From contig DASXDM010000016.1 of the NCBI GenBank assembly GCA_036490655.1, positions 83,135-147,134 on the forward strand: a stretch of 64,000 bases of DNA. Reading direction: 5' to 3'. How positions within the stretch are numbered: position 1 is the first letter of the stretch; each line of letters opens with the position of its first letter. The DNA is from Verrucomicrobiia bacterium (GTDB lineage Bacteria; Verrucomicrobiota; Verrucomicrobiia; Limisphaerales; UBA11358). Below are positions 1 to 64,000 of this stretch, piece after piece. Position numbers and translations under genes: made by a program. A model generated the notes under the pieces. The model was not told where the DNA came from. It searched no databases and saw only the letters and a program-made list of their open reading frames with translations.

Positions 1-228
1 GAGGCCGAGGCGGATTTTTGGTCGGAGAACCGGCCGGCGCTGCGACTGATGGAAGGGGCCATGTCGGGCAGCACGGAGAGTTCCGAGTCGGTCACGATCA
101 CTTTGCGGATCGATCCGCGGATGCTGGCGCGGATCAAGCGGCTCGCGCGGTCGCGGTACCTGAATTATCAAAGCATGATCAAGCAGTGGTTGAGTGAGCG
201 GATGGAAGACGAATTGAGAGAAAAATGA
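1..228 (+). CDS. C-terminal part of a ribbon-helix-helix (CopG/BrnA-like) antitoxin; 5' end lies outside the window
   Basis: Frame-1 ORF is open from base 1 to TGA 226-228. Translation ...VTITLRIDPRMLARIKRLARSRYLNYQSMIKQWLSERMEDELREK has the strand-helix-helix pattern and the YQSxIKxWL tail typical of CopG-type antitoxins. Confidence 0.5.
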   Translation, partial: EAEADFWSENRPALRLMEGAMSGSTESSESVTITLRIDPRMLARIKRLARSRYLNYQSMIKQWLSERMEDELREK

Positions 229-947
229 ACATGAACATCGAAACGCCAGCGACCGGCTTCGGGCCAGGAAAAAAATCAGCGGGCCTCCGGAATATTTCCG
301 CGTTCACCCTCGTTGAACTGCTCGTGGTGATCTCCATCATCGGCATCCTCGCGGCGTTTATCCTGGCAGTGACCGGCGGGGTCAAAAAAACAGAATACGT
401 CAGCACCGCCACCGCCGAGATGAATAAAATTAAAGCAGCCCTCGAAGCTTACAAACAACAATATGGTTTCTATCCGCCGATGGGTAATAATTGTCTGATC
501 AACCCTCTTTACGCCGAACTGGCGGGCACGACCAATGTCAGCCAGACCGGAACTCCAGCTTTCAGCACTTTGGACGGCAACATGCAGGGGCTTGGTCCCG
601 GGATGTTTGGAATGAGCGGGTTCGTCAATTGCAGCAAATCCGGAGCCGGCGGCGAGAATTCAGCGGTGGCCAGGGATTTTATCGGTGAATTGAAGCCTGC
701 CCAGATCTATGTGATAACCAACAGCGCCGGGACCAATGGAATGCTGGTGTATTCCTTAGGCGGGCCGAACATCAACTATGCGCCCGTCGCGACCAATTTG
801 CCAGGGATCAATCCGTGGCGCTATGCCTATCCCGGGACGAACAATCCCAATTCCTATGATCTGTGGGTGCAACTCGAGATCAACAACCAAACCAACCTGG
901 TCTGCAATTGGAGCAGCAAAGTGCAGGTTGGCGCTCCCTATCCATGA
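225..947 (+). CDS. Prepilin-type N-terminal cleavage/methylation domain protein, GspG-like pseudopilin
   Basis: Leader then AFTLVELLVVISIIGILAAFIL with Glu at +5. Downstream motif EMNKIKAALEAYKQQYGFYPP resembles the GspG helix. First gene of a same-strand pseudopilin cluster. Confidence 0.85.
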   Translation: MNMNIETPATGFGPGKKSAGLRNISAFTLVELLVVISIIGILAAFILAVTGGVKKTEYVSTATAEMNKIKAALEAYKQQYGFYPPMGNNCLINPLYAELAGTTNVSQTGTPAFSTLDGNMQGLGPGMFGMSGFVNCSKSGAGGENSAVARDFIGELKPAQIYVITNSAGTNGMLVYSLGGPNINYAPVATNLPGINPWRYAYPGTNNPNSYDLWVQLEINNQTNLVCNWSSKVQVGAPYP

Positions 948-1141
948 AAGATATCGCCACAACTTTTAGAGACGGCCCGCGCGCGGTGCCGGTGGAGTGG
1001 AGCGATTGCGCCTGGCGCCCGCGCATCACAAAGCTGCCAGTCGAACGTCTCGGATGGAGGGTTTCTCAAATCTCTCAACGGAAGTGCCTGACCTCCCCCC
1101 TCAACCTACAGCCGCGCCGCAATACGATCTATTTCAAAGCC

Positions 1142-1984
1142 ATGAAAACCAACCTGCCTTCCTCGCGCCGGTCCCGTTCCGGTTTCACCCTTGTAGAACT
1201 GCTGACGGTGATCGGCATCATCGCCATTTTGGCGGCGCTGCTATTGCCGGTGCTCAATGCTGCCCAGCAGCACGGGCGGATCACCCAGGCCAAGGCTGAA
1301 GAATCGCAACTCGTCAGTGCCATCCAGAAATATGATTCGGATTACGGACGGTTCCCCCTTTCCACCAACGCGCAAGTGGTGGCGGCGACCGCCGGAGGCC
1401 AAAAAGGCGATTTTACGTATGGGGGAATATTTTTTGATGAAAACTTTGCTCCTACGGCCATCGGCACGACGGTGGCAAGCGCAGCAACGAAAGTCCTTAC
1501 TAATAACGAAGTCATGGCCATATTGATGGACAATACCAATTGGGCGCCGGATGCCTCCACGGGCATCCCCGTCAATGCCAATTACACCAAGAACCCGCAA
1601 CAGAATATCTATCTGGGGAGCGTGAAACTTTCCGGCTATGACCCCGCCAATCCCTCGGCCACGCCGGTCGGGGGCATGGATGTCTATGGCAATTATCGCG
1701 ACCCGTGGGGCAGGCCGTATGTCATCACAATGGGAACAAGTTATCGTGAACCGCCATTGTGCAACGATTGGCTTTATCAGAAACAAGCCGTCTCTCAAAT
1801 TGGCGGCACCGGCGTGCAGGGTTACAATGGATTGTCCAATCCGGATTCGGGCGGTAACACGCCTAATTTTCAATATCACGGGGACGTGATGGTTTGGTCG
1901 GCGGGCCCGAATCCCGGCATGGTGGATGTCGGTGACCCGGCGACTGACGCCCAGAATAAGGGGCATATTTTAAGCTGGCAGTGA
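1142..1984 (+). CDS. Prepilin-type pseudopilin, second GspG-like paralogue
   Basis: MKTNLPSSRRSRSGFTLVELLTVIGIIAILAALLLPVL with canonical G-1/F+1/E+5. Also ITQAKAEESQLVSAIQKYDSDYGRFP and C-terminal DPWGRPYVI...VWSAGPN. Start moved from the track's 863 to the ATG at 1142 to give a normal-length leader. Confidence 0.8.
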   Translation: MKTNLPSSRRSRSGFTLVELLTVIGIIAILAALLLPVLNAAQQHGRITQAKAEESQLVSAIQKYDSDYGRFPLSTNAQVVAATAGGQKGDFTYGGIFFDENFAPTAIGTTVASAATKVLTNNEVMAILMDNTNWAPDASTGIPVNANYTKNPQQNIYLGSVKLSGYDPANPSATPVGGMDVYGNYRDPWGRPYVITMGTSYREPPLCNDWLYQKQAVSQIGGTGVQGYNGLSNPDSGGNTPNFQYHGDVMVWSAGPNPGMVDVGDPATDAQNKGHILSWQ

Positions 1985-2008
1985 GATGTTTTTTGAAAGC
2001 GTGAAGTT

Positions 2009-2914
2009 GTGAAGATGAATTGCCGATTGCCGATCGCAGGTAGCCGATGGTCTGAATCAAAGGACAGACGGCGCGCATGGAGTGACGCGCCCTACCATAA
2101 CGCCCGCCCTGCGTCCGCCTTCACCCTCCTGGAACTGCTGGCGGTCATCGCCATCCTGGGCATCATCGGCGCGCTCACGGTCCCCGCACTGAAAAATTTC
2201 GGCAAGTCGGACGCCTCCCTCACTGCCGCGCAACAGATCTTGCGGGACGTCGCCCGCGCGCGCCAGCTCGCCATCGCCGACCGCACCACCATCTATATGG
2301 TTTTTGTGCCGATGAATTTTTGGACGAACACGGCATGGTCAAACGCCATGACTCCGCAGCAACTGATCGTGGTCTCGAACCTGTGCGATGACCAGTTGAG
2401 CGGTTATAATTTTGTGGCTTATGGCGCGCTGGGCGACCAGCCGGGCAAACATCAATGGCATTACCTGGGCCCCTGGCAAAACCTGCCGCAGGGAAATTTC
2501 ATTGCCACCTGGAAATTCACGAACTCCCAGGCCCTTACTTTCACCGATCCGTTCAACAACCAAAATACGTTCAACATCAATCCGTTCAGCTACACGAACG
2601 TGATTCCGTTCCCTTCGGAGTCTGCGACCAACGCCCCAACGCAGCCCTGGCTGCCTTATCTCGAATTTAATTATCTTGGCCAGTTGGTCTTGCCCCAATA
2701 TGCGGACCAGGATTATGCCGGCAGCGGCATTGATATTCCCCTGGACAAGGGCACGGTGTTGGCGGCAGTGAATCCGGCCACCAAGGCGTTTGTATTCGAT
2801 ACCGCGCAAATCATCGAGACGCCTCCCGGCAACAGCACCAATATCCAATACAGCGTCCTCCATATCGACCCGCTGACGGGCCGCGGCACCCTGCTCTTCC
2901 ACCCGATCCAATGA
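2009..2914 (+). CDS. Prepilin-type pseudopilin (GspH-like by position)
   Basis: ASAFTLLELLAVIAILGIIGALTVPAL N-terminal methylation motif. Its stop overlaps the next start (ATGA at 2911-2914). Confidence 0.8.
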   Translation: MKMNCRLPIAGSRWSESKDRRRAWSDAPYHNARPASAFTLLELLAVIAILGIIGALTVPALKNFGKSDASLTAAQQILRDVARARQLAIADRTTIYMVFVPMNFWTNTAWSNAMTPQQLIVVSNLCDDQLSGYNFVAYGALGDQPGKHQWHYLGPWQNLPQGNFIATWKFTNSQALTFTDPFNNQNTFNINPFSYTNVIPFPSESATNAPTQPWLPYLEFNYLGQLVLPQYADQDYAGSGIDIPLDKGTVLAAVNPATKAFVFDTAQIIETPPGNSTNIQYSVLHIDPLTGRGTLLFHPIQ

Positions 2915-3780
2915 AAATGCGCCTGAACATCAAAGGAAGTGAGCGCCAGGGCTCGACGGAGTGTCGCGCCGCCATCGGATTTGGCGTCGCCAGTGGTTTT
3001 ACGATGATCGAGATCGCCATCAGCCTGGCCGTGATCGGGATTGCGCTGGTGGCCATCATTGGCGTGCTGCCCATCGGCATGCGCACCCAGCAGGACAACC
3101 GGCAGGAGACCATCATCAACCAGGACGCGACCATCCTGCTGGAAGACATCCGCAACGGCGTGAGAAGCGCGGATGACCTGACGAATTACGTTTACGCCAT
3201 CACGAATTATTGGACTTTCTATAATGGCAACACGACCAACTCCGGTGTGAACGGCTATACTTTTTCGAACACATATGCCAGCCCCTCGATTCCACCATTT
3301 CCAACGTTGCAACCCCTCACCAACGGCATCAATATCATCGGCCTGTTGAGCATGCCGGAATATGAGGACAATAATGGTTACCCGATTCTCAATTGGACCA
3401 ATTCCGGTTTCAGCAATCACGTCGTTGCCTACATCTCTTCCATCAGCGGACCCGCAGTGGAAAAGCCGCCGCAACCCACCGACAGCCTGGTGCGCCAATC
3501 TGCTTTCGGTTACCGGCTGATTTGTGAAACGGTGGCGGTGCCGTTAAGCACGCCCGATGCTTCTGTGTCGTCCGCTTTACAGAATAATTTGTATGAATTG
3601 CGGTTGTTTTTCCGCTGGCCGCAGCAGCCCAGCGGCAGCCTGGGGCCGGGCGCCCAAAGTTTTCGCACGATGATCGCCGGCCGGCTGCTTAAGGATCGCC
3701 TTCAGCCAAACCTGTTTTTCTTTCAGTCGCAATCGTTCACCAATGCTGTCGTCGCGGCACAACAAGGGCCGCTACCGTAA
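2911..3780 (+). CDS. Prepilin-type pseudopilin (GspI-like by position)
   Basis: ASGFTMIEIAISLAVIGIALVAIIGVLP motif. Overlaps its neighbours (ATGA upstream, TAATG downstream). Confidence 0.75.
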   Translation: MKMRLNIKGSERQGSTECRAAIGFGVASGFTMIEIAISLAVIGIALVAIIGVLPIGMRTQQDNRQETIINQDATILLEDIRNGVRSADDLTNYVYAITNYWTFYNGNTTNSGVNGYTFSNTYASPSIPPFPTLQPLTNGINIIGLLSMPEYEDNNGYPILNWTNSGFSNHVVAYISSISGPAVEKPPQPTDSLVRQSAFGYRLICETVAVPLSTPDASVSSALQNNLYELRLFFRWPQQPSGSLGPGAQSFRTMIAGRLLKDRLQPNLFFFQSQSFTNAVVAAQQGPLP

Positions 3781-4796
3781 TGAGAACTATCTCGCATATA
3801 AACAGGCGCGGGGAAACGACTCCTGCGGGAAAGATCGAAGGAAGGCAAATCCGGGGTTCGACGGCATTTCGCGCCACCAGGGCCTTCACGCTCGTTGAAG
3901 TCATCGTGGTGATGGGGTTGCTGCTCCTGATCGTGACGGCGTTGATGGCGGTGTTCAGCAATACGCAGCGGGCGTTCCGCTCCAGCATCACCCAATCCGA
4001 CATCCTCGAAAACGGCCGCGCCACCATGGAGATGATCGCCCAGGATTTGCGCGGGATGACTCCGTCCTATGGTTATTCCGAGGGCACCAATAATGCGTTG
4101 TTATTGGCCAACGACAATTGTGCCGTTAATTTTTTCGCGACGAACAATTCCATTTTTTATGCGCCGTTAACCCAGCAGTTGATCGGCGCCGACAATGGCG
4201 CCCAGCATACCAATCTGCTGGAATATTTCTTCATTCTGGGCCGGCAGAACACCAGTTGGATCGGGACTGGCTATATCGTCAACACTTATACTGCCAGCAG
4301 CAGTTCTCTCTACCCGCTGTACCGCTTTACCGCCCAGACAAACATCGAAAACAACCCCCTGGGCTTGTTCTATGATTTTCAAAGAGAGATCGTTTCGGAC
4401 CAATGGACCAACATGAGCCATCTCATGGATGGCGTAGTAGGTCTCACCGTCCGCGCTTTTGACACCAATGGCGTTTGGCTCACCAACGGTTATAATTTTA
4501 GTTTAGGCCAGTCGAACGTCTTGAAAAACACGTGGTTCACCCCGCCGTATCCCGGTCCGGGCGGCGAGGTCGGTTTTACGTTCTACAGTAATGCGGTGCC
4601 TGCCAGCGTGCAGATCGAGATGGCCACCCTGGAAGACCGTACCCTGCAGCGCGCCGAATCTTTGGGCATCTCCACCCTTTCGGATTATACGAATGTGCCG
4701 GCGCTATGGAATTACCTCTCCGGTCATGCCAATGCCGTCCACATTTTCCGCCAGCGCGTATCCATTTCGCTGGTCGACCCAACCGCTTATCAATGA
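3780..4796 (+). CDS. Prepilin-type pseudopilin (GspJ/PulJ-like by position)
   Basis: TRAFTLVEVIVVMGLLLLIVTALMAVFS motif. ATGA overlap with the following gene at 4793-4796. Confidence 0.75.
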   Translation: MRTISHINRRGETTPAGKIEGRQIRGSTAFRATRAFTLVEVIVVMGLLLLIVTALMAVFSNTQRAFRSSITQSDILENGRATMEMIAQDLRGMTPSYGYSEGTNNALLLANDNCAVNFFATNNSIFYAPLTQQLIGADNGAQHTNLLEYFFILGRQNTSWIGTGYIVNTYTASSSSLYPLYRFTAQTNIENNPLGLFYDFQREIVSDQWTNMSHLMDGVVGLTVRAFDTNGVWLTNGYNFSLGQSNVLKNTWFTPPYPGPGGEVGFTFYSNAVPASVQIEMATLEDRTLQRAESLGISTLSDYTNVPALWNYLSGHANAVHIFRQRVSISLVDPTAYQ

Positions 4797-7700
4797 AACT
4801 GACCTTGCCGAACGCCGAACGCCGAACGCCGATTTGTAAAAAACCGGCGGCATCTGCTGCATTCATCCGTCGTTCCGAGCGCGGGATTGCGCTGATCATC
4901 ACCCTGATTTTGCTCTCGGTGACGCTGGTCATGGCGGTAGCCTTCCTGGCCATCAGCAATCGCGAACGCGCTTCGGTGACCACCACGACGGATACGGCCA
5001 ATTCGCGGTTTGCCACCGATGCCGCTCTCTCCAGCGCCGAGGCGCAGATCGTTGCCAATGCGTTGGCCGGCGGCTTCAATGCCGCGGAAACGCCCGTCGC
5101 CAACCCTTACAACTTCGGCCTGCTCGTCTCCACCAATTATTTCAACGTGAATGGTTTTAATCCCAAAGACACGACCAATGACCCGGTCAATGTGAATTAT
5201 TATTATACGAGTGATAATACCGCGTATAATCAACAGGACTTTTTGCAAAACCTGGCCAATCTCTATTACCTCCCGCGCGTGCCGTTATATGTCCCGCAAA
5301 ATGGCACGAACGATTTCCGCTTCTACCTCGACTTGAACCGCAACGGGCAATTTGAAGACAGCGGGTGGGTGCCGGTTGTGACATTGAATGCCCAGGGCAA
5401 ACCCCAAACTAATACGATCAATGGAAATACTGAGTTCACCTTCGCGATGGGTGATCCACAATGGATCGGCCTCCTCGAACATCCCGGCCAGCCTTACGGG
5501 CCGAACAATAAATTCATCGCGCGTTTTGCGTTCATCGCCGTGCCTATCGGCAGCTCACTGGATCTGAATTCGATCCATAATCAAACACAGAACCAGCCAT
5601 TAGATATAACGGAGGATGGATATTTCAGAAATCAGGGCGTGGGCACCTGGGAAATTAATCTCGCCGCCTTCCTGTCGGATTTGAACACCAACCAATGGGC
5701 TCCATTGACAGGTCCTGGTGTTTATAATTATGAGCGGCCTTTCAATGTCACCTTTCCCAATTCCGGCTATGCTTTTGCCGATGCTTTTTCATTGGTAGAT
5801 TACCGGTATTCCACCATTTATAATTCGCTGGCCTCAGCCAGCAATCTGTTCAGCCCCAACAGCCTCAACTTCACCAACTATTTTGCCATCGGAAATGTTG
5901 ACGGTTATAGCGATCTGCCATTGCAAACGAATTTTGATACGAATTATAATTATTCTATTGTTAAACAAAATGTTGCCGCGTCCTGGGCAGGTGCCGACAA
6001 TACCAATCATTTCTTCGATCTGCCTTCCGACCTCTTTGATCCTGCAAAAACACTTGACGGTGTTTCCGCTCTGGCAATCTCAGGTGGAAATGATTTCCCG
6101 GCGCGATTACTGAATGCCGGTACGAACAGTAATGCCACCTACGATCGCTATACTTTCTACCGGATGCTGTCGCAGTTGAGTACTGATTCCTCCCCCGAAA
6201 CCGGCCCGGGGAATACGGCCTTGATGAATCTGAATTACGACAACATCGATTATACCAACAATTCAGCCAGCCAGACGAATTTCATGTCCTGGACGCCCAT
6301 CGCCTTCTTCACCAATGCCGCCGACCGGATGTTGAAGATGTACACGGCGCAATGGATGACGGCTTACACCAACGTGGTCACCCCCACTTCGACCAATATC
6401 TATCCGATCTTGAACACAAATTATGTGGTCGCGTTCAACATGACCAACATCTTTGGCATCACGAACATCCCGGTCCTGGTCAGCAACCGGCTTGTTTACA
6501 CGCCTGCGGTCAATCGCGTGCTGCAACTGGCGGCCAACTTGTATGATGCCACGACGACGAATTATTATCCCTCGGTTTTCCGCCCGCTGTTTTTGGTGAC
6601 CAACCAAAACGGTTTCTACAATGTCTTCATCACCGGATATACCAATATCGCTTATGTCACTGGCACGAATGATCCGCAACTGGATCCGCCGGTGGATTTG
6701 GCGTCCATCCTTCTTCCGACGCCGGACCCGGCCATCCTTCTCGCCGGCCCAAATCTGGCGACGAATATTTACGGCATACCATGGATCATCGGCGCCAAAA
6801 AAGGATTCCCCAGCTTCAACGAATTTGTCGGGGAAAACATGGTGGGCATGACCCGGCGCTTGCAATTCGTGCGGGACGTCACTGGCGCCACCGTTAACAA
6901 AACCATCCCCATCCAGCAAACCAACCAGATGTATATGGTCAGCGTGAACACCTCGGGCGGACTGGATTTCTGGAATTCCTACACCAACCGGCTCAACGAT
7001 ATCGTGACCGTGAATTACCGTGTGGTCACTTTTCTGTCGCTCACCAATAGCGATGCGAGTGTTGCGGGCGACGCCGGCGGGCAAGTTCCCAGCCAGCCAA
7101 CGACGTTGGGATATTTCAGCTCAGGTTCCACTTCATTTTCTGCGTGGCCCAGTTCCGCGCCATGGATCGGAGGCCAGCCGAACACCAATTCATTTTATGT
7201 TCCATTGAATTTTATCGCGTTTATAAATCTGTCGAACTCGGTCTATCGCACGCCGAATGCAGGGATGACGCCGGGCGCCATGCCGCCGGGTTATCCTTAT
7301 GGGCCTCCCGCTTTAGTTTCAACAAATTATTTTGATAATGGAGCACCGATAACGGCGGTTTTTGAAAACAATCGGCCCGTCGGCCAGCCATTTTATTCTG
7401 TGCCACAATGGGGTCTGCTGTCGACGAATGCCATGCAGGTGTACATTCTGGACCGGGATTCCGGAGGAACGAACCATGTGATCGACTATGTCCATATGGA
7501 ACAGTCGGGAAGCCAAAATCTTAATAGTGAAATTTTCAGTGATGATACGAGTGGTGTTTGGAACACCAATATAAATCCAAAATACGCCATACCGTGGGGC
7601 ATCGATAATCAAATTCTAATTTCAGAAGGCTTGGTAAATGTTCAGTCAGAAGACGGTAATTGGCAGGCCGATCCGGAAGCTGCCACGTATAGCAGTTCGA

Positions 7701-9061
7701 TACCGGTACAACAGGCCGATTTTCAGGCATTTTTCCATCCGTATGGATCAGTTGTATATTTCAACGGAGTCCAGGGATCCAATTTTGAGGCAACCGCCCA
7801 GGCTCCATATGCACCGACCCGTTACGCGGTGGGGTATACCGCCCTGGAGGCCAACGATCCCTTGGTCCATTATCTGGCCAGTGATCTGTCACTTTCCTTC
7901 CAGACAAATATCCAAAATGTATACAACAACGACATCACCAATGTTCCACCGCCTGCCGCCCAGCCGTTCACGATCGGCCAATTGAATTATAATTTCCAAC
8001 CCTGGGGGGGGAATCCTTATAACAGGCTGAATTCAAATCCACAGACGTGGGCCCAAACGGAGCCAAACGCCTATGATCTCTCGGAACGGGACCCGATGAC
8101 GGTTGGACCGGATAACTGGGATTTTCCGACGAACAAACTTCCCACGATTGGCTGGATCGGTCGCGTCCATCGCGGGACGCCCTGGCAAACAGTTTATATG
8201 AAATCGCCGGACGTATTGAAGGAAGCTTTTACCGTCGGGAACACACCCTACGTCGGCCAAAATATCTGGGCGCGTTGGACAGGCGACACCACCTTCCTGC
8301 CGATCGGCCAAAGCGGCGAGTTCTTTGATGCGGTGAATTCTTCGCCCGTATGGGACCGGATGTTGTTCGACCTGTTCACGACAGGGATCAATGACAACGC
8401 CACACGCGGCCAGCTCTCTGTGAATCAATCCGCCGATCAATATGATCCGGTGGCCAATCCCACCGCCGGCCTGGCTGGCTGGTCGGCCGTATTGAGTGGC
8501 ATGGTGGTTCCACCCCCGATGGGTTCCACCAACAACTATTCGGTCATCAATCCAGCCGGTGCCTTGGGCACCAATTCTGCGCTCGGCAACCTGGTGATGA
8601 ATATCAATTCCAATCGCAATGTATTCGTTAACTTTGATGGGCTGCTCGGGAGCTTCGAGCACAAGGGCGATATCCTCTCCACGCCGGCGCTCACGTACCA
8701 ATCGCCATGGCTGAACTTGACCCAGTCGAATAACGCCGATTCTTTTAACAACGATGAAATGTACGAATGGCTGCCGCAGCAGATGATGTCGCTCGTGCGC
8801 AACACCGGCGCGCCACGCTATGTCATCTATGCCTACGGCCAGACGCTCAAGCCGGCCCCCAACGGCATTTATACCGGCAGCGCCACGCTGGCCAACGGGC
8901 AATCCGCCTTTGGCATGATCACCAATTACCAGGTCACGGCTGAATCGGCCACGCGCGCGGTCATCCGCATTGATAATCTTACGGATACCTATGGCCATCC
9001 GTTGACGAATGCGCAGCCGCATGCGGTGATTGAAAGCATTAACGTGCTGCCGCCGGATTGA
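4793..9061 (+). CDS. Giant (1,422 aa) GspK-like pseudopilin / pilus-tip protein
   Basis: N-terminus RSERGIALIITLILLSVTLVMAVAFLAISNRERA is a hydrophobic pseudopilin-type helix without Glu+5, as in GspK. It is the last gene of the translationally coupled G-H-I-J-K order. The rest is N/T/Y-rich with no motif I recognise. Start set at the ATG at 4793, not the track's 4706. Confidence 0.65.
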   Translation: MKLTLPNAERRTPICKKPAASAAFIRRSERGIALIITLILLSVTLVMAVAFLAISNRERASVTTTTDTANSRFATDAALSSAEAQIVANALAGGFNAAETPVANPYNFGLLVSTNYFNVNGFNPKDTTNDPVNVNYYYTSDNTAYNQQDFLQNLANLYYLPRVPLYVPQNGTNDFRFYLDLNRNGQFEDSGWVPVVTLNAQGKPQTNTINGNTEFTFAMGDPQWIGLLEHPGQPYGPNNKFIARFAFIAVPIGSSLDLNSIHNQTQNQPLDITEDGYFRNQGVGTWEINLAAFLSDLNTNQWAPLTGPGVYNYERPFNVTFPNSGYAFADAFSLVDYRYSTIYNSLASASNLFSPNSLNFTNYFAIGNVDGYSDLPLQTNFDTNYNYSIVKQNVAASWAGADNTNHFFDLPSDLFDPAKTLDGVSALAISGGNDFPARLLNAGTNSNATYDRYTFYRMLSQLSTDSSPETGPGNTALMNLNYDNIDYTNNSASQTNFMSWTPIAFFTNAADRMLKMYTAQWMTAYTNVVTPTSTNIYPILNTNYVVAFNMTNIFGITNIPVLVSNRLVYTPAVNRVLQLAANLYDATTTNYYPSVFRPLFLVTNQNGFYNVFITGYTNIAYVTGTNDPQLDPPVDLASILLPTPDPAILLAGPNLATNIYGIPWIIGAKKGFPSFNEFVGENMVGMTRRLQFVRDVTGATVNKTIPIQQTNQMYMVSVNTSGGLDFWNSYTNRLNDIVTVNYRVVTFLSLTNSDASVAGDAGGQVPSQPTTLGYFSSGSTSFSAWPSSAPWIGGQPNTNSFYVPLNFIAFINLSNSVYRTPNAGMTPGAMPPGYPYGPPALVSTNYFDNGAPITAVFENNRPVGQPFYSVPQWGLLSTNAMQVYILDRDSGGTNHVIDYVHMEQSGSQNLNSEIFSDDTSGVWNTNINPKYAIPWGIDNQILISEGLVNVQSEDGNWQADPEAATYSSSIPVQQADFQAFFHPYGSVVYFNGVQGSNFEATAQAPYAPTRYAVGYTALEANDPLVHYLASDLSLSFQTNIQNVYNNDITNVPPPAAQPFTIGQLNYNFQPWGGNPYNRLNSNPQTWAQTEPNAYDLSERDPMTVGPDNWDFPTNKLPTIGWIGRVHRGTPWQTVYMKSPDVLKEAFTVGNTPYVGQNIWARWTGDTTFLPIGQSGEFFDAVNSSPVWDRMLFDLFTTGINDNATRGQLSVNQSADQYDPVANPTAGLAGWSAVLSGMVVPPPMGSTNNYSVINPAGALGTNSALGNLVMNINSNRNVFVNFDGLLGSFEHKGDILSTPALTYQSPWLNLTQSNNADSFNNDEMYEWLPQQMMSLVRNTGAPRYVIYAYGQTLKPAPNGIYTGSATLANGQSAFGMITNYQVTAESATRAVIRIDNLTDTYGHPLTNAQPHAVIESINVLPPD

Positions 9062-9066
9062 TTTTA

Positions 9067-9100
9067 CGGCGGGGCAGGCATTTTGCCCGCCGGGTTTGTG
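9067..9100 (+). terminator. Weak hairpin plus T-rich tail after the GspK-like gene
   Basis: CGGCGGG(9067-9073)...CCCGCCG(9087-9093), a 7-bp stem with a 13-nt loop, followed by GGTTTGTG. Confidence 0.3.
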
Positions 9101-9286
9101 TAATAATCTGCCTGCATTGGCATGAATTTTGATAGTGATCGATAACTGACAGAACACAGCAGCGATGAAAGCGGCCTGTAGCCGCTGGCGGCAGCATTGG
9201 GTGGAGGGGGGAGGGCTGCCGGGATTGGACTGCTAAGTGTTCTGACATTTGGATGAAACTGTGATAGATTTTGAGTCATTTGACCT

Positions 9287-12200
9287 ATGCGTTCACGAGT
9301 GAAGATGTGGATCCTGTTGAGCCTGCTGGGCATTGGCGGCGCGTGGATCTTTTGGCATATGGAAAACGGGCACATGCTGAGGGCCGGGCGGCAGAGGCCT
9401 TTGCCGGTGATGTCTTTGGCCTCCAGCGCGCCCCGGTTGACGAAAGCGTCGCTGGCGCAAAAAGCGGCGCAGTTGACGGCCTCGCGGACCAATCTCTTTG
9501 CCTACCGGCTGAACAACACGGGGAAGACCCTGGAACAATTGTTGCATGACCCGCATGCGATCCTGCTGGAGAATGCGTTGATCGATTCCCGCCGTCCGTT
9601 GGGCCTGACATTTCCGAAGTCGTTGCAGCGGCAGGGCGATCCCGGGGCGTACCTCGTGCAGGCGCGGGGGGTGGACAGCGGCGCATTTCGCGCGATGCTG
9701 GCGGCCAACGGGGCGAAGGTCATCTCTTATATCCCCAACAATGCCTACCTGGTGGAAGCTTCGGCGGGGATTGCCGGCACGGTGGCGCAAAATCCGGCCA
9801 CGCAAGCCGTGTTGCCCTACGAGCCCTATTACAAGGTCCAATCTACGCTGCTGGGCGCGGCGACGGCCCAGACCATTTTACCGCGGAACGCGATCCTGAC
9901 GCTGGGACTGTTTCCGGACAACGCGGCGCAGACTATTTCGCAGATCCAGAACCTGGGGGCGCAGATCGTTTCGGAAGACAGTTCGCCTTTTGGGCCGGTG
10001 GTGCGGGTGATGCCGCCGACGGATTGGACCGCCCTCGCCGATTTGCCCGGGGTACAGATTGTTGAGCCGTCGCATACGCGTGTTCATGCCAATGATTTGA
10101 GCCGGGTGACCACAGGAGTATCGGTGGACACCCTGGTAGCGACCAATTACCTGGACCTGAGCGGTCTGAACGTGATGGTGGACGTGAACGACTCGGGCAT
10201 CGACCAGACGCATCCGGATTTTACATTGAACGGCAATGCCGCCTCCGGGCCGAGTGGTCCCACCCGGGTGACGGGTCAATTTGCGGGGGATTTGGTGGAT
10301 ACAGACGGGCATGGGACGTTTGTGGCGGGGGAGATCGCGGGTAACGGGAGCGAAAGTCATCCTCCGGGCGGTGTGAACGTCGGGGCGGCGGCGGAAGGCT
10401 CGGTGACCAACGCGGATTTCCGGGGCAAAGCGCCGGCGGCGATGTTATTTGCGGTGGACTTTCATGGCAGCGACAGCAATTTGCAGGCGGAGGCGGCGCT
10501 GACGAACGCATTGATCTCCAACAACAGTTGGGTCTATAGCGGGGACCAGACGTACGACCTGGCAGCGGCCAGCTATGATGCGGCGACGCGCGATGCGTTG
10601 CCGTATACGCAGGGGTCGCAACCGGTGTTGTTTGTATTTGCGGCGGGCAACGACGGTTTTGGGCAGATCGGGGGCAACAACAACACGGCAGACACCATTG
10701 ATTCGCCGGGGACGGCCAAGAATGTGATCACGGTGGGCGCGTTGGAAGAGGCGCGGAACATCACGAACTATGTGACTGTGGACGGGGTTTCCAACCAGGT
10801 ATGGGCGGGGATCACGGCCAATAATTTCCAGGTGGCGGATTTTTCGAGTTGCGGGAATGTGGGGATCGGGATGGAAGGGCAGTTTGGGCGTTTCAAGCCG
10901 GACGTGGTGGCGCCGGGGACCTTTGTCGTCTCGACGCGTTCCTCGGAATGGGACACCAACGCTTATTACAACCCGACGAACTATGATGACAGCATCCTGA
11001 CGAACCTGGTGGTGGGGGCGGGCCAGCTCGAATATTTCGGCCTGTCGATCCCGCAGAATGCGATCAGTGTGGAGATCGAGGCGCTGCCCTTCAATCCGGC
11101 GAACACCCTGTGGATCTATGCCAGCGACAGTGATTTTCCGGATCCGGCCAATCCGACCTCCGCTGATTTTTCTGAAACGAACGAGGTCCTGATCCCGCCG
11201 GACAATCCGCCCAACAGCACTTCGGCGACTTATTTGAGCGAGATCCAGGCGACGGTGTTGAACTACGCGATCGTCAATTCGAATGCGCAGGATGTGGCTT
11301 ACGACCTGTTCACGCAGATCGCGACGACGAACGACAACGGCGATTATTATGATGTCCTTTCGAACATGAACGACAGCCTGGGGCCGTATTACCGGTATGA
11401 GACGGGCACGAGCATGGCGGCGGCGGATGTCTCGGGGGTACTGGCGTTGATGCAGGATTACTTCACCAACCATCTGCAACTGCAGCCCAGCCCGGCGCTG
11501 ATGAAGGCGCTGCTGCTCAACGGCGCGCGACTGAGCGATGCCGAGCTCTACAACCTGCAGGTCAACAACACGATCAATTATGAGGGCTGGGGGCTGGTCA
11601 ACCTGCCGAACACCCTGCCGCCGGATATCACGACCAACGGGTTCAACGGCGCGGTGGCCTCCTCGATCTATTTCCAGGACCAGAGCCCGACCAATGCCCT
11701 GGCGACGGGGGACCTCCACACGTACACGCTGATTGCCCAGACCAACAATGAGCCGCTGCGCCTCACGCTGGCCTGGACCGATCCGCCGGGCAACCCGGTG
11801 GCCGCCATCAAGCTGGTCAACAGCCTCCAGCTCACGGTCACCAACACGGATAACCCCACCAATATCGTGGTCTATTACGGCAACGACATCGGGGAGGCCA
11901 GCGCCTTTAACACCGCGGAAAGTCCGACGAACCCGGTGGCCCCGGACACGATCAACAACGTGCAGACCATCATCATTCCCGAGCCGCTGGGCACCAACTA
12001 TACGATCACCGTCAAAGGTTACCGGGTGAATGTCAACGCGGTGGTCGAGCAGACCAACAACATCGTGCAGGATTACGCGCTGGTCGTCAGCAGCGGCGAT
12101 GGCGACGCGACGGGTTCCTTCACGGTCGTGGACCAGGGCACCGTCTCCAATCCGGCCGGGGACCAGGACATCCTGGCCATCGGCACCACGAACGCGCCGG

Positions 12201-15200
12201 TGGACAACCAGGTCCTGGGCGCCAGTTCGCCCTTGCTGGGCACGAACACGGTTTCCGTGGGCACCAATTCCACGTGGGCTTCGTCCGGCCTGATCACCGT
12301 CGGCCAGACCAACCAATGGCACTTTTATATCGTGACGAATGAGGCGCAGGACAGCGCCGGTTCGACCGCGGATGTCACGAACGCGGCTTTTGTGACGTAC
12401 AATGCCAACACCCTGGCCCTCCCGCGCACGGGGGTGTACGCCAACAGCGAAGCGAACTCCACGCGCACGGAGGCCGATGTGGACCTTTTCGTGACCACCG
12501 ATCCGACCTTGACGAACCTGAGCGCGACGGCGCTTTCCAATTGTGTCAACGGCGCGCAGATCGGCGCCTCGGCCGGCGGCGCCTTCAACGGGGCCTCGCT
12601 GGGGCGGGGCGGAGAGGAAGTGATCGTCGACACCAATTCCCAGCACGGCGAAGTCTATTATGTCGGGGTCCAATCGGAGGACCAGATGGCCGCCGAATAT
12701 AATTACATCTCCCTCTTCACGAGCGTTCCCTTCAGCCAGATGAATAATTCCAACGGGGTGGAGACCGTCAACGGCAATCCCATCCCGGCGGCCATCCCCT
12801 CCGGCTCGCCGGCTGTCCCCGGCTTCAGCGATGTGCTGGGGATTTCCCTCCAGCCCATCCAGATCCAGGCGGTCATCGTCACCAATGTCTTCGAACAGGT
12901 GGACGCCGGCGACCTGGTCAGTTCCCTGACCCTGGACTCAGGCGTGGGCGGCCGCACCACCGCGGTGCTGATGAACCATAATTCGCCGAATGTCCCGGGA
13001 ACCTTCCCTTATGTCTATGACGACACCGGCACGGTCATTGCCAGCACTTTGCCTCCCAACTATACGCTGCATCACTCGGACGGGCCCGGGAGCCTGCTCA
13101 ATTTCGTCGGGCAAAACGTGGGGATCTTTTCCCTGTGGAACTATCACATCGCCAACAGCGTGACGCCCTTCAGCGGCAGCGTGGACACGCTTTCCCTGAC
13201 CCTTATCCCGCATGAGAACCCGCAGAAAGGCATCACCGTGAGCATTCCGCCCGGTTCATGGTATTACAACTATGTCATCGTGCCGCCGGGTTATACCAAC
13301 CTGACCGTGGCGGCAACCAATTTGATGGTGCCACCAGGATCTATCCCGCTGCAACTGTATTTGAACGACGGCAATCCGCCGACAACCAATAATTTTCTCT
13401 TCGAAGCCGGTTTGACCAATAGCCCAACGGGACTGCTGTATCCCAACGGCGCTGATCCGGGTAATTCCATCTCCTACGGGCCGCCCCTGGCGCCGGGAAC
13501 TTATTGGATCGGGATCATCAATGGAAACACCGTGGCTCAAACGGTCTATCTGATCGCCACGCTCAGTGGTTTCCAGTCCGGCATCCCGCCCACGGTCACC
13601 GCGTCCAATGGGCCGCCGTTGACCCCGGAGGCCGTGACCAGTACGAATATTTTCATCTCCTCCACCGGGGAAGTCGCCTCGGTGAACGTGGGCATCGTGG
13701 CCTCGTACCCGCGGATCTCGGACCTGACCTTCACGCTGGTCAGCCCCGAGGGCCAGGAAGTCCTGCTGATGGAAAATCGCGGCGGGATCACGACGTCCAA
13801 CGCCGGGGCCATGGAGCTCTTCTCCAACCTGGTCAATTCCACCGCCACCGGCGGGGCGGCGGCCAGTACGAACTACCTGGCGGCCAACCCGGCCGGCGGG
13901 ACGCTGCCGATCGCTTACAACTTTTACACTTTGCCCGATGAGATGACCGTTTATGACTCGACCAACCCCCTGGATTTCAACCCGAACGGCCCGTTCTGCA
14001 TCTTAGACACCGGCTTCATCAATAACCCGCCCGCCGGCCCAGGGTCGCAAAATACGCAGACCGAATACACCAATACTACTTCTGCCTATCCGCCGAATTC
14101 GCCGGGCCTGACTATCATCATGAACCAGTTCGGCAATCCCTACGCCACTGGCAACGGCGATGCCTGGACGTATACCGCCGGCTCGGCCCAGACAAATTTC
14201 GAATATCTCATGTTCACCGAGGACACGAACCTGACCGACACGCCCATCAAATTTGCCGTGCCGCCCTTCGGCTTCGACGGCGGGGCCACCAATTATTCCT
14301 TCTCGTTCGAACAGGCCACCAACGGGGATTATTTCGGGTTCACCAACATCTTCGACCCGTTCGGCGGCTGGACGCTCCCGACCAACCTCACGACCGTCAC
14401 CACGGTCTTCAACCTCGCCAGCAACCAGGACGTGACCCTCACCAACACGGTGGTCCTGACCAATAATTTTGTCACGGTCGTCACCGACCCGAATAATTCG
14501 CTGGGCGATAATTTCCAGAGCAATTACCTGGCCCTGGCCGATGGCACCATCACCCGGTCCATCCCCACTATCCCCGGCGAGCAGTACAACATCACTTTCT
14601 GGTATCGCGGACCCGGCATCGCCGGCTGGTGGCGCGGCGAAGGCAACGCCCTGGACAGCGCCAACCCGGAAAATGACGGGCAAAACGGCTCGCTCATCGG
14701 CCGGTTCGATTTCCCGGCGGGCGAGGTCGGCCAGTCCTTCGAGATGGAAGACAACGGCCAGCCTTTTGATTTCGCCGGCACGAACAGTTACGTGCAGATC
14801 CACCCGCAATACGCCTTCTCCACGGTAAGCAATGCGATCGTGGAGTCCTCCACCCTGGATGTCGGCGCCGGCGGGGAGTTCACCATCGAAGGCTGGATCA
14901 ATCCCACCAACGTCACCTTCCAGCAGCCCCTGGTCGAATGGCTCGCCGGGACGCCCACCAATTATCCCAATGTCACCGATACCAATTTCAATATCGTCGC
15001 CGGGCCGTTCCTGGATCCGGCCACCAGCCATTATTATTACCTGCTGGGCGCCACGAACTGGACCGTCTCGGAGGCCTGGGCCCAATCGCTCGGCGGCCAC
15101 CTGGCCACCGTCGACACCGCCGATGAAGAGAACTGGATCTACGACGCTTTTGAAAATTACGACGGCACCAATCGTAACCTGTGGATCGGCCTGACCAACA

Positions 15201-18200
15201 ACGGCGCCACCTTCGCCTATGCCAGCGGCCTGACCAATCTCGCTTACACCGATTGGGCCACCAACCAGCCCGATAATTGCAACGGCAACCAGTTTTATGT
15301 CGCCATCATCACCGCCACCAATGCCCAGTCCGGCTTGTGGGAGATGGCCGATACCAACGGCCGGACTTGCGTCCCGCCCTTCACCAACCTCATCTACGGC
15401 GTCGCGGAAGTGCCCGCCCTCCAGACCAACGGCGTGCAGTTCTGGATCTCGGTCACGAATATCCCCGGCACGACCAACACCATCACCAGCAGCAATGGCT
15501 GCCTCTACGCGAACCTCGTGGACATCACCAACGGCTCCCATATCATTTTTTCCGCGCCCGGCCTGGTCCAATCCAATGTCTTCCAGCACGTCGCCCTCAC
15601 GTACAGCACTAATTCAGGCATCGCCAACCTGTTCTATGACGGCACCAACGTCGCCTCCACCAATCTCGGCGTGTTCATCCCCAAAACCACCGGCGATGTG
15701 TTGCTGGGCAAAGATATGAGCCTGCTCACCAATGATTATTACGGCGGCCTCATGGATGAGATGAGCATTTATCGCCGCGCCTTGTCCGACGCGGAGATCG
15801 CCACCATCTACAGTGTCTCGGCCTCCGCCACCAACGGTCTCACCGGCAAATTTGATCCCGCCGTCACCCCCGCCGCCGGCCTGGCCGAAGCGTTCGTAGA
15901 CCTGGGCGGCTTTACCAATGTCCTCTATGGCCTGAATGATCAGTGGGACCAATTCACTTATACTTTCATCGCCACGTCCAACTCGCTGCCCTTCTCGATC
16001 TCCGGCCTCCAGCCGGGCATGCTGCTCGCCCAATTCTCGGTCGCCCAGGCCCCCATCACCAATTTCTACTATTTCCCCGAACAATCGCTGGCCGAACTCA
16101 CCGGCGATAACGCCTTCGGCAACTGGACCCTCCAGATCTGGGATAATCGCACCGACAGCCTCCTGCCCCCCGATGGCGCCCTGGATAGCTGGACGTTGCA
16201 GATGGTCCTCCAAACCAATACGCCCTCCACCCTGGACCTTGACCCCAATTCACCCCTGACTATCACCATCCCCCCAGGCCAAATCGTCCCGCTGCTCATC
16301 ACGGTCCCGGATTGGGCGTCTCAGGTGGAAAACATCGTCGATTCGGACACCGGCCCGGTGAATGTCTTTTATAATTCCTCGCAGCCCCCCACGGGTGGTG
16401 GAACAGGGGATATAGAATTCACTCCCATAAGCGTGACCGCACCGCCGATTGTTCAGGTCGGTCCTACTTTGACTGCCTTAAGCGCTCCGCCGCTACCCAC
16501 GTCGCCGACAAATTTCTATTATCTCGGCGTCCAAAACACCAATACCCACGCCGTGAACGCCACCGTGGAAGTCGATTTCAATCTCATCAACTTGACGAAC
16601 GATGTCATCTACACCGGCACCGTGGGCACCAACCAAACCGAAAATTATTTCTCGTTCACTGTCACCAACGGGTTCGAAGCCACTTTCCAATTGCTCAAGC
16701 TCAGCGGCAACGCGGACCTCGTCGTCCGCCATACCCCTCCGCTGCCAACGTTGTTCAGCTCCGATTACGCCAGCTTCAACAACAGCAACGCCGATGAAAG
16801 TATCTACGTGCTCACCAATTCGTTGCCCGTCCCCCTCACCAACGGCACCTGGTATCTCGGCGTCATCAAACGTGATGCGGGCGCCCTCAACTATTCCATC
16901 CTGGCCAAGGAATTAGCCACCAATTCCCCGCCCACTGTCCTGGTCATCCCCCTGACCAACAATGTGCCGTACACATTCACCAACGAAGACGCCGGCGCGG
17001 CCCTCACCAATTTCTTCAGTTTCCAGGTCACCAACCCCGTCGTCAACGGCGTCACCAATTATGTCTCCGGCCTGCGCTTCGAGGTCTATGACCTGAATGG
17101 CAACGGCGATCTGACCGTCCAAACCAATGTCCCGCCCTTCGCGCCGCCGTTCTACCAGCTCAGCGCCCAGCCAGGCACCGTCCCCGAATATATCCAGGTC
17201 CAGACTAATAGCACCCTGACCAACCTCGCCGCCACCTGGTTCCTGGGAGTACCGAACAATGAGACGAATCCCATCAATTTTACCATCGTCGCCGAGATCG
17301 AAACCAATGGCGCGTTCCCCGCTTTCCCCGGAGCCCAGGGCGCCGGCGCCGGTACCGCCGGCGGCGGCGGCATCGGACCGGGCTTCACCAACAATACGGT
17401 CTATCATGTCACCAGCCTGGCTGACGATGGCAGTTTCGGTACATTACGGGATGCCGTGACGCGGACCAACCGGACGATTGTTTTCGACATTTCGGGTGTG
17501 ATCTTCCTGCAAACCCCGCTGGTCATTACCAATTCCTTCCTGACTATCGCCGGCCAATCCGCCCCGGGTGGCGGTATCACCGTCGCCGGCCAAATGACCG
17601 AATTGAGCACAAACCATGACGTCATCATCAGGGATGTAAGGTTCCGCGCCGGTGGCGCTCCATTGACTGGTTTTGAGATGGCGATCGCTGGAGATTATAC
17701 CAATGGACAAATAGTCGGAACGTGGACGGTTAAATCCAATCAGGTAAGTGTCGTTACTGATGCAGTCAATGCGATGCAAAGCAGCAACTATTTGGCTTTG
17801 GCCAATGGAACCATTTCAACCAACCTGACAACGATCCCAGGGCAGACTTACGCTGTGACATTTGGTTACCGCGGACCAGACATTGCGGGATGGTGGCGCG
17901 GCGAGAGCAATTTAGTTGATAGTGTCTACGGCAATAATGGTGTAGACACCAACGGAATGGTTGCTTATTCACATGCCCAAGTAGGACTGGGATTCAATTT
18001 TAATGGAAATCCCAACCGCGTGATTGTGTCTAATGCCCCAATTTTGAACTTTGTCTCAAATCAGAATTTCTCGATGGATGTATGGATTAAAGCAATTCCA
18101 TATAGCCCGGTTGGAAATGTTGCATCAATTTTCGACAAACGGACTATAAACGGTGCTGATTGCCATGGCTATGAACTCAATCTCAGTGGTGGTTCTGTAA

Positions 18201-21200
18201 ACCTCCACTTGTCCGATAACAATAATAGTGATGGTACCGTTTGGGGCGGCCCATACTTGGCCGATTCAACTTTACATCAACTTATTGTGACGCTAATGCG
18301 AAATTCCACAACAGGCATCCGCATATATGTGGATGGTACTCTCAGAGATACATATGATGCGACCTCCGTGCCAGGTGACCTTACAACCACTGTCCCATTG
18401 CGCATAGGTAATCATTCTGATCCGACTTATACCTCATCTTGGGACGGATTGATTGATGAAGCCTCTCTTTACGACCGTGCTTTATCCGCTTCCGAAGTCA
18501 AAGCCATTTATATGGACAGTACTAACGGTAAATTTGACCCTGTTGAATTCAAAATTTCGCCATCGTTGAGCTTGGCTAAGGCTCAAATTTTGGTAAATGG
18601 TGCTACTAACCTGATTTTTTATGGAAACAATACTAATTGGCAAGTTGAGACGGCCACTTTCACAGCGACTTCCAATAAGACAGCCGTTGCTATCTCCGGC
18701 ATGGAGCCCGGCATGTTGCTGGATGCATTAAGTATTGCACCCGGTGATTCTTTACAATTTAACACTGTATCAAACGTCATTGCCGATCACATCTCCACCG
18801 AATGGAGTACCAACAATGATCTGTCTGCCTTGAATTCTACCAATGTGACGGTACAATGGTCCATCATTGCCGACAGCGTGCATAACTCTGCCACCAATGG
18901 CTATGGTTCCTTGCTCCGCAACGGGAATGGCACGTTGAGCTTTCATCACAATCTTTATGCTGACAATGCCTATGCCAGCCCGCGGCTTGGCGATAATCTC
19001 AATCTCGATTTTGAGGATAACGTTATCTACAACTGGGGTACCAACGCCGGGTATTCCATGAATGAAACCCTCACCGATGATCCGAATGGCTTCACAAACA
19101 GGATGAATTACATCTGTAATTATCTCATTGCCAGCACCAATTCCCTGACGAATACCATCGCATTCTGGGCGGGTACGACGAATACCTGGATTTACCAGAC
19201 CAACAATTTCATCCAAAGCACCAACACCTCTACCAATACTTTGACTTATTTGGCGTTAACCGGACAAAACACCGGCTGGAATATGTTCACCACCAATGCG
19301 ACAGAATTCGATCGCGAATTCCAATTCCCGCCCATCTCAGTCGATGAAGCCGATCTCGCGTACGAAAAAGTTTTGGACTTTGCCGGGCCGGACATGGCTC
19401 AACGCGATGCTGTGGATACAAATATTGTCGGGCATGTCCGCACCCAGAATGGTTCTTTCCTCACTACAGAACCCATCCTGTCACTATCGGGTTCCGTGTT
19501 TCCCAACCTCGACACCGACCAGGACGGGATTCCGGATTTTTGGGAGGACACATTTGGGAGCAATCCTTTTGTCCCAAGCCAGAACAACGTCCTGGACGGT
19601 TCGGGTTATACCGAGCTTGAAGAATACCTCAACTGGCTGGCCGGACCGCATGCCCTCACGGTCACCAATCAGCCTGTCGGAGTGGATTTGATGCAACTCT
19701 TTGGCCAGACGGGCAACTTGAGTTTCTTTGTGACCAACGCGGTCAACGGCTCGGTTTATCTGACCAACGTCCTGAATTACACCAATGTCACCGGCACCCT
19801 CTTTGCAGTGACCAACACCGGCACCTATAGCAACAGCTTTGCTATCTTCACCCCGGCAAATAATTTCAACGGCACAACCACCAATTACGGCCTGGCCTCG
19901 TTCGACGTGTATGTCACGAATAACACCACGGTGGCTTACTTCGGCCCGGTCACGGTCAGCGTCGTCGCCAGCAAAGTCGCAGTTAAAGTAAATACCAACA
20001 TACCACCGGTGATTACCTCACTTGGCTTTGGAGTTTTTGATCCTACCAACTCCGGCGGCACGGATTTTTATGGACCTTATGTGCCAGACGCCAATGCAAT
20101 TGGCATGTCGTTTGTTGTCACAAACATCAACCCGACCGGCGGGGCGGATTTAATAGTCGCATACAACCGGTTGCCGTCGCTGTCAGACTACGATTACATC
20201 AGCACCAATCCGGTCAATGAGGCAGTGGTCATCTGGACCAATTCCATGCCGGTGCCGCTGACCAATGGCAACTGGTACGTGGGGGTGGTCGATGTCAATC
20301 CCTCCGGCGGATCGGTCAGTTATGATTTCCAGGCCACGGAATATCCGACCTTGTATCGGCCGCTGTTCCTGTACCCGACCACCAATGAAGTGTTCAGCAA
20401 CATTGAAACGACGCTCTTCCAACTGCAATGCCAGGCGACCGACACCAATACGCCGCCGCTGCCGCTAACATTCAGTCTGCTGAACCAGCCGGCCAATGTG
20501 CCCGGCGCGACCAACGTCATGACCATTGATCCCAATACGGGCCTCATCAATTGGACTCCCAACGAGGCGCAAGGTCCTTCCACCAACTCCATTTCCGTCA
20601 ATGTGTCGAACGGGGCTTACAGTGACACGAACACCTTTACGGTGATCGTGTTGGAATCGAATCTGGCGCCGTTCTGGCCGACCAATGTTCCCCTCCAGAC
20701 CAATTATGTCATCAACGCCTATGACCTGCTGACGGTGATGAACACGGCCACGGATACCGATATCCCGACGAATCCCTTGTCCTATGCGATGACGGTGACG
20801 CCGGCGGCGGGCAATGTCTCCATCGACACCAACGGCATCATCACCTGGACGCCGACGCTTGCCCAGGTGGGAAGCAATTACCTGTTCACCACGATAGTGA
20901 CGGATACGAACCCGTGGGCGATCAACTCGAAGTCCTTGAGCAACACGAATTATTTCACGGTCACGGTTCTTCCGCCATTGAACTTCACCAACGGGATGCC
21001 GCAGACGAACACCGTTCCACCCGGAGGAATCAGTTGGGTGGCCGTCCCGGTGCCGACGAATGCCATTTATGCGACGAATCTCCTGATCTATGCCACCAAC
21101 CTGCAGGTGAACGTCTGGTTCAGCACCAACCTGCCGCCGACCATCACCAATCCCCATGACCAGATCATTATCCCGGATGCCACCTCCGGCGTGAGGGTGC

Positions 21201-22102
21201 TGGGCACCAACACTTCACCGGGGATCATCCCGGGCAACACGTATTTCCTGGGGGTGCAGAACACCAATCCCGTCACGATTGGCTATGCTTTGACGGTTCA
21301 TTTCGGGTATCCGGCTTCGTCCGTTCTGACCAATAGCATCCGCATCTCGAGCATCGTCCATACGAATATCAATGGGACCAACGGATTCCTGCTGACGTGG
21401 TTCGCGCCCAGCAACGATCTGTTCCAGGTGCAATGGACCGCTTCCCTGTCGCCGACCAGCTGGGCCTCGTTCACCAGTATCATCGGTTACAATACGAATG
21501 CTTTTACCAGTCCCAATAACACCCAGTTCAACTTCTTCGATGACGGTACGCAAACCGGCGGCTTCGGAACGATCCGGTTCTACCGGCTGGCCCTGTTGCA
21601 GGCGAGCACGGTGATCCTGCCGGCCCAAACCAATTTTGTCGTCCAGTTCTCCACCCCGGTCACGGTCACCAATACGGCGAGCGATTCCAATCCCAACACG
21701 ATCCTCACTTATAACCTGGTCAACCCGCCCGCCGGCGCTGCCATCGGCACCAATGGCGTCATCACCTGGGCCAATGCCCTTCCGGCCGGCCTGGCCGCGC
21801 GTTTCCTCACGGTGGCCACCGACAATGAATTGCCGCCCGCCCAGGCCACGAATCAATTCACCATCTTTGTCGCGCCGTTCCCGGCCATCACCAACGTAAG
21901 CGCCACGGCCACCAACGTCACCCTGGCCTGGCGGGCGCCGACCAATGATCAATTTCAGGTCCAATGGTCGACCAACCTGGCTTCCCCCATCACCTGGTAC
22001 CTCCTGCCCAATATCGTCACCTCCCCCAATGGCGTCTTCGCCTTCACCGATAACAATACCCTGTTGACCGAGAAATTCTACGAGTTGATCCTCCTGCCAT
22101 AG
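9287..22102 (+). CDS. 4,271-aa membrane-anchored multidomain protein: I9-like propeptides, S8 subtilase, P-domain-like, LamG x2, C-type lectin, pectate-lyase-like beta-helix, PPC-like, cadherin-like and FN3-like modules
   Basis: Single uninterrupted ORF. N-terminal anchor MWILLSLLGIGGAWIFW. Subtilase triad motifs VNDSGID / DGHGTFVAG / GTSMAAADVSG. See the domain sub-features below. Confidence 0.9.
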   Translation: MRSRVKMWILLSLLGIGGAWIFWHMENGHMLRAGRQRPLPVMSLASSAPRLTKASLAQKAAQLTASRTNLFAYRLNNTGKTLEQLLHDPHAILLENALIDSRRPLGLTFPKSLQRQGDPGAYLVQARGVDSGAFRAMLAANGAKVISYIPNNAYLVEASAGIAGTVAQNPATQAVLPYEPYYKVQSTLLGAATAQTILPRNAILTLGLFPDNAAQTISQIQNLGAQIVSEDSSPFGPVVRVMPPTDWTALADLPGVQIVEPSHTRVHANDLSRVTTGVSVDTLVATNYLDLSGLNVMVDVNDSGIDQTHPDFTLNGNAASGPSGPTRVTGQFAGDLVDTDGHGTFVAGEIAGNGSESHPPGGVNVGAAAEGSVTNADFRGKAPAAMLFAVDFHGSDSNLQAEAALTNALISNNSWVYSGDQTYDLAAASYDAATRDALPYTQGSQPVLFVFAAGNDGFGQIGGNNNTADTIDSPGTAKNVITVGALEEARNITNYVTVDGVSNQVWAGITANNFQVADFSSCGNVGIGMEGQFGRFKPDVVAPGTFVVSTRSSEWDTNAYYNPTNYDDSILTNLVVGAGQLEYFGLSIPQNAISVEIEALPFNPANTLWIYASDSDFPDPANPTSADFSETNEVLIPPDNPPNSTSATYLSEIQATVLNYAIVNSNAQDVAYDLFTQIATTNDNGDYYDVLSNMNDSLGPYYRYETGTSMAAADVSGVLALMQDYFTNHLQLQPSPALMKALLLNGARLSDAELYNLQVNNTINYEGWGLVNLPNTLPPDITTNGFNGAVASSIYFQDQSPTNALATGDLHTYTLIAQTNNEPLRLTLAWTDPPGNPVAAIKLVNSLQLTVTNTDNPTNIVVYYGNDIGEASAFNTAESPTNPVAPDTINNVQTIIIPEPLGTNYTITVKGYRVNVNAVVEQTNNIVQDYALVVSSGDGDATGSFTVVDQGTVSNPAGDQDILAIGTTNAPVDNQVLGASSPLLGTNTVSVGTNSTWASSGLITVGQTNQWHFYIVTNEAQDSAGSTADVTNAAFVTYNANTLALPRTGVYANSEANSTRTEADVDLFVTTDPTLTNLSATALSNCVNGAQIGASAGGAFNGASLGRGGEEVIVDTNSQHGEVYYVGVQSEDQMAAEYNYISLFTSVPFSQMNNSNGVETVNGNPIPAAIPSGSPAVPGFSDVLGISLQPIQIQAVIVTNVFEQVDAGDLVSSLTLDSGVGGRTTAVLMNHNSPNVPGTFPYVYDDTGTVIASTLPPNYTLHHSDGPGSLLNFVGQNVGIFSLWNYHIANSVTPFSGSVDTLSLTLIPHENPQKGITVSIPPGSWYYNYVIVPPGYTNLTVAATNLMVPPGSIPLQLYLNDGNPPTTNNFLFEAGLTNSPTGLLYPNGADPGNSISYGPPLAPGTYWIGIINGNTVAQTVYLIATLSGFQSGIPPTVTASNGPPLTPEAVTSTNIFISSTGEVASVNVGIVASYPRISDLTFTLVSPEGQEVLLMENRGGITTSNAGAMELFSNLVNSTATGGAAASTNYLAANPAGGTLPIAYNFYTLPDEMTVYDSTNPLDFNPNGPFCILDTGFINNPPAGPGSQNTQTEYTNTTSAYPPNSPGLTIIMNQFGNPYATGNGDAWTYTAGSAQTNFEYLMFTEDTNLTDTPIKFAVPPFGFDGGATNYSFSFEQATNGDYFGFTNIFDPFGGWTLPTNLTTVTTVFNLASNQDVTLTNTVVLTNNFVTVVTDPNNSLGDNFQSNYLALADGTITRSIPTIPGEQYNITFWYRGPGIAGWWRGEGNALDSANPENDGQNGSLIGRFDFPAGEVGQSFEMEDNGQPFDFAGTNSYVQIHPQYAFSTVSNAIVESSTLDVGAGGEFTIEGWINPTNVTFQQPLVEWLAGTPTNYPNVTDTNFNIVAGPFLDPATSHYYYLLGATNWTVSEAWAQSLGGHLATVDTADEENWIYDAFENYDGTNRNLWIGLTNNGATFAYASGLTNLAYTDWATNQPDNCNGNQFYVAIITATNAQSGLWEMADTNGRTCVPPFTNLIYGVAEVPALQTNGVQFWISVTNIPGTTNTITSSNGCLYANLVDITNGSHIIFSAPGLVQSNVFQHVALTYSTNSGIANLFYDGTNVASTNLGVFIPKTTGDVLLGKDMSLLTNDYYGGLMDEMSIYRRALSDAEIATIYSVSASATNGLTGKFDPAVTPAAGLAEAFVDLGGFTNVLYGLNDQWDQFTYTFIATSNSLPFSISGLQPGMLLAQFSVAQAPITNFYYFPEQSLAELTGDNAFGNWTLQIWDNRTDSLLPPDGALDSWTLQMVLQTNTPSTLDLDPNSPLTITIPPGQIVPLLITVPDWASQVENIVDSDTGPVNVFYNSSQPPTGGGTGDIEFTPISVTAPPIVQVGPTLTALSAPPLPTSPTNFYYLGVQNTNTHAVNATVEVDFNLINLTNDVIYTGTVGTNQTENYFSFTVTNGFEATFQLLKLSGNADLVVRHTPPLPTLFSSDYASFNNSNADESIYVLTNSLPVPLTNGTWYLGVIKRDAGALNYSILAKELATNSPPTVLVIPLTNNVPYTFTNEDAGAALTNFFSFQVTNPVVNGVTNYVSGLRFEVYDLNGNGDLTVQTNVPPFAPPFYQLSAQPGTVPEYIQVQTNSTLTNLAATWFLGVPNNETNPINFTIVAEIETNGAFPAFPGAQGAGAGTAGGGGIGPGFTNNTVYHVTSLADDGSFGTLRDAVTRTNRTIVFDISGVIFLQTPLVITNSFLTIAGQSAPGGGITVAGQMTELSTNHDVIIRDVRFRAGGAPLTGFEMAIAGDYTNGQIVGTWTVKSNQVSVVTDAVNAMQSSNYLALANGTISTNLTTIPGQTYAVTFGYRGPDIAGWWRGESNLVDSVYGNNGVDTNGMVAYSHAQVGLGFNFNGNPNRVIVSNAPILNFVSNQNFSMDVWIKAIPYSPVGNVASIFDKRTINGADCHGYELNLSGGSVNLHLSDNNNSDGTVWGGPYLADSTLHQLIVTLMRNSTTGIRIYVDGTLRDTYDATSVPGDLTTTVPLRIGNHSDPTYTSSWDGLIDEASLYDRALSASEVKAIYMDSTNGKFDPVEFKISPSLSLAKAQILVNGATNLIFYGNNTNWQVETATFTATSNKTAVAISGMEPGMLLDALSIAPGDSLQFNTVSNVIADHISTEWSTNNDLSALNSTNVTVQWSIIADSVHNSATNGYGSLLRNGNGTLSFHHNLYADNAYASPRLGDNLNLDFEDNVIYNWGTNAGYSMNETLTDDPNGFTNRMNYICNYLIASTNSLTNTIAFWAGTTNTWIYQTNNFIQSTNTSTNTLTYLALTGQNTGWNMFTTNATEFDREFQFPPISVDEADLAYEKVLDFAGPDMAQRDAVDTNIVGHVRTQNGSFLTTEPILSLSGSVFPNLDTDQDGIPDFWEDTFGSNPFVPSQNNVLDGSGYTELEEYLNWLAGPHALTVTNQPVGVDLMQLFGQTGNLSFFVTNAVNGSVYLTNVLNYTNVTGTLFAVTNTGTYSNSFAIFTPANNFNGTTTNYGLASFDVYVTNNTTVAYFGPVTVSVVASKVAVKVNTNIPPVITSLGFGVFDPTNSGGTDFYGPYVPDANAIGMSFVVTNINPTGGADLIVAYNRLPSLSDYDYISTNPVNEAVVIWTNSMPVPLTNGNWYVGVVDVNPSGGSVSYDFQATEYPTLYRPLFLYPTTNEVFSNIETTLFQLQCQATDTNTPPLPLTFSLLNQPANVPGATNVMTIDPNTGLINWTPNEAQGPSTNSISVNVSNGAYSDTNTFTVIVLESNLAPFWPTNVPLQTNYVINAYDLLTVMNTATDTDIPTNPLSYAMTVTPAAGNVSIDTNGIITWTPTLAQVGSNYLFTTIVTDTNPWAINSKSLSNTNYFTVTVLPPLNFTNGMPQTNTVPPGGISWVAVPVPTNAIYATNLLIYATNLQVNVWFSTNLPPTITNPHDQIIIPDATSGVRVLGTNTSPGIIPGNTYFLGVQNTNPVTIGYALTVHFGYPASSVLTNSIRISSIVHTNINGTNGFLLTWFAPSNDLFQVQWTASLSPTSWASFTSIIGYNTNAFTSPNNTQFNFFDDGTQTGGFGTIRFYRLALLQASTVILPAQTNFVVQFSTPVTVTNTASDSNPNTILTYNLVNPPAGAAIGTNGVITWANALPAGLAARFLTVATDNELPPAQATNQFTIFVAPFPAITNVSATATNVTLAWRAPTNDQFQVQWSTNLASPITWYLLPNIVTSPNGVFAFTDNNTLLTEKFYELILLP
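10130..11620 (+). other. Peptidase S8 (subtilisin-like) catalytic domain of the giant protein
   Basis: Asp codon 10190-10192 (DSG), His 10310-10312 (HGT), oxyanion NNSW near 10520, Ser 11411-11413 (GTSMA). Followed by LRLTLAWTDPPG...NNVQTIIIP, a beta-sandwich typical of large bacterial subtilases. Confidence 0.85.
14625..15815 (+). other. LamG/concanavalin-like domain 1, interrupted by a C-type lectin
   Basis: GWWRGEGNALD...GQSFEMEDNG...FTIEGWINP ... HVALTYSTNSGIANLFYDGT...GGLMDEMSIYRRALSDAEIATIY. Confidence 0.6.
15029..15412 (+). other. C-type lectin-like domain nested inside LamG 1
   Basis: HYYYLLGATNWTVSEAWAQSLGGHLATVDTADEENWIYDAF...NLWIGLTNN...YTDWATNQPDN...GLWEMADTNGRTCVP matches the CTLD pattern (W-x-x-A-x-x-C/L-x-x-x-G-G-H-L-A-x-I, WIGL, W...P.N). 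Confidence 0.6.
17383..19470 (+). other. Pectate-lyase-like right-handed beta-helix, split by an inserted ~1-kb sandwich+LamG module (17735-18740)
   Basis: N part: NNTVYHVTSLADDGSFGTLRDAVTRTNRTIVFDISGVIFLQTPLVITNSFLTIAGQSAPGGGITVAG. C part: ADHISTEWSTNNDLS...VTVQWSIIADS...LSFHHNLYADNAYASPRLG...DFEDNVIYNWG...AYEKVLDFAGP..QRDAVDTNIVGHV. Confidence 0.55.
17888..18515 (+). other. LamG/concanavalin-like domain 2
   Basis: GWWRGESNLVD...VGLGFNFNGNPNRVIV...FSMDVWIKA...LHQLIVTLMRNSTTGIRIYVDGT...WDGLIDEASLYDRALSASEVKAIY. Confidence 0.6.
20440..20985 (+). other. Two cadherin-like/putative-Ig repeats
   Basis: LTFSLLNQPANVPGATNVMTIDPNTGLINWTPNEAQGPSTNSISVNVSNG and LSYAMTVTPAAGNVSIDTNGIITWTPTLAQVGSNYLFTTIVTD. 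A third copy lies near 21690-21870. Confidence 0.5.
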
Positions 22103-22175
22103 CGGGACTGGTTCGTGTTTACCAAGCTGCCCCTTTGAACTTGCACAGTTCATAGTTCCTCTTTAGTTTTGCACA

Positions 22176-23204
22176 ATGCGCGCTGCTTTTGTCCGGGAGA
22201 TAACCCGTCAACACTGCTTTCAGAGAAAATCGATTCCATGGATTCTTAAAATCTACGGTTATCCGTTTCATCGTTGGGCTTCTCCACGCCGCCAGGCCTT
22301 GTTTGGAGCGCCATATTTTTTAATGTATTTTCTGTACCAGCGGTTTTGGCCGTTTCAGGCCCATGGGACTTTTACTTACAATGCAGGAACAGAAAAATTA
22401 ATCCAATTCAATCCAAAAAACAGTCAATTTCATTCTGTCTATTGGGATTTATTTAAAAATGGGTATGAGCCACAAACAACGTCATTGATCAATTTAATCA
22501 CTCCAACTAATGGCGTTTTTTATGATATCGGAAGCAATTGGGGATGGTTCTCCCTGTCATTGGCAGCCCGAAGTGATTTTAAAGGGAAGATTCATGCCTT
22601 TGAGCCGTTCCCGGGGAGCTATGCTGATCTGTGCAGCACAGTAAAACAGGCCGGCCTTGAAGACAGGATTCAATGCCATGCAATGGCTATTTCAGACCAA
22701 TGTGGAGACGGCACCATGCACATGGCTGATGGCTTTTCGAGCGGACTGGCCGGATTGGATGAAAAAAAGGTGGAAGGGCGGCAATCAATCAAAATTGCAT
22801 CGTTGGACTCATTATCATTTGATCCACCGGATGTCATGAAAGTGGATGTGGAGGGAAATGAGGAAAAAGTTTTTGCCGGGGGCAAAAAACTGATTGAAAA
22901 ACATAAGCCCATGATCATTTTTGAAAACGTCCGGGCTTTCACGGATGTAGCAGGCGCCTTGAGCCCCATTTTCTTTTTAAACGAACTGGGCTATGTGTTT
23001 TACCGGTTGGCCTGGACACGAAAAATGGGACAAAGGAGCTGCTATATCGGTGATGATATTGAGGAATCTGTCCCCGATACTGAACTTTTAACATTGGTAG
23101 AATTTGACCCGACCGAACGCTTCGTACTCGCGGACGGTGGCAATATATTCGCCTGCCATAAGGAAAAACTGCCTGAATTACAAAAGTGCTTTCAGAAACT
23201 ATGA
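22176..23204 (+). CDS. FkbM-family SAM-dependent methyltransferase
   Basis: GVFYDIGSNWGWFSLSLA...IHAFEPFPGSY...MKVDVEGNEEKVFAGG matches Methyltransf_21/FkbM signatures. G+C is visibly lower than in the flanking genes. Confidence 0.8.
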   Translation: MRAAFVREITRQHCFQRKSIPWILKIYGYPFHRWASPRRQALFGAPYFLMYFLYQRFWPFQAHGTFTYNAGTEKLIQFNPKNSQFHSVYWDLFKNGYEPQTTSLINLITPTNGVFYDIGSNWGWFSLSLAARSDFKGKIHAFEPFPGSYADLCSTVKQAGLEDRIQCHAMAISDQCGDGTMHMADGFSSGLAGLDEKKVEGRQSIKIASLDSLSFDPPDVMKVDVEGNEEKVFAGGKKLIEKHKPMIIFENVRAFTDVAGALSPIFFLNELGYVFYRLAWTRKMGQRSCYIGDDIEESVPDTELLTLVEFDPTERFVLADGGNIFACHKEKLPELQKCFQKL

Positions 23205-23353
23205 TCCGCTCTCAGCACGTCTTATTCAACAGTCATTCATGCTGCAAAATCTGCTACTGACTGTTAACCATATTCCCATCTTTCACTAAAATTTTACTTT
23301 TGACCGTTTTTTTGATATGCTTACAGATTGTTTGATTTCAAAAATTGCCGGAC

Positions 23354-26281
23354 ATGAGCAAAGAATTTATTCGCATCGGCGGAGCGCGTGAGCACAATCT
23401 CAAAGACCTTACGCTGCAGATCCCCCGCGATAAACTGGTGGTGATCACCGGTTTGAGCGGCAGCGGCAAATCGTCGCTCGCTTTCGACACCATCTATGCG
23501 GAAGGCCAGCGCAAATACGTCGAGTCGCTCTCCGCTTACGCGCGCCAGTTCCTCGACCAGATGCAAAAGCCGGATGTGGATTTTATCGAAGGTCTTTCGC
23601 CGGCCATCGCCATCGAGCAACGAAGTTCCGGAAGCAGTCCGCGCTCCATCATCGCCACCACCACGGAAATATACGATTACTTGCGCCTGCTCTATGCCCA
23701 CATCGGCCAGGCGCATTGTCCCGAGACCGGCGTGATCATCGTGCCGCAAAGCACCAGCGACATCGTTGACAAAATCCTCGCGCTGCCGCCAAAAACAAAG
23801 GTCATGCTCATGGCGCCAGTGGTACGCCGCCAAAAGGGCGAATTCCGCGATGTCTTTGAACGCCTCGCCCGCGAGGGGTTTGTGCGCGCGCGCGTGGACG
23901 GTGAACTGATCGAACTCGGGGACACCAACCGGCCGGCCAAACTGGACAAAAAGAAATTTCACAACATCGAGGCGATCGTAGACCGGCTGGTGATCGATGA
24001 TAAGATCCGGGTCCGCCTTGGCGATTCCGTGGAAACGGCTTTACGGTGGGGCAACGGCGTTTTACTGGCTCTCCATCAATTGCCCGGCGCTGCCTCGGAT
24101 TCGTGGATTGAAACCTTGCATTCAAACAAAATGTGCTCACCGGCCACGGGGAAAAGTTTTGACCCGCCCACGCCGAAGCATTTTTCGTTCAATGCCCCCG
24201 CTGGCGCCTGCCCGGTTTGCCATGGCCTCGGGCAAAAAATGGTTTTTGATGAGAATCTCGTGGTACCCGACCCGGAATTGGCCCTCGAAAGCGCCATCCA
24301 GCCCTGGCGGCGGGCGGGAAAACGGATGAACATCTATTATAAGGCGTTGCTGCGCTCCATCGCAGGTCATTTTAAAATCGCGCTGGAAACGCCATATAAA
24401 GACCTGCCGGATGATTTTAAGAAAATTTTGCTGCATGGATCGGGCGAAGATGAGATGGACTTTTCATTTTGGCGCGCCGGCAAAGTCAGCAAAATCACCA
24501 GGCCGTTTGAAGGGATTTTGCCCAATCTGGAACGCCACGCCACCGAAAGCGAAAGCGAATTCATCCGCAACCGGCTCAAGCAATATATGAGCCCCCAATT
24601 TTGCGATGCCTGCAAGGGCAAGCGCCTTAAACCGGAAATTTTGGCCGTGACCCTGGGAGAGGAGGCGTTTGCTTCCCGCTTCAAATCCCCCCCACGCGGA
24701 AAACTAAAGATTCCGGGTTTATCCATCATGGACGCCTGCAATCTTTCGGTGGAAAAAGCTGATGATTTTTTTGCCAATCTCAACCTGACTGATTTCCAAC
24801 GCCAGATCGCCGGAGAAGTCATCAAAGAGATCCGCGCACGACTGGGCTTTCTTAAAAACGTCGGCTTGGGTTATCTGACACTCGATCGTGAAAGCGGCAC
24901 CTTGAGCGGCGGCGAAGCCCAACGCATCCGGCTTGCCACCCAGATCGGCGCCGCCCTTGTCGGAGTCCTATATGTCCTGGACGAACCCAGCATCGGCCTG
25001 CACCAGCGGGATAACGACCGGCTGCTGGCCACATTGAAAGGCTTGCGGGATTTAGGCAATACCGTCCTGGTCGTCGAACATGACGCCGATACTATCCGCC
25101 ATGCGGATTATATCCTGGACCTGGGACCGGGCGCGGGCATTCACGGTGGTGAACTGGTGGCCGCCGGCCCGCTATCCGATATTTTGGCCAACAAAAATTC
25201 CCTGACGGGCAAATATCTGACCGGCGAACTGCAGATTCCCATTCCCAGAAAACGCAATTCTCCTTCGGAAGAGAAAGGCTGGCTCGAACTGCTGGGTGCG
25301 CGTGAGAATAATCTGCAAAATATCGATGTCCGTATTCCCCTGGGAACGCTGACCTGTGTCACCGGGGTAAGCGGTTCAGGCAAAAGCACTTTGGTAAACG
25401 ATATTCTCCAGCGCGCTTTGTTCCGGAAATTTTATGAGTCCAAGGAAGTCCCGGGAGCGCACCGGGCATTGAAAGGTTTTGAAAATCTGGACAAAGTCAT
25501 CGTGATCGACCAGACCCCGATCGGCAGGACTCCGCGCAGCAATCCGGCCACCTATACAGGAATGTTCAATCATATCCGGGACCTGTTCGCGCGATTGCCC
25601 GCGGCGAAAGTGCGTGGTTATGAACCAGGGCGGTTCAGCTTCAACGTCAAGGGCGGCCGCTGCGAGAAGTGCGAAGGGGACGGCGTCTTAAAGATCGAAA
25701 TGAATTTTTTGCCGGCAGTGTATGTCATTTGCGAGGCCTGCGGCGGCAAGCGTTATAATCGGGAAACGCTGGAGATTTCGTATAAAGGAAAAAATATTGC
25801 GGACGTTCTGGATATGACGGTCGACGAGGCGGTGGATTTCTTTCGGGCGGTGCCAAAAATCTATGATCCTTTATTGACCCTGGCGGAAGTCGGCCTCGGC
25901 TACATTCATTTGGGCCAGCAGGCAACGACCTTGAGCGGCGGCGAAGCCCAGCGGGTGAAATTGGCCAGTGAATTGTGCCGTAAAGCCACCGGCAAAACGC
26001 TCTACATTTTAGATGAGCCGACCACCGGACTGCATTTCCATGATGTGGCGAAGCTGCTCGAAGTCTTGTTCAAATTGCGCGAGACCGGCAACACTCTATT
26101 GATCATCGAACATAATCTCGATGTGATAAAAACGGCGGATTGGATCATCGACCTTGGCCCTGAAGGCGGTGCCGGCGGCGGAAAGATCGTCGCCGAAGGC
26201 CCACCCGAAAAAATCGTCAACTGCGCCGAAAGCAGCACGGGACAATATTTGAAATCGGTGCTGGCGCCGGCAAAAAACTGA
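23354..26281 (+). CDS. uvrA: Excinuclease ABC subunit A
   Basis: [19 protein letters not shown]...[34 protein letters not shown], zinc-finger cysteines, and a second ABC module [11 protein letters not shown]...[12 protein letters not shown]. The track's position 23345 is a TTG, so the ATG at 23354 is preferred. Confidence 0.95.
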
Positions 26282-26348
26282 TCAATCAATGCCCGCCGGC
26301 AAAATATTCATCTTTTCGCGGCTTAATCAAATCGTCTAACATCAATGC

Positions 26349-29015
26349 ATGGCATTGTTGCGGCAAAGACTGTTGATTTTGTTCACGCTCATTTTGAGCG
26401 CCGGACAACTTCTCGCCGCTGAGGGAAACAAGGCAACGCGCGCTTACAACGCCGCCATCGTCACTTTCCAGGACGGTGATTACCCCCGCGCCGGGCTGGA
26501 ATTTGCCCAATTTATCCAGAGATTTCCAAATTCCACCAATGTGCCGAATGCCGTGCTTCTGGAAGCGCAAGCGGTCTACGAACAGGAGCAGTATACGAAC
26601 GCCATCACCTTGCTCACCGAAAATATGGCTGGCGCCGGAATCCTGGCTGACAAATATGCTGATTGGATCGGTGAATCACAATTTGCCGAAAATGATTTTT
26701 TGGCAGCCGCGGATACTTTCGGTTCGCTGGTGCAGAGTTTTCCAGATTCTTCATTGCGGCTGCGCGGCACGGTCGAACAAGCCTCGGCTTTTGCCTCAGC
26801 CGGACAATGGACCAATGTCATTCCATTGCTGGCACAAACCAACGGTGTTTTTCAACGCGCAGCACAATTGGACCCAAACAACGATTTGATTTCCCGCGGG
26901 CGCGAGTTGGAAGCACAGGCGATGTCCATCGAACTTCAATATCCGGATGAATCAGCCGTCTTGAATTCCATCAATCCGCAAATCCTCACCCCCGATTTAT
27001 ATATTGGCCTGCAGCGATTGAAATACCAATTGACCATGGAGACGAGCAATTTCCCTGAGGCAAGCACGGCCGCAACCAATCTGTATCAGATCGCAAAAAT
27101 CGCGGGTAATATCGATTTGATGGCCGAAAGCATAGCGATGCGCGCGGATGCTTTGGAAAAAATGGGCGATGTCGGCGATGCCATCACGATTTATTCGCAA
27201 AATCTCACCACTAATTCTCCTCCCGGACGGCAGCGGCAGGCGATCTTGAATATCGCCGACCTGGCCATCGGGCAGCGGCAATATTCGCTGCCGGAAACCA
27301 ACCTGGCCATTTTCCTGATGCAATTCACGAACACTGCAATCCTGACTAATTTCCTGGGGCGATTCGCCAATCCCCCGGCCATAGACATGGGATTGCTCTC
27401 GCTGGCAGAATTGCAATTGAAAGATCATGCAGCCCAACCGGGAGAAACGAATCTATTAAGCGCAGCGCATACGGAATTGGATGGGTTTATTTCCACCTTC
27501 CCCAACAATCCACTCCTGGGTGAAGCTTATTTGAACCGCGGCTGGTGCTTTTGGCTGGAACAGAAACTTCTGGAAAGCCTCCCGGATTTCCAGGCAGCCG
27601 CAAATTTGCTGCCGCCTTCCGAAGATTTGGCGGTGGCCATCTTCAAGACCGGCGATGCGGAATTTGCCAGTACAAATTATCCCGCCGCCATCACAAATTA
27701 CTATACCGTCTTAAACGAATTCACCAATTATCCCGCCGTCCGGCAGGAGCTTGAAGAACCGGCCCTGTATCAAATTTTACGCGCCAGCCTCGAAGTCACC
27801 AATTTGACCGATGCCAGCTACGCTCTGGCGCAAATCGAGGCACATCATCCTTTGGGCGAATTGGCGCCCGGCAGTGAATTGCTTTACGGGGAAAATCTGG
27901 CGGACTCAGGCCATCCAGCAGTCGCGCGCGCGAAATTTCAAAAGTTTGCGCAGGAATTTCCCAACTCCCCCTTGCGGCCCGAAGCAGACTTTGCCATCGC
28001 CCGCTGTTATGAACTGGAAAATAATTGGACCAACGCGATTGCCGCTTATCAGAACTGGCTGGGAAACTATCCGACCAACCGTTCCCGCCCTCAGGCCTTA
28101 TACGCGCTCGCCCTGGTGAATTTTCAAGCCGGAAACGAATCGAACGCGTTCGTGCTGTTCACCAATTTTGTCGGGCAATATACCAACAACAGCCTTGCGC
28201 CGGATGCGCAATGGTGGATCGCCGACCATTTTTTCAGGCTGGGTGACACCAATTATTTGGAGGCCGAGGAAAATTATGAGTTTGTTTACCAAAATTTTCC
28301 AACCAGCCGCCTGGCCTATCCCGCACAGTATATGGCCGGATGCGCCGCCGCAGCGCGGGAAGATTTTTCCGAAGCGATCGGGCATTACAGCCAGGTCGAG
28401 ACCATTCTCGAGACGAACACCGATTCCCCGGAATTATTGGCGCGGACCTTGTTGGCCAATGGCAAAGCATTGATGGACATGCCCTCCTCCGATACCAACA
28501 ACCCGTTGGCGAATTTTAAACCCGCCAGGGATGTCTTCACCCAACTTAACCAAAGAAATCCTACGAATGAATTTGGCGCCCTCGGTTGGTTTTACATGGG
28601 CAACTGTGATCTGCAATTAACGAATTTTGACGCCGCCACCAATGATTACGCACAAGTGCTCAGCGCCGATGTCATCGCCTCTGTTTCAACGCGGAGTATG
28701 GCGCAGGTCGGGCTTGGGCAGGCCCTGGAAAAAATGGCGGCTTTGGCGACCTGCACAAACCAAACCGCGCTGCTCCAACTGGCCGAGGATAATTATCTCG
28801 ATGTCTTTTATGAATATAATTTGCGCGACGGCGAAACGGCGGATCCTTACTGGACAAAACAGGCGGGATTAAAGGCTTTGCCGCTCATGGAGACACTTGG
28901 AGCGGGGAACCCGATAAAAACAGGCAAATTCATCGACCGCATGGAATATTGGCTTCCGGCCCTAAAAGATTCATTCGAAAAAATGCGCGCCTCCACTCTC
29001 TCTCCAAAAAGTTAG
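26349..29015 (+). CDS. Secreted tetratricopeptide-repeat protein (YbgF-like repeats)
   Basis: Signal-like N-terminus LLILFTLILSAGQLLAAEG. Repeated A..F..F...FP.S......A.. TPR-like units throughout. Confidence 0.7.
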   Translation: MALLRQRLLILFTLILSAGQLLAAEGNKATRAYNAAIVTFQDGDYPRAGLEFAQFIQRFPNSTNVPNAVLLEAQAVYEQEQYTNAITLLTENMAGAGILADKYADWIGESQFAENDFLAAADTFGSLVQSFPDSSLRLRGTVEQASAFASAGQWTNVIPLLAQTNGVFQRAAQLDPNNDLISRGRELEAQAMSIELQYPDESAVLNSINPQILTPDLYIGLQRLKYQLTMETSNFPEASTAATNLYQIAKIAGNIDLMAESIAMRADALEKMGDVGDAITIYSQNLTTNSPPGRQRQAILNIADLAIGQRQYSLPETNLAIFLMQFTNTAILTNFLGRFANPPAIDMGLLSLAELQLKDHAAQPGETNLLSAAHTELDGFISTFPNNPLLGEAYLNRGWCFWLEQKLLESLPDFQAAANLLPPSEDLAVAIFKTGDAEFASTNYPAAITNYYTVLNEFTNYPAVRQELEEPALYQILRASLEVTNLTDASYALAQIEAHHPLGELAPGSELLYGENLADSGHPAVARAKFQKFAQEFPNSPLRPEADFAIARCYELENNWTNAIAAYQNWLGNYPTNRSRPQALYALALVNFQAGNESNAFVLFTNFVGQYTNNSLAPDAQWWIADHFFRLGDTNYLEAEENYEFVYQNFPTSRLAYPAQYMAGCAAAAREDFSEAIGHYSQVETILETNTDSPELLARTLLANGKALMDMPSSDTNNPLANFKPARDVFTQLNQRNPTNEFGALGWFYMGNCDLQLTNFDAATNDYAQVLSADVIASVSTRSMAQVGLGQALEKMAALATCTNQTALLQLAEDNYLDVFYEYNLRDGETADPYWTKQAGLKALPLMETLGAGNPIKTGKFIDRMEYWLPALKDSFEKMRASTLSPKS

Positions 29016-29061
29016 TTACAAATTTGACACTTGAGCCGGGCAGGTTTAGCTTGCGTTGTAA

Positions 29062-29409
29062 ATGAGCGCAGCCACGACAAACCAACCGATGGTGAAATTG
29101 ACCGAGGGCGCGGTGGAGGAGATAAAGTCACTTGAAAAGAAGGTGGAGAACGGCGGAAAACACCTCCGTTTGTACATCGAAGAGGGTGGTTGTTCAGGCA
29201 TGCAATATGGCATGGTCTTTGATGAAAAACGCGATGGCGACCTGGTTTCTGAAGAGAATGGGGTGAATGTGCTGGTGGATCCCATCAGTGCCCAATATTT
29301 ACAGGGTTGCAGCGTGGATTTCAGTGATTCTTTGACCGCCGGCGGATTCAAGATCTCCAATCCGAATGCCAAACAAAGCTGTGGTTGCGGAAAATCCTTT
29401 GAGGCCTGA
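29062..29409 (+). CDS. HesB/IscA/ErpA-family iron-sulfur cluster insertion protein
   Basis: GGCSGMQYGMVFDE and C-terminal NPNAKQSCGCGKSF cysteine motif. 115 aa. Confidence 0.9.
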   Translation: MSAATTNQPMVKLTEGAVEEIKSLEKKVENGGKHLRLYIEEGGCSGMQYGMVFDEKRDGDLVSEENGVNVLVDPISAQYLQGCSVDFSDSLTAGGFKISNPNAKQSCGCGKSFEA

Positions 29410-29442
29410 GCGAATTTGATCAACTTGCGCAGGCCTATTAAC

Positions 29443-29477
29443 GCCGTTCCGTGAGATGCGGAACGGCTTTTTGTTTT
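29443..29477 (+). terminator. Rho-independent terminator after the Fe-S carrier gene
   Basis: Perfect 9-bp stem GCCGTTCCG (29443-29451) / CGGAACGGC (29459-29467), 7-nt loop, then TTTTTGTTTT. Confidence 0.8.
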
Positions 29478-29510
29478 ACGCGGGATGGATATTTTAGTTT
29501 CATCTTTGAA

Positions 29511-30902
29511 ATGATCGGCAATTTGCTCATGCCTGAGTTGGTCGAAATGATCCGCAAACGCGATTTCACGGGGCTTCGCGAGATTTTATGCGCTTTTCCA
29601 CCGGCAGATATCGCTGAAATCTTTGTGGATCTTAATCCCGACGACGAGGCAGTATTGTTGAGGTTGCTGCCCCGGAACCTTGCTGCGGAGGTTTTCGAGT
29701 TTCTTCCCGTTGACGATCAGGAAAAGACTTTGCACTCACTGGGAAACGAGCAGGTCGCGCAAATATTGAATGATATTTCACCGGATGACCGGACACGCCT
29801 CTTGGAGGAGCTTCCCGCCGCGGCAACCCAGAAGCTTCTCAGCCTGTTGAATCCATCGGAACGAAAGATCGCGACGGAACTGCTGGGCTATCCTGAAAAA
29901 TCTGTCGGACGGCGCATGACCCCCGAATATGTCGCCATCAAACAAAGCTGGACGGTGCTCGAGGTGCTTGAACACCTGCGGCACGAGCATGAAAAACGAG
30001 ATGCCATGGGGCAATTGTACGTCGTGGACGACAAGAACCATCTCGTTGACTTCGTTGGATTGCGGAAGCTGATCGTTTCACTTCCCGAAACCCGCGTGAC
30101 AGAATTATTGGAGCACCAGAATCTTTCATTGCGGGCCGTGGACGACCAGGAGGCGGCCGTCCTGGCATTCAAAAAATACGGCGTGACGGTATTGCCAGTC
30201 GTTGATTCACAGGACGTGCTGCTCGGGGTCATCACGGTAGATGATGTTTTGGACGTGGCGGAACGCGAGGCGACGGAAGATATCCAGAAATTGGGCGGCG
30301 TGCAGGCATTGGAGGCGCCTTACCTTAAAACAAGTATTTTTGAGATGGTCCGGAAACGTGCCCCCTGGCTGGCGGTGTTATTCATCGGGGAAATGTTTAC
30401 GTCAGTGGCGATGCAGAATTACGGGGGCGAGATACAAAAATTCGTGGTCCTGGCGTTTTTTGTGCCGTTGATTTTGTCGAGCGGAGGCAATTCCGGCTCA
30501 CAGGCGACATCGCTCATCATCCGGGCGATGGCGGTGCGTGATGTCACGCTGCATGATTGGTGGCGAGTCTTTCGCCGGGAAGTCGCAAGCGGATTTTTGC
30601 TCGGCTGCATCCTTGCCTGCGTAGGCGTAGCCCGGGTTTTTATATGGCAATTCTTTCACTTTGCCGGACCGAATGGGTATGGCGCGGAATATCCGTGGCT
30701 GGCATTGACGATCGGCGCCAGTCTGGTTTGCGTCGTTTTATGGGGCAGCCTGGCGGGTTCCATGTTGCCGATTTTGTTGAGGCTGGCACGTCTGGACCCG
30801 GCGGTCTGTTCGGCGCCAATGGTGGCGACCCTGGTGGATGTCACGGGAATCGTCATATTTTTTAATGTCGCCGCCGTCATTCTGCATGGACGCGGACTTT
30901 AA
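29511..30902 (+). CDS. mgtE: Magnesium transporter MgtE
   Basis: MgtE N-domain, two CBS-like segments, and TM region with SSGGNSGSQATSLIIRAMA. Start moved to the ATG at 29511 because the track start 29451 lies inside the upstream terminator. Confidence 0.9.
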   Translation: MIGNLLMPELVEMIRKRDFTGLREILCAFPPADIAEIFVDLNPDDEAVLLRLLPRNLAAEVFEFLPVDDQEKTLHSLGNEQVAQILNDISPDDRTRLLEELPAAATQKLLSLLNPSERKIATELLGYPEKSVGRRMTPEYVAIKQSWTVLEVLEHLRHEHEKRDAMGQLYVVDDKNHLVDFVGLRKLIVSLPETRVTELLEHQNLSLRAVDDQEAAVLAFKKYGVTVLPVVDSQDVLLGVITVDDVLDVAEREATEDIQKLGGVQALEAPYLKTSIFEMVRKRAPWLAVLFIGEMFTSVAMQNYGGEIQKFVVLAFFVPLILSSGGNSGSQATSLIIRAMAVRDVTLHDWWRVFRREVASGFLLGCILACVGVARVFIWQFFHFAGPNGYGAEYPWLALTIGASLVCVVLWGSLAGSMLPILLRLARLDPAVCSAPMVATLVDVTGIVIFFNVAAVILHGRGL

Positions 30903-31077
30903 AACCGGTGGCAAAAGGAACACTTCCAGGCCGGCAACACAAAGGCTTAACCGAATTTCCAGAGCTCAGTTGCTGCGCAGTCTTAAATTATGACTTAGGG
31001 TCCCAGGATAGGCGATAACGACGAGAAAGGGCTTCTGTTTGGTAAGGTTTGTGGAACGATTCCACGGGGCAACAACT

Positions 31078-32127
31078 CTAGGATTTGAATTTAACAGTCA
31101 CCACCGTGAGCTTTTGGGGAGTGGAAGAAAAATGGATCTCGCCGCCATGCGCCGAAACGATCCATTGGGCAATGCTCAAGCCCAGGCCGCAACCCTCTAT
31201 CGTATTATTGTGGCTGGTGTCGCCGCGAAAAAAACGCTCGAAGACGCGCGATTGCAATTCCGGGGCGATGCCCGCGCCGGTATTTTCGATTTTCAATTCC
31301 GCCCAGCCATCGGCCTGCCGCAATAAAATGTCCACCGTACCTTGGGGCTGATTATATTTGATGGCATTATCCATGAGGTTCAGAAGCAGTTGCCGGAGCC
31401 GATGTCGGTCGCCGGAAATGGAAGCTGCATCGCATGTCACGAGGTTAACCTTGATATCATGAGGTTGCGCGAGGATTTCCGCGTCAGCCACGCTTTCCCT
31501 CACCAATTCATCCAGCCGGAGGGTTTCGAAATTGAGCTGGACCTGCCCGGCGTCCGCCTTGGTCAATAGAGCCAGGCCGTCAACGATCTTGGCGAGGCGT
31601 TCCACCTCGGCAATATGGCTTAACAAACGTTCCTTTTGCACAACGGTCACATTTTCCTCGCGCAAAGCCATCTCCAGCTCACCGCGCATCACGGTCAGGG
31701 GCGTTTTGAGTTCATGCGAAGCATGCAGGGAAAATTCGCGGACGCGCTGGAAGGAATCATCCAGGCGCGCGGTCATGGCGTTAAAGACTTCCGTGAGGCG
31801 GTCCAGCTCATCGCCATTTCCGGTGCGGGGCAATTGACCGCGCAAATTGCCCTCGTGTACCTTTTCGACAGCGTTGGTCAATTTGGTCACCGGGGCCAAG
31901 GCCCGGCGGGTGATCCACCAGCCGCCAAGGAGTCCGAGCACGACCGCCGGCAGTCCCACGTCGAAGACCATCTCGCCGGTTTCATTCAAGGCGTGCTCCC
32001 ACAAATTGGGCCGGTGGCTGTAGCGCATCGACTCCGCGATCTCCCGGTAAGTCCCCGCGCCAATGATGATGAGCGACACGATGAGGATCGCGGCGTACCA
32101 AACGGTCAGTCGGGTGCGGATTTTCAT
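31078..32127 (-). CDS. Sensor histidine kinase (HAMP-HisKA-HATPase; CusS/heavy-metal-sensor-like)
   Basis: H-box HASHELKTPLTVMRGELE; N-box LLLNLMDNAIKY; G-box GLGLSIAQWIVSAHGG. 4-nt overlap with the upstream regulator gene. Confidence 0.85.
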   Translation of the reverse strand: MKIRTRLTVWYAAILIVSLIIIGAGTYREIAESMRYSHRPNLWEHALNETGEMVFDVGLPAVVLGLLGGWWITRRALAPVTKLTNAVEKVHEGNLRGQLPRTGNGDELDRLTEVFNAMTARLDDSFQRVREFSLHASHELKTPLTVMRGELEMALREENVTVVQKERLLSHIAEVERLAKIVDGLALLTKADAGQVQLNFETLRLDELVRESVADAEILAQPHDIKVNLVTCDAASISGDRHRLRQLLLNLMDNAIKYNQPQGTVDILLRQADGWAELKIENTGAGIAPELQSRVFERFFRGDTSHNNTIEGCGLGLSIAQWIVSAHGGEIHFSSTPQKLTVVTVKFKS

Positions 32128-32789
32128 TCTTTCAAGACATAGCCGACGCCGCGGACGGTATGGAGGAGCTTGGGCTCAAAACCGTCGTCGATCTTTTCGC
32201 GCAACCGCTTCACATAGACGTCCACCAGGTTGGTGCCCGGGTCAAAATCATAGTCCCAAACTTTTTCAATGATCGTCATCCGGCCGCAAATGCGCCCCGC
32301 TGAACGCATGAGGAATTCGAGGAGGCGAAATTCGCGGGCGGTCAGGTCAAAATGTTTTTCGCCCCGTTGCGCGCGGTGGGAAATGGTGTCCAGGGCGAGG
32401 TCCGCGACTCGCAAGGTGGTGGATGGATTTTCCTGGCCGCGCCGGTTCAAAGCGCGCAATCGCGCCACCAGTTCAGCGATGACAAACGGTTTGGGCAGAT
32501 AGTCGTCCGCGCCGGCATTCAAGCCTTCCACACGCTCATTGACCGCGCCGCGCGCCGAGAGCAGCAGGACCGGCGTGCGATTTTGCCGCTCGCGCAATTG
32601 CCGGAGCACACTCAAGCCGTCCCGCCCCGGCAGCATGATATCGAGCACAATGCCGTCATAGGGAGCGCCGGCGGCGGCCAGCGCTTCGTCACCGCGAAGG
32701 CAAACATCGACCGAAAAGCCTTCCGCTTGAAGACCCTTGCGGATCAACGAGGCGGTCTTCTTTTCATCTTCGATGACGAGCACGCGCAT
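32124..32789 (-). CDS. OmpR-family response regulator (CusR-like)
   Basis: MRVLVIEDEKK...VLDIMLPGRDGLSVLRQLR receiver, plus winged helix LTAREFRLLEFLMR...VDVYVKRLREKID. ATG at 32789 chosen. Confidence 0.85.
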   Translation of the reverse strand: MRVLVIEDEKKTASLIRKGLQAEGFSVDVCLRGDEALAAAGAPYDGIVLDIMLPGRDGLSVLRQLRERQNRTPVLLLSARGAVNERVEGLNAGADDYLPKPFVIAELVARLRALNRRGQENPSTTLRVADLALDTISHRAQRGEKHFDLTAREFRLLEFLMRSAGRICGRMTIIEKVWDYDFDPGTNLVDVYVKRLREKIDDGFEPKLLHTVRGVGYVLKE

Positions 32790-33058
32790 GGAAAAATTAG
32801 AACCGCTGGCGCCCGGTTCGTCGAGCGATTTCAAGGGTTGCTACATCCAATCATGAAACAGGGCCATGCCCGGGACAAAATGAATTCTTTGTCATAATTC
32901 AGAATTTCCTTTCAGCAGAAGGGTTTGATAAGTAATAACCTCTTTTAAAACCATCATGAAAAACAGTGGGCTCCCATTGGTCCCCGGAAATTTCCGCGCG
33001 ATGACCGCGCCGGCACAAAGCCGTCGAATCGCTTAAAGGATCGGCTTTCATCTCATCC

Positions 33059-34459
33059 ATGCGCCGTCAATCGATCATCGTTTTAAGTCTCATGGCCGGC
33101 GCCTTGGTTTCGTTATGTGGCTGCGCGCATTTTCAACCGCAGCCGATTTCGCCGGAAAAGACCGCCGCTGATTTCGATTCACGTTCGCTGACGAATGAAA
33201 ATCTCCAGGCGTTTTTAAGCACCAACCATTTCAGCGGCGCCTGGGACCTGCGCTCACTGACCCTGGTCGCCTTTTATTATCAACCGGCATTGGCGGAGGC
33301 ACAGTCGCAATGGACATTAGCGCGCGCGGCAGAAATCACCGCCGGGGAGCGTCCAAACCCGACAGTTTCCGTGACGCCCGGCTATGATACGCAAATCCCG
33401 AACAATCCCAGCCCATGGATGATCCCGGTGAGTTTTGATATCCCGATTGAGACAGCGGGCAAACGCGGCAAACGCATCGAGGAAGCGAAACATTCATCCG
33501 AAGCCGCTTATTGGGATTATATCGGCCAAATCTGGCAGGCGCGCAGTCACGTCCGCGCGGCGCTCCTGAGTTTTTATGCGGCGCAGGAGGATGAAAAATT
33601 GATCTCCGGGCAGGAGACGGCGCAAAACAATGTCGTGCGTCTGCTGGAAGGCCAGCTTCAGGCAGGCAGCATTTCCAGCTATGAAGTCACGCAGGCGCGC
33701 GTGACCCTGGAGACAACACAATTAGCGCGACAGGATGCTATCGGACAACTCAACCAGGCGCGCGCGCAACTGGCCGGCGTCCTCGGCGTGCCCTTGGGCG
33801 CGCTGGCAGGCGTGGAATTTTCCTTTAATGATTTTAAGAATTTTCCGCGGGACCTGACCGCCCCGGAAATCCGCCGACAGGCCTTGCTCAATCGTGCGGA
33901 TGTCCGCGGCGCGCTGGCGGAATACGCGGCCAGCCAATCGGCGCTTCAGATCGAGATCGCCAATCAATATCCCGATGTGCACCTGGGTCCCGGCTATGCC
34001 TGGAACAACGGCAACGCCGGTGACAATGAATGGCAACTCGGTTTGACCGTGACCTTGCCGTTACTGAACCAAAACCAGGGCGGCATCGCCGGGGCAAAGG
34101 CGAAACGCGCTGAAGCCGCAGCTCATTTTCTGACCATCCAGGCGGGAGCGATCTCAGAAATCGATTCCGCCGTGGCCGGTTATGACGCGGCGTTGCAGAA
34201 ATCCGCGACGGCAGAAAAATTATCGACCGACCTGCAGAGGCAGATGGATTCCACACGCGCGCAGGCCCGGGCGGGTGAGATCGATGCCCTGGCATTGGCC
34301 AATGCCGAAACGGAATTTGCGGCCGGCGGGCAGAGCCGCATGGATGCATTGGTGCAGGCGCAACAGGCGCTCGGCCAATTGGAAGATGCCGCACAAAGTC
34401 CGCTGACGTTGCCGCCGGAAACATTGGGCGCCGCGATAAACCAGAAAACTCAAAGATGA
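33059..34459 (+). CDS. RND efflux outer-membrane lipoprotein (TolC/NodT family)
   Basis: Lipobox LVSLCGC. Two repeated OEP-type helical halves. First gene of a 4-nt-overlapping three-gene operon. Confidence 0.85.
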   Translation: MRRQSIIVLSLMAGALVSLCGCAHFQPQPISPEKTAADFDSRSLTNENLQAFLSTNHFSGAWDLRSLTLVAFYYQPALAEAQSQWTLARAAEITAGERPNPTVSVTPGYDTQIPNNPSPWMIPVSFDIPIETAGKRGKRIEEAKHSSEAAYWDYIGQIWQARSHVRAALLSFYAAQEDEKLISGQETAQNNVVRLLEGQLQAGSISSYEVTQARVTLETTQLARQDAIGQLNQARAQLAGVLGVPLGALAGVEFSFNDFKNFPRDLTAPEIRRQALLNRADVRGALAEYAASQSALQIEIANQYPDVHLGPGYAWNNGNAGDNEWQLGLTVTLPLLNQNQGGIAGAKAKRAEAAAHFLTIQAGAISEIDSAVAGYDAALQKSATAEKLSTDLQRQMDSTRAQARAGEIDALALANAETEFAAGGQSRMDALVQAQQALGQLEDAAQSPLTLPPETLGAAINQKTQR

Positions 34460-35517
34460 AACCGAAATCCATATTCATTGGCGGCGTGATCATCGCCTGC
34501 CTGGCTCTGGGCATTTTTGCCTTCGTCAAATTGCTCGGCGGAAGTGCGCCGGCTGCGGATGATCAATCGGGCGATGATAATGTCCAGACCATCATCCCGG
34601 TCCAGGTCGGCCAGCTCAAACGCGTGACGCTCCATCGGTATGTCACGGGCTATGGCACCGTTGAACCCGCACCGGCCACGGAAAATTCGTCGTCGGGGGG
34701 CGGGCCACTGGCCACGCCGGGCGCTGGCATCATTGCGAAGATCAATGTTGTCGCCGGCCAACCGGTCAAGAGAGGGGATGTGCTCGTGGAATTGAATTCC
34801 GCAGGGGCGACGTTTGATTATGCCCAGGCTGAAGTGGAGCGGCAGAAGCAATTAATGGCGCAGCAGAACACGTCGTTGAAAAATGTCGAAGATGCCGCGG
34901 CGCAACTCGCTTCGTTGGAAGTGATCGCGCCGGTGGACGGCACGGTCACGCGGCTCGACGTCACGCCGGGCCAGGCGGTGGACGTAAATACTGTCGTGGC
35001 GGAAGTGGTTGATTTGACCCGGCTGGCGGTGAAGCTGAAAATCCCGGCTTCCCAGGCCGTCGATCTGAAAACGGGCGAAGATGTCCAGGTCGGCGAGGAT
35101 CCTCAATCCACGCTCGCCAGCCTTTCATTTGTCAGCCCGGCGGTCGACGCGGGCGATGGAACCGTTTCCGCGTGGGCGGCCCTGCCCGCGGACAGCGGAT
35201 GGCGACCCGGACAATTTGCACCGGTGAAGATCATCACTCTCGTTGAGACCAATGCCCTGGCCGCGCCCGCCGAGAGCGTCGTAACGGATAATGACGGCCA
35301 TAGTGTCATCTCAAGCGTGTCTAAGGACATAGCGACTCAATGGCCAGTAACGACCGGTTTGCGCGAGGGTGACTGGGTCGAAGTTGCTGGAACCAACTTG
35401 GAAGAGGATGCTTCTGTCGTGACCGTGGGCGCATATGGTTTGCCGGCCCAGACAAAAATCTCGATCGTCAGACCGGCGGACGATACCTCCGCCACCAATT
35501 CGCCCGCCGCGCAATGA
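34456..35517 (+). CDS. Efflux RND periplasmic adaptor (membrane fusion protein)
   Basis: N-terminal TM, lipoyl/barrel motifs (VKRGDVLVELN...VIAPVDGTVTRLDV). ATGA overlaps on both sides. Confidence 0.85.
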   Translation: MKPKSIFIGGVIIACLALGIFAFVKLLGGSAPAADDQSGDDNVQTIIPVQVGQLKRVTLHRYVTGYGTVEPAPATENSSSGGGPLATPGAGIIAKINVVAGQPVKRGDVLVELNSAGATFDYAQAEVERQKQLMAQQNTSLKNVEDAAAQLASLEVIAPVDGTVTRLDVTPGQAVDVNTVVAEVVDLTRLAVKLKIPASQAVDLKTGEDVQVGEDPQSTLASLSFVSPAVDAGDGTVSAWAALPADSGWRPGQFAPVKIITLVETNALAAPAESVVTDNDGHSVISSVSKDIATQWPVTTGLREGDWVEVAGTNLEEDASVVTVGAYGLPAQTKISIVRPADDTSATNSPAAQ

Positions 35518-38500
35518 GCCCCGACACTTCCTCAAAGCTCGGGCCTTTTGCGACGCGACACGCGCTGTCCATCACCTTCATCGCGCTCGCGCTTTGTTTG
35601 GCGGGCATCTTTTGCGCGCGGCAAACGCCGTCATCAGTCTTCCCTAAAACGGATTTCCCGCGTGTCGTCGTCATGGTCAACAACGGCATCATGCCTGCCA
35701 ACGAAATGATGGCCACCATCACCCGGCCCATCGAAGAATCGATGAAGAGCATCCCCGGCGTGGTCTCGGTGACTTCCTCCACTACGCGCGGCTCCGCCGT
35801 CATCAACGTGATGTTCAACTGGGGCGCGGACATGAAGCAGTCGGAGCTTTTTGTCTTGAGCCAACTTTCAGAGATCCGTAATGACCTTCCGGCCACAGCG
35901 TCCACCGACGTCTCGCAGGTGGCGTTTTCGTTGAGCTATCCCATCATCGGCATCAGCCTCACCAGTTCCACCCGCAGCCAGATGGACCTGTGGGAAACGG
36001 CGAATTACACGATCAAACCGCTCTTCCTGCAAATCCCCGGCATCGCCAACGTGGATATCCTCGGCGGCAGCGAACCGGAATATCACGTCACTGTGGACCC
36101 GCTGAAATTGCAGGCGGCGCACCTGGGCTTGCAGGACGTAAGCGACGCGCTCACTCAAAACAACCTCGTAGCCGCCGCGGGCATGATGGTGGAAAACTAT
36201 CATCTCTACCTGACGATGGTCGATGGACGCGTCCATTCGGCAGAAGACATCGGGAACGTGGTGATCGCCGTCCACGACGGTAATCCCGTCCGCATCCAGG
36301 ACGTGGCGACGGTGCAGCGCGGACCGGCGCCGGCTTACACGAGCATCACGGCGCAAGGCCGGCAGGCAGTCCTGTTCAATATCGAAACACAGCCCGATGC
36401 CAGCATACTCCAGATCGCCGCGACCTTAAAAGCCGACCTCGCCCGGTTGCACCAGCAACTGCCGCCGGATATGCGCATGGGATTTTTCTACGATCAATCC
36501 CAGTTCGTGCGCGATTCCGTCAGCAGCGTGTGGAGCGCCATCATCTTCGGCCTCATCCTGTCGGTGTTCATCCTGTATTTCTTCCTGAAGAATTGGGGCA
36601 GCGTCTGGACGGCCATCGTCACCATCCCCATCTCTGTGTTGATCACCATCGTGGTGATGAAATTGACGAACATGAGCTTTAACATGATGACGCTGGGCGG
36701 CATCGCGGCCTCCATCGGGTTGATCATCGACAATGCCATCGTCGTGGTGGAGGCGATGTGCCACCGGCTCGCCGCGGGTGGACCGCGGTTGAAGAGCATC
36801 CATGAAGCGATGAGCGAAATCCTGACCGCCCTGATCGGCTCGACGCTAACGCCCGTCGTGGTGTTCCTGCCATTGGCCTATTTGAGTGGAATGCCCGGAG
36901 TGTTTTTCCGCGCACTAGGGCTGACCATGGTCGTGGCGCTTTTGGTCTCGCTGGCTTTGGCGATGACGTTGACGCCGTCGCTTGCGGCGTGGCTGATCCG
37001 TGGCCGGCATAAATCAGTTTCGGCCGGCGAAGAAGCCGGTTTTGTGCTGAGGCCCATGTTGCGGATTTACGAGGCCGCCATCCGTTGGGCTTTGCGCCAT
37101 GCGTGGCTGACTTTGCTGGCCTGCGGTGTGGTGCTCGTCGCCAGCATATTCATTTTCCGGCAATTGGAGACAGGCTTTCTGCCGGATTTTGACGAAGGCG
37201 GATTTGTGATGGATTACCAGGCGCCGTCGGGCACGAGTCTGGCTGAAACTTCGCGGATTTTGGATGCGACCGAACAGAGCATCCGCACCAATGCTGATGT
37301 GGAAGGATATTCGCGCCGGCTGGGCACGCAACTTGGCCCGTTCATCACCGAACCGTACGTCGGCGATTACCTCATCAAACTTAAGGCGAACCGAAAACAT
37401 TCCACCGAAGAAGTCCTCGATGGGATGCGCCAGGATTACAACCGGCGTTTCCCGATGATGAATTGGGATTTTCACGGCTATCTCGACGACCTGATCGGCG
37501 ACCTGCAGATGGCTCCCGACCCGATCCAGATCAAATTATTCTCGCCGGATATGGATTGGCTGCAAAGCGTCGCGCCACGTGTTGAGGATCAGATCCAAAA
37601 AATTCCCGGCGTGGTGGACACCTTTAACGGCCTGACCGAAACCGGTCCCTCTATCAACCTGCGAGTGCGTCCAGCCGACGCTGAACGCTTCGGCCTCACC
37701 GCGCAAAATATCGCCGACGCCGTCAACGCGGCGCTGCTCGGCCAGGTTTCATCGTATGTGCTCCAGGGCGACCGCCTCGTAAACATTCGCGTGATGGCGG
37801 AACCGAAGAGCGTGGACACCATCTCCAAGTTGAGCAATCTACCCATCCGCACTGCCAATGGCGTCGTGGTGCGAGTGGAACAAGTGGCTGACGTGAATGT
37901 GACGCCCAACGAGGTGGAATTGAACCGGGAAGATCTGCGCCAGAATGACGTCGTGACCGCGCGGCTGGAAGGCGTGGACCTCGGCACCGCCATGCGGGAG
38001 GTGCAGGCAGCGTTGAGCAAAGACACCTGGCTGCCGCCCGGCACCGTGGAATACGGCGGGCTGTATCAACTGCAACAGGAATCTTTTCGCAATCTGCTGG
38101 CGGTGTTGCTCGCCGCCATTCTGCTGGTCTTCACGGTGTTGCTGGTCGAATTCAGGTCCTTTTATGAGCCGATCGCGATCATCTTCGGTTCCGTGCTGGC
38201 GTTGTTCGGCGCCTTGGCCGCGCTGTGGCTCACCCATGTTTCGCTCAACATCGTCTCTTTGCTCGGCATGATCATCGGTGTTGGCATCGTCGCCAAGAAC
38301 GGCATTCTCGTGCTGGATTATTTCCAACAACTCCAGGCGCAGGGCGTGGACCTCGTCGAGGCGCTGGTTCGCGCCGGCCATCGCCGGTTGCGTCCGGTGC
38401 TGATGACTTCGCTGGCCGCCGCGCTGGGCATGTTACCCCTGGCCTGGGGCGTCGGCGCGGGCGCCCAAATGCTTCAACCACTGGGCATCGCCGTCATCGG

Positions 38501-38624
38501 CGCGCTGTTCATCTCCGTCCTCCTCTCGCTCATCGCCACGCCGGTGCTTTATTACGTGATGCGGTCTTTTAAGGCAGAAAGATCAGGGGCTGATATAGAA
38601 AAAGTTCTCACCCCTCACCCTTGA
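35514..38624 (+). CDS. Efflux RND transporter permease (1,036 aa; subfamily CusA/CzcA versus HAE not resolved)
   Basis: 12-TM AcrB/CzcA-type layout. Motifs GGIAASIGLIIDNAIVVVE and LGMIIGVGIVAKNGILVLD. Confidence 0.9.
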   Translation: MSPDTSSKLGPFATRHALSITFIALALCLAGIFCARQTPSSVFPKTDFPRVVVMVNNGIMPANEMMATITRPIEESMKSIPGVVSVTSSTTRGSAVINVMFNWGADMKQSELFVLSQLSEIRNDLPATASTDVSQVAFSLSYPIIGISLTSSTRSQMDLWETANYTIKPLFLQIPGIANVDILGGSEPEYHVTVDPLKLQAAHLGLQDVSDALTQNNLVAAAGMMVENYHLYLTMVDGRVHSAEDIGNVVIAVHDGNPVRIQDVATVQRGPAPAYTSITAQGRQAVLFNIETQPDASILQIAATLKADLARLHQQLPPDMRMGFFYDQSQFVRDSVSSVWSAIIFGLILSVFILYFFLKNWGSVWTAIVTIPISVLITIVVMKLTNMSFNMMTLGGIAASIGLIIDNAIVVVEAMCHRLAAGGPRLKSIHEAMSEILTALIGSTLTPVVVFLPLAYLSGMPGVFFRALGLTMVVALLVSLALAMTLTPSLAAWLIRGRHKSVSAGEEAGFVLRPMLRIYEAAIRWALRHAWLTLLACGVVLVASIFIFRQLETGFLPDFDEGGFVMDYQAPSGTSLAETSRILDATEQSIRTNADVEGYSRRLGTQLGPFITEPYVGDYLIKLKANRKHSTEEVLDGMRQDYNRRFPMMNWDFHGYLDDLIGDLQMAPDPIQIKLFSPDMDWLQSVAPRVEDQIQKIPGVVDTFNGLTETGPSINLRVRPADAERFGLTAQNIADAVNAALLGQVSSYVLQGDRLVNIRVMAEPKSVDTISKLSNLPIRTANGVVVRVEQVADVNVTPNEVELNREDLRQNDVVTARLEGVDLGTAMREVQAALSKDTWLPPGTVEYGGLYQLQQESFRNLLAVLLAAILLVFTVLLVEFRSFYEPIAIIFGSVLALFGALAALWLTHVSLNIVSLLGMIIGVGIVAKNGILVLDYFQQLQAQGVDLVEALVRAGHRRLRPVLMTSLAAALGMLPLAWGVGAGAQMLQPLGIAVIGALFISVLLSLIATPVLYYVMRSFKAERSGADIEKVLTPHP

Positions 38625-38669
38625 TCCCTCTCTCCTCGGAGGGGAGAGGGAAATTTAAATTGGAAACGT

Positions 38670-38735
38670 TTACCCAGGGTGGCGGACGCTATCGCGTCCT
38701 TACCCTGGGCTACTATCGTTCGCCCTTTCAGGGCT
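38670..38735. repeat. REP-like nested hairpin element
   Basis: CCCAGGGT(38673-80)/ACCCTGGG(38702-09) enclosing GGACGC/GCGTCC, then GCCC-TTTCA-GGGC. Translates as ...TQGGGRYRVLTLGYYRSPFQG, a pattern I recall from interspersed repeats in PVC/Acidobacteria genomes. Confidence 0.5.
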
Positions 38736-38811
38736 TTAATCAGTTGTCACTCAGATGAAGATGCCCAAGTGCCGCCTTGACGCTGCGCGCAATCCGGCCT
38801 AGTGTTTCCAG

Positions 38812-40906
<2,095 letters not shown>

Positions 40907-40956
40907 ACGGTAATTAATCCTTCGACTTGTAACCCGAAGACCCGCATTGGTGAAGC

Positions 40957-41150
40957 GGCAGCACCGCTGCGCCTCACAGAGGCGCGGTCCGCTGTATTCC
41001 CGGAGCGCGGCTCTGTGAGCCGCAGCAACGTCCTGGCTTTTCAAGACCTCACAGGTTTGCTCCAAATGCCTTCGCTTGCCAAAGCTGCTGCGGGTTGCAG
41101 ACCGCCTCCGTTCATTTCAACTGTTGCGGGTCATAGACCCGCGCTCCGTT
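40957..41150 (+). repeat. ~195-nt hairpin-rich REP-like repeat, copy A
   Basis: Near-identical to 41320-41514. Contains CACAGAGGCGCG...CGCGGCTCTGTG and GCGGGTC-ATA-GACCCGC hairpins. Confidence 0.85.
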
Positions 41151-41319
41151 CCTCTCGACAGGCTTCAAATAAAAGTCCATTGACGCCGTCGAACTTTTTC
41201 TGGCTTGATGATGGAGTATGAAACCGATCAGCGGATATTGTTTGATCAAACCAGAAGACCTGCATTGGCGGCCATCCAACCTGATGCGCATCCCCAACGC
41301 GGATTACCTGGAACGCACC

Positions 41320-41514
41320 GGCAGCACCGCTGCGCTTCACAGAGGCGCGGTCCGCCGTATTCCCGGAGCGCGGCTCTGTGAGCCGCAGCAACGTCCTGGC
41401 TTTTCAAGACCTCACAGGTTTGCTCCAAATGCCTTCGCTTGCCAAAGCTGCTGCGGGTTGCAGACCGCCCTCCGTTCATTTCAACTGCTGCGGGTCATAG
41501 ACCCGCGCTCCGTT
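41320..41514 (+). repeat. ~195-nt REP-like repeat, copy B (immediately upstream of the RAYT gene)
   Basis: Direct repeat of copy A, seen by eye alignment with a handful of substitutions. Confidence 0.85.
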
Positions 41515-41556
41515 GGCTTCGTTTCCCCGGCCTTGGGTCGAACACCAGCGTTCCAA

Positions 41557-42327
41557 ATGCTTGCGCATGAAAGCACGCTACGGCTCAATGTAAGTGTGAG
41601 CCAGCGACCCAAACCGCGTCGTCCCAGCCCGCCGCATAATCCCGGCGTGCGCGATTTGGTCGAGAGCAAGCGACAGGGATCCTCATCACCAAAACCAGAA
41701 GACGCCAGGCGCGGTTTTCGTGGCTGGAATGAGCGCGGTTATCTACCCCATCGGGATGAGCCTGGTTTGACACAGTTCGTCACTTTTCGTCTTGCAGACA
41801 GCTTTCCTGAATCACTTCGTTCCGAGTGGGAACATCTTGCCAGGATTGAAGACACCCATGAGCAGCGGACTGAGCTGGAGGCTTACCTGGACAGAGGACG
41901 TGGCGAATGTCATTTGCGCCGACCTGACATTGCCAAGCTGGTTGAGGATAATTTTCGGCAATTCGGAGAGTACTGCGGGTCACAGACCTGCGCTTCAGAA
42001 CACACATCCCGCTACGATTTGCAGGCGTGGGTAGTGATGCCGAACCATGTTCATGTCTTATTCAAGGTGGAAAGCGTTCCTATGTCAGAGATTGTTGGCG
42101 CTTGGAAAAAGCATACGGGCAGGATTGCCAATAAGTTGCTCGGAAAGCATGGCCCGTTTTGGGCGGAAGATTATTTTGACGTGTTCATGCGGGAAGTTGA
42201 ACACAGACAACAAACAATTTGCTACATCGAGAATAATCCGACCAAAGCAAAACTGGTTCTCGATCCGAAAGAGTGGCCTTGGAGCAGTGCGCGGTTTCGG
42301 AATGAATTTGGAGTGTTGCGGTTGTAG
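41557..42327 (+). CDS. REP-associated tyrosine transposase (RAYT; IS200/Y1-transposase-like)
   Basis: HUH motif VVMPNHVHVLF. Catalytic Tyr region QQTICYIENNPTKAKLV...WPWSSARF. N-terminal GYLPHRDEPGLTQFVTFRLADS. Start moved from 41218, which reads through repeat copy B, to the ATG at 41557. Confidence 0.8.
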   Translation: MLAHESTLRLNVSVSQRPKPRRPSPPHNPGVRDLVESKRQGSSSPKPEDARRGFRGWNERGYLPHRDEPGLTQFVTFRLADSFPESLRSEWEHLARIEDTHEQRTELEAYLDRGRGECHLRRPDIAKLVEDNFRQFGEYCGSQTCASEHTSRYDLQAWVVMPNHVHVLFKVESVPMSEIVGAWKKHTGRIANKLLGKHGPFWAEDYFDVFMREVEHRQQTICYIENNPTKAKLVLDPKEWPWSSARFRNEFGVLRL

Positions 42328-42328
42328 T

Positions 42329-42476
42329 GGAGCTCGGCTCTGTGAGCCGCAGCAATGTCCTGGTTTTTCAAGACTTCACAGGTTGCTCCAAATGCCTTCG
42401 CTTGCCAAAGCTGCCGCGGGTTGCTAACCGCCCTCCGTTAACTTCAACTTCTGCGGGTCATAGGACCCGCGCTCCG
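42329..42476 (+). repeat. REP-like repeat, copy C (lacks the first ~45 nt), immediately after the RAYT stop
   Basis: GGAGCTCGGCTCTGTGAGCCGCAGCAATGTCC...CTGCGGGTCATAGGACCCGCGCTCCG aligns with the 3' three-quarters of copies A and B. Confidence 0.8.
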
Positions 42477-42544
42477 GGAGAAGTTGGAATTCAGGCCGGT
42501 GGTGTAAGCCCATCGGCCCATTTACACCGCCCGACCACTTCAAA

Positions 42545-42733
42545 TTATGGCCAATTGGCAAGGATTTCGTTGGCTTTGGTGACCTGTTCCGGCGAGCCGG
42601 TGAAACTGCACTTCACTTTTCCGGCCTGGCGCGTGACCTGGACTACGATGGTTTCCAGGCCGCTATTCTTCATGCGGAGGCGGAGTTGTTTGGTGACTTC
42701 CCTGACGCTGTGATCTTGGAGGCTATTGCTCAT
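42545..42733 (-). CDS. Hypothetical small protein (62 aa)
   Basis: ORF only; no family recognised. Sits alone between the repeat and a divergent region. Confidence 0.3.
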   Translation of the reverse strand: MSNSLQDHSVREVTKQLRLRMKNSGLETIVVQVTRQAGKVKCSFTGSPEQVTKANEILANWP

Positions 42734-42920
42734 GGTTGAGCTTCAGTGCGCGACGACCTTATAGCAATGCAATTCACCGTTTATTTCGGGAGAAGGGACG
42801 GACGGGACGAAAGAACTTCCGCTATCGCTCCGGCCGGAGTTTAATTTATTGGCGGGGAAAACTCGCGGCTTCACCGCGGGCTCCGGCCGGTCGTTGCGCC
42901 GCGGCAAAATAGATACGTCC

Positions 42921-42942
42921 CTCCTGATCATTGGATCAGGAG
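42921..42942 (-). terminator. Perfect 9-bp hairpin downstream of the Lys-rich micro-ORF
   Basis: CTCCTGATC-ATTG-GATCAGGAG. On the minus strand it is followed by a T-containing tail (GGGACGTATCTATTTT). Confidence 0.4.
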
Positions 42943-42953
42943 AGACAAGGACG

Positions 42954-43022
42954 CTACTTTTTCTTCTTTTTAGCGGCTGGTTTCTTTTTGGCTGCGCTTT
43001 TGGCTTTGGCTTTTTTTGCCAT
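42954..43022 (-). CDS. Candidate 22-aa Lys/Ala-rich micro-ORF (MAKKAKAKSAAKKKPAAKKKKK)
   Basis: ATG at 43022, TAG at 42956-42954, hairpin 12 nt downstream. Below the ORF-track length cut-off; found by reading the minus strand. Confidence 0.25.
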   Translation of the reverse strand: MAKKAKAKSAAKKKPAAKKKKK

Positions 43023-43187
43023 AGTTTTATTTTTTTACCGCGGTTGACTGGCTTGCGGGATAGAAGTTTCCCCGCAGGCAAATCCATCATGGTCCTCGAA
43101 GCGATGATTGTAAATGGCTTTGTGCCAAATTTGTGACGCCCGTCCGACTGTCCTTGCCGGGAATTTTCCGGGTGGTAATGTGATTTC

Positions 43188-43679
43188 GTGAAGCCGGAAC
43201 AAAAACCCATCGGCGCCGATGTCCGCATCGGGCACGTGCATCTCAAAGTCGCCGACCTTGACCGCGCATTAAAATTTTATTGCGGCGTGCTCGGGTTCGG
43301 ATTGCAACAGCGCTTCGGTTCGCAGGCGGCCTTCATTTCCGCCGGCGATTATCATCATCACATCGGTTTGAACACGTGGGAAAGCGCGGGCGGTTCGCCG
43401 CCGCCGCCGGGCGCGACCGGCCTGTACCACCTGGCCATCCTCTATCCCACCCGGGCGCAACTGGCGGATGCATTGCGCCGCGTCCTCGCGGCGGGAATCG
43501 AGATCGACGGCGCCTCCGACCATGGAGTCAGCGAGGCGATCTATCTGCGCGACCCGGACAACAACGGCGTGGAGCTTTATTGGGACCGGCCCAAAGAACA
43601 ATGGCCGCGTTCACCGGACGGCGGTGTGGCGATGTTCACGCGCGCGTTGGATTTGGATTCCCTGCTGGCGGAGAAATGA
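43188..43679 (+). CDS. VOC-family (glyoxalase/extradiol dioxygenase-like) protein
   Basis: IGHVHLKVADLDRALKFYCGVLGF...HHHIGLNTW...YHLAILY...SEAIYLRDPDNNGVELY. GTG start. Confidence 0.8.
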   Translation: MKPEQKPIGADVRIGHVHLKVADLDRALKFYCGVLGFGLQQRFGSQAAFISAGDYHHHIGLNTWESAGGSPPPPGATGLYHLAILYPTRAQLADALRRVLAAGIEIDGASDHGVSEAIYLRDPDNNGVELYWDRPKEQWPRSPDGGVAMFTRALDLDSLLAEK

Positions 43680-43680
43680 T

Positions 43681-44253
43681 TCAGGCGGGTTTGTCTTTGG
43701 CTTTTCGGGCGGCGATCGCCTCGGTGAACCAAAGCAAATCGTCCAGAAATTCCGCGGCGCGCTTCTCATAAGCGGGATCAACCGGTGTGCCATCGTCCTT
43801 GAAACTGTCGTGCACGCGCGAGACAGAAAGATTTTCAGGGATGGGGACCGCGCCCATGCCGATGATCACCAGCCGCAATTGCGCCAGGCAATTGATGCCG
43901 CCGAATCCGCCGGCGGAAACCGTCACGATGCCGACGGGCTTGCGCTCATATTCCGGCAGGAGATAATCCAGCGCATTTTTCAGGACGCCCGGATAACCGT
44001 TGTTATATTCGGGCGTGACGATGGCGATGGAATCCGCGCGGCCGATCTTCTCCCCAAATTCGCGCACGCCCGCGGGCGGATCGTCGCGGCGGTGCAGGCG
44101 TTCTTCCATGATGGGAAAATTATATTCGAGCAGGTCGAGCAACTCGGTTTCAACGCCTTGCCGCTGCTGCAATTTTTTCAGGACGAATCGCGCCACCTTG
44201 ATGCTCTGGCGGTCGCGCCGCGTGCTGCCGCAAATGATGGGAATGTAATACAT
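43681..44253 (-). CDS. NADPH-dependent FMN reductase family protein
   Basis: IPIICGSTRRDRQS...ADSIAIVTPEYNNGYPGVLKNALDYL. Confidence 0.85.
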   Translation of the reverse strand: MYYIPIICGSTRRDRQSIKVARFVLKKLQQRQGVETELLDLLEYNFPIMEERLHRRDDPPAGVREFGEKIGRADSIAIVTPEYNNGYPGVLKNALDYLLPEYERKPVGIVTVSAGGFGGINCLAQLRLVIIGMGAVPIPENLSVSRVHDSFKDDGTPVDPAYEKRAAEFLDDLLWFTEAIAARKAKDKPA

Positions 44254-44305
44254 AATAGCCTCCGTCTTTCAACTCTGCACACTCTCGCGCAAAGCAACGG
44301 CGAAA

Positions 44306-44887
44306 TCAATCGCGCGATTCCAGGGCGCGCTCGATGCGCCGGTCGGGAACCAGCCACATCAGCGCCACGCTGAAGTAAACCGCACAGGAAAGCCATGGAC
44401 GAACAAACGCCAGTCCGATTCCGGTTGCATATATAGCCGGCGAGGGTTTTCCCTTCCAATCCCTGACGAGGGCGCGGGCCAGTTTTGAATCGCGGGGGTA
44501 TTGCGCCCGGATGATGTTTTGGAGGAGGTAATAGGCGATGGACGCGCAAAACGTCAGCGCTCCGTAAAAGGCCGTCGGCGCGGTGGTGAAATGGTTCTCC
44601 CCCATCCAGCCGGTCACGAATGGAAAAAGCGAGAGCCAAAACAGCAGGTGAAGGTTCGCCCACATCATCGAGGCATTGACCGAGCGCGCCGCCTTGAGCA
44701 GATGGTGATGGTTGTTCCAATAAATCCCCAGGTAAATGAAGCTCAACACGTACGTCAGGAAGACCGGCAATAAAGGTTTCAGCGCCGCAACATCCGGGCT
44801 TTCCGGCACTCTCAGGTCCAGCACCATGATAGTGATGATGATGGCCAGCACGCCGTCGCTGAACGCTTCGATCCGGTTCTTTTCCAT
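44306..44887 (-). CDS. TMEM175/DUF1211-family potassium channel-like membrane protein
   Basis: N-terminal RIEAFSDGVLAIIITIMVLDL signature. Six predicted TM segments. Confidence 0.8.
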   Translation of the reverse strand: MEKNRIEAFSDGVLAIIITIMVLDLRVPESPDVAALKPLLPVFLTYVLSFIYLGIYWNNHHHLLKAARSVNASMMWANLHLLFWLSLFPFVTGWMGENHFTTAPTAFYGALTFCASIAYYLLQNIIRAQYPRDSKLARALVRDWKGKPSPAIYATGIGLAFVRPWLSCAVYFSVALMWLVPDRRIERALESRD

Positions 44888-44957
44888 GGCGAAAAGATAG
44901 TAGAATATTACCGGAAACAGAATTCGAATATTTTTTTGCCTACACTATAATATCGGC

Positions 44958-45431
44958 ATGGATCTGAACATCACTCCCATCGGCTATGTCGATTGCGCGC
45001 GCAAGGCGTTGGCGGATGATTTTTGGGGTGGCGCCGAATCGCGCATCGTATTGACGGACACTATCGAACCAGATGCGCTGGACGGCATTGAGGATTTCTC
45101 CCATGCGGAAATCATTTTTTTCTTTCACGAAGTCGAACCTGAAAAAATTGTCCGCGGCGCGCGGCATCCGCGCAATAATCCTGTTTGGCCAAAGATCGGG
45201 ATTTTCGCCCAACGCGGCAAGAACCGCCCGAATCGTCTCGGCAGCACCATCGTTCGCATTGTGCGGCGTGAGGGCAAATCACTCCTCGTGGCCGAGTTGG
45301 ACGCCGTGGACGGTACGCCGGTGCTCGACATCAAACCGGTCATGACGGAATTCCTGCCGCGCACAAAAGTATTTCAGCCCGAATGGTCGCAGGAATTGAT
45401 GAAGAATTACTGGAAACAACCCTTCGAATAA
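44958..45431 (+). CDS. TsaA/TrmO-like SAM-dependent methyltransferase (UPF0066)
   Basis: ITPIGYV...GIFAQRGKNRPNRLGSTIVRIV...VDGTPVLDIKPVM. Confidence 0.85.
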   Translation: MDLNITPIGYVDCARKALADDFWGGAESRIVLTDTIEPDALDGIEDFSHAEIIFFFHEVEPEKIVRGARHPRNNPVWPKIGIFAQRGKNRPNRLGSTIVRIVRREGKSLLVAELDAVDGTPVLDIKPVMTEFLPRTKVFQPEWSQELMKNYWKQPFE

Positions 45432-45442
45432 TGATTAACGAT

Positions 45443-46387
45443 ATGAAAACCAAGGAACTGGGAAATTCTGACCTGTCGATCACCCCCATCGGTTTAGGCG
45501 CCTGGGCCATTGGCGGCGATTGGGAATTCGGATGGGGTACGCAGGACGATACGCAGTCCATCGCCGCCATCCATCGCGCGCTGGAGTTAGGCATCAATTG
45601 GATCGATACCGCGCCCGTTTACGGCTTGGGACATTCGGAAGAAGTCGTTGCCCGCGCGTTGCGCGATTGGAAGGGCTCGCGGCCCTATGTCTTCACCAAA
45701 TGCGGGATGTTGTGGAACGACAAGAAGGAGATCAGCTATTCCCTGCGCGCCGATTCCATCCGGCGCGAATGCGAGGCCAGCCTGCGCCGCCTCAAGGTGG
45801 AGGTCATCGACTTGTACCAGGTCCATTGGACGGCGGATGATTTGGCCGAGACCGTCGAGGGCTGGGAAACGCTCGCGGCACTGAAACGCGAAGGCAAATT
45901 GCGCTGGATCGGTGTCTCGAACGCGACCGTGGAGGAGATGGAGAAGCTGAAAAGCATCGCGCCCATCACTTCGCTGCAACCCCCCTACTCGCTCATCCGG
46001 CAGGACGTCAAACCGTCGCAATTGCCGTGGTGCTTGAAGAACAATGTGGGCGTCATCGTGTATTCGCCGATGGCGAGCGGCCTGCTCACGGGCACAATGA
46101 CCCGCGAACGCATCGCGGCGCTGCCCAAGAACGATTGGCGAACGCGCAACGACAATTTCAAGGAGCCGAAACTTTCCCAAAATCTCACCTACGCCGACCG
46201 GCTGCGCGCCATCGGCAAGCGCCACGGCCAGAATCCGGGCGAGGTGGCCATCGCCTGGACACTGAACAACCCTGCGGTGACCGGCGCGATCGTGGGCGCA
46301 CGGAATCCGCAGCAGTTGGAAGGCATCATCGGAGCGATGGATTTCCGGCTGACCCCGGAGGAAGTGGCAGAATTGGAAGGGAAATAA
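45443..46387 (+). CDS. Aldo/keto reductase
   Basis: MKTKELGNSDLSITPIGLGAWAIGG...INWIDTAPVYGLGHSEEVV...IDLYQVHW...IGVSN. The alternative ATG at 45431 overlaps the upstream stop. Confidence 0.9.
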   Translation: MKTKELGNSDLSITPIGLGAWAIGGDWEFGWGTQDDTQSIAAIHRALELGINWIDTAPVYGLGHSEEVVARALRDWKGSRPYVFTKCGMLWNDKKEISYSLRADSIRRECEASLRRLKVEVIDLYQVHWTADDLAETVEGWETLAALKREGKLRWIGVSNATVEEMEKLKSIAPITSLQPPYSLIRQDVKPSQLPWCLKNNVGVIVYSPMASGLLTGTMTRERIAALPKNDWRTRNDNFKEPKLSQNLTYADRLRAIGKRHGQNPGEVAIAWTLNNPAVTGAIVGARNPQQLEGIIGAMDFRLTPEEVAELEGK

Positions 46388-46462
46388 GCGGCCGAAGACT
46401 GCCGCAGTCCAAGACGCTACGCGTTCGCCGGGGGCCCTAAAATTTGCGCCAGCTTTTGGAGT

Positions 46463-46484
46463 GCGCCAGTCCCCTGGCGCTTTT
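46463..46484 (+). terminator. Hairpin plus T-tract inside a REP-like element after the AKR gene
   Basis: GCGCCAG-TCCC-CTGGCGC followed by TTTTC. The surrounding sequence (46395-46484) translates as ...QSKTLRVRRGP..FAPAFGVRQSPGAF, resembling an interspersed repeat family. Confidence 0.55.
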
Positions 46485-46581
46485 CTAGAAGACCTGTTCA
46501 GAAATGGATAACAAAGATTTTAAAAGCTTCCAGCCCCATAAATAAAATTTCCCTTGACCGTCTAAAATTTTCCGCCTATAT

Positions 46582-46597
46582 TTAACCATATGGTTAA
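46582..46597. promoter_or_regulatory. Perfect 16-bp palindrome TTAACCATATGGTTAA centred on the ArsR start codon (candidate operator)
   Basis: Read directly from the sequence. The ATG at 46590-46592 is in the palindrome centre. Confidence 0.45.
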
Positions 46598-46946
46598 CAA
46601 TTCATCCCGGTTGTTGGACCGCACTTTTTCGGCGCTGGCTGATCCCACGCGCCGCCATATCCTCGAACACCTCTCGCATGGCGACCGGTGCGTGACTGAC
46701 CTGGCGCAACCATATTCCATGTCGCTGCCCGCTGTTTCCAAGCATTTGCGCGTCCTCGAAAAGGCCGGCCTGGTCCGTCGCCGCCGCAACGGACGGGTGC
46801 ATCGCTTGAAACTGGAGGCGGCGCCGATGAAGCAGGCGCAGCAATGGATCGAGGAATATCGCAAGTTTTGGGAGGAACGCTTTGACCGTTTGGACGAATA
46901 TCTGAAAAAATTACAAGAGGAGAAAAAACATGAGCACAAAAAATGA
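46590..46946 (+). CDS. ArsR/SmtB-family transcriptional regulator
   Basis: FSALADPTRRHILEHLSHGDRCVTDLAQPYSMSLPAVSKHLRVLEKAGLV winged-HTH. Confidence 0.9.
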   Translation: MVNNSSRLLDRTFSALADPTRRHILEHLSHGDRCVTDLAQPYSMSLPAVSKHLRVLEKAGLVRRRRNGRVHRLKLEAAPMKQAQQWIEEYRKFWEERFDRLDEYLKKLQEEKKHEHKK

Positions 46947-47400
46947 AACTGCGGGAAAATCGTCGGAATTAAAATTGACCCTCTCGCGCGTCGTCAACGC
47001 GCCTTGCGAAATGGTCTATCGCGCCTGGTCCGAACCCGAACAATTGGCCCAATGGTTCTGCCCACAGGAAGCCGAATGCAAGAGCGTGACTGCGGACGTC
47101 TGCATCGGCGGAGCCTTCCGCATCCATATGCTTTCACCAAAAGGCGACCACATCGCCGTCGGCAAATACCTGGAAGTAATCCCCAGTAAGCGACTGCGAT
47201 TCACATGGCAATGGGAACACTACGCCATGCCGGAGAGCGTCGTGACAGTGGAATTTGAAGACTTGGACAAGACAACGCGCGTCACGCTGACGCATACCGG
47301 CCTGCCCGACCAGGAAGACGTGGCCGAGCACACGCATGGGTGGACGTCGCTGATGGATAAATTCGTTGGGCTGGTGAAAGAAAAAAAGATCATCGCATGA
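46930..47400 (+). CDS. SRPBCC (AHSA1/START-like) domain protein
   Basis: RVVNAPCEMVYRAWSEPEQLAQWF...LRFTWQWE...VTLTHTGL. Overlaps the ArsR gene end. Confidence 0.85.
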   Translation: MSTKNETAGKSSELKLTLSRVVNAPCEMVYRAWSEPEQLAQWFCPQEAECKSVTADVCIGGAFRIHMLSPKGDHIAVGKYLEVIPSKRLRFTWQWEHYAMPESVVTVEFEDLDKTTRVTLTHTGLPDQEDVAEHTHGWTSLMDKFVGLVKEKKIIA

Positions 47401-47403
47401 TTT

Positions 47404-48750
47404 ATGGCTACAAAAACTAAAGATTATTTGGGACATGAATTTGTCATCACCCGCGAGTTCGACGCGCCGCGCGAGCTGGTCTTCAAGGCCTGGACAGACC
47501 CGAAACAACTGGCCGAATGGTGGGGGCCTAAAGGTTTCACGAACCCCGTCTGCAAATGGGACGTTCGGCCCGGCGGAAAGATTTATGATGTGATGCGCGC
47601 GCCGAACGGCGTCGATTATCCGATGGGCGGCGAATTCCGCGAGATCACCCCGCCGGAACGGTTGGTGTTCGCCTGCGGCGCGCTGGATGCGAAGGGCAAA
47701 ATGCTTTTTGAATTTTTGCATGACGCCACGTTCACGGAAAAGAAGGGCAAAACAAAACTCATCCTTCGTTCCAAGGTCACCATGACGACGCCGGAGGCGA
47801 ACCGTTACATCGGCGGATTTACGACGGGCATGACATCGAGCCTGGAACGCCTGGCGGAACAGGTGAAAACAGAACCGTTCATCATCGAGCGCATCCTGGA
47901 CGCGCCCGCCGCGCTGGTCTGGCGGGCCCTCACGACCCCCGAGGACATGAGCCGTTGGTATTTCGACATGCAAAATTTCCGCCCGGAGGTGGGCTGCGAC
48001 TTCCGGTTCGTCGTCGAGCATAAAGGGAAAGTGCATGACCATCGCGCCCGGATCACGGAATTGGCGCCGCAGAAAAAAATCGCTTATACCTGGCGCTATG
48101 AGGGGCGCGAAGGGCTTTCCCTGGTGACGTTCGAGCTGTTCAGCCGGGGCCGGAAGATGCGGTTACGATTGACCCATGCAGGCCTGGAATCATTCGGAAA
48201 AGCGCCGGAAATGGCGCGCAAGAACTTTGTGGGCGGCTGGACGTGGCTCATTGGCACTGAAATCAAAGATTTTGTCGAGAATTTCGACCGGGAGATTTTT
48301 ATCACAAGGACCGTCAACGCGCCGCGCGAGCTGGTATGGGAGGCGATGACCAATCCCAGGCATGTCGTGAACTGGTGGGGACCGCGCGGATTCACGACGA
48401 CCATTGAGAAAATGAATGTCCGGGTGGGTGGCGTGTGGAAACACGTCATGCAAGGGCCGGACGGCACGAAGTATCCGAACCACAGCGTCTTCACGGAAGT
48501 GGTGAAACCTGAGCGCCTCGTGTTCGCGCACGGTGGCCGTCGTGAAAAAGGATCGGGCGCAAATTTCATTGCGACCTGGTCGTTCGACAATCTGGCCAAA
48601 GACAAAACGCGTGTCTCCATCCGCATGATCTTCAAGTCCGCCGCTGCCAGGGACATGGTGGTGAGGGAATTCGGCGCGATCGAAGGCGGCAAACAAACGC
48701 TGGCGCGGCTGGAGGAATTTTTAAAGAAGAGGGCTGTCACGAAAAGATAA
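47404..48750 (+). CDS. Protein with three tandem SRPBCC/AHSA1 domains
   Basis: Three repeats of the pattern R.(F/L)DAPRELV(F/W).A.T.P....WWGP(K/R)GFT (approx aa 15, 160, 300). Confidence 0.85.
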   Translation: MATKTKDYLGHEFVITREFDAPRELVFKAWTDPKQLAEWWGPKGFTNPVCKWDVRPGGKIYDVMRAPNGVDYPMGGEFREITPPERLVFACGALDAKGKMLFEFLHDATFTEKKGKTKLILRSKVTMTTPEANRYIGGFTTGMTSSLERLAEQVKTEPFIIERILDAPAALVWRALTTPEDMSRWYFDMQNFRPEVGCDFRFVVEHKGKVHDHRARITELAPQKKIAYTWRYEGREGLSLVTFELFSRGRKMRLRLTHAGLESFGKAPEMARKNFVGGWTWLIGTEIKDFVENFDREIFITRTVNAPRELVWEAMTNPRHVVNWWGPRGFTTTIEKMNVRVGGVWKHVMQGPDGTKYPNHSVFTEVVKPERLVFAHGGRREKGSGANFIATWSFDNLAKDKTRVSIRMIFKSAAARDMVVREFGAIEGGKQTLARLEEFLKKRAVTKR

Positions 48751-48837
48751 CAACCCATCGCTTGACCCGGCGGAAAGGGCGATGGATATTCAGTGGCTTC
48801 CTGGAGGCAGAAACAAAGTAAATAAGGAGAACGAATT

Positions 48838-49224
48838 ATGAGCAAAGCGAAGAAAACCGCAGCCAGCCTGGTCTGGTTCGAGATCCCGGCAGACAATACC
48901 GCCCGGGCAAAGAAATTTTACAACAAGCTGTTCGGCTGGAAGATCAATCCGTTGCCGCACATGCCCGAATATTTCCACATGGACACCGGTGGCAAAGACG
49001 GATCGCCCGACGGCGCAGTATTGAAGCGCATGTGCCCGGAGCATCCGGTCACGATTTACATCAGCGTGCCCTCTGTGGCCAAAGCATCGGCGAAGGTCAA
49101 GAAACTGGGGGGAAAGATCGTCAAACCCAAAACCGCCGTGCCGGGCATGGGCTTTTTCGCCATCTGCCAGGATTCGGAAAATAACCCGTTCGCCGTTTGG
49201 GAAATGAGTCCGAAAGCAAAATAA
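48838..49224 (+). CDS. VOC-family protein
   Basis: LVWFEIPADNTARAKKFYNKLFGW...GMGFFAICQDSENNPFAVWE. Confidence 0.8.
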   Translation: MSKAKKTAASLVWFEIPADNTARAKKFYNKLFGWKINPLPHMPEYFHMDTGGKDGSPDGAVLKRMCPEHPVTIYISVPSVAKASAKVKKLGGKIVKPKTAVPGMGFFAICQDSENNPFAVWEMSPKAK

Positions 49225-49247
49225 CCGCAACCACACCCGGAGAAATT

Positions 49248-49673
49248 ATGTACGACAGTGCCATTATCCAGCCCTACCTGTTCTTCGATGGAAAATGCGA
49301 AGAGGCCATCGAGTTTTACAAACAAGCGCTCGGCGCAAAAGTGAACCTGCTGATGCGATACAAAGAGGCTCCCCCGGAAGCACAGCCGAACATCGCCCCG
49401 GGCAACAAAGACAAGGTGATGCATGCTTCCTTGCAGATCGGCCAGGCCACGATGCTGGCCTCCGACGGGCATTGCCAGGGCAAACCGAAGTTTGAGGGCA
49501 ACGCCATCTCACTCATTTTGAAAACCCCGGCGGAAGTCGATAAAGCCTTCCAGGCCTTGTCCGAGGGTGGCCAGGTGTCGATGCCGGCCGGAGAAACGTT
49601 TTTCTCCAAACGTTTCGGCATGCTCACCGATAAATTCGGCGTGATGTGGATGGTGCTGGTGCATTCGAACTGA
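49248..49673 (+). CDS. VOC/PhnB-YjdN-like protein
   Basis: IQPYLFFDGKCEEAIEFYKQALGA...VMHASLQIGQATMLASDG...FGVMWMV. ATG at 49248 chosen within the track ORF 49197. Confidence 0.8.
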   Translation: MYDSAIIQPYLFFDGKCEEAIEFYKQALGAKVNLLMRYKEAPPEAQPNIAPGNKDKVMHASLQIGQATMLASDGHCQGKPKFEGNAISLILKTPAEVDKAFQALSEGGQVSMPAGETFFSKRFGMLTDKFGVMWMVLVHSN

Positions 49674-49683
49674 AAGGAATTTT

Positions 49684-49801
49684 ATGGCCGCAAAATCTGC
49701 CAATGATTATCTGACACTCATCGCGCGACTCCTCCTGGGGCTGGTCTTTTTCGTGTTTGGCCTCAACGGCTTCCTGCAATTCATCCCGCAACCCAAAGAA
49801 A
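49684..49801 (+). pseudogene. 5' fragment of a DoxX-family membrane protein gene, interrupted by a transposon
   Basis: MAAKSANDYLTLIARLLLGLVFFVFGLNGFLQFIPQPKE then reads into the IS end and stops at 49858-60. The N-terminus parallels the intact paralogue at 53617-53988. Confidence 0.8.
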
Positions 49802-49960
49802 GGGGACTATATACTTATTCACCCTTGGTTATTTTGGGTGAAATTTTCTTTTGTTCTTGACATGCCGCCACAGGCTGTCACGATGCCATTCTCCGCGACG
49901 GCGGGGTTAGAGAGGAAGGTGGTGCCAGATGAGGGTACTGTAGTTTTTTGTACGAACCAC

Positions 49961-49987
49961 GGGCCGCAAGACGTTGCGGCCCCTTTT
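49961..49987 (+). terminator. Perfect 9-bp hairpin plus T-tract inside the transposon's left arm
   Basis: GGGCCGCAA-GACG-TTGCGGCCC then CTTTT. The orientation fits a plus-strand transcript; its function is unclear. Confidence 0.35.
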
Positions 49988-50005
49988 GCTCTCTGGCACC
50001 AAAAT

Positions 50006-50131
50006 TCATGATGATTTCTTCTTGGGTTTTCGGGGTTTAAGTTTCCGTGCGCCGCTGCCGCAGGCGATACAGGTTAAAATACTGCTGAAGGTTCCCTTGA
50101 TTGGCTGGATGATTTTCTTCTTCTTTTTCAT
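50006..50131 (-). CDS. Candidate 41-aa basic micro-ORF translationally coupled to the transposase
   Basis: Minus-strand ATGA: the transposase stop (50130-50128) overlaps ATG 50131-50129. Translation MKKKKKIIQPIKGTFSSILTCIACGSGARKLKPRKPKKKSS. Confidence 0.25.
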   Translation of the reverse strand: MKKKKKIIQPIKGTFSSILTCIACGSGARKLKPRKPKKKSS

Positions 50132-51048
50132 GCTGTCAAACTTTCGTAAGTTAATTGACCAGTGTCGGCTGCGCTTTGAACTGCGCCGTGGAAAATTCTC
50201 TGCGGTGGATTCAATCGGTTGTTAAACCGGACAACAAACTCGTCAACGTAGCGTTGAAGGTGTTTCTTGCTCATGCTGTGATATGTTCCGTGATAACCTC
50301 GTTTGAATAAAGCCCAGAATGATTCGATTCCGTTGATGTGGGCTTTGCCGCGAACGTATTCTCCAACGCCATGTTGGACAACACCGCGTTTGTAAATTCT
50401 GCCAAGCCGGTTATAACCCATCCACTCGTCAGTATAAAGGGTGGCGCCGCGAGCCATGTTCGATTTGAGTTGATAGTGGAGAGTGTCCATACCTGTTGAT
50501 TCGATAACTTGGGCGCGGACTTTGCCAGTTCGCGTGCGGAGACCAAAGATGGGAACCTTTCCATACGTTCCCCTGCCTTTCATTATCTCTCGCCGACGGC
50601 GACTATGCATGTTTTTGGCTTTGCCGCCGATGTAAGTTTCATCAGCTTCGACTTTACCGCGCAGCTTGCGGGTTTCCTGCTTGTGAGCCTTGCGAATCCG
50701 GTGCGCCATAAACCAAGCGGTTTTCTGCGTAACTCCCAGATGTTTGGAAAGTTGGATTGACGACATTCCTTTGGCGCTTGATGAAAGCAGGTAAATTGCC
50801 ATAAACCATTTTCGGAGTGGTAATTTACTGTCTCCAAATATCGTACCGGTCTTGATAGAAAAGTCTGACTTGCACCCGGCGCAGCGGTACCGTTTACCGC
50901 CGGAGAATTTATAAATCTCGGCATGTTCACAGTACGGGCAATATTCCCCAGCGGCGAATCGGATTTTGGCAAATTCCTTACGACAGATTTCCTCAGTATG
51001 GAAATAATCCATAAATTCCACGAGACTTTTGAATTTGAATTTTATCAT
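50128..51048 (-). CDS. IS1595-family (ISXO2-like) transposase
   Basis: N-terminal zinc ribbon CPYCEH...YRCAGCKSDFS, then LPLRKWFMAIYLLSSSAKGMSSIQLSKHLGVTQKTAWFMAHRIR, and DDE region ...VEADETYIGG...LYTDEWMGY. Confidence 0.9.
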   Translation of the reverse strand: MIKFKFKSLVEFMDYFHTEEICRKEFAKIRFAAGEYCPYCEHAEIYKFSGGKRYRCAGCKSDFSIKTGTIFGDSKLPLRKWFMAIYLLSSSAKGMSSIQLSKHLGVTQKTAWFMAHRIRKAHKQETRKLRGKVEADETYIGGKAKNMHSRRRREIMKGRGTYGKVPIFGLRTRTGKVRAQVIESTGMDTLHYQLKSNMARGATLYTDEWMGYNRLGRIYKRGVVQHGVGEYVRGKAHINGIESFWALFKRGYHGTYHSMSKKHLQRYVDEFVVRFNNRLNPPQRIFHGAVQSAADTGQLTYESLTA

Positions 51049-51090
51049 TTTTGACTTTAGGTTGTTATTTAAGTTTTACCAAGTAACGAA

Positions 51091-51354
51091 ATGCAAATTT
51101 TATTCGTCTGCGAAAAATCCGAAAATGCGTCAGAAGACGCTTGGAATAGATTCGTATCGAAAGTTTCAGATATTCCAGAAAATAAATCCTCGCCATCGCT
51201 ACGTAGTATGGAGGTTCTGTCACTAATTCAGAAAGATTACGACGGACTGCTTCTGAGCAAAATGATTTCCGCCGCCGAAGTTGCGCGGTTCCCATATAAA
51301 TTGATTTTTATTAAGGAATATTCGGAGAAGGATTTTAACCCGTCTCACCTGTAA
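51091..51354 (+). CDS. Hypothetical protein (87 aa), transposon passenger
   Basis: ORF only, in low-GC passenger DNA. Confidence 0.3.
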   Translation: MQILFVCEKSENASEDAWNRFVSKVSDIPENKSSPSLRSMEVLSLIQKDYDGLLLSKMISAAEVARFPYKLIFIKEYSEKDFNPSHL

Positions 51355-51357
51355 AAG

Positions 51358-51858
51358 TCATTTTAGTAAGATTAATTCTGTTGTGATTGGAATTTTATTG
51401 GTCACAGTCACGCCATATACCCAGGGCGTACCATAGTCGTAAAGTTCAAGCTGTCTGCCGTCCACATTCACAACGCCAATACGCAATGCGTATGCTTCAA
51501 TTTTCTGACCTTCCGCCACATCAATTATAGCGTCTGGATAATTAGTTATTGCGACTGTTTTCGTGTCGAACGGTTTCGCGTTTGGGTCAAATTCAAACGC
51601 CTCTGCCTCTGCAATAACCAACCCGTCTTCAACATTGTTAACATTCCCTAATATGGTATAAAACCCAGGAAAGCCGTTGCGGGTTTTAATTAAATCATCG
51701 AAATTAAACACCTTATTTCCAAATCTTCGGAAATTATCCGGCGCTTTATACCAATTTGTTGTGAGTGCAGTTTTGAAGATGGTATTCGTCGTAAATTGGT
51801 TGGTTTGGGATTTTGTTGAGATTGCAGACAACAAAAGTATTGCCAGAATAGTTTTCAT
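51358..51858 (-). CDS. Hypothetical secreted protein (166 aa), transposon passenger
   Basis: MKTILAILLLSAISTKSQ signal-like N-terminus. The start at 51858 lies 11 nt after the upstream gene's stop. Confidence 0.5.
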   Translation of the reverse strand: MKTILAILLLSAISTKSQTNQFTTNTIFKTALTTNWYKAPDNFRRFGNKVFNFDDLIKTRNGFPGFYTILGNVNNVEDGLVIAEAEAFEFDPNAKPFDTKTVAITNYPDAIIDVAEGQKIEAYALRIGVVNVDGRQLELYDYGTPWVYGVTVTNKIPITTELILLK

Positions 51859-51868
51859 TTTGAGCCTG

Positions 51869-52234
51869 TTAAGGTTTTCCAGATTCATCCATAGTAGATG
51901 GTTGATTGACGGCCAAACGAAGGTCGGCAACATCCAAATCGACCATATTGATTCCATTTGTGAGAATGCTGTAATCGGAATCCTCTACCGAAGCCAAACT
52001 GGCCTGACAACTTGACATAAGCTCAAAGTTGCTTTCCTGGGATTCTGACTTAGTTTCCAAAAACTGGACGCGCTGGATTAGCTGTGAAAGTTCGTTTGTT
52101 AAATTGTTTACAGTTTCGACTCCTTGGGTTGATTGTTTTTTATCGGCGTTTAAATCTGGCGTCCTGAACTCTGATACAATCAATGCTGTCAATGCCGCTA
52201 TGATTCCACTGATTATGTAATTGGTGACTTTCAT
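51869..52234 (-). CDS. Hypothetical N-terminally anchored coiled-coil protein (121 aa), transposon passenger
   Basis: MKVTNYIISGIIAALTALIVSEF anchor. ATG at 52234 lies 20 nt downstream of RNA-motif copy 1. Confidence 0.5.
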   Translation of the reverse strand: MKVTNYIISGIIAALTALIVSEFRTPDLNADKKQSTQGVETVNNLTNELSQLIQRVQFLETKSESQESNFELMSSCQASLASVEDSDYSILTNGINMVDLDVADLRLAVNQPSTMDESGKP

Positions 52235-52253
52235 ATTTGTTTCGTTTTGAAGC

Positions 52254-52404
52254 GGGAAAAGAAAAGGCGTGCAGCCAGCACACCCGATTAGAGGGCTGCA
52301 ACGCCCTGAAGAAAGATGCACCAAGCCACACGCCAACTGGCGTGGAGCCGGTCAAGGGGTTCTTCGAGAAATGTTGCAGTTTCTAATCGCCCTTACCGCT
52401 TCAC
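52254..52404 (-). ncRNA. Conserved structured-RNA-like motif, copy 1 (unassigned family)
   Basis: Minus-strand sequence is nearly collinear with 57536-57685. Long-range pair CGAUUAGA/UCUAAUCG. Terminal hairpin GGUGUGC-UGGCU-GCACGCC followed by UUUUCUUUU. Confidence 0.5.
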
Positions 52405-52671
52405 TAAAATGTCAATTTAAGGATATTGGAAGGGTTGACTCAGGCAAGCTCATTTTGTTATTGACAAGGCGTTTTGAAACACCAAACTGCGGCTGTCCGC
52501 GCAAGGGTGAACGCGGAGTGAATTTGGGCGGGGTTGGAAAAACGTTTTGCTCATTCGCATAACGCTTATTTTCTTATGACGAGAAAGTAATTACCAACCC
52601 CGCCCGCCTAAAATCATACTTTGACCCGTTTTGTGGTCAAGGGTGAATAGGTATATAGTTCCCCAAAGAAA

Positions 52672-52961
52672 TGCCGCCCGGCGCAGCCGATTTCTTCGGC
52701 GCGCTCATGAAAACCGGCTACATGATCCCGCTGATTTTCGCGACCCAAACCCTCGGCGGCGCCTTGCTCCTGCTGAATTGTTTTGTGCCGCTGGCCCTTG
52801 CGTTGCTCGCGCCGGTCATCGTCAACATCATCCTCTTCCACCTGTTCATCGCGCCTTCGGGGATCCCGATCGCATCCGTCGTGGTGGCGCTGGAACTCTA
52901 CCTGGCCTGGTCGTATCGGCGGTTTTATCTGCCGATGCTGGCGTGCCGGGCCAGGCCCTGA
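52672..52961 (+). pseudogene. 3' fragment of the interrupted DoxX-family gene
   Basis: Joining 49684-49801 to 52672-52961 restores one 135-codon frame ...FIPQPKEMPPGAADFFGALMKTGYMIPLIF...LLAPVIVNIILFHLF..., collinear with the paralogue (FLPMPPMQGPGAAFMGAMFETHY...GPVVVNILCFHTF). Confidence 0.8.
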
Positions 52962-53534
52962 TTATTTTTTCAACTTCAAGGCGAATTGGGCGACGCGTTT
53001 GCCGAGTACTTCGCCGGTCAATTTATCGGCGTCGGTCGGCGCAACGTCGGTGGGTTCTTGTCCCGCCTGACCCATCGCCCCGCTGAAACTGCCGAGACGG
53101 TTCACGCCGTTGGGTTGCATCGGCATCTCGCCAAGACCCACCCAGACCATGCCGTGTTGCATGGCGAGCGTGAAAAAATATTGTAACGTGCTGAATTTGT
53201 CGCCGCTTGGGCTGCTGGAAACACTGAACCCGGAGGCGATCTTGTCACGCCAGGCAGAGCCGAACCATTTGCCGGCGGTCGCGTCGGCAAAGGTCTTGAA
53301 CTGACCCGCCGGGCCGCCCATGTAAGTGGCACTGCCAAAAATGATCGCGTCGCTGGCATCGAGTTTGGCGAAAACTTCGTCGTTCTTATATCGTCCCTTG
53401 TTGATGTCATCACCGTTGATGGCGATGAGATGGGTTTTAACGGACGCGACGGACGCGGCGCCCTTTTGGACGGCTTCAGCCAGTTTGGCGGTGTGGCCGG
53501 AGCCGGAAAAGTAGATGATAGAGATAGTAGGCAT
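52962..53534 (-). CDS. Flavodoxin-like NAD(P)H:quinone oxidoreductase (WrbA-type)
   Basis: ISIIYFSGSGHTAKLAEAV...AIIFGSATYMGGPAGQFKTFAD... Confidence 0.85.
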   Translation of the reverse strand: MPTISIIYFSGSGHTAKLAEAVQKGAASVASVKTHLIAINGDDINKGRYKNDEVFAKLDASDAIIFGSATYMGGPAGQFKTFADATAGKWFGSAWRDKIASGFSVSSSPSGDKFSTLQYFFTLAMQHGMVWVGLGEMPMQPNGVNRLGSFSGAMGQAGQEPTDVAPTDADKLTGEVLGKRVAQFALKLKK

Positions 53535-53616
53535 AGGTTTATTAGCGGTCTTTGTTTTAATTGGTTTCAAAAAAATCCACAGGTCGTTTACACAGCTGAT
53601 ACACTACGCAAAACTC

Positions 53617-53988
53617 TTATGGTTTAACAAGACCGGCGAAATTCTGCCGGTAACTCCAGAGCAGGAAAAGCGCGAGTGCGGAAACAACCAGTGCGATGGG
53701 TAACCCCGAATGATCCATAAAAGTGTGGAAACACAGGATGTTCACAACCACCGGTCCAACCAGCGTGAGGCCGAGCGGCACGTAACGGCCGATCAGCAGC
53801 AGCAGTCCGCCGGCAACCTCGCATGTGGCGACGACATAAAGGTAATGCGTCTCAAACATCGCCCCCATAAAGGCAGCGCCGGGACCCTGCATCGGCGGCA
53901 TGGGAAGGAAATGCAGGAACTTGTTTGAGCCGAAGACGACAAACACGAGGCCGAGCAACACACGAGCGATGATAGTCAGGATTTTCAT
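53617..53988 (-). CDS. DoxX-family membrane protein (intact paralogue)
   Basis: MKILTIIARVLLGLVFVVFGSNKF...four TM segments. Confidence 0.85.
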   Translation of the reverse strand: MKILTIIARVLLGLVFVVFGSNKFLHFLPMPPMQGPGAAFMGAMFETHYLYVVATCEVAGGLLLLIGRYVPLGLTLVGPVVVNILCFHTFMDHSGLPIALVVSALALFLLWSYRQNFAGLVKP

Positions 53989-54024
53989 ATTTTTAATTGT
54001 AGTTTAAGTGGAGGGGCCGGAGTT

Positions 54025-54678
54025 TCAGATATTGAGAAAAACCCGTTCTTTGGGAAAACGGACTTTCGGCGCTGTCGCATATTTATCCGTCGGCAACCGG
54101 TAGCCGAGCGTCGCGATCACGCCGCTGGCGAACCCTTGCGCTTTCAAACCAAGGATTTCATCGTATTGCGCGCGGTCAAATCCCTCCATCGGACAGGCAT
54201 CGATGCCGAGCAAAGCGGCGCTGGTCAAAAGATTGCCCAGGCCGATATAAACCTGGTTGCGCGCCCAGGCATTGCGACCGGCCTCGTCCTGGCTTTGCAC
54301 GATGCCGCCGACCAGCATGCCGCGTAACGGCGCCAGCGCTTCAACCGGAATCCCCTGCACTCCGGCGATATGTTTGACATGGGCATCCACGTCTGCCTCG
54401 TTGAAATTGGTTTTTGAGGCGAATACGACCAGATGCGAAGCATCGGTGATCTGCGCCTGCCCGTAAGATGCCGGCTTAAGTTTTGCGCGAACGACGGGAT
54501 CGGTGACGACGATAAATTTCCACGGCTGTAAACCGCCGCTGGAGGGTGTCAGCAACAATGCTTCCTCCAGCGTGGCCCAGTCCTGGGAATTGATTTTTTT
54601 GTTAGGATCAAACTGTTTGGTGGCGTAGCGCCAATTGAGCTGATGGATCAATGTTTCCGGAGTGATACTTGTGTTCAT
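54025..54678 (-). CDS. Nitroreductase-family NAD(P)H oxidoreductase
   Basis: LNWRYATKQFDP...LLLTPSSGGLQPWKFIVV...GIDACPMEGF. Confidence 0.9.
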   Translation of the reverse strand: MNTSITPETLIHQLNWRYATKQFDPNKKINSQDWATLEEALLLTPSSGGLQPWKFIVVTDPVVRAKLKPASYGQAQITDASHLVVFASKTNFNEADVDAHVKHIAGVQGIPVEALAPLRGMLVGGIVQSQDEAGRNAWARNQVYIGLGNLLTSAALLGIDACPMEGFDRAQYDEILGLKAQGFASGVIATLGYRLPTDKYATAPKVRFPKERVFLNI

Positions 54679-54763
54679 GATCTAATTTTGTTTCTTTGTT
54701 TTTTTATTTAAATTTCGGCTGGAAAAATTGAAGGCAACCGGTTTCCCGATTGCCTTCATCTGT

Positions 54764-55459
54764 TCAGTTCAAGTCGAACAACAAAACCTGTGACGGTTTG
54801 TTGGCCGAGAGTTCCAATTTCGTTTCCTGGCTCACCGCCGCCGCGTCCCCGGCGGAAAGCGTCTTGCCGTTCAACACGACTTCGCCTTCAGCGACATGGA
54901 CCCAGGCATTGCGGTTGGCCGCAAGCGCATGCGCGGTCTTCTGTCCCGCATCCAATTTCGCCAGCCACAGGTCTGCGTCCTGATGGATGGCGATCGAGCC
55001 ATCGCGGCCCGTCTTGCTCGTCATCAGGTGCAATTGGCCCGTGGGCGTGTCGCGCAGGGTCTTCTCCGCATACCGCGGCTTGAGACCCTTGGCATCGGGC
55101 ATGATCCAGATCTGCAACAGGCGCACCGCCTCGTCTTTCGACGGATTGAACTCGCTATGTTGCACCCCGCTGCCGGCGGACATGTATTGCAGGTCGCCCG
55201 CGCGGATGATACTGCCGTTGCCCATGGAATCCTTGTGCTGGAGCGCGCCACTAAGCACATACGTGACGATCTCCATATCGCGATGCGGATGGGCGCCAAA
55301 GCCCTGCCCCGGCATCACCAGGTCGTCATTGATCACCCGCAGGCTGCGGAACCCCATCCAATTCGGATCATAATAGTCCGCAAAACTGAAGGAATGATAA
55401 GTGTCCAGCCAGCCATGTTCGGCGTGGCCCCGTTCATTTGCTTTTCGTATAGTCATCAT
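54764..55459 (-). CDS. Pirin-family protein
   Basis: RKANERGHAEHGWLDTYHSFSFADYYDP...GFGAHPHRDMEIVTYVLSGALQHKDSMGN. Confidence 0.9.
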   Translation of the reverse strand: MMTIRKANERGHAEHGWLDTYHSFSFADYYDPNWMGFRSLRVINDDLVMPGQGFGAHPHRDMEIVTYVLSGALQHKDSMGNGSIIRAGDLQYMSAGSGVQHSEFNPSKDEAVRLLQIWIMPDAKGLKPRYAEKTLRDTPTGQLHLMTSKTGRDGSIAIHQDADLWLAKLDAGQKTAHALAANRNAWVHVAEGEVVLNGKTLSAGDAAAVSQETKLELSANKPSQVLLFDLN

Positions 55460-55468
55460 GGAAAGACT

Positions 55469-55912
55469 CTACCGCGCGCCTGTGATCCTGTGAAATATCA
55501 TGTTTCTTGCCTTAGTATAACTTAAAGGTATACTGCCCGTCCACATTGGTGCGTGGTAGGGTGAGCATGTGGAATTTAAAACCAAAGAATTGTCCGGATC
55601 GACTCGAAGAATTGGAAGCGAGTTTGCGTTTGTATCGATTGGAGAGATTGGGTTTATAACTGACAACAAGGGGCTGGCAGATTTAATCATGGCTTTGAAT
55701 CGGGTTCTGGAGGAGGACGCCGCTTTCCCATTCGTGGAAGAAACCTGTTTGTCCCAAACCAATCTTCCGCAGGATACTTCATCAAAAAAAACCCGCTGAT
55801 GTAAAAGAATTTGCTCCTCCGCCTCTGAATCATTCGTTCCCGGTGGCAGATCAAAATAAGTTCCAGTCTCATCGTCCACATAACGTTGTTCATTTATTTT
55901 CCGTAACTTCAT
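55469..55912 (-). CDS. Hypothetical protein (147 aa); the 3' end runs across the transposon's left terminus
   Basis: ORF only. Its last ~20 codons lie outside the IR boundary, so the native C-terminus is uncertain. Confidence 0.3.
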   Translation of the reverse strand: MKLRKINEQRYVDDETGTYFDLPPGTNDSEAEEQILLHQRVFFDEVSCGRLVWDKQVSSTNGKAASSSRTRFKAMIKSASPLLSVINPISPIDTNANSLPILRVDPDNSLVLNSTCSPYHAPMWTGSIPLSYTKARNMIFHRITGAR

Positions 55913-55924
55913 TCCTCAAATAGT

Positions 55925-56959
55925 CTAGCGAGCAGAAAGAAGTTCTTCAACCGTCCAAACGTGGTCAGTCAGTCCTGCCGCCATTGCTGGCGTCATCCCG
56001 ATAGCACTGTGAACACGGCAGAAGTTAAAATGAGCAACGAACAAGGCAACAGCATGGCGATGGTTTTCGGTCTTCTTTGAGAAATTGATAGTCCGACGAA
56101 CAAACCTGCGGTTAAACGTCCTCAGGCTGAGGTTTGTCCGCTCACAATGGCCGATGGTGGCGTGTTTCATGTCAGGATAGCCAATGCGAGGACTGCGATA
56201 CACTTTGACCAGTTTTGGGGCGAAGAAGACGCGGTTTCCTGTATAACGTGGATCGGTCCTGAAACGCTTGGTCTCCGTCGCGTAATGGCAGTTGTCACCC
56301 AGAATGTCCTTAACCGCCCCAGCGCTTCCATGAAGTGCCACATATCCTCTGAATGAGTCGGTGGTGAGTTGGAACCGATTGGTGATGCGTGAGCCTAAAT
56401 CCTTCAAAAACCCTTCCGTTTCCTCGCCTGTGCGTTTTCCGACCCTATAACTGACAATCAGCTTCTCGTCCTTGGCGACCGCCAGGAACGTCCACATTGA
56501 ACCGCGCTCTGGGTCATCCTCATTCTCACCGTTGGGCTTCTGTTTGATATAAGAGAACACCTCGTCGCATTGGACATATGGAATGGTCAGGTTTCGGACT
56601 TTGGAATCCAGCAGACGGGCGCAATGCTCTCCAGCAGATTCAAGGATGCGTAAAACCGTATCTTCGTCCACACATGCCAGCCGGCCAGCCGCACGAATAC
56701 CGACCGTCTCAGCCAGCATTGAGACTATCTGAGCCGCCTTGGCGCGATCTGTGCGTATGCCATCCAAAGGCTGCGTTTCACTGAAAGACTTGGCACAGCG
56801 GATGCACTTGAACCTCTGGACAGTCCCATTTCGATTCTTGAAACGACCACACTTTTTCACCTTTCCGCTACAACAATGACAGTTCAATTTCTCCTTTCTT
56901 AATATCGTTGACTTATGTTTAACATAAGTTAGTCTCAATGCAAGACTTTTGTTAAACAA
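55925..56959 (-). CDS. IS1-family-like transposase (fused zinc-finger + DDE form)
   Basis: CHCCSGKVKKCGRF...FKCIRCAKSF zinc-finger. HTH-like region. C-terminal HCERTNLSLRTFNRRFVRRTINFSKKTENH...FNFCRVH, typical of IS1 InsB. No in-frame ATG near the 5' end: the track start is a TTG, and an alternative TTG at 56887 is preceded by AAGGAG. Confidence 0.65.
   Translation of the reverse strand: MFNKSLALRLTYVKHKSTILRKEKLNCHCCSGKVKKCGRFKNRNGTVQRFKCIRCAKSFSETQPLDGIRTDRAKAAQIVSMLAETVGIRAAGRLACVDEDTVLRILESAGEHCARLLDSKVRNLTIPYVQCDEVFSYIKQKPNGENEDDPERGSMWTFLAVAKDEKLIVSYRVGKRTGEETEGFLKDLGSRITNRFQLTTDSFRGYVALHGSAGAVKDILGDNCHYATETKRFRTDPRYTGNRVFFAPKLVKVYRSPRIGYPDMKHATIGHCERTNLSLRTFNRRFVRRTINFSKKTENHRHAVALFVAHFNFCRVHSAIGMTPAMAAGLTDHVWTVEELLSAR
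56911..56929. promoter_or_regulatory. 9-bp perfect inverted repeat ACTTATGTT-T-AACATAAGT between the divergent transposase and RHH genes
   Basis: Read directly from the sequence. Lies in the 5' region of the IS1-like transposase gene. Confidence 0.35.
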
Positions 56960-56963
56960 AACT

Positions 56964-57146
56964 ATGAAAAATAAAATGGGCAGACCTCAAATTGTGCCAG
57001 GTGAGTCAAAAAGCATCCTGATTGGGGCAAGGTTCTCCCCTGACGAATCAAAGAGAGTTCACACCGCTATTGGCAAGTCTGGGAAAACGAAGTCAGAATG
57101 GGTCAGAAAGACCTTGCTTTCGGCGGCTGGCAAAGATACTGTCTAA
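56964..57146 (+). CDS. Small RHH/MobC-like DNA-binding protein (60 aa)
   Basis: MKNKMGRPQIVPGESKSILIGARFSPDESKRVHTAIGKSGKTKSEWVRKTLLSAA: GRP...beta-strand...two helices, like CopG/MobC-type proteins. Confidence 0.45.
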   Translation: MKNKMGRPQIVPGESKSILIGARFSPDESKRVHTAIGKSGKTKSEWVRKTLLSAAGKDTV

Positions 57147-57535
57147 GCATCTCGGCGACCCCAAGTTGCCTGTCGGCGGACGAAATGAACTGTGCAAAAG
57201 GAAATTTCGTCCGCCGTTTTATTTTCTTGGCGACTGATTCTGGCGTCATCAGCCCCCGCGTTATATCCAGGCCATAAAAGTCCCGCTCCTCTCGCCGGTT
57301 GAAACCCGTTGTAAGACTGGCGGGCGGCAATCAGAGCGGTAAATTACTTCATTGATGTTTTACGCTTTCAACAGCGCATTACCGATCAAATCGGCAACAA
57401 TCAGCATCCTCTCATTGTTCTGATTTATGGTCAATAATTTATTAACGTAAAGTGCTTATACAAAGCGGATTGTATAGAGCATTGGATGGGCTTGACTATC
57501 ACACTCAAACCGGATTGTATGGTTATTGAAATTTA

Positions 57536-57685
57536 GTGAAGCGGTAAGGGCGACTAGAAATTACAACATTTCCGAGAGAAACTCCCCTGCCACGCTCCAC
57601 GCCCATCGGGCGTGTGGTTTGGCGCATCTTTCTCAAGGGCGTTGTAACCCTCTAGTCGGGTGTGCTGGCTGCACGCCTTTTCCCT
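57536..57685 (+). ncRNA. Conserved structured-RNA-like motif, copy 2
   Basis: GTGAAGCGGTAAGGGCGACTAGAAA...TCTAGTCGGGTGTGCTGGCTGCACGCCTTTTCCC. Pair CGACUAGA (57551-58) / UCUAGUCG (57651-58). Terminal hairpin 57659-57677 plus a U-tract. Confidence 0.55.
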
Positions 57686-57730
57686 GTCTTGCTTCAATAA
57701 TAAATGACAGAAAACACATAAAATCTTAGA

Positions 57731-57869
57731 GCACACAGGAACTATCACATTCTTAAAAGAAGACTCTGCTCCAACGCGGGAAACCGGGCTTGGCGTGTAA
57801 TTGCAATGCATTCTTCTTGGGCTGTGATAGGCCTCTGTGGGGTGTGTTCGGTTGCACGCCATTTTTATT
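57731..57869 (+). ncRNA. Conserved structured-RNA-like motif, copy 3 (tandem with copy 2, more diverged)
   Basis: CACAGG (57734-39) / UCUGUG (57834-39). Hairpin GGTGTGTTCGGTTGCACGCC (57841-60) plus ATTTTTATT. Ends 20 nt before ATG 57889. Confidence 0.45.
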
Positions 57870-57888
57870 GCTCTGATGGAAGGAAGTT

Positions 57889-58086
57889 ATGAAAAAGATA
57901 TTGGTCGCTATTACCTGCATGCCGTTGATCCAAGGTTGTGTCGTTCAAAGAATAATGGATTCTCAGGATCGACAACATTATTCGGAATACCTGGAACAAG
58001 TGGATCAAACCAATTTGGAGCGCGAGAAATCCCACCTGCCCGACGAGAAGCCGATGGCGTTCGATGAATGGGATGGTAAAAAATAA
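57889..58086 (+). CDS. Small lipoprotein (65 aa)
   Basis: MKKILVAITCMPLIQGC lipobox. GGAAGGAAG Shine-Dalgarno-like sequence 3-11 nt upstream. Confidence 0.55.
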   Translation: MKKILVAITCMPLIQGCVVQRIMDSQDRQHYSEYLEQVDQTNLEREKSHLPDEKPMAFDEWDGKK

Positions 58087-58093
58087 GGGACAT

Positions 58094-58453
58094 ATGCCAT
58101 CCGATTTCCATTTTGCCACAGCCATGATAGAACTGGTCGAGAAAAGACCCTCTCAGGGACTTCTGGCTCGATGCTATTCCGAAGCCGAAGGAGATGAAGC
58201 TAAGGCAAGGGCAAAATACGTTGCCATGCGAGCCAAGGAAATTGAGGAGCAGGAAGAAGCCGCCATCAAACAGTATGAGCAACAGGTAAAGAGAAAGGAA
58301 TCGGAACGCCAAAAGGTGATTAATTCTTTCAATTTTGAAATGTTCCAAAAAGAATACAAGCGTGAAATACCACTCCGCTATTATGGCCGAAAAGAGCAAC
58401 AGGATATGTTCAAAGAATGGAGAAATCGGAAGCTGAGAGAAATGGAGGCGTAA
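58094..58453 (+). CDS. Hypothetical protein (119 aa), charged coiled-coil C-terminal half
   Basis: ATG at 58094 preceded by AAGGGA. Tight packing with its neighbours. Motif GLLARCYSEAEGDEAKARAKYVAMRAKEI. Confidence 0.45.
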   Translation: MPSDFHFATAMIELVEKRPSQGLLARCYSEAEGDEAKARAKYVAMRAKEIEEQEEAAIKQYEQQVKRKESERQKVINSFNFEMFQKEYKREIPLRYYGRKEQQDMFKEWRNRKLREMEA

Positions 58454-58455
58454 AA

Positions 58456-58791
58456 ATGGAAGAGTCAAAACAGACAGATACCGATCGGATAAAACATCTT
58501 GAGTCTGTGAATAGAGCACTCAATCGAGATATTGAGTGGTTAAAAGGCAAGATTGAAATGGATGATAAGGCAAAAAAAGATGCTAAAAAGAGTGTGGTTA
58601 ACGGGGCATTGGTAATCATCATGATGATTGTTGGCCTTATCGGATGGTCGGCAATCCTTTACTTCTGCATTGCAAATTTTAGCCCATTCCCAGCGGTAAT
58701 GGTTTTGTTCGTATTATCCTGGTTGTGGTCATGGATTTGCTACGTGCCACTTCGGAAAATTGATAATAAACAAAAGGAAAACACAAAATGA
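58456..58791 (+). CDS. Hypothetical membrane protein (111 aa)
   Basis: Coiled-coil N-terminus, then two hydrophobic helices (GALVIIMMIVGLIGWSAILYFCIA; AVMVLFVLSWLWSWICYV). ATGA overlap with the next ORF. Confidence 0.45.
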   Translation: MEESKQTDTDRIKHLESVNRALNRDIEWLKGKIEMDDKAKKDAKKSVVNGALVIIMMIVGLIGWSAILYFCIANFSPFPAVMVLFVLSWLWSWICYVPLRKIDNKQKENTK

Positions 58792-59006
58792 ACAACCTGC
58801 AATGTTACGACGAAATTACCGACCACACAATCCATTCAGTTTACCAAATATGGTCGCATAAACAGTTATCAAATAGTGAGCAGGTTCAGGTGATTGGGAA
58901 GAAATCACTTCACACCATCCTGAGAACTGACATCTTTTATCGAGGTCAACCTGGCTACCAGATTGTGGAAATCATCGCGGGCGACGGCTGGGAGGGCGCG
59001 GAATAA
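58788..59006 (+). CDS. Hypothetical protein (72 aa)
   Basis: ORF coupled by ATGA to the upstream gene. Its 3' end overlaps a convergent 80-aa ORF (58905-59147, minus strand); which of the two is real is unresolved. Confidence 0.3.
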   Translation: MNNLQCYDEITDHTIHSVYQIWSHKQLSNSEQVQVIGKKSLHTILRTDIFYRGQPGYQIVEIIAGDGWEGAE

Positions 59007-59181
59007 ATCGGCGGCAATCATTGCAGCGACATGCTCGGGCATCTTAAATGCCCGAAGCTCATTTATGGATGAGCCGAGGAGCAGTGTATATTCTCCGCCG
59101 TTATTTCTGACGGCGTGCACGTTTGCTTGGGTTTCAGGAACATTCATGGCATTGATTGGTGGTTTTAATTATGTTGTTTCA

Positions 59182-59469
59182 ATGAATCTCAAGAACGGCC
59201 TCTTTTGGTATCGTGATGAGGCGACGTATCTCCGCTTCCGAGAAATTATTGATGACAAGGATCAACTTGTGTCTCCTTACTCTGTTTGGGTTGCAAAGGC
59301 TGAGAAATTTATTGAGGAAAAGGCCGAGCAGGGGACTTTTCTTGTCAAAATCAAAGCTGACCCCGATGAGTTTGTCTCGTGGTGTAATATCAATTCCAGA
59401 AAACCTGACGGGAGAGCCAGGATGCTTTTTGCAATAGAGAAGGCACGCCATATAGGAGGCAATGGATAA
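59182..59469 (+). CDS. Hypothetical protein (95 aa)
   Basis: MNLKNGLFWYRDEATYLRFREIIDDKDQL...DPDEFVSWCNINSRKPDGRARMLFA. Internal ATG of the track ORF 58963-59469. Confidence 0.4.
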   Translation: MNLKNGLFWYRDEATYLRFREIIDDKDQLVSPYSVWVAKAEKFIEEKAEQGTFLVKIKADPDEFVSWCNINSRKPDGRARMLFAIEKARHIGGNG

Positions 59470-59820
59470 TTTGCCTGAAAATGTTACCCCATCCCGTTCA
59501 TCGGAGATTTCAAATATTTTTGCCGCCACAGCACCAATGTGGACGGGCAGTATACTTAAAGGTATGGTGTCCATCTAGATTGGTGCTGGAATTTATCGCT
59601 TGCGTTTCCCACGCCGTGGCTCAGCTTTGGAACGTTAGTCTGATTCCAATACCAATGAAAAATATCGTCCTCGCAATCGGTTGCTGGCTATTGAGCTTGT
59701 TCTTTTTCTATTTCGGAATTATTCACTTCATAAAACTTACACGGACATCCCCTGATGCCACGGTGTAAAATAGGTTTATACAGTACCCCTGCATCCCGGT
59801 ATTATATAGGGTGTTAGACC

Positions 59821-60901
59821 GGCCAAATAAAACTCGCAAGTTGCTTATTTTAAGTTGCTTAGACAGCGAATGTCTAAGGCTAATTGTTAAAATTCAGGCA
59901 TGATTAAGAGTAAAAAACAGTTTGAGTCTCAAAAGGGGCAAAGCTTGCCTAACATGACTGAATACGAAGCCAGAATGCATCTTGAAGGTATTCGGTGGCC
60001 AAATGGGCCAGTTTGTCCTCAATGCAAAAGTTCAAACGTCTATGAAATGCAAGGAATGAGCATCCGTCCTGGTTTACGCCGTTGCCGAGAATGCAAAAAG
60101 CAATTCACTGTAACGGTTGGGACCATTTTTGAAGATTCACACCTGCCTCTGTCTATTTGGATTCAAGCTTTTCACCTGATTTGTGCCAGCAAGAAAGGAA
60201 TTTCATCGTTGCAGCTTCAAAGAAATCTTGGATTAGGATCATACCGGACTGCTTGGTATTTGTCCCATCGCATCCGTTTAGCCATGAAAACAAACCCTAA
60301 AAATTTTACTGGAACTGTTGAGGTGGATGAAACTTACGTGGGAGGAAAGCCTCCGGCTGGCATTAAATCAAAACGCGGTCGTGGAACTTACAAAACTCCG
60401 GTCGTCGTAGTCGTTGAGCGCGATGGTAGAGCTTATTCCAGACCAGTTGACCGCGTTACTTCAGCTAATCTCAGGAATGTCATCAGAGAATGCGCTGCCG
60501 ATGCTTCAGCAATTCACACTGACGAATTTGCAAGTTATCGGAGTTTGAGCAAGCACTTTGCTGCTAAACATGAATTTGTTAATCACGGTGAAGGAGAATA
60601 TTCCAGAAACGGAGTGAACACCAATACAGCTGAAAGTTACTTTGCCCTGCTGAAACGTGGAATCCGTGGAACTTTTCATCATATCAGCAAAAAGCATTTG
60701 CACCGTTACTGCAACGAGTTTGAATTTCGATGGAACAGCCGAAAGCACCTAGATTTAGACAGACGGGATTGGGCATTAAAGCACACCGAAGATAAATTGT
60801 TGAGATTCCGTGAACTGGTTGGAAATTGAGTTCTTAAATAAGTAACGAGGCGTCCTGGCCTTTTATCCTAAGTATGGAACTGTTGAGATTACGATTTGGC
60901 C
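59821..60901 (+). mobile_element. IS1595-family insertion sequence, second and unrelated copy (~1.08 kb)
   Basis: Imperfect terminal repeats GGCCAAATAAAACTCGCAAGTTGC (59821-) versus reverse complement of the right end GGCCAAATCGTAATCTCAACAGTTCC (-60901). No convincing target duplication seen. Confidence 0.5.
59900..60829 (+). CDS. IS1595-family transposase
   Basis: CPQCKSSNVYEM...RRCRECKKQFTVTVGTIFEDSHLPLSIWIQAFHLICASKKGISSLQLQRNLGLGSYRTAWYLSHRIR; VEVDETYVGG; IHTDEFASY. Confidence 0.9.
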   Translation: MIKSKKQFESQKGQSLPNMTEYEARMHLEGIRWPNGPVCPQCKSSNVYEMQGMSIRPGLRRCRECKKQFTVTVGTIFEDSHLPLSIWIQAFHLICASKKGISSLQLQRNLGLGSYRTAWYLSHRIRLAMKTNPKNFTGTVEVDETYVGGKPPAGIKSKRGRGTYKTPVVVVVERDGRAYSRPVDRVTSANLRNVIRECAADASAIHTDEFASYRSLSKHFAAKHEFVNHGEGEYSRNGVNTNTAESYFALLKRGIRGTFHHISKKHLHRYCNEFEFRWNSRKHLDLDRRDWALKHTEDKLLRFRELVGN

Positions 60902-60997
60902 TTTTACAGTCGTCGTTTTCAACAGTTCCGGAATAAATCCTTACGGAGTGGGGGCCGAGCCTCGTTACACAAATTTAGCCCAAGTCCTGCTTTATGT

Positions 60998-61372
60998 CTA
61001 TTTTCCATCTTTTTCTTTGTCCCATCCAATTTTAAATCCAGCCTTATAGCCATTCATCCAATCTTGGCGGTCTCCTGCATTATCAAATTTCATGTCAGCC
61101 GTATCACGACGGCCTTTTGAATCAAATTCTTCATCGGTTGGATAAGAATCTCCTCGATTATAGGCAGCTATTCCATCAACTGCTCCAATCCATGCGCCGG
61201 ACTCAAATACGCTGTTTGTACCAGATTGTGACGTTTGGTCAGATGAATTAGTATTTTGGTTGGATTGAGACGTAGTGCTCTGGTCAGGCAATAACGAACC
61301 AATCAAAATAAGAAGTGTAAAACTGACAATGACTCCAACCACAATTTTAGCCCAAAGAGGCAATTTTTTCAT
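60998..61372 (-). CDS. Hypothetical N-terminally anchored S/T/N-rich protein (124 aa)
   Basis: MKKLPLWAKIVVGVIVSFTLLILIGSLL anchor. ATG at 61372 lies 41 nt downstream of RNA-motif copy 4. The longer track ORF reads through the motif. Confidence 0.5.
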   Translation of the reverse strand: MKKLPLWAKIVVGVIVSFTLLILIGSLLPDQSTTSQSNQNTNSSDQTSQSGTNSVFESGAWIGAVDGIAAYNRGDSYPTDEEFDSKGRRDTADMKFDNAGDRQDWMNGYKAGFKIGWDKEKDGK

Positions 61373-61412
61373 ACATTGAACCCTTTCTGGATGATTAGCG
61401 ATTGGAAGATGA

Positions 61413-61552
61413 CAGGAAAAAGGCGCGAACCTGACGCACCCAGCTAGAGGCACTTGGAAGAGCCCGCCACAAGACACGCCAAGCCGCGCCCAGTGAGGGC
61501 GTGACTCGGACGGGTTTGTGGTATGAAAGTTTCCAAGTTTTCTAGCCACCCG
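61413..61552 (-). ncRNA. Conserved structured-RNA-like motif, copy 4 (most diverged)
   Basis: Minus strand: GGCUAGA/UCUAGCU long-range pair. Terminal hairpin GGUGCG-UCAGGUU-CGCGCC plus UUUUUCC. Shares CUAGAAA, CACGCCC, UUGGCG, CUCUAG and CGCCUUUU blocks with the other copies. Confidence 0.45.
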
Positions 61553-62233
61553 TGACCGACCTACGCTAAATTGTTATGTCGGCCATAACCATCCCAAGAG
61601 GGTGGAAATTGTCAACAAATTTTTGACCCTGAGCGAGAAAGTGAATTTATGAGAACAGTTATCGTATTCGCAGAATTGCCAAAAATGACCGATACAGTCT
61701 CAACCATAACGAGATGGCAAGATTTTTTGAAAAATGCAGAAGGTTCCTACAGGCCAACCGCAGAAAGTGCCCACCCGACCATAAATCTGTGGCAGCTACC
61801 CTTAAATAGTGGATTGCCATTCTTGGCCAAGTTATTTCAGTTCTCGGAACTTTATCAAATTCCCATTCATGCCCTAATCTTGGACGAGCCTCCAGAGTGG
61901 ATAAAATATCCCCCAACCAGTTAAGAATTTTGCTTTCTTTCATGAAGACCAGAACACTTTCCGTCATTCACCCTGACAGACTCTCAGGATGCCAGTATAA
62001 CAAAAGTTTTATGAAGTGAATAATTCCGTTCTATTTTATCCGAAACACCATCCAAATGGGATATGTGCGGTCACGCGGTGGGCTGGTTTTAACGAGAAGC
62101 AAAAACCCATTCCAGTTTTGGGCGGGAGTTGTAGCCTTATTTTTAGGTGCTGCTTTTCTCATTGTGTTCGGATTAATCGTCATTTTCGGAAAGGTTAAAC
62201 TATGAGATTACATCAGCCGCGCTGGAGCCAACA

Positions 62234-62317
62234 TCAGATTGGACTCGCAAGTAACTCCTCAACCGTCCAAACATGGTCTGTGAGTCCTGATGCCATTGCC
62301 GGTAAAGCGCTTGTGGA
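62234..62317 (-). pseudogene. 3'-terminal remnant of an IS1-like transposase gene
   Basis: Minus-strand translation ...PAMASGLTDHVWTVEELLASPI* parallels the C-terminus of the intact copy (...TPAMAAGLTDHVWTVEELLSAR*). DNA CTCAACCGTCCAAACATGGTC..GAGTCCTG..GCCATTGC aligns with 55947-55992. Confidence 0.55.
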
Positions 62318-62349
62318 AATCTTGTAATCAGAACGATGCCAAATTGATT

Positions 62350-62530
62350 TTCTGCCGTCCCTGCGGGACTCAATTTGATTTAAATTCTAACCCCACCGAT
62401 AAATCGGTGGGCTATCGCCTATCGGCCTCCGGCCTTTTGTTAGCGCCTTCGGCGCGACCGACAATAGCCCGCCGTTTCAACGGCGGGTGGCGGTGGCAAT
62501 AGTGACGGAGTCCCGTTAGGGACGGCAGAA
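62350..62530. repeat. 181-bp MITE-like element with 22-nt terminal inverted repeats and three internal hairpins
   Basis: TTCTGCCGTCCCTGCGGGACTC (62350-71) versus reverse complement of 62508-62530 = TTCTGCCGTCCCTAACGGGACTC. Internal hairpins CCACCGAT-AA-ATCGGTGG, GCGCC-TTC-GGCGC and CCGCCG-TTTCAA-CGGCGG. Confidence 0.55.
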
Positions 62531-62611
62531 CGAATTATCGATAGCGTTATCAAACTTTGAGGCTTGCAAGGACTCGCCACATAATTCAGCTTTAAACGCT
62601 AGCATTGGAAA

Positions 62612-62989
62612 ATGGGGATTTTTGTATTCATTTTTATCGCTAATCTTGCCGTCTGTATCGGAGTTTGGTTCTTGACCAAGAAACTGCCGATATGGATGCG
62701 ATTGCTTGTTGTCACATTTCTTCTTGCAGTCGTGATTACGCCTGTCGGCGGAGCCGGCGAGGGAGGTGCTTGGATCATGCCCCTGGGGATCATGCTAACA
62801 TTTTTATTATATAATGTAATCATGGGCGTTGGCGACTACGGCGATCTCCATGCTTTATTTAGGGAAAATTTTGCTCTCGGCCTCTTCTTGGAAATTTGGG
62901 GCATTACCTATCTTCTCTGTATAGTTGTTGTGTTAATTCGCTACTTGATCAAAATAGGCAAAAGACCTAGGACGACAGTGGTGAAATGA
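62612..62989 (+). CDS. Hypothetical membrane protein (125 aa)
   Basis: Four hydrophobic segments. ORF only. Confidence 0.4.
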   Translation: MGIFVFIFIANLAVCIGVWFLTKKLPIWMRLLVVTFLLAVVITPVGGAGEGGAWIMPLGIMLTFLLYNVIMGVGDYGDLHALFRENFALGLFLEIWGITYLLCIVVVLIRYLIKIGKRPRTTVVK

Positions 62990-62996
62990 TACTAAA

Positions 62997-63890
62997 ATGG
63001 AACTACGCCATCTCCGTTACTTCATCGCGGCGGCGGAACAGGAAAATGTTTCGCGCGCGGCGGTGAAACTGCGCGTCTCGCAGCCGGGCGTCAGCCGGCA
63101 GATCCGGGATCTGGAAGAGGAGATCGGGTTCAAACTGTTTGAGCGCAGCGCCAGATCGTTGAAGTTGACCAAAGCGGGTAAAATCTTCCTCACGGAAGCG
63201 CGCGCCGTCCTGCAACGGGCCGATGACGCAGTGAAAACTGCGCGCGCAGCGGCCAACAAACCCGGTGGCGAATTGCATGTGGGCTATGCGCCGTCATTGA
63301 CCGTCCGCATCCTCCCGCAGGCGTTGCGGGTCTTCCAGGAAAAATATCCTGAAGTGCGCGTCTCGCTCCATGATCTGTCCACGGAAGAGATGTTCGCCGG
63401 CGTGCGCGGGGGAAAATTGCAGGTGGCGCTCACCGTGCAGCCCAAGGCCAAATCGCTGCGCGACCTGGATTTCAAACTGCTCGCGCGGTACACCATGAGC
63501 ATCGCGGTCGCGCCGAAGCACCGGCTGGCGAAATTGAAGTCTGTCACCCTGGCGCAATTGCTGGAAGAGCCGCTCATCGGTTACAGCCGCGAAGAATATC
63601 CCGAATACCATGCGCATCTCGCGCGGATCTTCGCCCCGGGACCCATCCCCGAGGTGGTCGAGGAGCATGATGGCATCGCCAGCATCGTGGCCGCGGTGGA
63701 ATCAGGCCGCGGCTTTGCGCTGGTGCCGGATTCTTTCGCCTGCATGGCCGGGCCCCGATTAAGGATCATTCCATTGAACCCCAGGGGTGAGTTGATCCCC
63801 GTCGGGGCGATCTGGAAGAAAAAGGCGGCCACGCCCTTGATCGAGAAATTTGTCGAGGCGGCAGGAGGAGGAGAGTTAAACCGCGAATAG
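62997..63890 (+). CDS. LysR-family transcriptional regulator
   Basis: MELRHLRYFIAAAEQENVSRAAVKLRVSQPGVSRQIRDLEEEIGFKLFER HTH, plus a LysR substrate-binding domain. Confidence 0.9.
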   Translation: MELRHLRYFIAAAEQENVSRAAVKLRVSQPGVSRQIRDLEEEIGFKLFERSARSLKLTKAGKIFLTEARAVLQRADDAVKTARAAANKPGGELHVGYAPSLTVRILPQALRVFQEKYPEVRVSLHDLSTEEMFAGVRGGKLQVALTVQPKAKSLRDLDFKLLARYTMSIAVAPKHRLAKLKSVTLAQLLEEPLIGYSREEYPEYHAHLARIFAPGPIPEVVEEHDGIASIVAAVESGRGFALVPDSFACMAGPRLRIIPLNPRGELIPVGAIWKKKAATPLIEKFVEAAGGGELNRE

Positions 63891-64000
63891 ACGCAAATAA
63901 ACGCGAATTTGGAGAAGAAATGGAAAAAGAAGAGACCTCCAGCCAGATGTCCACTTTTAAGATTGTGTTTCCCCGCAACATGACGCTTTTTGCTTTCCTG

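What the first reader, a model, noticed from the sequence alone, without database searches (positions are those of the whole stretch)
225..22102. Complete minor-pseudopilin set (G,G,H,I,J and a giant K) directly followed by a 4,271-aa anchored subtilase/lectin/lyase protein: candidate pilus-tip or pseudopilus-presented multi-enzyme machine
Six consecutive same-strand genes carry prepilin cleavage/methylation N-termini. Genes 3-6 are translationally coupled (ATGA at 2911 and 4793, TAATG at 3778). The sixth lacks Glu+5, as GspK does. In T2SS and type IV pili the H-I-J-K (or FimU-PilVWX) set forms the filament tip, and in T4P it recruits a large adhesin (PilY1). Here the gene after the tip set encodes a 4,271-aa protein with an N-terminal anchor, a protease, two LamG domains, a C-type lectin, a pectate-lyase-like helix and adhesin-like repeats. 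No secretin, ATPase, platform or prepilin peptidase gene is in the window, so this looks like a self-contained tip-plus-cargo module. That a pseudopilus presents or extrudes this giant degradative protein is my inference; the sequence alone does not demonstrate it.
Basis: partly seen in the sequence, partly recalled or inferred. Interest (0 to 1): 0.8.

Follow-up and report, generated by a model that had tools for sequence, protein, structure and literature searches.

The report
Pilus operon with giant tip-slot protease
This is the far end of a retractile type IV pilus operon, kept across an order of soil and freshwater Verrucomicrobia, in which a 1,400-residue orphan protein holds the tip-pilin position and a 2,000-4,300-residue active protease with lectin domains holds the place where other bacteria encode the tip adhesin PilY1; whether the pilus carries or exports that protease is untested.

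Summary
Six same-strand genes with pilin-type N-termini (g1-g6) are followed by a 4,271-aa protein with an S8 protease, C-type lectin, two LamG domains and a pectate lyase.

The "self-contained module without ATPase or platform" reading is a window-edge artefact. On the same contig, PilB-like, PilT, a second PilB/GspE-like ATPase and PilC lie directly upstream.

The gene order is PilB-PilT-PilB-PilC, a BrnT/BrnA-like pair, g1-g6, then the giant. It holds in about 65 of 66 evaluable Limisphaerales species genomes, down to 35% identity of g6.

The H/I/J/K labels rest on gene order and N-terminal helices only. The globular parts match nothing by profile search. Two AlphaFold2 models of g6 had no PDB fold match.

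The giant's catalytic triad is invariant in 64 of 64 homologues. Its middle varies, and it ends in a conserved FN3-like domain (RFYRLxxLP).

Best reading: a type IVa-like pilus whose PilY1 slot holds a giant protease-adhesin. The functional link is inferred, because UvrA is conserved next door too. New variant of a known kind; interest about 0.6.

The parts
1..228 (+). 3' end of a BrnA/CopG-like 91-aa gene. Its stop overlaps the g1 start. It is paired upstream with a BrnT-like 95-aa gene that lies outside the window.
   Evidence: The pair is present between pilC and g1 in 57 of 57 loci.
225..947 (+). g1, a 240-aa prepilin with a GspG/PilA-like N-terminal helix. Candidate major or accessory pilin.
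   Evidence: N_methyl 27 bits. The GspG model matches positions 2-61 only, at 37 bits against a cut-off of 88.85. Motif kept in 62 orthologues.
1142..1984 (+). g2, a 280-aa prepilin counted from ATG 1142. The ORF is open from 863, and a gene caller used ATG 944. Duplicated in some relatives.
2009..2914 (+). g3, a ~300-aa prepilin in the FimU/GspH position.
   Evidence: N_methyl above cut-off. Weak N-terminal hit to Verru_Chthon cassette protein D. A family profile matches only pilin alpha1 helices in the PDB.
2911..3780 (+). g4, a 289-aa prepilin in the PilV/GspI position. Its start overlaps the g3 stop (ATGA).
3780..4796 (+). g5, a 338-aa prepilin in the PilW/GspJ position. Its start overlaps the g4 stop (TAATG).
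4793..9061 (+). g6, 1,422 aa. The pilin-like N-terminus lacks Glu5 (PilX/GspK position). A ~1,350-aa body follows that has no Pfam domain and no PDB fold match.
9067..9092 (+). GC-rich hairpin followed by GGTTTGTGT in the 225-nt gap between g6 and the giant. A weak terminator-like site that is not conserved in relatives.
9287..22102 (+). Giant protein of 4,271 aa in the pilY1 position.
9287..9370 (+). Giant: conserved N-terminal signal-peptide-like or signal-anchor segment (MRSRxxIWILLCLLCLAGAWFFW in relatives).
10169..11566 (+). Giant: S8 subtilase catalytic domain with Asp302, His342 and Ser709.
   Evidence: Triad invariant in 64 of 64 homologues.
13676..13822 (+). Giant: proprotein-convertase P-domain-like segment.
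15032..15343 (+). Giant: C-type lectin-like domain, at about the Pfam threshold.
15440..15802 (+). Giant: first LamG (Laminin_G_3) domain.
17324..19186 (+). Giant: pectate-lyase-like region with approximate limits, interrupted by the second LamG domain (18047-18502). This part is absent from most homologues.
20702..20911 (+). Giant: Ig-like/cadherin-like (Big_9) domain.
21371..21598 (+). Giant: internal copy of the FN3-like C-terminal domain.
21884..22099 (+). Giant: terminal FN3-like domain ending ...KFYELILLP-COOH (family consensus RFYRLxxLP).

Best explanation
Shown: the finding is the distal two thirds of one conserved gene cluster of Limisphaerales (Verrucomicrobiota). The cluster encodes a type IVa-pilus-like machine in this order:
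- a PilB-like ATPase, PilT, a second PilB/GspE-like ATPase and PilC;
- a BrnT/BrnA-like pair;
- two GspG/PilA-like prepilins (g1, g2) and three ~300-aa prepilins (g3-g5);
- a 1,400-aa protein with a Glu5-less pilin N-terminus (g6);
- a Sec-targeted, catalytically intact S8 protease of 2,000-4,300 aa.

Inferred by analogy with fimU-pilVWX-pilY1 and GspH-I-J-K:
- g3-g6 form the priming complex that ends up at the pilus tip, with the huge body of g6 as the cap.
- The giant protein is exported by Sec to the periplasm and takes the PilY1 role. It would ride out on, or be handed over by, this tip complex.
- That would place a protease with lectin, LamG and Ig-like modules (plus a pectate lyase in this genome) at a distance from the cell.
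- PilT-driven retraction would pull bound polymer or prey surface back.
- The invariant terminal FN3-like domain is the best candidate for the docking element.
For: Machine genes lie directly upstream on the same contig and strand. PilT scores 440 bits against a cut-off of 319, and the two PilB/GspE-like ATPases and PilC/GspF score close to their equivalog cut-offs.

Class III signal motifs are kept in g1-g5 across 62-72 orthologues each. g6 has a GspK/PilX_N-like N-terminus without Glu5. g3-g6 have overlapping start and stop codons.

The gene order, including the giant, is kept in about 65 of 66 evaluable species genomes, down to 35% g6 identity. It is also found in 3 of 3 contexts reached from the giant's side. 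The g6-to-giant gap is only 6-40 nt in several species, and no terminator is conserved.

The giant's triad is invariant in 64 of 64 homologues. Its architecture is a conserved N-terminal 1,500 aa, a variable middle and an always-terminal FN3-like domain. That domain was found only in the giants among about 2 Mb of neighbourhoods.

After removing the PilB/PilC background, evolutionary distances of the giant's core co-vary with those of the pilins (partial r 0.39-0.52). Pilins co-vary with each other to the same degree (0.36-0.61). The figure against the motor proteins is 0.14-0.15.

A published parallel exists. Omnitrophota giant genes are preceded by a conserved T2SS-like locus with class III signal-peptide genes (bioRxiv 10.1101/2023.11.21.568195).
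Against: - No PilY1 domain, GspK alpha-domain or any other tip-protein fold was detected in g6 or the giant.
- The H/I/J/K identities are positional only.
- UvrA is also conserved just downstream, so this neighbourhood keeps its order even for an unrelated gene.
- One genome, L061, lacks the giant downstream of g6.
- The window has a 225-nt gap with a hairpin between g6 and the giant.
- No secretin, PilMNOP or prepilin peptidase gene lies in the 74 kb examined.
- A 450-kDa protein is far larger than any cargo or tip protein I know to pass a secretin (my own knowledge).
- The rate co-variation may only reflect shared fast evolution of exposed proteins.
- The AlphaFold2 models of g6 were of low to moderate confidence (mean pLDDT 53 and 63).
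Confidence: 0.4

Rival explanations
1. Dedicated secretion rather than tip display. The cluster works like a type II secretion system. A short pseudopilus of g1/g2 capped by g3-g6 pushes the Sec-exported giant enzyme through a secretin, and the enzyme is released or stays loosely on the surface.
For: The second ATPase scores slightly higher on the GspE model than on the PilB model (610 vs 599 bits), and PilC scores 398 bits on GspF against a cut-off of 424. g1 and g2 match GspG best, although only at the N-terminus. The giant is built from typical secreted-enzyme modules: subtilase, pectate lyase and lectins. The Omnitrophota giant genes sit behind T2SS-like loci.
Against: PilT sits inside the operon in 55 of 57 loci, and a retraction ATPase is not part of a T2SS. 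No GspC, L, M or D gene lies in the region. All Gsp pseudopilin models score far below their cut-offs. The cargo would be several times larger than any T2SS substrate I know of (my own knowledge).
Confidence: 0.25
2. Neighbours only. The giant protease is an ordinary Sec-exported surface enzyme, and its adjacency to the pilus genes is inherited gene order without functional coupling.
For: UvrA, which is clearly unrelated in function, is also kept directly downstream of the giant in many loci, and a TPR protein follows it in the window and in L088. The g6-to-giant gap has a median of 236 nt and reaches 1,085 nt. In the window it contains a hairpin and a weak promoter-like site. L061 has the pilin set without the giant next to it. 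No interaction domain was recognised.
Against: The giant lies on the same strand in the exact pilY1 position in about 65 of 66 genomes, across an order-level divergence in which g6 falls to 35% identity. Gaps of 6-40 nt occur in several species. All giant-core homologues examined were in this context. Rate co-variation with the pilins exceeds that with the motor proteins.
Confidence: 0.2
3. The giant S8 protease acts on the pilus itself. It would process or trim the large exposed pilins such as g6, or degrade pili, rather than attacking external substrates.
For: The active site is invariant. There is a kexin-like P-domain. The g6 family also has shorter, pilin-less paralogues, one of them 3.6 kb from another S8 gene.
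Against: The lectin, LamG, Ig-like, pectate-lyase and WD40/RCC1 modules point to external ligands. No cleavage motif was identified, and such a role would not need 2,000-4,300 residues.
Confidence: 0.05

Closest known systems
Type IVa pilus minor-pilin/PilY1 operon (fimU-pilVWX-pilY1 of Pseudomonas; the PilY1 plus minor-pilin priming and tip complex of Myxococcus)
   Same: Four consecutive, translationally coupled prepilin genes are followed by a large Sec-exported protein. The last pilin lacks Glu5. PilB, PilT and PilC belong to the same system. The large protein has a variable effector part and a conserved C-terminal part.
   Different: There is no PilY1 C-terminal domain and no recognisable FimU, PilV, PilW or PilX globular domain. 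The PilX-position protein is about 1,400 aa instead of about 200. The PilY1-position protein is 2-4 times larger and is an active subtilase. The motor genes are in the same operon, with two assembly ATPases.
Type II secretion pseudopilus (GspG plus the GspH-I-J-K tip)
   Same: The number and order of pilin-like genes match. The GspK-like N-terminus lacks Glu5. The ATPase and platform proteins are GspE/GspF-like. A degradative enzyme is encoded alongside.
   Different: PilT is present. GspC, L, M and D are not in the cluster. All Gsp pseudopilin models score far below their cut-offs and match only at the N-terminal helix.
Verru_Chthon cassette (NCBIfam TIGR02600 protein A, TIGR02598 B, TIGR02599 C, TIGR02596 D), of unknown function
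   Same: A verrucomicrobial cassette of three prepilin-like proteins plus one ~1,300-aa protein with a pilin-like N-terminus. g3, g4, g5 and g6 give their weak best or near-best hits to D, B, C and A respectively.
   Different: The hits cover only the first ~60-110 residues and are far below the cut-offs (for example 30 bits against 332 for protein A). It is therefore a different family with the same layout. Whether those cassettes are linked to motor genes or to giant proteins was not examined.
Omnitrophota giant genes behind a conserved T2SS-like locus (West-Roberts et al., bioRxiv 10.1101/2023.11.21.568195)
   Same: The organisms belong to the same PVC superphylum. A very large protein with an N-terminal hydrophobic segment and adhesion or degradation domains is preceded by secretion and pilus genes and by small genes with class III signal peptides.
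   Different: Those proteins exceed 30,000 aa, often carry SecA DEAD-like domains, and their locus includes gspD. Here the protein is 2,000-4,300 aa with a subtilase core, and PilT is present.
KP-43/SubHal-type subtilases and PL1 pectate lyases
   Same: Sequence-level homology of the catalytic modules, with the S8 triad intact.
   Different: Here the modules are embedded in a multi-thousand-residue protein with lectin, LamG, Ig-like and FN3-like modules, encoded in a pilus operon.

Membership tests
Type IVa pilus system | Prepilins with a class III signal peptide (G/A|F-T-L-x-E) | tested here: met
   N_methyl hits, TIGR02532 hits, and the motif is kept in 62-72 orthologues of each of g1-g5.
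Type IVa pilus system | PilT-type retraction ATPase | tested here: met
   L006:4989-6092 scores 440 bits on TIGR01420 against a cut-off of 319. Present in 55 of 57 loci.
Type IVa pilus system | PilB assembly ATPase and PilC platform protein | tested here: inconclusive
   Pfam T2SSE+MshEN and T2SSF are present. PilB model: 622 bits against a cut-off of 676. PilC models: 383-405 bits against 700. The GspE and GspF models score about equally well.
Type IVa pilus system | Core minor pilins FimU, PilV, PilW and PilX recognisable by their globular domains | tested here: not met
   Only the N-terminal helices match (PilV 27 bits against a cut-off of 52; PilX_N in 3 of 24 members at E~0.02). Family profiles searched against the PDB hit alpha1 helices only.
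Type IVa pilus system | PilY1 with its C-terminal propeller domain | tested here: not met
   No PilY1/PilC-family Pfam hit in g6 or the giant. No propeller match by Foldseek for g6. The giant's fold was not modelled.
Type IVa pilus system | Secretin PilQ, PilMNOP and prepilin peptidase | not testable with these tools
   None lies in the 64-kb window or the 10 kb upstream. The rest of the genome could not be read.
Type II secretion system | GspG and GspH-I-J-K at equivalog level | tested here: not met
   GspG 37-41 bits against a cut-off of 88.85, GspH 22-28 against 80, GspJ 17-18 against 65, GspK 14 against 130.
Type II secretion system | GspC, GspL, GspM and GspD encoded with GspE and GspF, and no retraction ATPase | tested here: not met
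   These genes are absent from the cluster and its flanks, and PilT is present.
Verru_Chthon cassette (TIGR02596/02598/02599/02600) | Scores above the curated cut-offs of the four models | tested here: not met
   Protein D 30.6 bits against 70, B 19 against 51, C 28.8 against 256, A at most 30 against 332. Only N-terminal positions match.
Verru_Chthon cassette (TIGR02596/02598/02599/02600) | Layout of three prepilin-like genes plus one ~1,300-aa protein with a pilin-like N-terminus | tested here: met
   g3-g6 have this layout. That the cassette is defined this way rests on the model names and lengths, and on my memory of the TIGRFAMs description.
Subtilase (peptidase S8) | Asp/His/Ser triad in DxG, HGT and GTSxA motifs | tested here: met
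   D302, H342 and S709 are invariant in 64 of 64 homologues. Pfam E-value 2e-32.
Pectate lyase (PL1-like) | Sequence homology to a solved pectate lyase | tested here: met
   9buj_A at 1.2e-22 in two stretches. Catalytic residues were not examined, and the module is absent from most homologues.
Omnitrophota-type giant gene locus | Giant gene (>30,000 aa) downstream of a T2SS-like locus that includes gspD | tested here: not met
   This protein is 4,271 aa and no gspD lies nearby. Only the general arrangement is shared.

The most novel reading that the evidence does not exclude
A retractile type IV pilus that carries a catalytically active giant enzyme-adhesin at its tip, mounted on a 1,400-residue cap pilin of a new fold. 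The enzyme combines a subtilase with lectins and, in some species, a polysaccharide lyase. This would be an 'enzymatic grappling hook' that lets Limisphaerales bind, cut and reel in polymers or prey surfaces. If it also applies to the Omnitrophota giant-gene loci, it would be a PVC-wide way of deploying very large proteins.
Probability: 0.22. Interest if true: 0.85.

Novelty: new variant of a known kind. Interest (0 to 1): 0.6.

Why it matters
Limisphaerales (Verrucomicrobia subdivision 3) are abundant polymer degraders in soil, peat and freshwater, and almost none are cultured. This cluster is close to universal in the sampled members. Relatives of g6 were found in 528 GTDB species genomes.

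The cluster contains two large proteins that nobody has described. One is an orphan family of 1,300-1,500-aa pilin-headed proteins (1,401 clusters at 50% identity, no Pfam domain, no PDB fold match). The other is a giant protease sitting exactly where type IV pili encode their tip adhesin.

If the pilus does carry or export the protease, pili would gain a catalytic, substrate-capturing function. It would also give a testable model for how PVC bacteria deploy very large surface proteins. If it does not, the locus still defines the type IV pilus system of this order and corrects the idea of a stand-alone tip module.

Tried and rejected
1. Self-contained module. Rejected: the motor genes lie just beyond the window edge.

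2. g6 as a PilX-PilY1 fusion or a GspK with its alpha-domain. A profile against PDB sequences found nothing. Two AlphaFold2 models were made, and only g6 residues ~590-1030 were confident. Foldseek gave no hit better than E=0.02. The idea is not supported, though the weak models limit the test.

3. Assigning g3, g4 and g5 to H, I and J with family profiles against the PDB. Only alpha1 helices matched.

4. Terminator-defined separate unit. The window has a hairpin (-15 to -17 kcal/mol, z=-1.2). No terminator-like hairpin is conserved in 60 relatives, and the gaps range from 6 to 1,085 nt.

5. Sigma-54 promoter upstream of the pilin or giant genes. There are no sites in the intergenic regions, and the window total is at the chance level.

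6. C-terminal FN3-like domain as a widespread sorting tag. The database search returned only short fragments of giant genes, because the protein collection did not return the long proteins. The result is uninformative. Within about 2 Mb of loci the domain occurs only in giants.

7. Propeptide (Inhibitor_I9) in the giant's first 300 aa. No Pfam hit.

8. Literature searches for this cluster in Verrucomicrobia, Limisphaerales or Pedosphaera, and for 'Verru_Chthon cassette'. Nothing relevant was found.

9. Rate co-variation as evidence of interaction. It is positive, but no stronger than a generic effect of exposed, fast-evolving proteins would give, and no unrelated surface protein was available as a control.

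Full report
**What is in the window.** The plus strand carries seven consecutive genes: g1 225-947, g2 1142-1984 (ORF open from 863), g3 2009-2914, g4 2911-3780, g5 3780-4796, g6 4793-9061 and a 4,271-aa gene at 9287-22102. ATGA lies at 2911-2914 and 4793-4796, and TAATG at 3778-3782.

Pfam N_methyl is above threshold for g1-g3 and just below it for g4 and g5. NCBIfam models for GspG, GspH, GspJ, PilV and ComG pilins match only the first 40-110 residues, far below their cut-offs. g6 has the hydrophobic pilin-type N-terminus but isoleucine where Glu5 would be. Its only hit is the first 62 positions of the GspK model, at E=0.024.

The giant protein carries the following:
- Peptidase_S8 (2e-32);
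- a P-domain;
- a C-type lectin at the Pfam threshold;
- two LamG domains;
- Ig-like/cadherin-like modules;
- a pectate-lyase region that matches PDB entry 9buj at 1e-22.

The observation therefore stands.

**What the window edge hid.** Looking up g6 and g1 in public assemblies returned the same contig (JGI Ga0376660_0000133) with 10 kb more upstream. Directly before g1, on the same strand, lie:
- a 570-aa PilB-like ATPase with an MshEN domain;
- a 367-aa PilT (TIGR01420, 440 bits against a cut-off of 319);
- a second 568-aa PilB/GspE-like ATPase;
- a 439-aa PilC/GspF;
- a 95-aa BrnT-like ORF;
- a 91-aa BrnA/CopG-like ORF whose stop overlaps the g1 start.

Further upstream are lgt and miaA, so the cluster starts at the first ATPase. 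The statement that no ATPase or platform gene is present is true of the window but wrong for the locus. This is not a self-contained tip-plus-cargo module. The PilT gene makes the machine type IVa-pilus-like rather than a type II secretion system. No secretin, PilMNOP or prepilin peptidase gene lies in the 74 kb I could read, and the rest of the genome was out of reach.

**Conservation.** g6 belongs to a large family. At least 1,489 relatives were found in the 90%-clustered collection, all 1,300-1,500 aa, all without Pfam domains, and all from Verrucomicrobiota MAGs. A scan of GTDB species representatives found relatives in 528 genomes and returned 80 loci, essentially all Limisphaerales/subdivision 3. 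An exhaustive HMMER search with the g6 body found 1,401 clusters at 50% identity.

A BLAST-based gene map of the 80 loci shows the same order nearly everywhere: PilB, PilT, PilB, PilC, BrnT-like, BrnA-like, g1, g2, g3, g4, g5, g6, giant, often followed by UvrA.
- Of 66 loci with a full-length g6 and at least 3 kb downstream, about 65 have the giant gene directly downstream. L061 is the exception.
- All 57 loci with enough upstream sequence have g1-g5 and the small gene pair, and 55 of them have the motor genes.
- This holds down to 35% identity of g6.
- Starting from the giant's non-protease core, the three contexts I examined were again this cluster, with genes split by frameshifts in long-read MAGs.

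The caveat is that UvrA, which has nothing to do with pili, is also conserved downstream. Order in this neighbourhood is sticky, and synteny alone does not prove a functional link.

**The pilin-like proteins.** The class III signal motif with Glu5 is kept in 62-72 orthologues of each of g1-g5. Profiles built from 46 orthologues each of g3, g4 and g5 matched only the alpha1 helices of solved pilins. Nothing matched the globular parts. The H, I, J labels are therefore positional.

Among 24 members of the g6 family, 17 weakly match the N-terminus of GspK and 11 match Verru_Chthon cassette protein A. In both cases only the first ~57 positions of those models are matched. g3, g4 and g5 likewise give weak N-terminal hits to cassette proteins D, B and C. 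The block thus has the layout of that uncharacterised verrucomicrobial cassette but is not a member by score.

Two AlphaFold2 models of g6 were made. Residues 1-1200 gave mean pLDDT 53, and residues 560-1422 gave 63. Only residues ~590-1030 were confident, forming sheets of very long antiparallel strands. Foldseek against the PDB gave nothing better than E=0.02, and a family profile against PDB sequences gave nothing. I found no GspK alpha-domain and no PilY1-like propeller. The body of g6 is an unassigned, possibly new fold. Shorter paralogues (~830-950 aa) have this body but no pilin head, for example L038:9785-12439.

**The giant protein.** Its N-terminus is a conserved signal-peptide-like segment (MRSRxxIWILLCLLCLAGAWFFW), with a possible AGA|W signal-peptidase site. 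"Anchored" is therefore not established.

The catalytic Asp302, His342 and Ser709 are invariant in 64 of 64 homologues. Among 38 complete homologues of 1,600-3,200 aa, residues 1-1500 are always conserved, residues 2200-2450 in about 90%, and residues 3900-4100 in about 84%. The pectate-lyase and second LamG region is mostly absent. One relative carries WD40/RCC1 modules instead.

Nearly every complete giant ends in a ~75-aa FN3-like domain with the terminal motif RFYRLxxLP. It occurs in one to five copies, and the last copy is flush with the C-terminus. Among about 2 Mb of neighbourhood ORFs this domain occurs only in the giants.

A conserved catalytic head, a swappable middle and an invariant terminal domain are what one expects of a deployed effector with a docking element. 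That reading is inference.

**Transcription.** The window has a 225-nt gap after g6. It holds a GC-rich hairpin followed by a poor U-tract (-15 to -17 kcal/mol, z=-1.2) and one weak promoter-like site. Across 60 relatives the gap ranges from 6 to 1,085 nt (median 236), with no conserved terminator. Several species have gaps of 6-40 nt, which is compatible with co-transcription. There are no sigma-54-like sites in the intergenic regions.

**Co-variation.** Pairwise protein distances in 45 genomes correlate best between g6 and the giant's core (raw r=0.90). I then equalised alignment lengths and regressed out a PilB/PilC background. After that, the giant co-varies with the pilins (partial r 0.39-0.52) as much as the pilins do with each other (0.36-0.61), and far more than with the motor proteins (0.14-0.15). 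This is consistent with shared exposure or interaction, but I had no unrelated surface protein as a control. The pilins, g6 and the giant evolve about three times faster than PilB and PilC.

**Interpretation.** Shown: this is the pilin and effector half of a conserved type IVa-like pilus operon.

Inferred by analogy with fimU-pilVWX-pilY1 and GspH-I-J-K (established knowledge of those systems):
- g3-g6 prime assembly and cap the fibre;
- the giant protease-adhesin, in the pilY1 position, is displayed on the pilus or exported with its help;
- PilT retraction could then bring bound substrate to the cell.

I put about 0.4 on this. The rivals are a T2SS-like dedicated secretion of the giant (0.25), mere neighbourhood (0.2) and a pilus-processing protease (0.05).

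The nearest published parallel is the report that Omnitrophota giant genes sit behind a conserved T2SS-like locus with class III signal-peptide genes. I found no paper describing this verrucomicrobial cluster.

**Verdict.** The locus is best filed as a new variant of a type IV pilus system, not as a new kind of machine and not as a member of the T2SS or PilY1 families. Interest is moderate to high (0.6). It has two large undescribed protein families, near-universal conservation in an abundant uncultured order, and a clear, testable hypothesis. There is no direct evidence yet for the pilus-enzyme link.

Noticed in passing
window 1-228 and L006:9373-10004: A BrnT-like (95 aa) and BrnA/CopG-like (91 aa) gene pair sits between pilC and the first pilin gene in 57 of 57 loci. 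It is as conserved as PilB and PilC (mean distance 0.19-0.20 against 0.26). That is unusual for a toxin-antitoxin pair. It may be a domesticated regulator of the pilin genes, and the BrnA stop overlaps the g1 start.
   Followed up: partly
L038:9785-12439; L072:9791-12421: Paralogues of the g6 body exist without the pilin head (876-884 aa). They have a Sec-like N-terminus and an FN3-like C-terminus ending QFFRSV, and occur elsewhere in the genomes of the closest relatives. In L038 another S8 protease ORF lies 3.6 kb upstream (5026-6192). The exhaustive search shows many such ~830-950-aa forms.
   Followed up: partly
L006:3171-4883 and L006:6099-7805: Two assembly-type ATPases flank PilT. The first scores higher on the PilB model (622 vs 594 bits) and the second higher on the GspE model (610 vs 599). 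This may hint at two modes of fibre assembly, but the difference is small.
   Followed up: no
window 62442-62487 (-): A match to the Rfam family Acido-Lenti-1 sRNA at 41.9 bits against a gathering score of 37. It was the only Rfam hit in the window.
   Followed up: no
window 41218-42327, 50128-51048, 55925-56959, 59900-60829: Several transposase genes: IS200-like Y1, two of the IS1595 family, and one IS1-like. Most lie in a lower-GC stretch (0.43-0.48 against ~0.56) from about 50 to 62 kb, probably acquired DNA.
   Followed up: no
window 4807-4832: A perfect 7-nt tandem repeat, GCCGAAC x3.7, lies just inside the start of g6, in the leader before the pilin-like helix. A change in copy number would shift the reading frame.
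   Followed up: no
window 22176-26281: An FkbM-type methyltransferase gene lies between the giant gene and uvrA in this genome. In most relatives uvrA follows the giant directly, and L090 has a different methyltransferase at that spot.
   Followed up: no
L089:13405-18672: In one relative the giant's variable part carries WD40/RCC1-type propeller repeats instead of the pectate lyase. This shows module swapping in the middle of the protein.
   Followed up: no

Follow-up and report, generated by a model that had tools for sequence, protein, structure and literature searches.

The window, a stretch of 64,000 nucleotides from a Verrucomicrobiia bacterium (GCA_036490655.1 DASXDM010000016.1:83135-147134), carries a giant open reading frame (ORF) preceded on the same strand by a group of pseudopilin-type genes:

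225..9061, plus strand: genomic context, five pseudopilin-type genes and a 1451-residue gene (Pfam N_methyl, the N-terminal methylation motif, in five ORFs)
9287..22102, plus strand: giant ORF of 4271 residues (ORF list, translation), with the nested modules after an S8 peptidase

In the giant product, an N-terminal hydrophobic segment is followed by the S8 peptidase (Pfam Peptidase_S8, E 2e-32), and the 1451-residue gene lies directly 5′ of the giant gene. The pseudopilin operon next to the giant gene is conserved: loci L007 and L008 have the same gene order as found here, namely T2SSF, CopG-like, pseudopilins, a gene of ~1370 residues, the giant gene and uvrA. The giant protein may be exported by this adjoining pseudopilus system. 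At least 186 giant homologues exist, with source names mostly from Verrucomicrobia; the homologue set used below consists of the 120 best matches to the nested region and is not a random sample. One homologue without the helix-loop insert described below (P0038) sits in another genomic context, and the family is not confined to one locus. The orthologue L001, from an independent MAG, has an identical architecture with ~81% nucleotide identity over the entire gene, and by comparison with it every half-domain is under purifying selection (dN/dS 0.07-0.25).

Two nests of split domains

The sequence-only reading had described a split beta-sandwich module occurring twice in the giant ORF. All of the motifs that it quoted are present (NYLALA at aa 1746 and 2834, GKFDP at aa 2192 and 3086), and pairwise alignment of module 1 (aa ~1694-2252) with module 2 (aa ~2796-3151) reveals that the two are homologous: BLASTP aligns them over two segments in collinear order (E 2e-22 and 1e-20), a similarity that by these scores far exceeds chance; module 1 carries ~190 residues more than module 2 in this alignment. 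The boundaries required adjustment, as the sandwich N-halves begin ~20-30 residues earlier than first proposed (aa ~1694 and ~2796) and the beta-helix ends at aa ~3456 (nt ~19654) instead of nt 19470. Profiles were built from 92 contiguous LamGs of homologues, 31 intact DUF642-type domains and 40 homologues with an uninterrupted beta-helix. The mapped domains fall into nest A (aa 1464-2311, P-domain host, four levels) and nest B (aa 2679-3456, beta-helix host, three levels).

Nest A
13676..13822, plus strand: P-domain N-terminal half, aa 1464-1512, outermost host (Pfam P_proprotein positions 2-50 of 86)
13823..14365, plus strand: ~180 residues of no recognised fold, aa 1513-1693, part of the insert (homologue conservation)
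14366..14626, plus strand: DUF642-like jelly roll 1 N-half, aa 1694-1780, NYLALADGTI...FWYRGP (BLASTP to module 2, E 1e-20; DUF642-type profile positions 63-84 at aa 1752-1773)
14627..14956, plus strand: LamG 1 N-terminal part, aa 1781-1890 (LamG profile positions 1-82 at aa 1781-1890, E 1.1e-16)
14957..15418, plus strand: C-type lectin-like domain in LamG 1, aa 1891-2044, innermost level (Pfam Lectin_C, aa 1923-2019)
15419..15847, plus strand: LamG 1 C-terminal part, aa 2045-2187 (LamG profile positions 83-206 at aa 2045-2176, E 3.1e-34)
15848..16042, plus strand: DUF642-like jelly roll 1 C-half, aa 2188-2252, KFDP...ISGLQPGMLL (BLASTP to module 2, E 2e-22; DUF642-type profile positions 119-158)
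16088..16219, plus strand: P-domain C-terminal half, aa ~2268-2311, GNWTLQIWD...LDSWTLQMVL (Pfam P_proprotein positions 52-85)

Nest B
17321..17671, plus strand: PL1_2-like parallel beta-helix N-part, aa 2679-2795, ends ...VIIRDVRFRAGG (uninterrupted-homologue profile positions 1-147 at aa 2679-2832, E 7.5e-50)
17672..17890, plus strand: DUF642-like jelly roll 2 N-half, aa 2796-2868 (DUF642-type profile positions 10-85 at aa 2795-2862, E 1.7e-11)
17891..18532, plus strand: LamG 2, contiguous, aa 2869-3082 (LamG profile positions 1-212, E 4e-49)
18533..18739, plus strand: DUF642-like jelly roll 2 C-half, aa 3083-3151 (DUF642-type profile positions 99-159 at aa 3101-3151, E 2.9e-8)
18740..19654, plus strand: PL1_2-like beta-helix C-part and helical tail, aa 3152-3456, opening at PGD3154SLQF (profile positions 108-350 at aa 3152-3398, E 9e-108)

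The outermost host of nest A matches the proprotein-convertase P-domain. The N-terminal half alone reaches 32.8 bits in the whole protein (Pfam threshold 21 bits) and the C-terminal half alone gives E 0.0026, while splicing of the two halves produces one P_proprotein (PF01483) match over positions 2-85 of 86 (44.8 bits, E 1.3e-11). Module 1 lies inside this split P-domain, and the arrangement is kept in 115 of 116 homologues, in which the two halves are 675-761 residues apart. Since the P-domain encloses module 1, nest A has four levels; the proposed three-level nesting in two places therefore holds, and goes deeper in the first of them. In this arrangement, the P-domain hosts the ~180-residue segment together with the DUF642-like jelly roll, the jelly roll hosts LamG, and LamG hosts the C-type lectin-like domain. 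The ~180-residue segment matches no Pfam family, and is conserved in homologues and in small composite-bearing proteins (dN/dS 0.12).

The lectin-like domain is hosted by LamG 1, as had been suggested, in the form of a 154-residue insert at LamG profile position 82|83, and occupies this LamG site in almost all homologues. Its Lectin_C (PF00059) score is 28.9 bits when scanned alone, 25.2 within the module and 19.7 in the whole protein (cut-off 22.6). C-type lectins carry Ca2+/sugar-binding motifs, EPN or QPD plus WND. Read by eye against these motifs, the domain has a QPD (NQPDNC) and no clear WND, and the QPD-type motif is variable (QPx) rather than conserved in the homologue consensus. Nest A is probably old, and essentially all homologues retain it.

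In both copies, the LamG is flanked by the halves of a DUF642-like jelly roll, in line with the proposal of a LamG inside a split sandwich. Laminin_G_3 (PF13385; LamG/ConA-like, threshold 27.6 bits) scores 73.7 bits in module 2; in module 1 its match falls into two stretches and scores 60.8 bits, with E 2e-16 for the C-terminal part of LamG 1. DUF642 (PF04862) is a galactose-binding-like jelly roll. Spliced sandwich 2 stays under its Pfam gathering threshold (21.1 vs 27 bits, E 2.8e-4) and spliced sandwich 1 has no Pfam DUF642 match, the module 1 matches to the DUF642-type profile also being weaker than those of module 2. By hhalign, 149 spliced sandwiches match the 31 intact inserts of the helix loop (probability 99.6%, E 5.6e-24) over 130 columns that span the splice point.

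Nest B consists of a PL1 subfamily-2-like beta-helix hosting the second jelly-roll-with-LamG composite, in the short loop between ...VIIRDVRFR and (G)DSLQF. The claim that copy 2 interrupts a pectate-lyase-like beta-helix is borne out, as both halves fall in one helix profile and PDB 9buj (PfPL1) aligns with the spliced helix across the junction (E 7e-31, 111 bits). The spliced helix also matches NCBIfam PelZ (E 1.8e-20), scoring 73 bits where the equivalog cut-off is 840, and has no match to Pfam lyase families.

Of the top 150 representative clusters, ~30 contain the sandwich+LamG composite over its full length, and in small proteins it is bordered by P-domain halves; nest A without the lectin is such a composite unit, also occurring in much smaller proteins. 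Because the composite is found complete in many other proteins, two independent LamG insertions were rejected as the origin of the two copies, and the composite evidently moves as a unit, as far as its distribution among these proteins indicates.

Profile mapping supports a nested rather than a linear order, with consecutive profile coordinates across the inserts in four host families. A linear order, in which the halves would be what is left of decayed domains, or small domains in their own right, flanking a complete LamG or lectin without reassembly, is highly improbable: the halves cover complementary positions, the helix, jelly roll and LamG exist uninterrupted in close homologues, and all halves are under purifying selection and conserved in more than 100 homologues. 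In its favour are the sub-threshold DUF642 scores of the split jelly rolls and the low confidence of both AF2 models of the nests (14-16-row alignments; mean pLDDT 45.6 and 31.4), which display no reassembled folds. Only the nest B insert is modelled with moderate confidence, the LamG 2 part having pLDDT 65-84 and Foldseek matches to ConA-like jelly rolls. Given these poor models, reassembly of the split folds in three dimensions is suggested by the profiles and by the uninterrupted relatives. In the nested order, the 4271-residue Verrucomicrobium giant protein is predicted to be a surface or secreted protein with putative lectin-type domains nested up to four levels deep.

The beta-helix loop in homologues

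The loop that carries module 2 differs among homologues. In 111 of them it is empty (40) or contains a DUF642 domain (31), sandwich+LamG (21), an NHL propeller (10) or tandem forms, with insert length classes of about 0, 170, 255, 365 and 540 residues, and the junction is identical in all insert classes. Three sampled intact DUF642 inserts are all above the Pfam cut-off (29.9-36.7 bits), and a 206-residue insert in some relatives has no significant Pfam family match. The loop differs even between related proteins at one chromosomal locus, and near-identical protein pairs with different loop states are found. FastTree trees of the 111 proteins gave 43 loop-state changes for module 1 and 35 for the helix C-part, compared with ~60 for shuffled labels, counts that are rough because each tree covers a single region of a probably recombining protein. 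The beta-helix loop is an insertion hot spot, with at least 35-43 changes of state on these trees.

The codon usage of the insert is foreign-looking. Its GC3 is 0.40-0.48 (jelly roll 2 N-half 0.48, LamG 2 0.40, jelly roll 2 C-half 0.45), as compared with 0.75-0.82 in most of the gene, while GC1+2 is roughly flat (0.43-0.51, except 0.57 in the helix N-part). The insert is the lowest-GC3 segment among those compared in L001, L003, L007 and L008 too, the dips in L003 and L007 being small. The source is a metagenome-type assembly of 40 contigs, and the abrupt GC3 fall at the insert would also be expected if the low-GC stretch of module 2 were a chimeric join with reads of another organism. Such an assembly or binning artefact is nevertheless extremely improbable, as the independent L001 shares both the architecture and the GC3 dip, an identical protein is recorded on three contigs (P0002), 21 further homologues carry this type of insert with the junction unchanged, and the reading frame is unbroken.

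The variable loop state together with the low GC3 of the insert fits cassette exchange by recombination via conserved helix sequence, by which cassettes would be swapped at the loop through their conserved flanks. The suggested modular shuffling is thus supported for the helix loop, with at least five insert states, many changes and atypical GC3, and is not supported in the form of two independent LamG insertions.

Groove residues and proposed role

PL1 lyases rely on a Brønsted-base Arg (Arg218 of PelC) and a second Arg that neutralises the carboxylate. In PfPL1, the proton-abstracting Brønsted base is Arg220, and the second Arg named is Arg235 (PMC11229556). Here, Ala3230 is aligned with Arg220, and the 111 homologues have Gly in 60, Ala in 48, Asp in two and Arg in one at this position. 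This absence of the catalytic Arg makes the "catalytic scaffold" of the sequence-only reading doubtful, and suggests that the helix may instead serve, without catalysis, as a rigid scaffold or a groove for binding. The loss of one Arg leaves room for another catalytic base or another activity.

It is unlikely, on balance, that the helix is an active pectate/polysaccharide lyase whose inserted carbohydrate-binding modules target the substrate from beside the active site, like CBM58 in SusG. Consistent with such an enzyme are the clear homology of the helix to PelZ and to a PL1_2 lyase that has been characterised, the strong purifying selection on it (dN/dS 0.08-0.12), the sugar-binding fold classes of the inserted domains, and the retention of Asp in the GDS motif of the groove (92/111) and of Arg at the PfPL1 Arg223 position (78/111). 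Against it, 108 of the 111 homologues have Gly or Ala at the Arg220 position and 108 have Asn at the Arg228 position, ~100 of the 111 lack the HPKGHH loop, which contains a Lys in PfPL1, and even the spliced domain lacks any Pfam lyase match.

We consider it probable that this giant exported or surface protein displays lectin-type beta-sandwiches on the loops of other domains, with a cassette loop and a non-catalytic helix. Repeated in-frame domain insertion would place these sandwiches on the host-domain loops, and the domains of the giant protein may bind glycans. The conserved Asp of the groove lies two residues after the point where the swappable insert emerges, a position which suggests that the insert could set ligand specificity. 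A more far-reaching proposal, which we put forward tentatively and regard as possible rather than probable, is that the dedicated cassette loop of a catalytically dead helix determines which ligands or prey are recognised by a giant Verrucomicrobia adhesin that the pseudopilus exports, with the lectin-type heads (DUF642, DUF642 with LamG, NHL propeller) being exchanged horizontally between species via the helix flanks. If true, this would be a cellular counterpart to the swapping of receptor-binding modules in phage tailspikes, which are likewise beta-helices.

Comparison with known systems

By sequence family, the helix belongs with PfPL1 (9buj). Common to both are the parallel beta-helix family, the GDS, DH and HHN-type motifs and a helical tail at the C-terminus that bears a D-x-D-x-DG-type motif. 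The differences are the loop, which is ~8 residues in PfPL1 and here holds a 356-residue two-level insert, and the Arg220, Arg228 and HPKGHH loop of PfPL1, which are here Ala, Asn and missing, respectively. In addition, PfPL1 is a free-standing enzyme of ~460 residues, whereas the helix here is embedded in a 4271-residue protein. The alpha-amylase SusG is reportedly an active enzyme with CBM58 inserted in its catalytic domain at a single level. In both systems, a loop beside the substrate groove of a glycan-processing fold carries a carbohydrate-binding-type module; the host here lacks the catalytic base, and its insert is two-level and exchangeable.

Giant proteins of Omnitrophota lie beside type II secretion-like loci, some with an N-terminal S8 peptidase (bioRxiv 10.1101/2023.11.21.568195). 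As described in the passages searched of that source, they resemble the present protein in belonging to the PVC superphylum and in the T2SS-like or pseudopilin genes that precede the giant gene, are far larger (>30,000 aa), and are not reported there with nested lectin modules or a pseudo-lyase hot spot.

Domain nesting itself is already known. Insertions occur in ~20% of multidomain proteins, and an ECOD/AlphaFold catalogue of nested insertions (A1-B1-C-B2-A2) has cyanobacterial RNA polymerase as its deepest case, with six levels (PMC13114784), so that "unusual", as the nesting here had been called, was an overstatement. What is new here is the P-domain host of module 1, the variable helix loop, the codon anomaly of the insert and the missing catalytic Arg. 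The giant protein has the recursive order by which that catalogue defines nested insertions in sequence, each insert lying wholly in the gap of its interrupted host, in four host families. As in the catalogued nests, an insert itself hosts a further insert, most inserts are smaller than the domain that holds them (LamG, larger than its jelly roll host, is an exception), and the fold groups differ. Unlike those nests, the ones here are made of lectin-type beta-sandwiches and belong to a giant extracellular protein, and one of them is duplicated as a unit. Furthermore, one host loop here accepts alternative inserts among close relatives, a population-level polymorphism rather than a fixed lineage-specific insertion.

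Recursive domain insertion in the giant protein

The giant protein presents a natural, well-documented case of recursive domain insertion, with depths of four (nest A, hosted by a P-domain, aa 1464–2311) and three (nest B, hosted by a PL1_2-like beta-helix, aa 2679–3456). Its ORF occupies window positions 9287–22102 on the + strand (4271 aa), and Pfam reports four families above or near threshold:

S8 peptidase: N-terminal, E 2e-32
P-domain half (proprotein convertase): aa 1464–1512, Pfam profile positions 2–50 of 86
Laminin_G_3: two matched stretches, best aa 2921–3072
C-type lectin: weak match, whole protein scanned

The S8 peptidase match itself comes in two stretches (window 10190–11413). 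Only half of the P-domain is detected by such standard domain scans, and the beta-helix is wholly missed because the insert breaks it.

Two similar beta-sandwich-like modules, each with a LamG domain inserted in a loop, had been proposed in the sequence-only reading, together with a three-level nesting in two places; the sandwich proves to be a DUF642-like jelly roll. The motifs quoted for them exist: NYLALA lies at aa 1746 in module 1 and aa 2834 in module 2, GKFDP at aa 2192 and aa 3086, respectively. Pairwise BLASTP aligns module 1 (aa ~1694–2252) with module 2 (aa ~2796–3151) along two collinear stretches, with E 2e-22 and E 1e-20, between which module 1 carries about 190 extra residues. 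The nested order is borne out by profile search. Profiles were built from the uninterrupted domains of homologues, namely 92 contiguous LamGs (212 positions), 31 intact jelly-roll inserts (three sampled ones exceed the Pfam DUF642 cut-off) and 40 helices, and were then run against the giant protein, where they gave split coordinates.

Profile matches in the giant protein (domain part: profile positions; residues; E)
LamG 1, N-part: 1–82; aa 1781–1890; 1e-16
LamG 1, C-part: 83–206; aa 2045–2176; 3e-34
LamG 2, in one piece: 1–212; aa 2869–3082; 4e-49
Jelly roll 2, N-half: 10–85; aa 2795–2862; 1.7e-11
Jelly roll 2, C-half: 99–159; aa 3101–3151; 2.9e-8
Helix, N-part: 1–147; aa 2679–2832; 7.5e-50
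Helix, C-part: 108–350; aa 3152–3398; 9e-108

LamG 1 is broken exactly between profile positions 82 and 83, and the 154 intervening residues, scanned alone, hold a Pfam Lectin_C match (aa 1923–2019, 28.9 bits, cut-off 22.6). Jelly roll 1 gives the same kind of matches to the DUF642-type profile, at weaker scores. In both modules, the LamG domain takes the place of a short jelly-roll loop after ...FxYRGP; when 149 spliced N- and C-halves are compared with intact domains, the alignment runs through the splice over 130 columns (99.6% probability, E 5.6e-24).

Module 1 is immediately followed by the P-domain's C-terminal half (GNWTLQIWD...LDSWTLQMVL), a level overlooked in the sequence-only reading. 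Alone it matches Pfam positions 52–85; spliced to the N-terminal half (aa 1445–1522 + aa 2256–2320), it yields a single match over positions 2–85 of 86 (44.8 bits, E 1.3e-11). The P-domain is thus split around module 1, and nest A therefore has four levels. On these matches its order is P-domain, then the jelly roll together with a preceding region of unknown fold (about 180 residues), then LamG, then the C-type lectin-like domain. The gap between the P-domain halves measures 675–761 aa in 115 of 116 homologues.

The lectin-like domain contains a QPD motif (NQPDNC, aa ~1993–1997, window about 15260–15280), whose third position is variable (QPx) in the homologue consensus; in animal C-type lectins, QPD is the galactose-type motif. 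In some homologues with an empty helix loop (P0049, P0082 and P0110), a LamG with a C-type lectin inside lies directly after the helix C-part, so that the LamG-with-lectin nest exists outside the jelly roll too.

We considered whether the half-domains are decaying remnants. None looks so: against L001, the closest orthologous locus, every half-domain has a dN/dS of 0.07–0.25, indicating purifying selection throughout. The AlphaFold check proposed for reassembly gave low-confidence models from shallow alignments, which cannot show reassembled folds: AlphaFold2 reached a mean pLDDT of 31.4 for nest A (aa 1700–2274, 14-row alignment) and 45.6 for nest B (aa 2680–3458, 16-row alignment), in which only the insert reached 65–84. 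From the sequences, we infer that the split folds would reassemble in three dimensions. Foldseek with the nest B model retrieved generic ConA/LamG-like jelly rolls only; the top-ranked chains were N-terminal receptor-binding subdomains of clostridial neurotoxins and their NTNH partners, a resemblance of fold class only, with no bearing on toxicity or on the split sandwich.

The jelly roll–LamG composite as a unit

Module 2, scored against 1.84 billion representative proteins, matched 581 at E ≤ 1e-30. Among the best 150 matches, about 30 align with the 356-residue composite over its full length; these proteins measure 441–3560 aa. Several small proteins (P0223, P0264) carry, in this order, the P-domain N-half, the unknown region, the jelly-roll N-half, LamG, the jelly-roll C-half and the P-domain C-half. 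Since the composite occurs so widely as one unit, we rejected two separate LamG insertions as the origin of modules 1 and 2; both copies in the giant protein are best read, from these matches, as duplicates of a composite that already existed. A search for a donor found no second copy of the sandwich-plus-LamG composite in the window's own genome. The lectin domain in copy 1 is a later addition, and a few homologues (P0048, P0091, P0027) have the composite without it.

The beta-helix host and its variable loop

The helix is split around copy 2, as had been proposed, and extends further than had been placed, to aa ~3456 (...EEYLNWLAGPHA). Once spliced, it aligns across the junction with PfPL1 (PDB 9buj), a solved PL1 subfamily-2 lyase (E 7e-31); Pfam assigns the spliced beta-helix to no family.

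The helix had also been taken for a catalytic scaffold, a claim that the sequence does not support. Arg220 of PfPL1 is assigned as the base abstracting the C5 proton (PMC11229556); in the printed construct it opens the RTPR motif as its first Arg. When 111 family members are aligned with PfPL1, this position is Gly in 60, Ala in 48, Asp in two and Arg in one, and is Ala3230 in the window's protein. The Arg228 position is Asn in 108 of 111, and the HPKGHH loop is missing from about 100; the GDS-motif Asp persists in 92 and Arg223 in 78. Because the GDxx...DH motif is shared, we infer that Asp3154 would be the groove Asp of PL1 enzymes; the insert comes out two residues ahead of it. We read the helix as probably non-catalytic, its groove-side loop displaying a variable binding head.

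The distance between helix parts in 111 homologues, drawn from the 120 best matches to the region, falls into discrete classes (DUF642 and NHL assigned by Pfam).

States of the helix loop (insert length; homologues)
Empty loop (4–14 residues): about 0 aa; 40
Plain DUF642 domain: about 170 aa; 31
Jelly roll + LamG (the window's state): about 365 aa; 21
NHL-repeat beta-propeller: about 255 aa; 10
DUF642 then jelly roll + LamG: about 540 aa; 7
Longer NHL array: 511 aa; 1
No significant Pfam family: 206 aa; 1

The junction is identical across classes, between ...VIIRDVRFR and (G)DSLQF. At least 43 changes of loop state are needed on the module 1 tree and at least 35 on the helix C-part tree, as compared with about 60 when labels are shuffled, and the state differs within pairs near-identical in module 1 (P0007/P0013, P0005/P0010, P0023/P0058, P0044/P0057). 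Furthermore, one genomic context holds three states: jelly roll + LamG in the window, DUF642 in L007 and NHL in L008; L009, a homologue without insert, lies in a different genomic location. The helix loop is an insertion hot spot, and the modular shuffling suggested earlier is borne out. In P0004, P0005, P0008, P0010 and P0025, a second, uninterrupted PL1-like helix lies ~1300 residues downstream of the first.

Codon usage sets the insert apart. GC3 is 0.75–0.82 over most of the giant gene and 0.48, 0.40 and 0.45 in the three parts of the insert, which is flanked by values of 0.69 (helix N-part) and 0.59 (helix C-part). An effect of amino-acid composition is ruled out, because GC1+2 stays flat (0.43–0.51, except 0.57 in the helix N-part) while GC3 drops. 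L001 has the same dip (0.54 versus 0.79 and 0.69), and the insert has the lowest GC3 among the segments compared in L003, L007 (DUF642 insert) and L008 (NHL insert). This pattern fits cassettes acquired or exchanged from lower-GC sources; acquisition in the window's lineage would predate its split from L001.

At least 186 relatives of the giant protein (2300–5600 aa) were found in a large protein collection, nearly all with Verrucomicrobia as source name; related loci among genome contigs numbered six only. L001, from an independent uncultured Verrucomicrobiae MAG, is ~83% (amino acid) and ~81% (nucleotide) identical over the whole gene. It carries an in-frame TAG at the Gln2769 position (L001:10059–10286) and a reading-frame break in the helix N-part (around aa 2681–2720, L001 about 9948–10059), reflecting either an error of sequencing or a gene that broke recently; outside these, dN/dS is ~0.14. 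A conserved pseudopilin operon ends with the giant gene, the order being T2SSF, CopG-like, pseudopilins, a ~1400-aa gene, the giant gene and then uvrA in the window, L007 and L008 alike. The 1451-aa gene preceding the giant gene (window 4706–9061) matches no Pfam family, and its counterparts in L007 and L008 are conserved in position and size (1360–1370 aa). An FkbM-type methyltransferase gene of low G+C (0.39–0.49; window 22176–23204, Pfam E 1.8e-16) lies between the giant gene and uvrA in the window and is absent there in L007 and L008, where uvrA is directly next.

Significance and relation to known systems

The sequence-only observation is confirmed and its interpretation partly supported: nesting and shuffling hold, the catalytic scaffold does not. 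Relatives preserve the intermediates (empty loop, plain jelly roll, jelly roll with LamG, LamG either lacking or containing the lectin domain), and the order of assembly is therefore open to study rather than guesswork. Entire nests act as mobile units, and a single beta-helix loop accepts 0 to about 550 residues of several fold classes, a tolerance of use in domain-insertion engineering. For whatever the pseudopilin-operon apparatus binds, the variable insert is a candidate specificity determinant.

Binding modules inside catalytic domains are known, such as CBM58 in SusG, and our literature search for domains inserted into pectate lyases found none. Domain insertion is frequent, in about 20% of multidomain proteins, and nested insertions reach six levels at most, in cyanobacterial RNA polymerase (PMC13114784). 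Passages of a preprint on Omnitrophota, a related phylum, describe giant genes, some of them encoding an N-terminal S8 domain, that adjoin T2SS-like loci (bioRxiv 10.1101/2023.11.21.568195). As far as we could find, the particular four-level lectin nest, that nest's mobility as a unit and the polymorphic insertion loop in the pseudo-lyase helix of a pseudopilin-operon protein are new.

Follow-up and report, generated by a model that had tools for sequence, protein, structure and literature searches.

The window, a 64,000-nucleotide stretch of the genome of a soil-type member of the Verrucomicrobiia (a MAG of 40 contigs and 3.97 Mb), contains two fragments of a DoxX gene that are separated by an insert of 2,862 bp at 49802-52663, or 2,870 bp when one copy of the flanking direct repeat is counted. 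The split gene belongs to a gene cluster of quinone/electrophile type (glyoxalase/VOC, FMN reductase, nitroreductase and pirin), and an intact DoxX paralogue is encoded about 650 bp away. Within the insert we identified a transposase gene with a coupled micro-ORF, passenger ORFs and a structured leader RNA (Table 1).

Table 1. Features of the interrupted DoxX locus, in window coordinates.
Feature	Position	Strand	Evidence or remark
DoxX 5′ fragment (codons 1-39 and first base of codon 40)	49684..49801	+	Collinear with intact 135-aa homologues
Left target-site duplication, CAAAGAAA	49794..49801	.	Abuts left inverted repeat
Whole IS1595-family transporter IS	49802..52663	- (transposase on minus strand)	No second full copy in the genome (3.97 Mb)
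Left terminal inverted repeat, GGGGACTATATACTTATTCACCCTTG	49802..49827	.	Inverted-repeat search of the region
Terminator-like 9-bp G+C-rich hairpin, then T-run	49961..49982	+	Pattern scan only
Basic micro-ORF, 41 aa	50006..50131	-	ATG overlaps transposase TGA (ATGA)
IS1595-family DDE transposase, 306 aa, intact	50128..51048	-	PF12762, PF12760, NF033547; invariant D, D, E, K
orf87, 87 aa, opposite strand to transposase	51091..51354	+	Homologue searches empty
Passenger gene orf166, 166-aa secreted protein with signal peptide	51358..51858	-	Uncharacterised small secreted family
Passenger orf121, 121 aa, hydrophobic N-terminal segment, orphan	51869..52234	-	ORF list and homology searches
Structured leader RNA (model R1), ~160 nt	52250..52409	-	Covariation: 14 pairs with compensatory double changes
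Promoter-like site TTGACC-16-TATGAT (10/12)	52613..52640	-	Pattern scan only
Right terminal inverted repeat, reverse complement GGGAACTATATACCTATTCACCCTTG	52638..52663	.	Inverted-repeat search of the region
Right target-site duplication, CAAAGAAA	52664..52671	.	Abuts right inverted repeat
DoxX 3′ fragment (remainder of codon 40 to codon 135, and stop)	52672..52961	+	P0028
Intact DoxX paralogue, 123 aa	53617..53988	-	54% identical to reconstructed protein, E 7e-37

The insert is bounded by terminal inverted repeats of 26 nt that are complementary at 24 of 26 positions (92%) and are the longest and best of the 170 inverted pairs in the region. Both begin with GG (GGGGAC.../GGGAAC...), as do the ends of IS1595-family elements. 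Flush against both repeats lies the direct repeat CAAAGAAA, which is perfect at 8 of 8 positions. A preliminary description of this DNA had counted 23 of 25 matching positions in the inverted repeats, essentially the value measured here, and had reported an 8-bp direct repeat, which we recovered at both edges of the insert. The G+C content is 0.444 in the insert and 0.556 and 0.558 in the flanks.

Deletion of the insert and of one repeat copy joins positions 49684-49801 to 52672-52961 in a 408-nt frame of 135 codons, and neither half shows a stop or frameshift. Unrepaired, the 5′ fragment continues into the IS as a 58-aa ORF with its stop at 49860, and gene callers give the 3′ fragment as a 96-aa ORF that starts at 52671. 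The reconstructed protein matches Pfam DoxX (PF07681) with 27.0 bits (gathering threshold 23.6); a Pfam scan of either fragment alone returned no DoxX match. The eight closest intact homologues share 80-89% identity with it, are annotated as DoxX and are collinear at the junction, and six of them (82-89% identity) are exactly 135 aa long, the length of the reconstruction. All eight read ...FIPQPK[E/T/D]MP[P/A]GA... at the junction and are free of indels there.

Uninterrupted DoxX orthologues from the same genus span the insertion site, which reads CCCAAAACCATGCC at the orthologous locus L151; our predicted pre-insertion site is ...CCCGCAACCCAAAGAAATGCCGCC.... Two more distant orthologues from the genus have one additional residue at the junction, indicating that the loop at this position can vary in length. 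An origin of the two halves from different paralogues was rejected, as the two halves are equally close to one set of homologues, and the same closest intact homologue (P0002) is 87% identical to the N-terminal part and 90% identical to the C-terminal part. The preliminary description had proposed that the halves form a single 135-codon frame collinear with the nearby paralogue; the frame is open and its product is 54% identical to that protein. It had also held that the allele preceding the insertion can be restored to the base, and the eight intact homologues without an indel at the junction back this. A search of JGI metagenome contigs, among which the record of the window may be masked, with a 30-mer from the predicted empty site gave 0 exact matches, and a same-species intact DoxX allele was not found in 5.8 billion protein clusters (best match 89% identity). 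Given this, it is homologues of 80-89% identity that support precision at the level of single bases.

Mobile elements are frequent mis-assembly points and the genome is a 40-contig MAG, both of which would fit an artefact of assembly or binning in which an IS was mis-joined into DoxX across a repeat. We regard such an artefact as barely credible. The genome contains only one full copy of the element, so no repeat was available for mis-joining. Across both junctions, a 261-kb JGI contig (sample 3300036790) matches the window with 100% identity, as does a Logan contig that was built independently from run SRR11833918, indicating that the arrangement is not a chimera of one assembly. Moreover, an exact 8-bp duplication and restoration of the frame are not expected from a chimera. 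With a probability that we put at about 90%, a single insertion by an intact IS1595-family transporter IS split the DoxX gene.

The transposase matched PF12762 (DDE_Tnp_IS1595) with an e-value of 1.1e-40 over profile positions 1-153 of 153, PF12760 (Zn_ribbon_IS1595) with 31.6 bits against a threshold of 25.4, and NCBIfam NF033547 with 209.8 bits (cutoff 75). The Zn-ribbon cysteines are present (C37-x2-C40...C56-x2-C59), and D136, D207, E242 and K249 are invariant in an alignment of 11 sequences. Together with the profile matches, these residues bear out the earlier assignment to the IS1595 family. The closest relative of the transposase that we found is 62% identical, which would make the element a new IS by ISfinder practice. 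Its D-D-E-K pattern fits what we take to be the signature of the ISNwi1 subgroup, and the termini of the element (GGGGACTAT/GGGAACTAT) fit 'ggnnatTAT', presumably the consensus given for that subgroup in the ISfinder table. The concept of the transporter IS (tIS) reportedly stems from Siguier, Gagnevin & Chandler (2009, Res Microbiol 160:232).

IS1595-family elements are defined by 8-bp duplications and by a Zn finger combined with DDE_Tnp_IS1595 (PMC8101967, PMC11891212); the 8-bp target duplication is a rule of the family (PMC8101967), and members that carry passengers form a described category, the tIS (PMC11891212, citing Siguier 2009). The N-terminal zinc finger (Zn_Tnp_IS1595) occurs in all groups of the family but IS1016. 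The element resembles these tIS in its 8-bp duplication, its short inverted repeats that start with GG and its internal passenger genes. In contrast to the cargo cited for tIS (regulators and methyltransferases), it carries a structured leader RNA and small secreted or membrane proteins. It also shares a clean ORF split, flanking direct repeats and a recoverable pre-insertion allele with IS insertional inactivation in general. The element is an ordinary example of the known cargo-carrying kind of IS1595, and nothing is unusual about it as a gene disruption. Its main value is that it offers a cleanly delimited Verrucomicrobial IS1595 tIS, probably still functional, as a reference for the ends, the target preference (YAAAWTWW), the intact transposase and the conserved coupled micro-ORF.

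The ATGA-coupled micro-ORF was present in all relatives examined except L019, which is on a short contig. Thirteen elements share the motif K-x3-P-[IVL]-[KN]-x2-F-x2-[IVA]-L-x2-[IV]-A in this peptide. The motif is conserved across phyla, and in some elements it is the N-terminus of a Dam-type methyltransferase. This suggests that the peptide may be a module that contacts the transposase or DNA. A micro-ORF coupled in this way was not found in the IS1595-family literature searched.

The cargo comprises about 1.6 kb with the leader RNA, the orf166 family gene and orf121, all of which are bracketed by the 8-bp duplication. As passenger DNA lies inside the inverted repeats, the element is a tIS, in agreement with its initial description as a passenger-carrying transposon. 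Profile searches of the cargo against Pfam, NCBIfam, PHROGs, PADLOC and PDB returned nothing meaningful, and orf166 itself had no Pfam, PDB, PHROG or PADLOC match. A word-indexed search with orf166 recovered only the query, but a full HMMER scan recovered 40 distant homologues (E<=1e-3), and we rejected the idea that it is an orphan. The family is defined by the motifs TTNW..PNFR..GQLYN and LELWDYGTP..V.TN and occurs in 27 of the 151 genomes of the genus. An AlphaFold2 model of orf166 calculated without an alignment had a pLDDT of 30.7 and was unusable. The predicted product of orf121 may be membrane-anchored; this ORF had no match in any of the 150 other genomes of the genus. The lack of a homologue makes it doubtful that orf87 is a real gene, and both orf121 and orf87, neither of which has homologues, may not be genes. 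When the four small ORFs of the element were compared with 80 transposase loci by tblastn, the micro-ORF was the sole match.

The leader RNA ends in a terminator-like hairpin (GGGUGUGC-UGGCU-GCACGCC) followed by a U-run, 15 nt ahead of the ATG at 52234. It had no match in Rfam 15 at E<=1. Of the 151 genomes of the genus, 67 have a member of the RNA family, as do 38 of the 107 genera of the order. We considered other identities for this RNA. 6S or another housekeeping RNA was rejected because the motif is multi-copy and occurs in variable contexts. An integron attC site was rejected because the AAC/GTT positions covary, and also because two copies occur in tandem without an intervening ORF. A retron was rejected because a reverse transcriptase is absent nearby. 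The element shows that the leader RNA and downstream small-protein genes can be captured and moved by a transposon. More broadly, it provides context for this RNA family, which has no Rfam match.

A terminal motif, GGGRAYTATATAC, is common to the element and its relatives, which were found at many different sites. We delimited 18 relatives by these termini; their lengths, measured between the inverted repeats, are 2.2-6.0 kb. Perfect AT-rich 8-bp duplications (consensus YAAAWTWW) flank 17 of them. Between these termini, each of the 18 holds 1.3-5 kb of additional DNA. Given the size of these relatives and their own duplications, cargo is normal for the clade. The preliminary description had called the element large for its family, which is true in comparison with a cargo-free IS but not in comparison with tIS or with its 2.2-6.0 kb relatives. 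The relative L145 (genome G048; 2,802 bp) has the same layout, with an R1 leader, a small membrane-protein gene, the transposase and the micro-ORF.

These relatives also bear on whether the insert is nested or composite, that is, a minimal IS and a separately acquired cargo that were not mobilised as one unit. Such an origin would be compatible with the difference in G+C content between the transposase with its micro-ORF (0.471) and the cargo part (0.419), with the occurrence of the module of leader RNA and secreted protein outside transposons at 4 of 19 family loci in the genus, and with the presence of a transposase within 1.5 kb at only 5 of 29 leader-RNA loci. However, the 8-bp duplication brackets the full 2,862 bp, indicating that the block came in one event, and we found no second internal inverted-repeat pair or duplication in the insert. 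Furthermore, all 18 delimited relatives carry extra DNA within the same termini, with duplications of their own, and L145 contains the same kind of module. We thus consider a composite origin very unlikely and favor the arrival of the element and its cargo as one unit.

Somewhat doubtful, though possible, is a broader reading in which this IS1595 clade is a modular vehicle, with a conserved coupled peptide and a cargo slot, beyond the carriage of random passengers. In Verrucomicrobiota the slot would repeatedly be occupied by a portable cassette of leader RNA and a small secreted-protein gene. If so, the cassette would come from the host lineage's own repertoire, and its regulated expression would be disseminated with the transposon.

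The element is single-copy in its genome, and no further proteins at least 90% identical to those of the element were found among 15 billion proteins. The exact left-end 30-mer had 0 matches in JGI metagenome contigs, again with the caveat that the entry for the window itself may be masked there. The mobility of this particular cargo thus rests on one insertion event. That the element can transpose is suggested by its duplication and by the many different sites occupied by its relatives. The perfect duplication, the undamaged DoxX halves and the intact transposase make a recent insertion plausible, as the preliminary description had suggested, although it is not datable. The element is probably still active. 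An older insertion would make the element a fixed, inactive relic, with the DoxX halves remaining open by chance or because keeping 408 nt open takes little time. This would agree with the interrupted allele being the sole allele on 3-4 contigs, with the absence of an intact allele at least 90% identical from the 5.8 billion protein clusters, with the two mismatches between the terminal inverted repeats, and with the single copy of the element, for which spread was not seen. The reconstructed protein has Q at residue 32, an otherwise invariant position at which all ten compared homologues have H; H32Q could represent drift after inactivation and, if so, would speak against a very recent insertion. 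Conversely, the duplication is perfect (8/8), the DoxX halves are free of stops and frameshifts, the transposase has an undamaged frame and keeps every invariant residue, and the low G+C content of the insert is not ameliorated. On balance, we regard an old insertion as unlikely.

In the course of events that we propose, an intact IS1595 transporter IS entered the 135-codon DoxX gene at codons 37-40, where the A-rich 8-mer CAAAGAAA served as target, by DDE cut-and-paste or copy-in transposition, duplicating 8 bp and knocking out the gene. Loss of this DoxX copy was probably tolerated because the 54%-identical paralogue stays intact. The element is one mobile unit between its 26-nt inverted repeats and comprises, in minus-strand order, an inward promoter-like site, the leader RNA, orf121, orf166, the transposase and the coupled 41-aa peptide. 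The cargo is presumably expressed from the leader. By pattern scan, the promoter-like site begins in the right inverted repeat and is directed inward. At the other end of the element, the terminator-like hairpin may prevent transcription that starts at the DoxX promoter from extending into the element.

We searched 49600-52900 for inverted repeats, and the first-ranked of 170 pairs consists of two 26-nt arms that are 92% complementary, each bordered directly on its outer side by one copy of an 8-bp direct repeat (table below). With the 2,862-bp insert and one repeat copy removed, 49684-49801 and 52672-52961 make a continuous 408-nt open frame, the 135 codons that the preliminary description had assembled from the 5′ and 3′ parts. 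The joined protein scores 27.0 bits against Pfam DoxX (gathering score 23.6), each fragment taken singly stays below the gathering score, and the joined protein shares 54% identity with the intact paralogue at 53617-53988(-). The G+C content of the insert is 0.444, compared with 0.556 and 0.558 in the flanks. Because the duplication brackets the entire unit, all 2,862 bp entered the DoxX gene in one transposition event. With the repeats located, the transposase matched by profile and the cargo inside the repeats, the description of a DoxX gene split by a passenger-carrying IS1595-family transposon is upheld.

Features of the insertion, and copies of the leader RNA
Feature	Position	Strand	Description
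Left terminal inverted repeat	49802-49827		inverted-repeat search of 49600-52900
Right terminal inverted repeat	52638-52663		inverted-repeat search of 49600-52900
8-bp direct repeat CAAAGAAA	49794-49801 and 52664-52671		directly outside each inverted-repeat arm
Micro-ORF	50006-50131	-	41 aa; start overlaps transposase stop at ATGA
Transposase	50128-51048	-	306 aa, frame intact; PF12762 over full profile, and PF12760
orf166	51358-51858	-	signal peptide
orf121	51869-52234	-	hydrophobic N-terminus
R1 copy	52250-52409	-	window; covariance model
R1 copy	57531-57693	+	window; covariance model
R1 copy	57712-57874	+	window; covariance model
R1 copy	61406-61571	-	window; covariance model
R1 copy	G000:C2:30369-30533		listed beside the four window copies

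The joined DoxX was searched against 5.8 billion protein clusters and has 3,417 homologues there. Those nearest to it, six in number (89, 86, 85, 84, 84 and 82% identity), are each exactly 135 aa long, and in an alignment of the eight closest intact proteins the junction reads FIPQPK[E/T/D]-MP[P/A]GA without gaps, with PQPKEMP exact in four. At the nucleotide level, CCCAAAACCATGCC of the closest intact gene (locus L151) stands opposite CCCAAAGAAA|TGCC of the present genome. Two remoter orthologues from the same genus (74-75% nucleotide identity) are uninterrupted at the site and have one extra residue there, so the junction loop can vary in length. The claim that the earlier allele can be reconstructed to the base rests on the closer homologue set, ungapped at the junction. 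Same-species empty sites were looked for and not found: the protein clusters held no intact allele at ≥90% identity, and JGI metagenome contigs contained no exact match to a 30-mer from the predicted empty site. An origin of the two halves from different paralogues is excluded, as both are about equally close to the same homologues (for example, 87% for the N-part and 90% for the C-part against homologue P0002).

The interrupted allele, represented by its 96-aa 3′ ORF (P0028), is present on three to four contigs. A JGI contig (sample 3300036790) matches the window at 100% identity over 11.3 kb, as does a Logan contig (SRR11833918) over 7.6 kb, and each covers both junctions. Their identical junctions exclude a one-off mis-assembly; the two contigs are not equivalent to an independent population.

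The insertion would have inactivated the DoxX gene, of which a 58-aa fusion ORF and a C-terminal 96-aa ORF remain, and the neighbouring paralogue might buffer the loss. At codon 32 (49777-49779) the reconstructed DoxX has Q where all 10 compared homologues, the paralogue included, have H, which may reflect drift after inactivation. The insertion had been called probably recent, and this is plausible. A young insertion agrees with the perfect duplication, the intact DoxX halves and transposase, and the un-ameliorated G+C of the insert, whereas the two inverted-repeat mismatches, the Q at an otherwise invariant H32, the lack of another copy and the lack of an observed empty-site allele speak against a very recent event or are neutral.

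The transposase scores 209.8 bits against the NCBIfam model NF033547 “IS1595 family transposase” (cutoff 75) and contains a zinc-ribbon CxxC...CxxC. In an alignment with ten relatives (37-62% identity), D136, D207, N239, E242 and K249 are invariant. A placement in the ISNwi1 subgroup would fit the ISfinder consensus of that group (ggnnatTAT, DDEK). The count of further copies proposed in the preliminary description found a single full copy of the element in the genome. Of 151 genomes of the genus, 77 carry IS1595-type transposases, some with at least 15 matches; the nearest to the present enzyme is 62% identical, and the 90%-identity protein cluster of this transposase holds this element alone. 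JGI metagenome contigs gave no further exact match to the left-end 30-mer.

Eighteen relatives were delimited through the common terminal motif GGGRAYTATATAC (listed as loci L013-L018, L021, L029, L030, L045, L049, L077, L080, L081, L139, L142 and L144-L146). Represented among them are Verrucomicrobiota, Desulfobaccales, Saccharibacteria, Streptococcus, Bacteroidota and Proteobacteria, and the elements span 2.2-6.0 kb between inverted repeats. Seventeen of the 18 have perfect 8-bp duplications, which are 85% A+T with the consensus YAAAWTWW; the present target CAAAGAAA matches at the first four positions. In a host of 54-56% G+C, such an A-rich bias limits insertion to rare words, such as the CCC-AAA-GAA-ATG hit here. 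A passage of PMC11891212, citing Siguier et al. (2009), places the description of passenger-carrying “transporter IS” in the IS1595 family. Given this and the sizes of the relatives, the size and cargo of the element are expected and no anomaly: it is large, as had been noted, against cargo-free IS, but not within its own clade. The element is a new IS1595-family transporter IS of a kind already known; its transposase shares no more than 62% identity with any relative. The element at L145 (genome G048; 2,802 bp, duplication TAAAATAT) resembles it in having the R1 leader, a small membrane ORF (with a Zn-ribbon in L145), the transposase and the micro-ORF.

By sequence comparison, the ATGA-coupled micro-ORF is conserved and no chance frame (L011, L013-L018, L020, L021, L137-L139, L141, L143, L145 and L146). 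An ORF begins at the same ATGA in all relatives examined except L019, a short contig. The motif K-x3-P-[IVL]-[KN]-x2-F-x2-[IVA]-L-x2-[IV]-A was found in 13 elements from several phyla, most with a basic tail. In L018 and L020 it makes up the N-terminal extension (~25 residues) of a D12-class adenine (Dam) methyltransferase with a PF02086 domain beginning at residue 40; L022 and L147 carry an N6_N4 methylase without the motif in the same coupled slot. The micro-ORF might, as a cofactor, assist the transposase or DNA binding.

The segment 52247-52416 of the insert (170 nt) is 83% identical to 57525-57697 on the other strand, and the differences are paired changes that preserve helices. Both copies fold much more stably than shuffled sequences do (z −4.8 and −7.3), and an alignment of these two with ten more sequences from the genus backs 14 base pairs by compensatory double changes. 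The resulting covariance model, R1, has matches in 67 of the genus's 151 genomes (1-5 copies each) and, across the order, in 38 of 107 genera; the present genome has five copies, four of them inside the window. An Rfam 15 search gave no match at E ≤ 1. The RNA ends in a nearly invariant hairpin and a U-run, usually followed within 15-30 nt by an ATG, often just after a purine-rich stretch. The downstream ORFs vary (small lipoprotein, signal-peptide or Zn-ribbon membrane proteins). A transposase lies within 1.5 kb of only 5 of the 29 other R1 loci (two IS1595 type, three IS1-like), so the RNA is not transposon-specific. A 15-nt inverted repeat, GGGCGGGGTTGGAAA / TTACCAACCCCGCCC (93%, 50-nt loop, 52526-52605), lies between the right end and the leader RNA.

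A word-indexed search with orf166 returned only itself; a full HMMER scan recovered 40 remote homologues, which are comparable in length and share the motifs TTNW..PNFR..GQLYN and LELWDYGTP..V.TN. The family, present in 27 of 151 genomes of the genus, has no Pfam or PDB relative and consists of uncharacterised small secreted proteins. At 4 of 19 fetched loci (L156, L167, L171 and L172) R1 lies directly upstream of an orf166-family gene outside any IS1595 element; thus the RNA and gene form a lineage-native module captured by the IS. No homologue of orf121 was found among 150 genomes of the genus, and orf87 (+) has its open frame as sole support. A promoter-like site in the right end (TTGACC-16-TATGAT), detected by pattern scan, could, together with the leader RNA, direct expression of the cargo and perhaps also of the transposase. 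A plus-strand hairpin and T-run at 49961-49982, from the same kind of scan, might shield the element from host read-through.

A second IS1595-family transposase (59900-60829(+), 309 aa) lies 7 kb downstream and is about 37-40% identical to the first. The motif GGGRAYTATATAC is absent around it, and it therefore belongs to a different subgroup. The R1 copy at 61406-61571 lies on the opposite strand, ~580 nt past the stop of this second transposase. The stretch 54764-63000 was compared with L151:7141-8408 of the closest related genome: there a divergent LysR gene comes within about 370 bp after the pirin gene, whereas in the window the pirin gene is followed by about 7.5 kb of mobile DNA of low G+C. 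This gene order supports the mobile island as a probable insertion separating pirin from its regulator. Two adjacent, opposed matches to the Rfam Acido-Lenti-1 RNA, 62392-62435(+) and 62442-62487(-), scoring 41.9 bits (gathering score 37) and 31.8 bits, mark the island's far edge.

Follow-up and report, generated by a model that had tools for sequence, protein, structure and literature searches.

Our analysis of a 64,000-nucleotide stretch of contig DASXDM010000016.1 (the window, below) indicated that a structured RNA motif carried there by an IS1595-family transposon belongs to a widespread and apparently undescribed family of putative leader RNAs, which, across one order of Verrucomicrobia, is linked to the genes that mobile elements carry as cargo. 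The family is a real structured-RNA family and is absent from Rfam; the words 'leader' and 'terminator' are used below for the motif as labels that we infer from the sequence.

The preliminary description of this locus placed a first copy of the motif (copy 1) at 52254-52404. This copy proved to be real, and a covariance model (R1), which was built from five sequences including copy 1, matched it at 52252-52410 (135386-135544 on the contig), within 6 nt of those borders. The features of copy 1 and of its carrier, which we designate IS-A, are as follows.

49794-49801, no strand: left target-site duplication CAAAGAAA, an 8-bp direct repeat
49802-49827, no strand: left terminal inverted repeat, 26 nt, 92% complementary to the right one
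50128-51048, minus strand: IS1595-family transposase, 306 aa (Pfam DDE_Tnp_IS1595, PF12762, E 1.1e-40; Zn_ribbon_IS1595, PF12760, E 1.6e-07)
51091-51354, plus strand: 87-aa ORF of ordinary composition between the cargo and the transposase, no Pfam match, uncertain as a gene
51358-51858, minus strand: passenger gene 2, 166 aa, signal-peptide-like N-terminus, no Pfam match
51869-52234, minus strand: passenger gene 1, 121 aa, N-terminal membrane anchor, no Pfam match
52252-52410, minus strand: structured RNA motif copy 1 (R1, 171 bits, E 7.6e-41, model positions 1-161; itself one of the five seed sequences of R1)
52391-52408, minus strand: conserved 5' single-stranded segment UUUAGUGAAGCGGUAAGG, at which the homology between loci starts
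52382-52390, minus strand: 5' strand of P1, GCGAUUAGA, pairing with 52285-52292; each P1 pair covaries in the family
52373-52379, minus strand: 5' strand of P2, CUGCAAC, pairing with 52296-52302; 7 of 7 pairs covary
52360-52365, minus strand: 5' strand of P3, pairing with 52308-52314; 5 of 5 modelled pairs covary
52329-52344, minus strand: apical hairpin P4, CACGCC-AGUU-GGCGUG, stem conserved in sequence and loop variable
52285-52302, minus strand: 3' strands of P2 (52296-52302) and P1 (52285-52292), separated by a CCC internal loop
52257-52284, minus strand: terminator-like hairpin GGUGUGC-UGGCU-GCACGCC, then UUUUCUUUU (terminator scan)
52638-52663, no strand: right terminal inverted repeat, holding an inward-pointing promoter-like sequence, TTGACC-16-TATGAT
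52664-52671, no strand: right target-site duplication CAAAGAAA, which reads TTTCTTTG on the minus strand

IS-A is an IS1595-family transposon of 2,862 bp (49802-52663). Since copy 1 lies within the inverted repeats and the 8-bp target duplication around them is intact, the motif, the cargo and the transposase transposed as one unit; the insertion is fresh, and the motif was inserted with the rest as one piece. The duplication has the size known for the IS1595 family (8 bp; ISfinder). As had been described, the motif precedes the two-gene passenger unit within the inverted repeats, pointing at the cargo and ending 17 nt before the first start codon, and the joint mobilisation of motif and cargo that was proposed from this arrangement holds for this element, in which the inverted repeats and the target duplication enclose the motif, the cargo and the transposase. 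IS-A resembles the IS1595-family insertion sequences with passenger genes (ISfinder subgroups) in having a transposase of the zinc-ribbon plus DDE_Tnp_IS1595 type, inverted repeats at both ends, a target duplication of 8 bp and passenger DNA of 1-3 kb; no structured leader RNA was found described for such passenger genes in the literature searched. The passenger proteins of IS-A had no homologue in the sister loci, in 61 foreign contexts of the motif or in the rest of the own genome. The sister elements of the IS-A type share an ORF of 51-54 aa (MSRPQK..PIKGDF..) just 3' of the transposase (L237, 2421-2585; L239, 2415-2573; L240, 950-1108, minus strand; L242, 2696-2851; L244, 1331-1486, minus strand); in IS-A, no more than a faint trace of this ORF is left, at about 50051-50095 (tblastn, E 0.033).

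The RNA of copy 1 is about 160 nt long and consists, from 5' to 3', of a conserved single strand, a long and irregular rod formed by P1-P4, immediately after it a terminator-like hairpin, and a U tract. The minimum free energy was -61 kcal/mol with a z-score of -3.4, and copy 2 (see below) gave a z-score of -4.5, both being far stabler than shuffled sequence. In copy 1, the terminator scan detected a G+C-rich hairpin of 8 pairs with a loop of 5 at 52285-52265, followed by the U tract TTTCTTTTCC, and the terminal hairpin with its T run was called terminator-like in copies 1, 2b and 3. The U.G pair of this hairpin stem is retained in 33 of 35 family members. Directly upstream of copy 1 there was no good match to a sigma-70-type promoter, and the best candidate, some 200 nt further up, is part of the right inverted repeat; in many other copies of the motif, a TTGAC box is present at about 40 nt upstream. 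The stretch that separates the motif from the right inverted repeat contains a 12-bp G+C-rich inverted repeat, GGGCGGGGTTGG ... CCAACCCCGCCC (52594-52605 and 52526-52537, minus strand), whose two arms enclose about 56 nt and could form a further structure on transcripts begun in the transposon inverted repeat. A 9-nt repeat, TTCAAAACG, which flanks copy 1, was rejected as an element boundary because it does not recur at other copies.

A search of the own genome with R1 detected five copies of the motif, all of them in transposons with inverted repeats at the ends, of which there are four, and no full-length IS1595 element in this genome was without a copy. The other copies in the window are as follows.

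57530-57691, plus strand: motif copy 2, in an IS1-like transposon whose perfect inverted repeats are 25 nt long (55528-55552 and 59531-59555)
57723-57874, plus strand: degenerate tandem copy 2b, without P4, in the same IS1-like element (R1, 48.5 bits, E 2.3e-9)
61408-61572, minus strand: motif copy 3, in a second IS1595 element (IS-B) whose inverted repeats are perfect and 25 nt long (59714-59738 and 62004-62028), with a target duplication of 8 bp, TTCTATTT

A further full copy is present on another contig (C2), in a 4.2-kb element which has inverted repeats of the IS-A type and a third IS1595 transposase.

The near-identity of copies 1 and 2 that had been noticed was borne out by the alignment, in which the 5' 22 nt (TTTAGTGAAGCGGTAAGGGCGA) and the terminal hairpin (GGGTGTGCTGGCTGCACGCCTTTTC) are identical, and a repeat search found that the two copies share blocks of 41 nt and 74 nt (93% and 91% complementary, respectively). 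The paired change reported in the long-range helix was likewise recovered as one double change in P1, U-A to C-G (GCGAUUAGA/UCUAAUCG in copy 1 versus GCGACUAGA/UCUAGUCG in copy 2). P2 contains two further double changes, C-G to U-A and G-C to A-U (CUGCAAC/GUUGCAG in copy 1 versus UUACAAC/GUUGUAA in copy 2). Pairing is kept by all three double changes, and the two copies, folded separately, take an identical shape in which the P1-P4 rod is followed by a G+C-rich hairpin of 7-8 bp and a U run.

Copy 3 precedes the gene of a 124-aa anchored protein, whose true start is probably the ATG at 61372. The longest ORF at this place (60998-61549, minus strand, 183 aa) reads through the motif, and loci with the motif are prone to mis-annotation of this kind, in which gene callers add false N-terminal extensions through the RNA. 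At 59529-59588, two related ends of IS1-like transposons stand back to back with 6 nt between them, the second being part of an element truncated by the insertion of IS-B or by a deletion.

Matches of R1 were found in 83 of 151 genomes of the genus (1-5 copies per genome), in 57 of 151 genomes of the order, representing 48 of 107 genera, and, with weaker scores, in 8 of 150 genomes from the rest of the phylum. Independent members of the family, which were not in the seed, scored 50-165 bits. A pattern scan of contigs gave 80 loci, 27 of which were chance matches in G+C-rich genomes and were removed by using R1; an association with phages was rejected, as the two pattern matches in viral contigs were both due to chance. 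The members found by pattern are labelled Verrucomicrobiota, subdivision 3 or Limisphaerales, apart from a few with other labels, which may stem from errors of binning. True R1 matches of 66-84 bits (L165, L168, L172, L127, L126, L133 and L190) lie on contigs labelled Bifidobacterium, Akkermansia, Methylovirgula, or Limnocylindrales or Acidobacteriota MAGs, which could be due to mis-binning or horizontal spread.

We examined the covariation in alignments made with the model, which lean towards the structure of R1. The predicted partners were paired in 94.8% of the cells with 35 sequences and in 95.2% with 53 sequences, as compared with 69-75% in shuffles and 26-55% with slid partners. Changes on both sides were observed at 25 of the 34 pairs (35 sequences) and 21 of the 34 (53 sequences); within P1-P3 they affected 20 of 20 and 19 of 20 pairs, respectively, often with four pair types. 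None of 500 shuffles reached the observed covariation score. In contrast to P1-P3, which vary freely, P4 and the terminal hairpin have stems of near-constant sequence and variable loops. Many members of the commoner subfamily (B-type) have an extra small hairpin near the 5' end, which copy 1 does not have. Neither a conserved AUG nor an ORF, as expected of a leader peptide, was present in the family consensus.

Rfam 15 (4,227 families), searched at the gathering score over the whole window, matched only the Acido-Lenti-1 RNA (RF01687) at 62442-62487 and left the motif unmatched. Relaxing the threshold to E 10 for the region 51800-58200 gave a single match overlapping the motif, suhB/mmgR, with 16.7 bits versus a cut-off of 41 (E 8.3). 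The literature searched contained no account of an RNA of this kind. The Acido-Lenti-1 RNA itself (minus strand, 41.9 bits) lies within a low-G+C mobile island.

A gene follows the motif on the same strand in 64 of 65 contexts, with a median gap of 32 nt. A gap of this size (17 nt at copy 1) leaves no space for a separate promoter, and the cargo should therefore be transcribed through the motif. About two thirds of the downstream genes encode a hydrophobic or lipoprotein-like N-terminus or a membrane span, a small zinc-ribbon membrane protein being a recurrent type, and others were assigned by Pfam to N6/N4 DNA methylases, a type ISP restriction-modification fragment, a PLD-SNF2 nuclease-helicase and DUF932. 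The downstream proteins are mutually unrelated and too varied to hint at a ligand.

Mobile DNA is frequent around the motif. An IS1595 or IS1-like transposase was found within 6 kb, mostly within 2 kb, of 11 of the 61 foreign copies, whose contexts were taken from longer contigs and are thus biased against repeats. By an informal estimate, given about 1.5 IS1595 genes per 4-Mb genome, well below 1% of random sites would be expected within a few kb of such a gene. At distances of up to 4-6 kb there were also phage-type integrases, a TrwC relaxase, excisionase-type HTH proteins, DUF3987/CHC2 primases and DNA methylases, and, in a rough count, a hallmark of mobile DNA was near at least half of the foreign contexts. 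In one contig (L069, G109:C22), two copies of the motif (6001-6163, plus strand, and 9411-9577, minus strand) converge at a distance of 3.2 kb; the genes after them encode exported proteins of 230 aa and 680 aa, and a phage-type integrase gene is located immediately beyond the second copy, upstream of it and outside the pair.

The preliminary description had tied the motif to its transposon, and related elements bore this out in part. Four IS1595-family elements of other genomes (L094, L113, L095 and L062) do hold the motif between their inverted repeats, which in two cases are like those of IS-A and IS-B. Five sister elements with inverted repeats of the IS-A type, however, contain 1-1.3 kb of other passenger DNA and no motif, and of the 29 transposases of the genus that are most similar to that of IS-A, just 2 are accompanied by a motif at a distance of up to 1.5 kb. 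As the other 27 have none at this distance and the sister cargo differs, the motif as an obligatory part of the IS-A lineage was ruled out. The earlier reading is thus supported for this element, but the motif is no hallmark of its transposon lineage. In L062 (G161:C58, 5756-7916), the 2.2-kb IS1595 element has a motif with a decayed terminator, which points outward to the inverted repeat without a cargo gene, and looks like a remnant after loss of the cargo.

Among members of a subfamily, the similarity between loci runs from AATTTAG to about 12 nt past the U tract, and the promoters, downstream genes and flanks are unrelated. Because the similarity is confined to the RNA, the shared homologous unit is the RNA alone and not the RNA with its cargo; and since sister elements and transposase relatives mostly do not have it, the motif belongs to cargo units taken up by many kinds of mobile element rather than to one transposon backbone. 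A miniature transposon or a cassette site was ruled out, as the borders of the homology coincide exactly with those of the RNA and the unit lacks repeats of its own.

For the function of the family, the reading that we prefer, and to which we give about an even chance of being right, is that the RNA would be the 5' leader of the cargo transcript and act as a conditional transcription terminator (attenuator) by an exchange of arms between P4 and the terminator. In the default state, both of these hairpins would be formed, and most transcripts would end at the U tract. When a signal at P4, which might be a protein, a small molecule or another RNA, opened or occupied this hairpin, the 3' arms of P4 and the terminator would pair with each other, or else their 5' arms would do so; the terminator would be prevented, and RNA polymerase would enter the cargo. 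Such a device would act in cis and independently of the downstream sequence, and would give a portable control of expression in front of the unrelated cargo of transposons and integrative elements.

Several observations point to the exchange of arms. The P4 stem (CRCGCCC / GGGCGYG) and the terminator stem (GGGUGYG / CRCGCC) are one duplex capped at opposite ends, and their U/A versus C/G state always changes jointly. In copy 3 and in L038, the complementarity of the 3' arms of P4 and the terminator is kept despite an A.C mismatch within P4. The duplex energies calculated for about 127 sequences were -9.9 kcal/mol for the two 3' arms and -9.65 kcal/mol for the two 5' arms, as compared with -9.9 kcal/mol for the terminator itself and -5 to -6.6 kcal/mol for shuffles. 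The conservation of these stems, with loops that are free to vary, is expected of a strand that must pair with two partners. On the other side, the exchanged-arm helix crosses P1-P3 and could form only as a pseudoknot or if the rod, which is under clear selection, were unfolded; the default fold is about 8-14 kcal/mol stabler than the terminator-free folds; and P4 and the terminator changed jointly in very few independent events (two subfamilies and two exceptions). Note that the U tract is short or interrupted in many B-type members, so that the hairpin may be a weak terminator there or none. Pairing of the 5' segment with the tail beyond the terminator, which would close the structure with a further helix, gave no signal (-4.90 versus -4.79 in shuffles).

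A wider form of this reading is that the family would be a portable RNA sensor of mobile elements, riboswitch-like or protein-responsive, which ties the cargo of transposons and ICEs (surface proteins, restriction-modification and other defence genes) to a cellular signal in Verrucomicrobia through an undescribed arm swap across a long rod. We put this forward tentatively, as a possibility that we doubt more than we credit.

The great stability of the default fold relative to any terminator-free fold would also suit a constitutive insulator or stabiliser, that is, a fixed leaky terminator which damps read-in from flanking host promoters and keeps the cargo at a low constant level, with a 5' structure that protects the mRNA and with no switching. 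Most transposon-borne copies lie near one end of the element and read inward, as would be consistent with this role, but the motif is also found deep inside elements, reading outward (the IS1-like element and the C2 element). Moreover, a plain terminator needs neither a 125-nt rod with conserved internal loops nor stems conserved in sequence, and the interchangeability of the arms of P4 and the terminator is left unexplained. We consider an insulator unlikely.

The regular presence of a same-strand gene shortly after the motif bears on another explanation, according to which the 160-nt terminated transcript is a stand-alone small RNA, acting in trans (for example, through its 5' single strand) on targets in the transposase, the host or competitor elements, and the downstream gene is a mere neighbour. 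The extent of the conservation matches a unit from promoter to terminator exactly, the 5' segment is conserved and unpaired, and regulatory RNAs derived from transposons have a precedent in the 5' UTR of IS200. However, the close spacing in nearly all contexts excludes an own promoter for the gene and implies expression of the cargo through the motif, and the start region of the transposase showed, by eye, no convincing complementarity to the motif. A small RNA of this type is, in our view, very unlikely.

Mobile elements are known to place cis-acting processive antiterminator RNAs at the start of operons (PMC11658703; conAn2, PMC13401043), and the motif could be one of these, similar to put of HK022, EAR or canT of Tn916, with the rod binding its own polymerase and making it resistant to the following hairpin and to later terminators. 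Its position at the very start of the transcript, with a terminator immediately after it, and an action independent of the downstream gene would fit. Nevertheless, many of the units are single short genes, for which processivity is unneeded, no Rfam antiterminator family matched the motif, and the relationship between P4 and the terminator is not explained, making this reading very unlikely.

Finally, an element acting as DNA (an Frpo-type single-stranded-DNA hairpin promoter, an attC-like recombination site or a miniature transposon), which is suggested by a long imperfect hairpin in front of varied cassette-like genes, including types of plasmid or ICE leading regions (DUF932, methylases), is scarcely credible, since the four-to-one excess of G.U over A.C (188 versus 43) and the terminal-hairpin U.G kept in nearly all members identify the sense strand as the folding strand and make a single-stranded-DNA structure unlikely, a T run follows the hairpin, the unit has neither terminal inverted repeats nor target duplications of its own, viral contigs gave no true match, and we know of no passage of DDE transposons through a transferred single strand.

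Returning to the conditional terminator, a close parallel in architecture is the zipper attenuator cATTpLS20 of conjugative plasmids, which is also a mobile-element leader with a long imperfect stem-loop and then an intrinsic terminator before the first gene of an operon (PMC13401043). In that system, the 3' strand of an upstream hairpin pairs with the 5' strand of the terminator and lengthens the rod (PMC13401043), and B-type members of the present family also have a small hairpin 5' of the rod. In contrast, cATTpLS20 belongs to Gram-positive hosts and to conAn1 and conjugation operons, whereas the motif precedes varied cargo and copy 1 has no upstream hairpin. An antiterminator of the zipper type was tried and rejected for the motif: the pairing of the 5' segment with the 5' arm of the terminator hardly exceeded that of shuffles (-5.99 versus -4.64 kcal/mol), and with the whole terminator the values were -11.5 versus -10.4. 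No contiguous extension of P1, as a zipper requires, was seen on inspection. In Tn916, a Gram-positive ICE, an insulator terminator, T1, and a cis-acting antiterminator RNA, canT, are separate elements (PMC11658703). Like these, the motif would combine termination with RNA-based control of read-through near one end of a mobile element, over the element's own genes; unlike them, it is a single compact module in front of cargo and not of transfer genes.

Similarity to riboswitches with terminator platforms is seen in the conserved structured domain at what would be the 5' end of the mRNA, its covarying stems and conserved internal loops, and the sequence-constrained arms of the putative terminator. 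The classes of c-di-GMP riboswitch precede varied genes of the cell surface and of mobile elements. On the other hand, the motif is rod-like without a multi-helix junction, has no match among the 4,227 Rfam families, and has a gene context without a hint at a ligand. Among the features of a riboswitch platform, the structure and a terminator-like hairpin are present, and the exchange of arms is energetically matched but topologically awkward.

RNA-OUT of IS10 and the 5' UTR RNA of IS200 are, like the motif, structured RNAs encoded inside insertion sequences. They reportedly control, or derive from, the transposase mRNA; unlike them, the motif precedes cargo, can converge with the transposase, and is mostly away from any transposase. 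A type III toxin-antitoxin system was also considered and rejected. Systems like ToxIN combine tandem short RNA repeats with one toxin family, whereas the motif is a single structured unit and the proteins downstream of it are unrelated.

RNA families with such covariation, and with a spread over about half the genera of a large order, now seldom turn up undescribed, and in the phylum Verrucomicrobia experimental RNA biology is, to our knowledge, almost absent. The motif offers a compact object of 160 nt for a possible new mechanism of attenuation. As the motif is tied to the cargo of transposons and of integrative elements, mobile DNA may bring along a gene-independent control module for its passengers, which would bear on how newly acquired genes are silenced or switched on.
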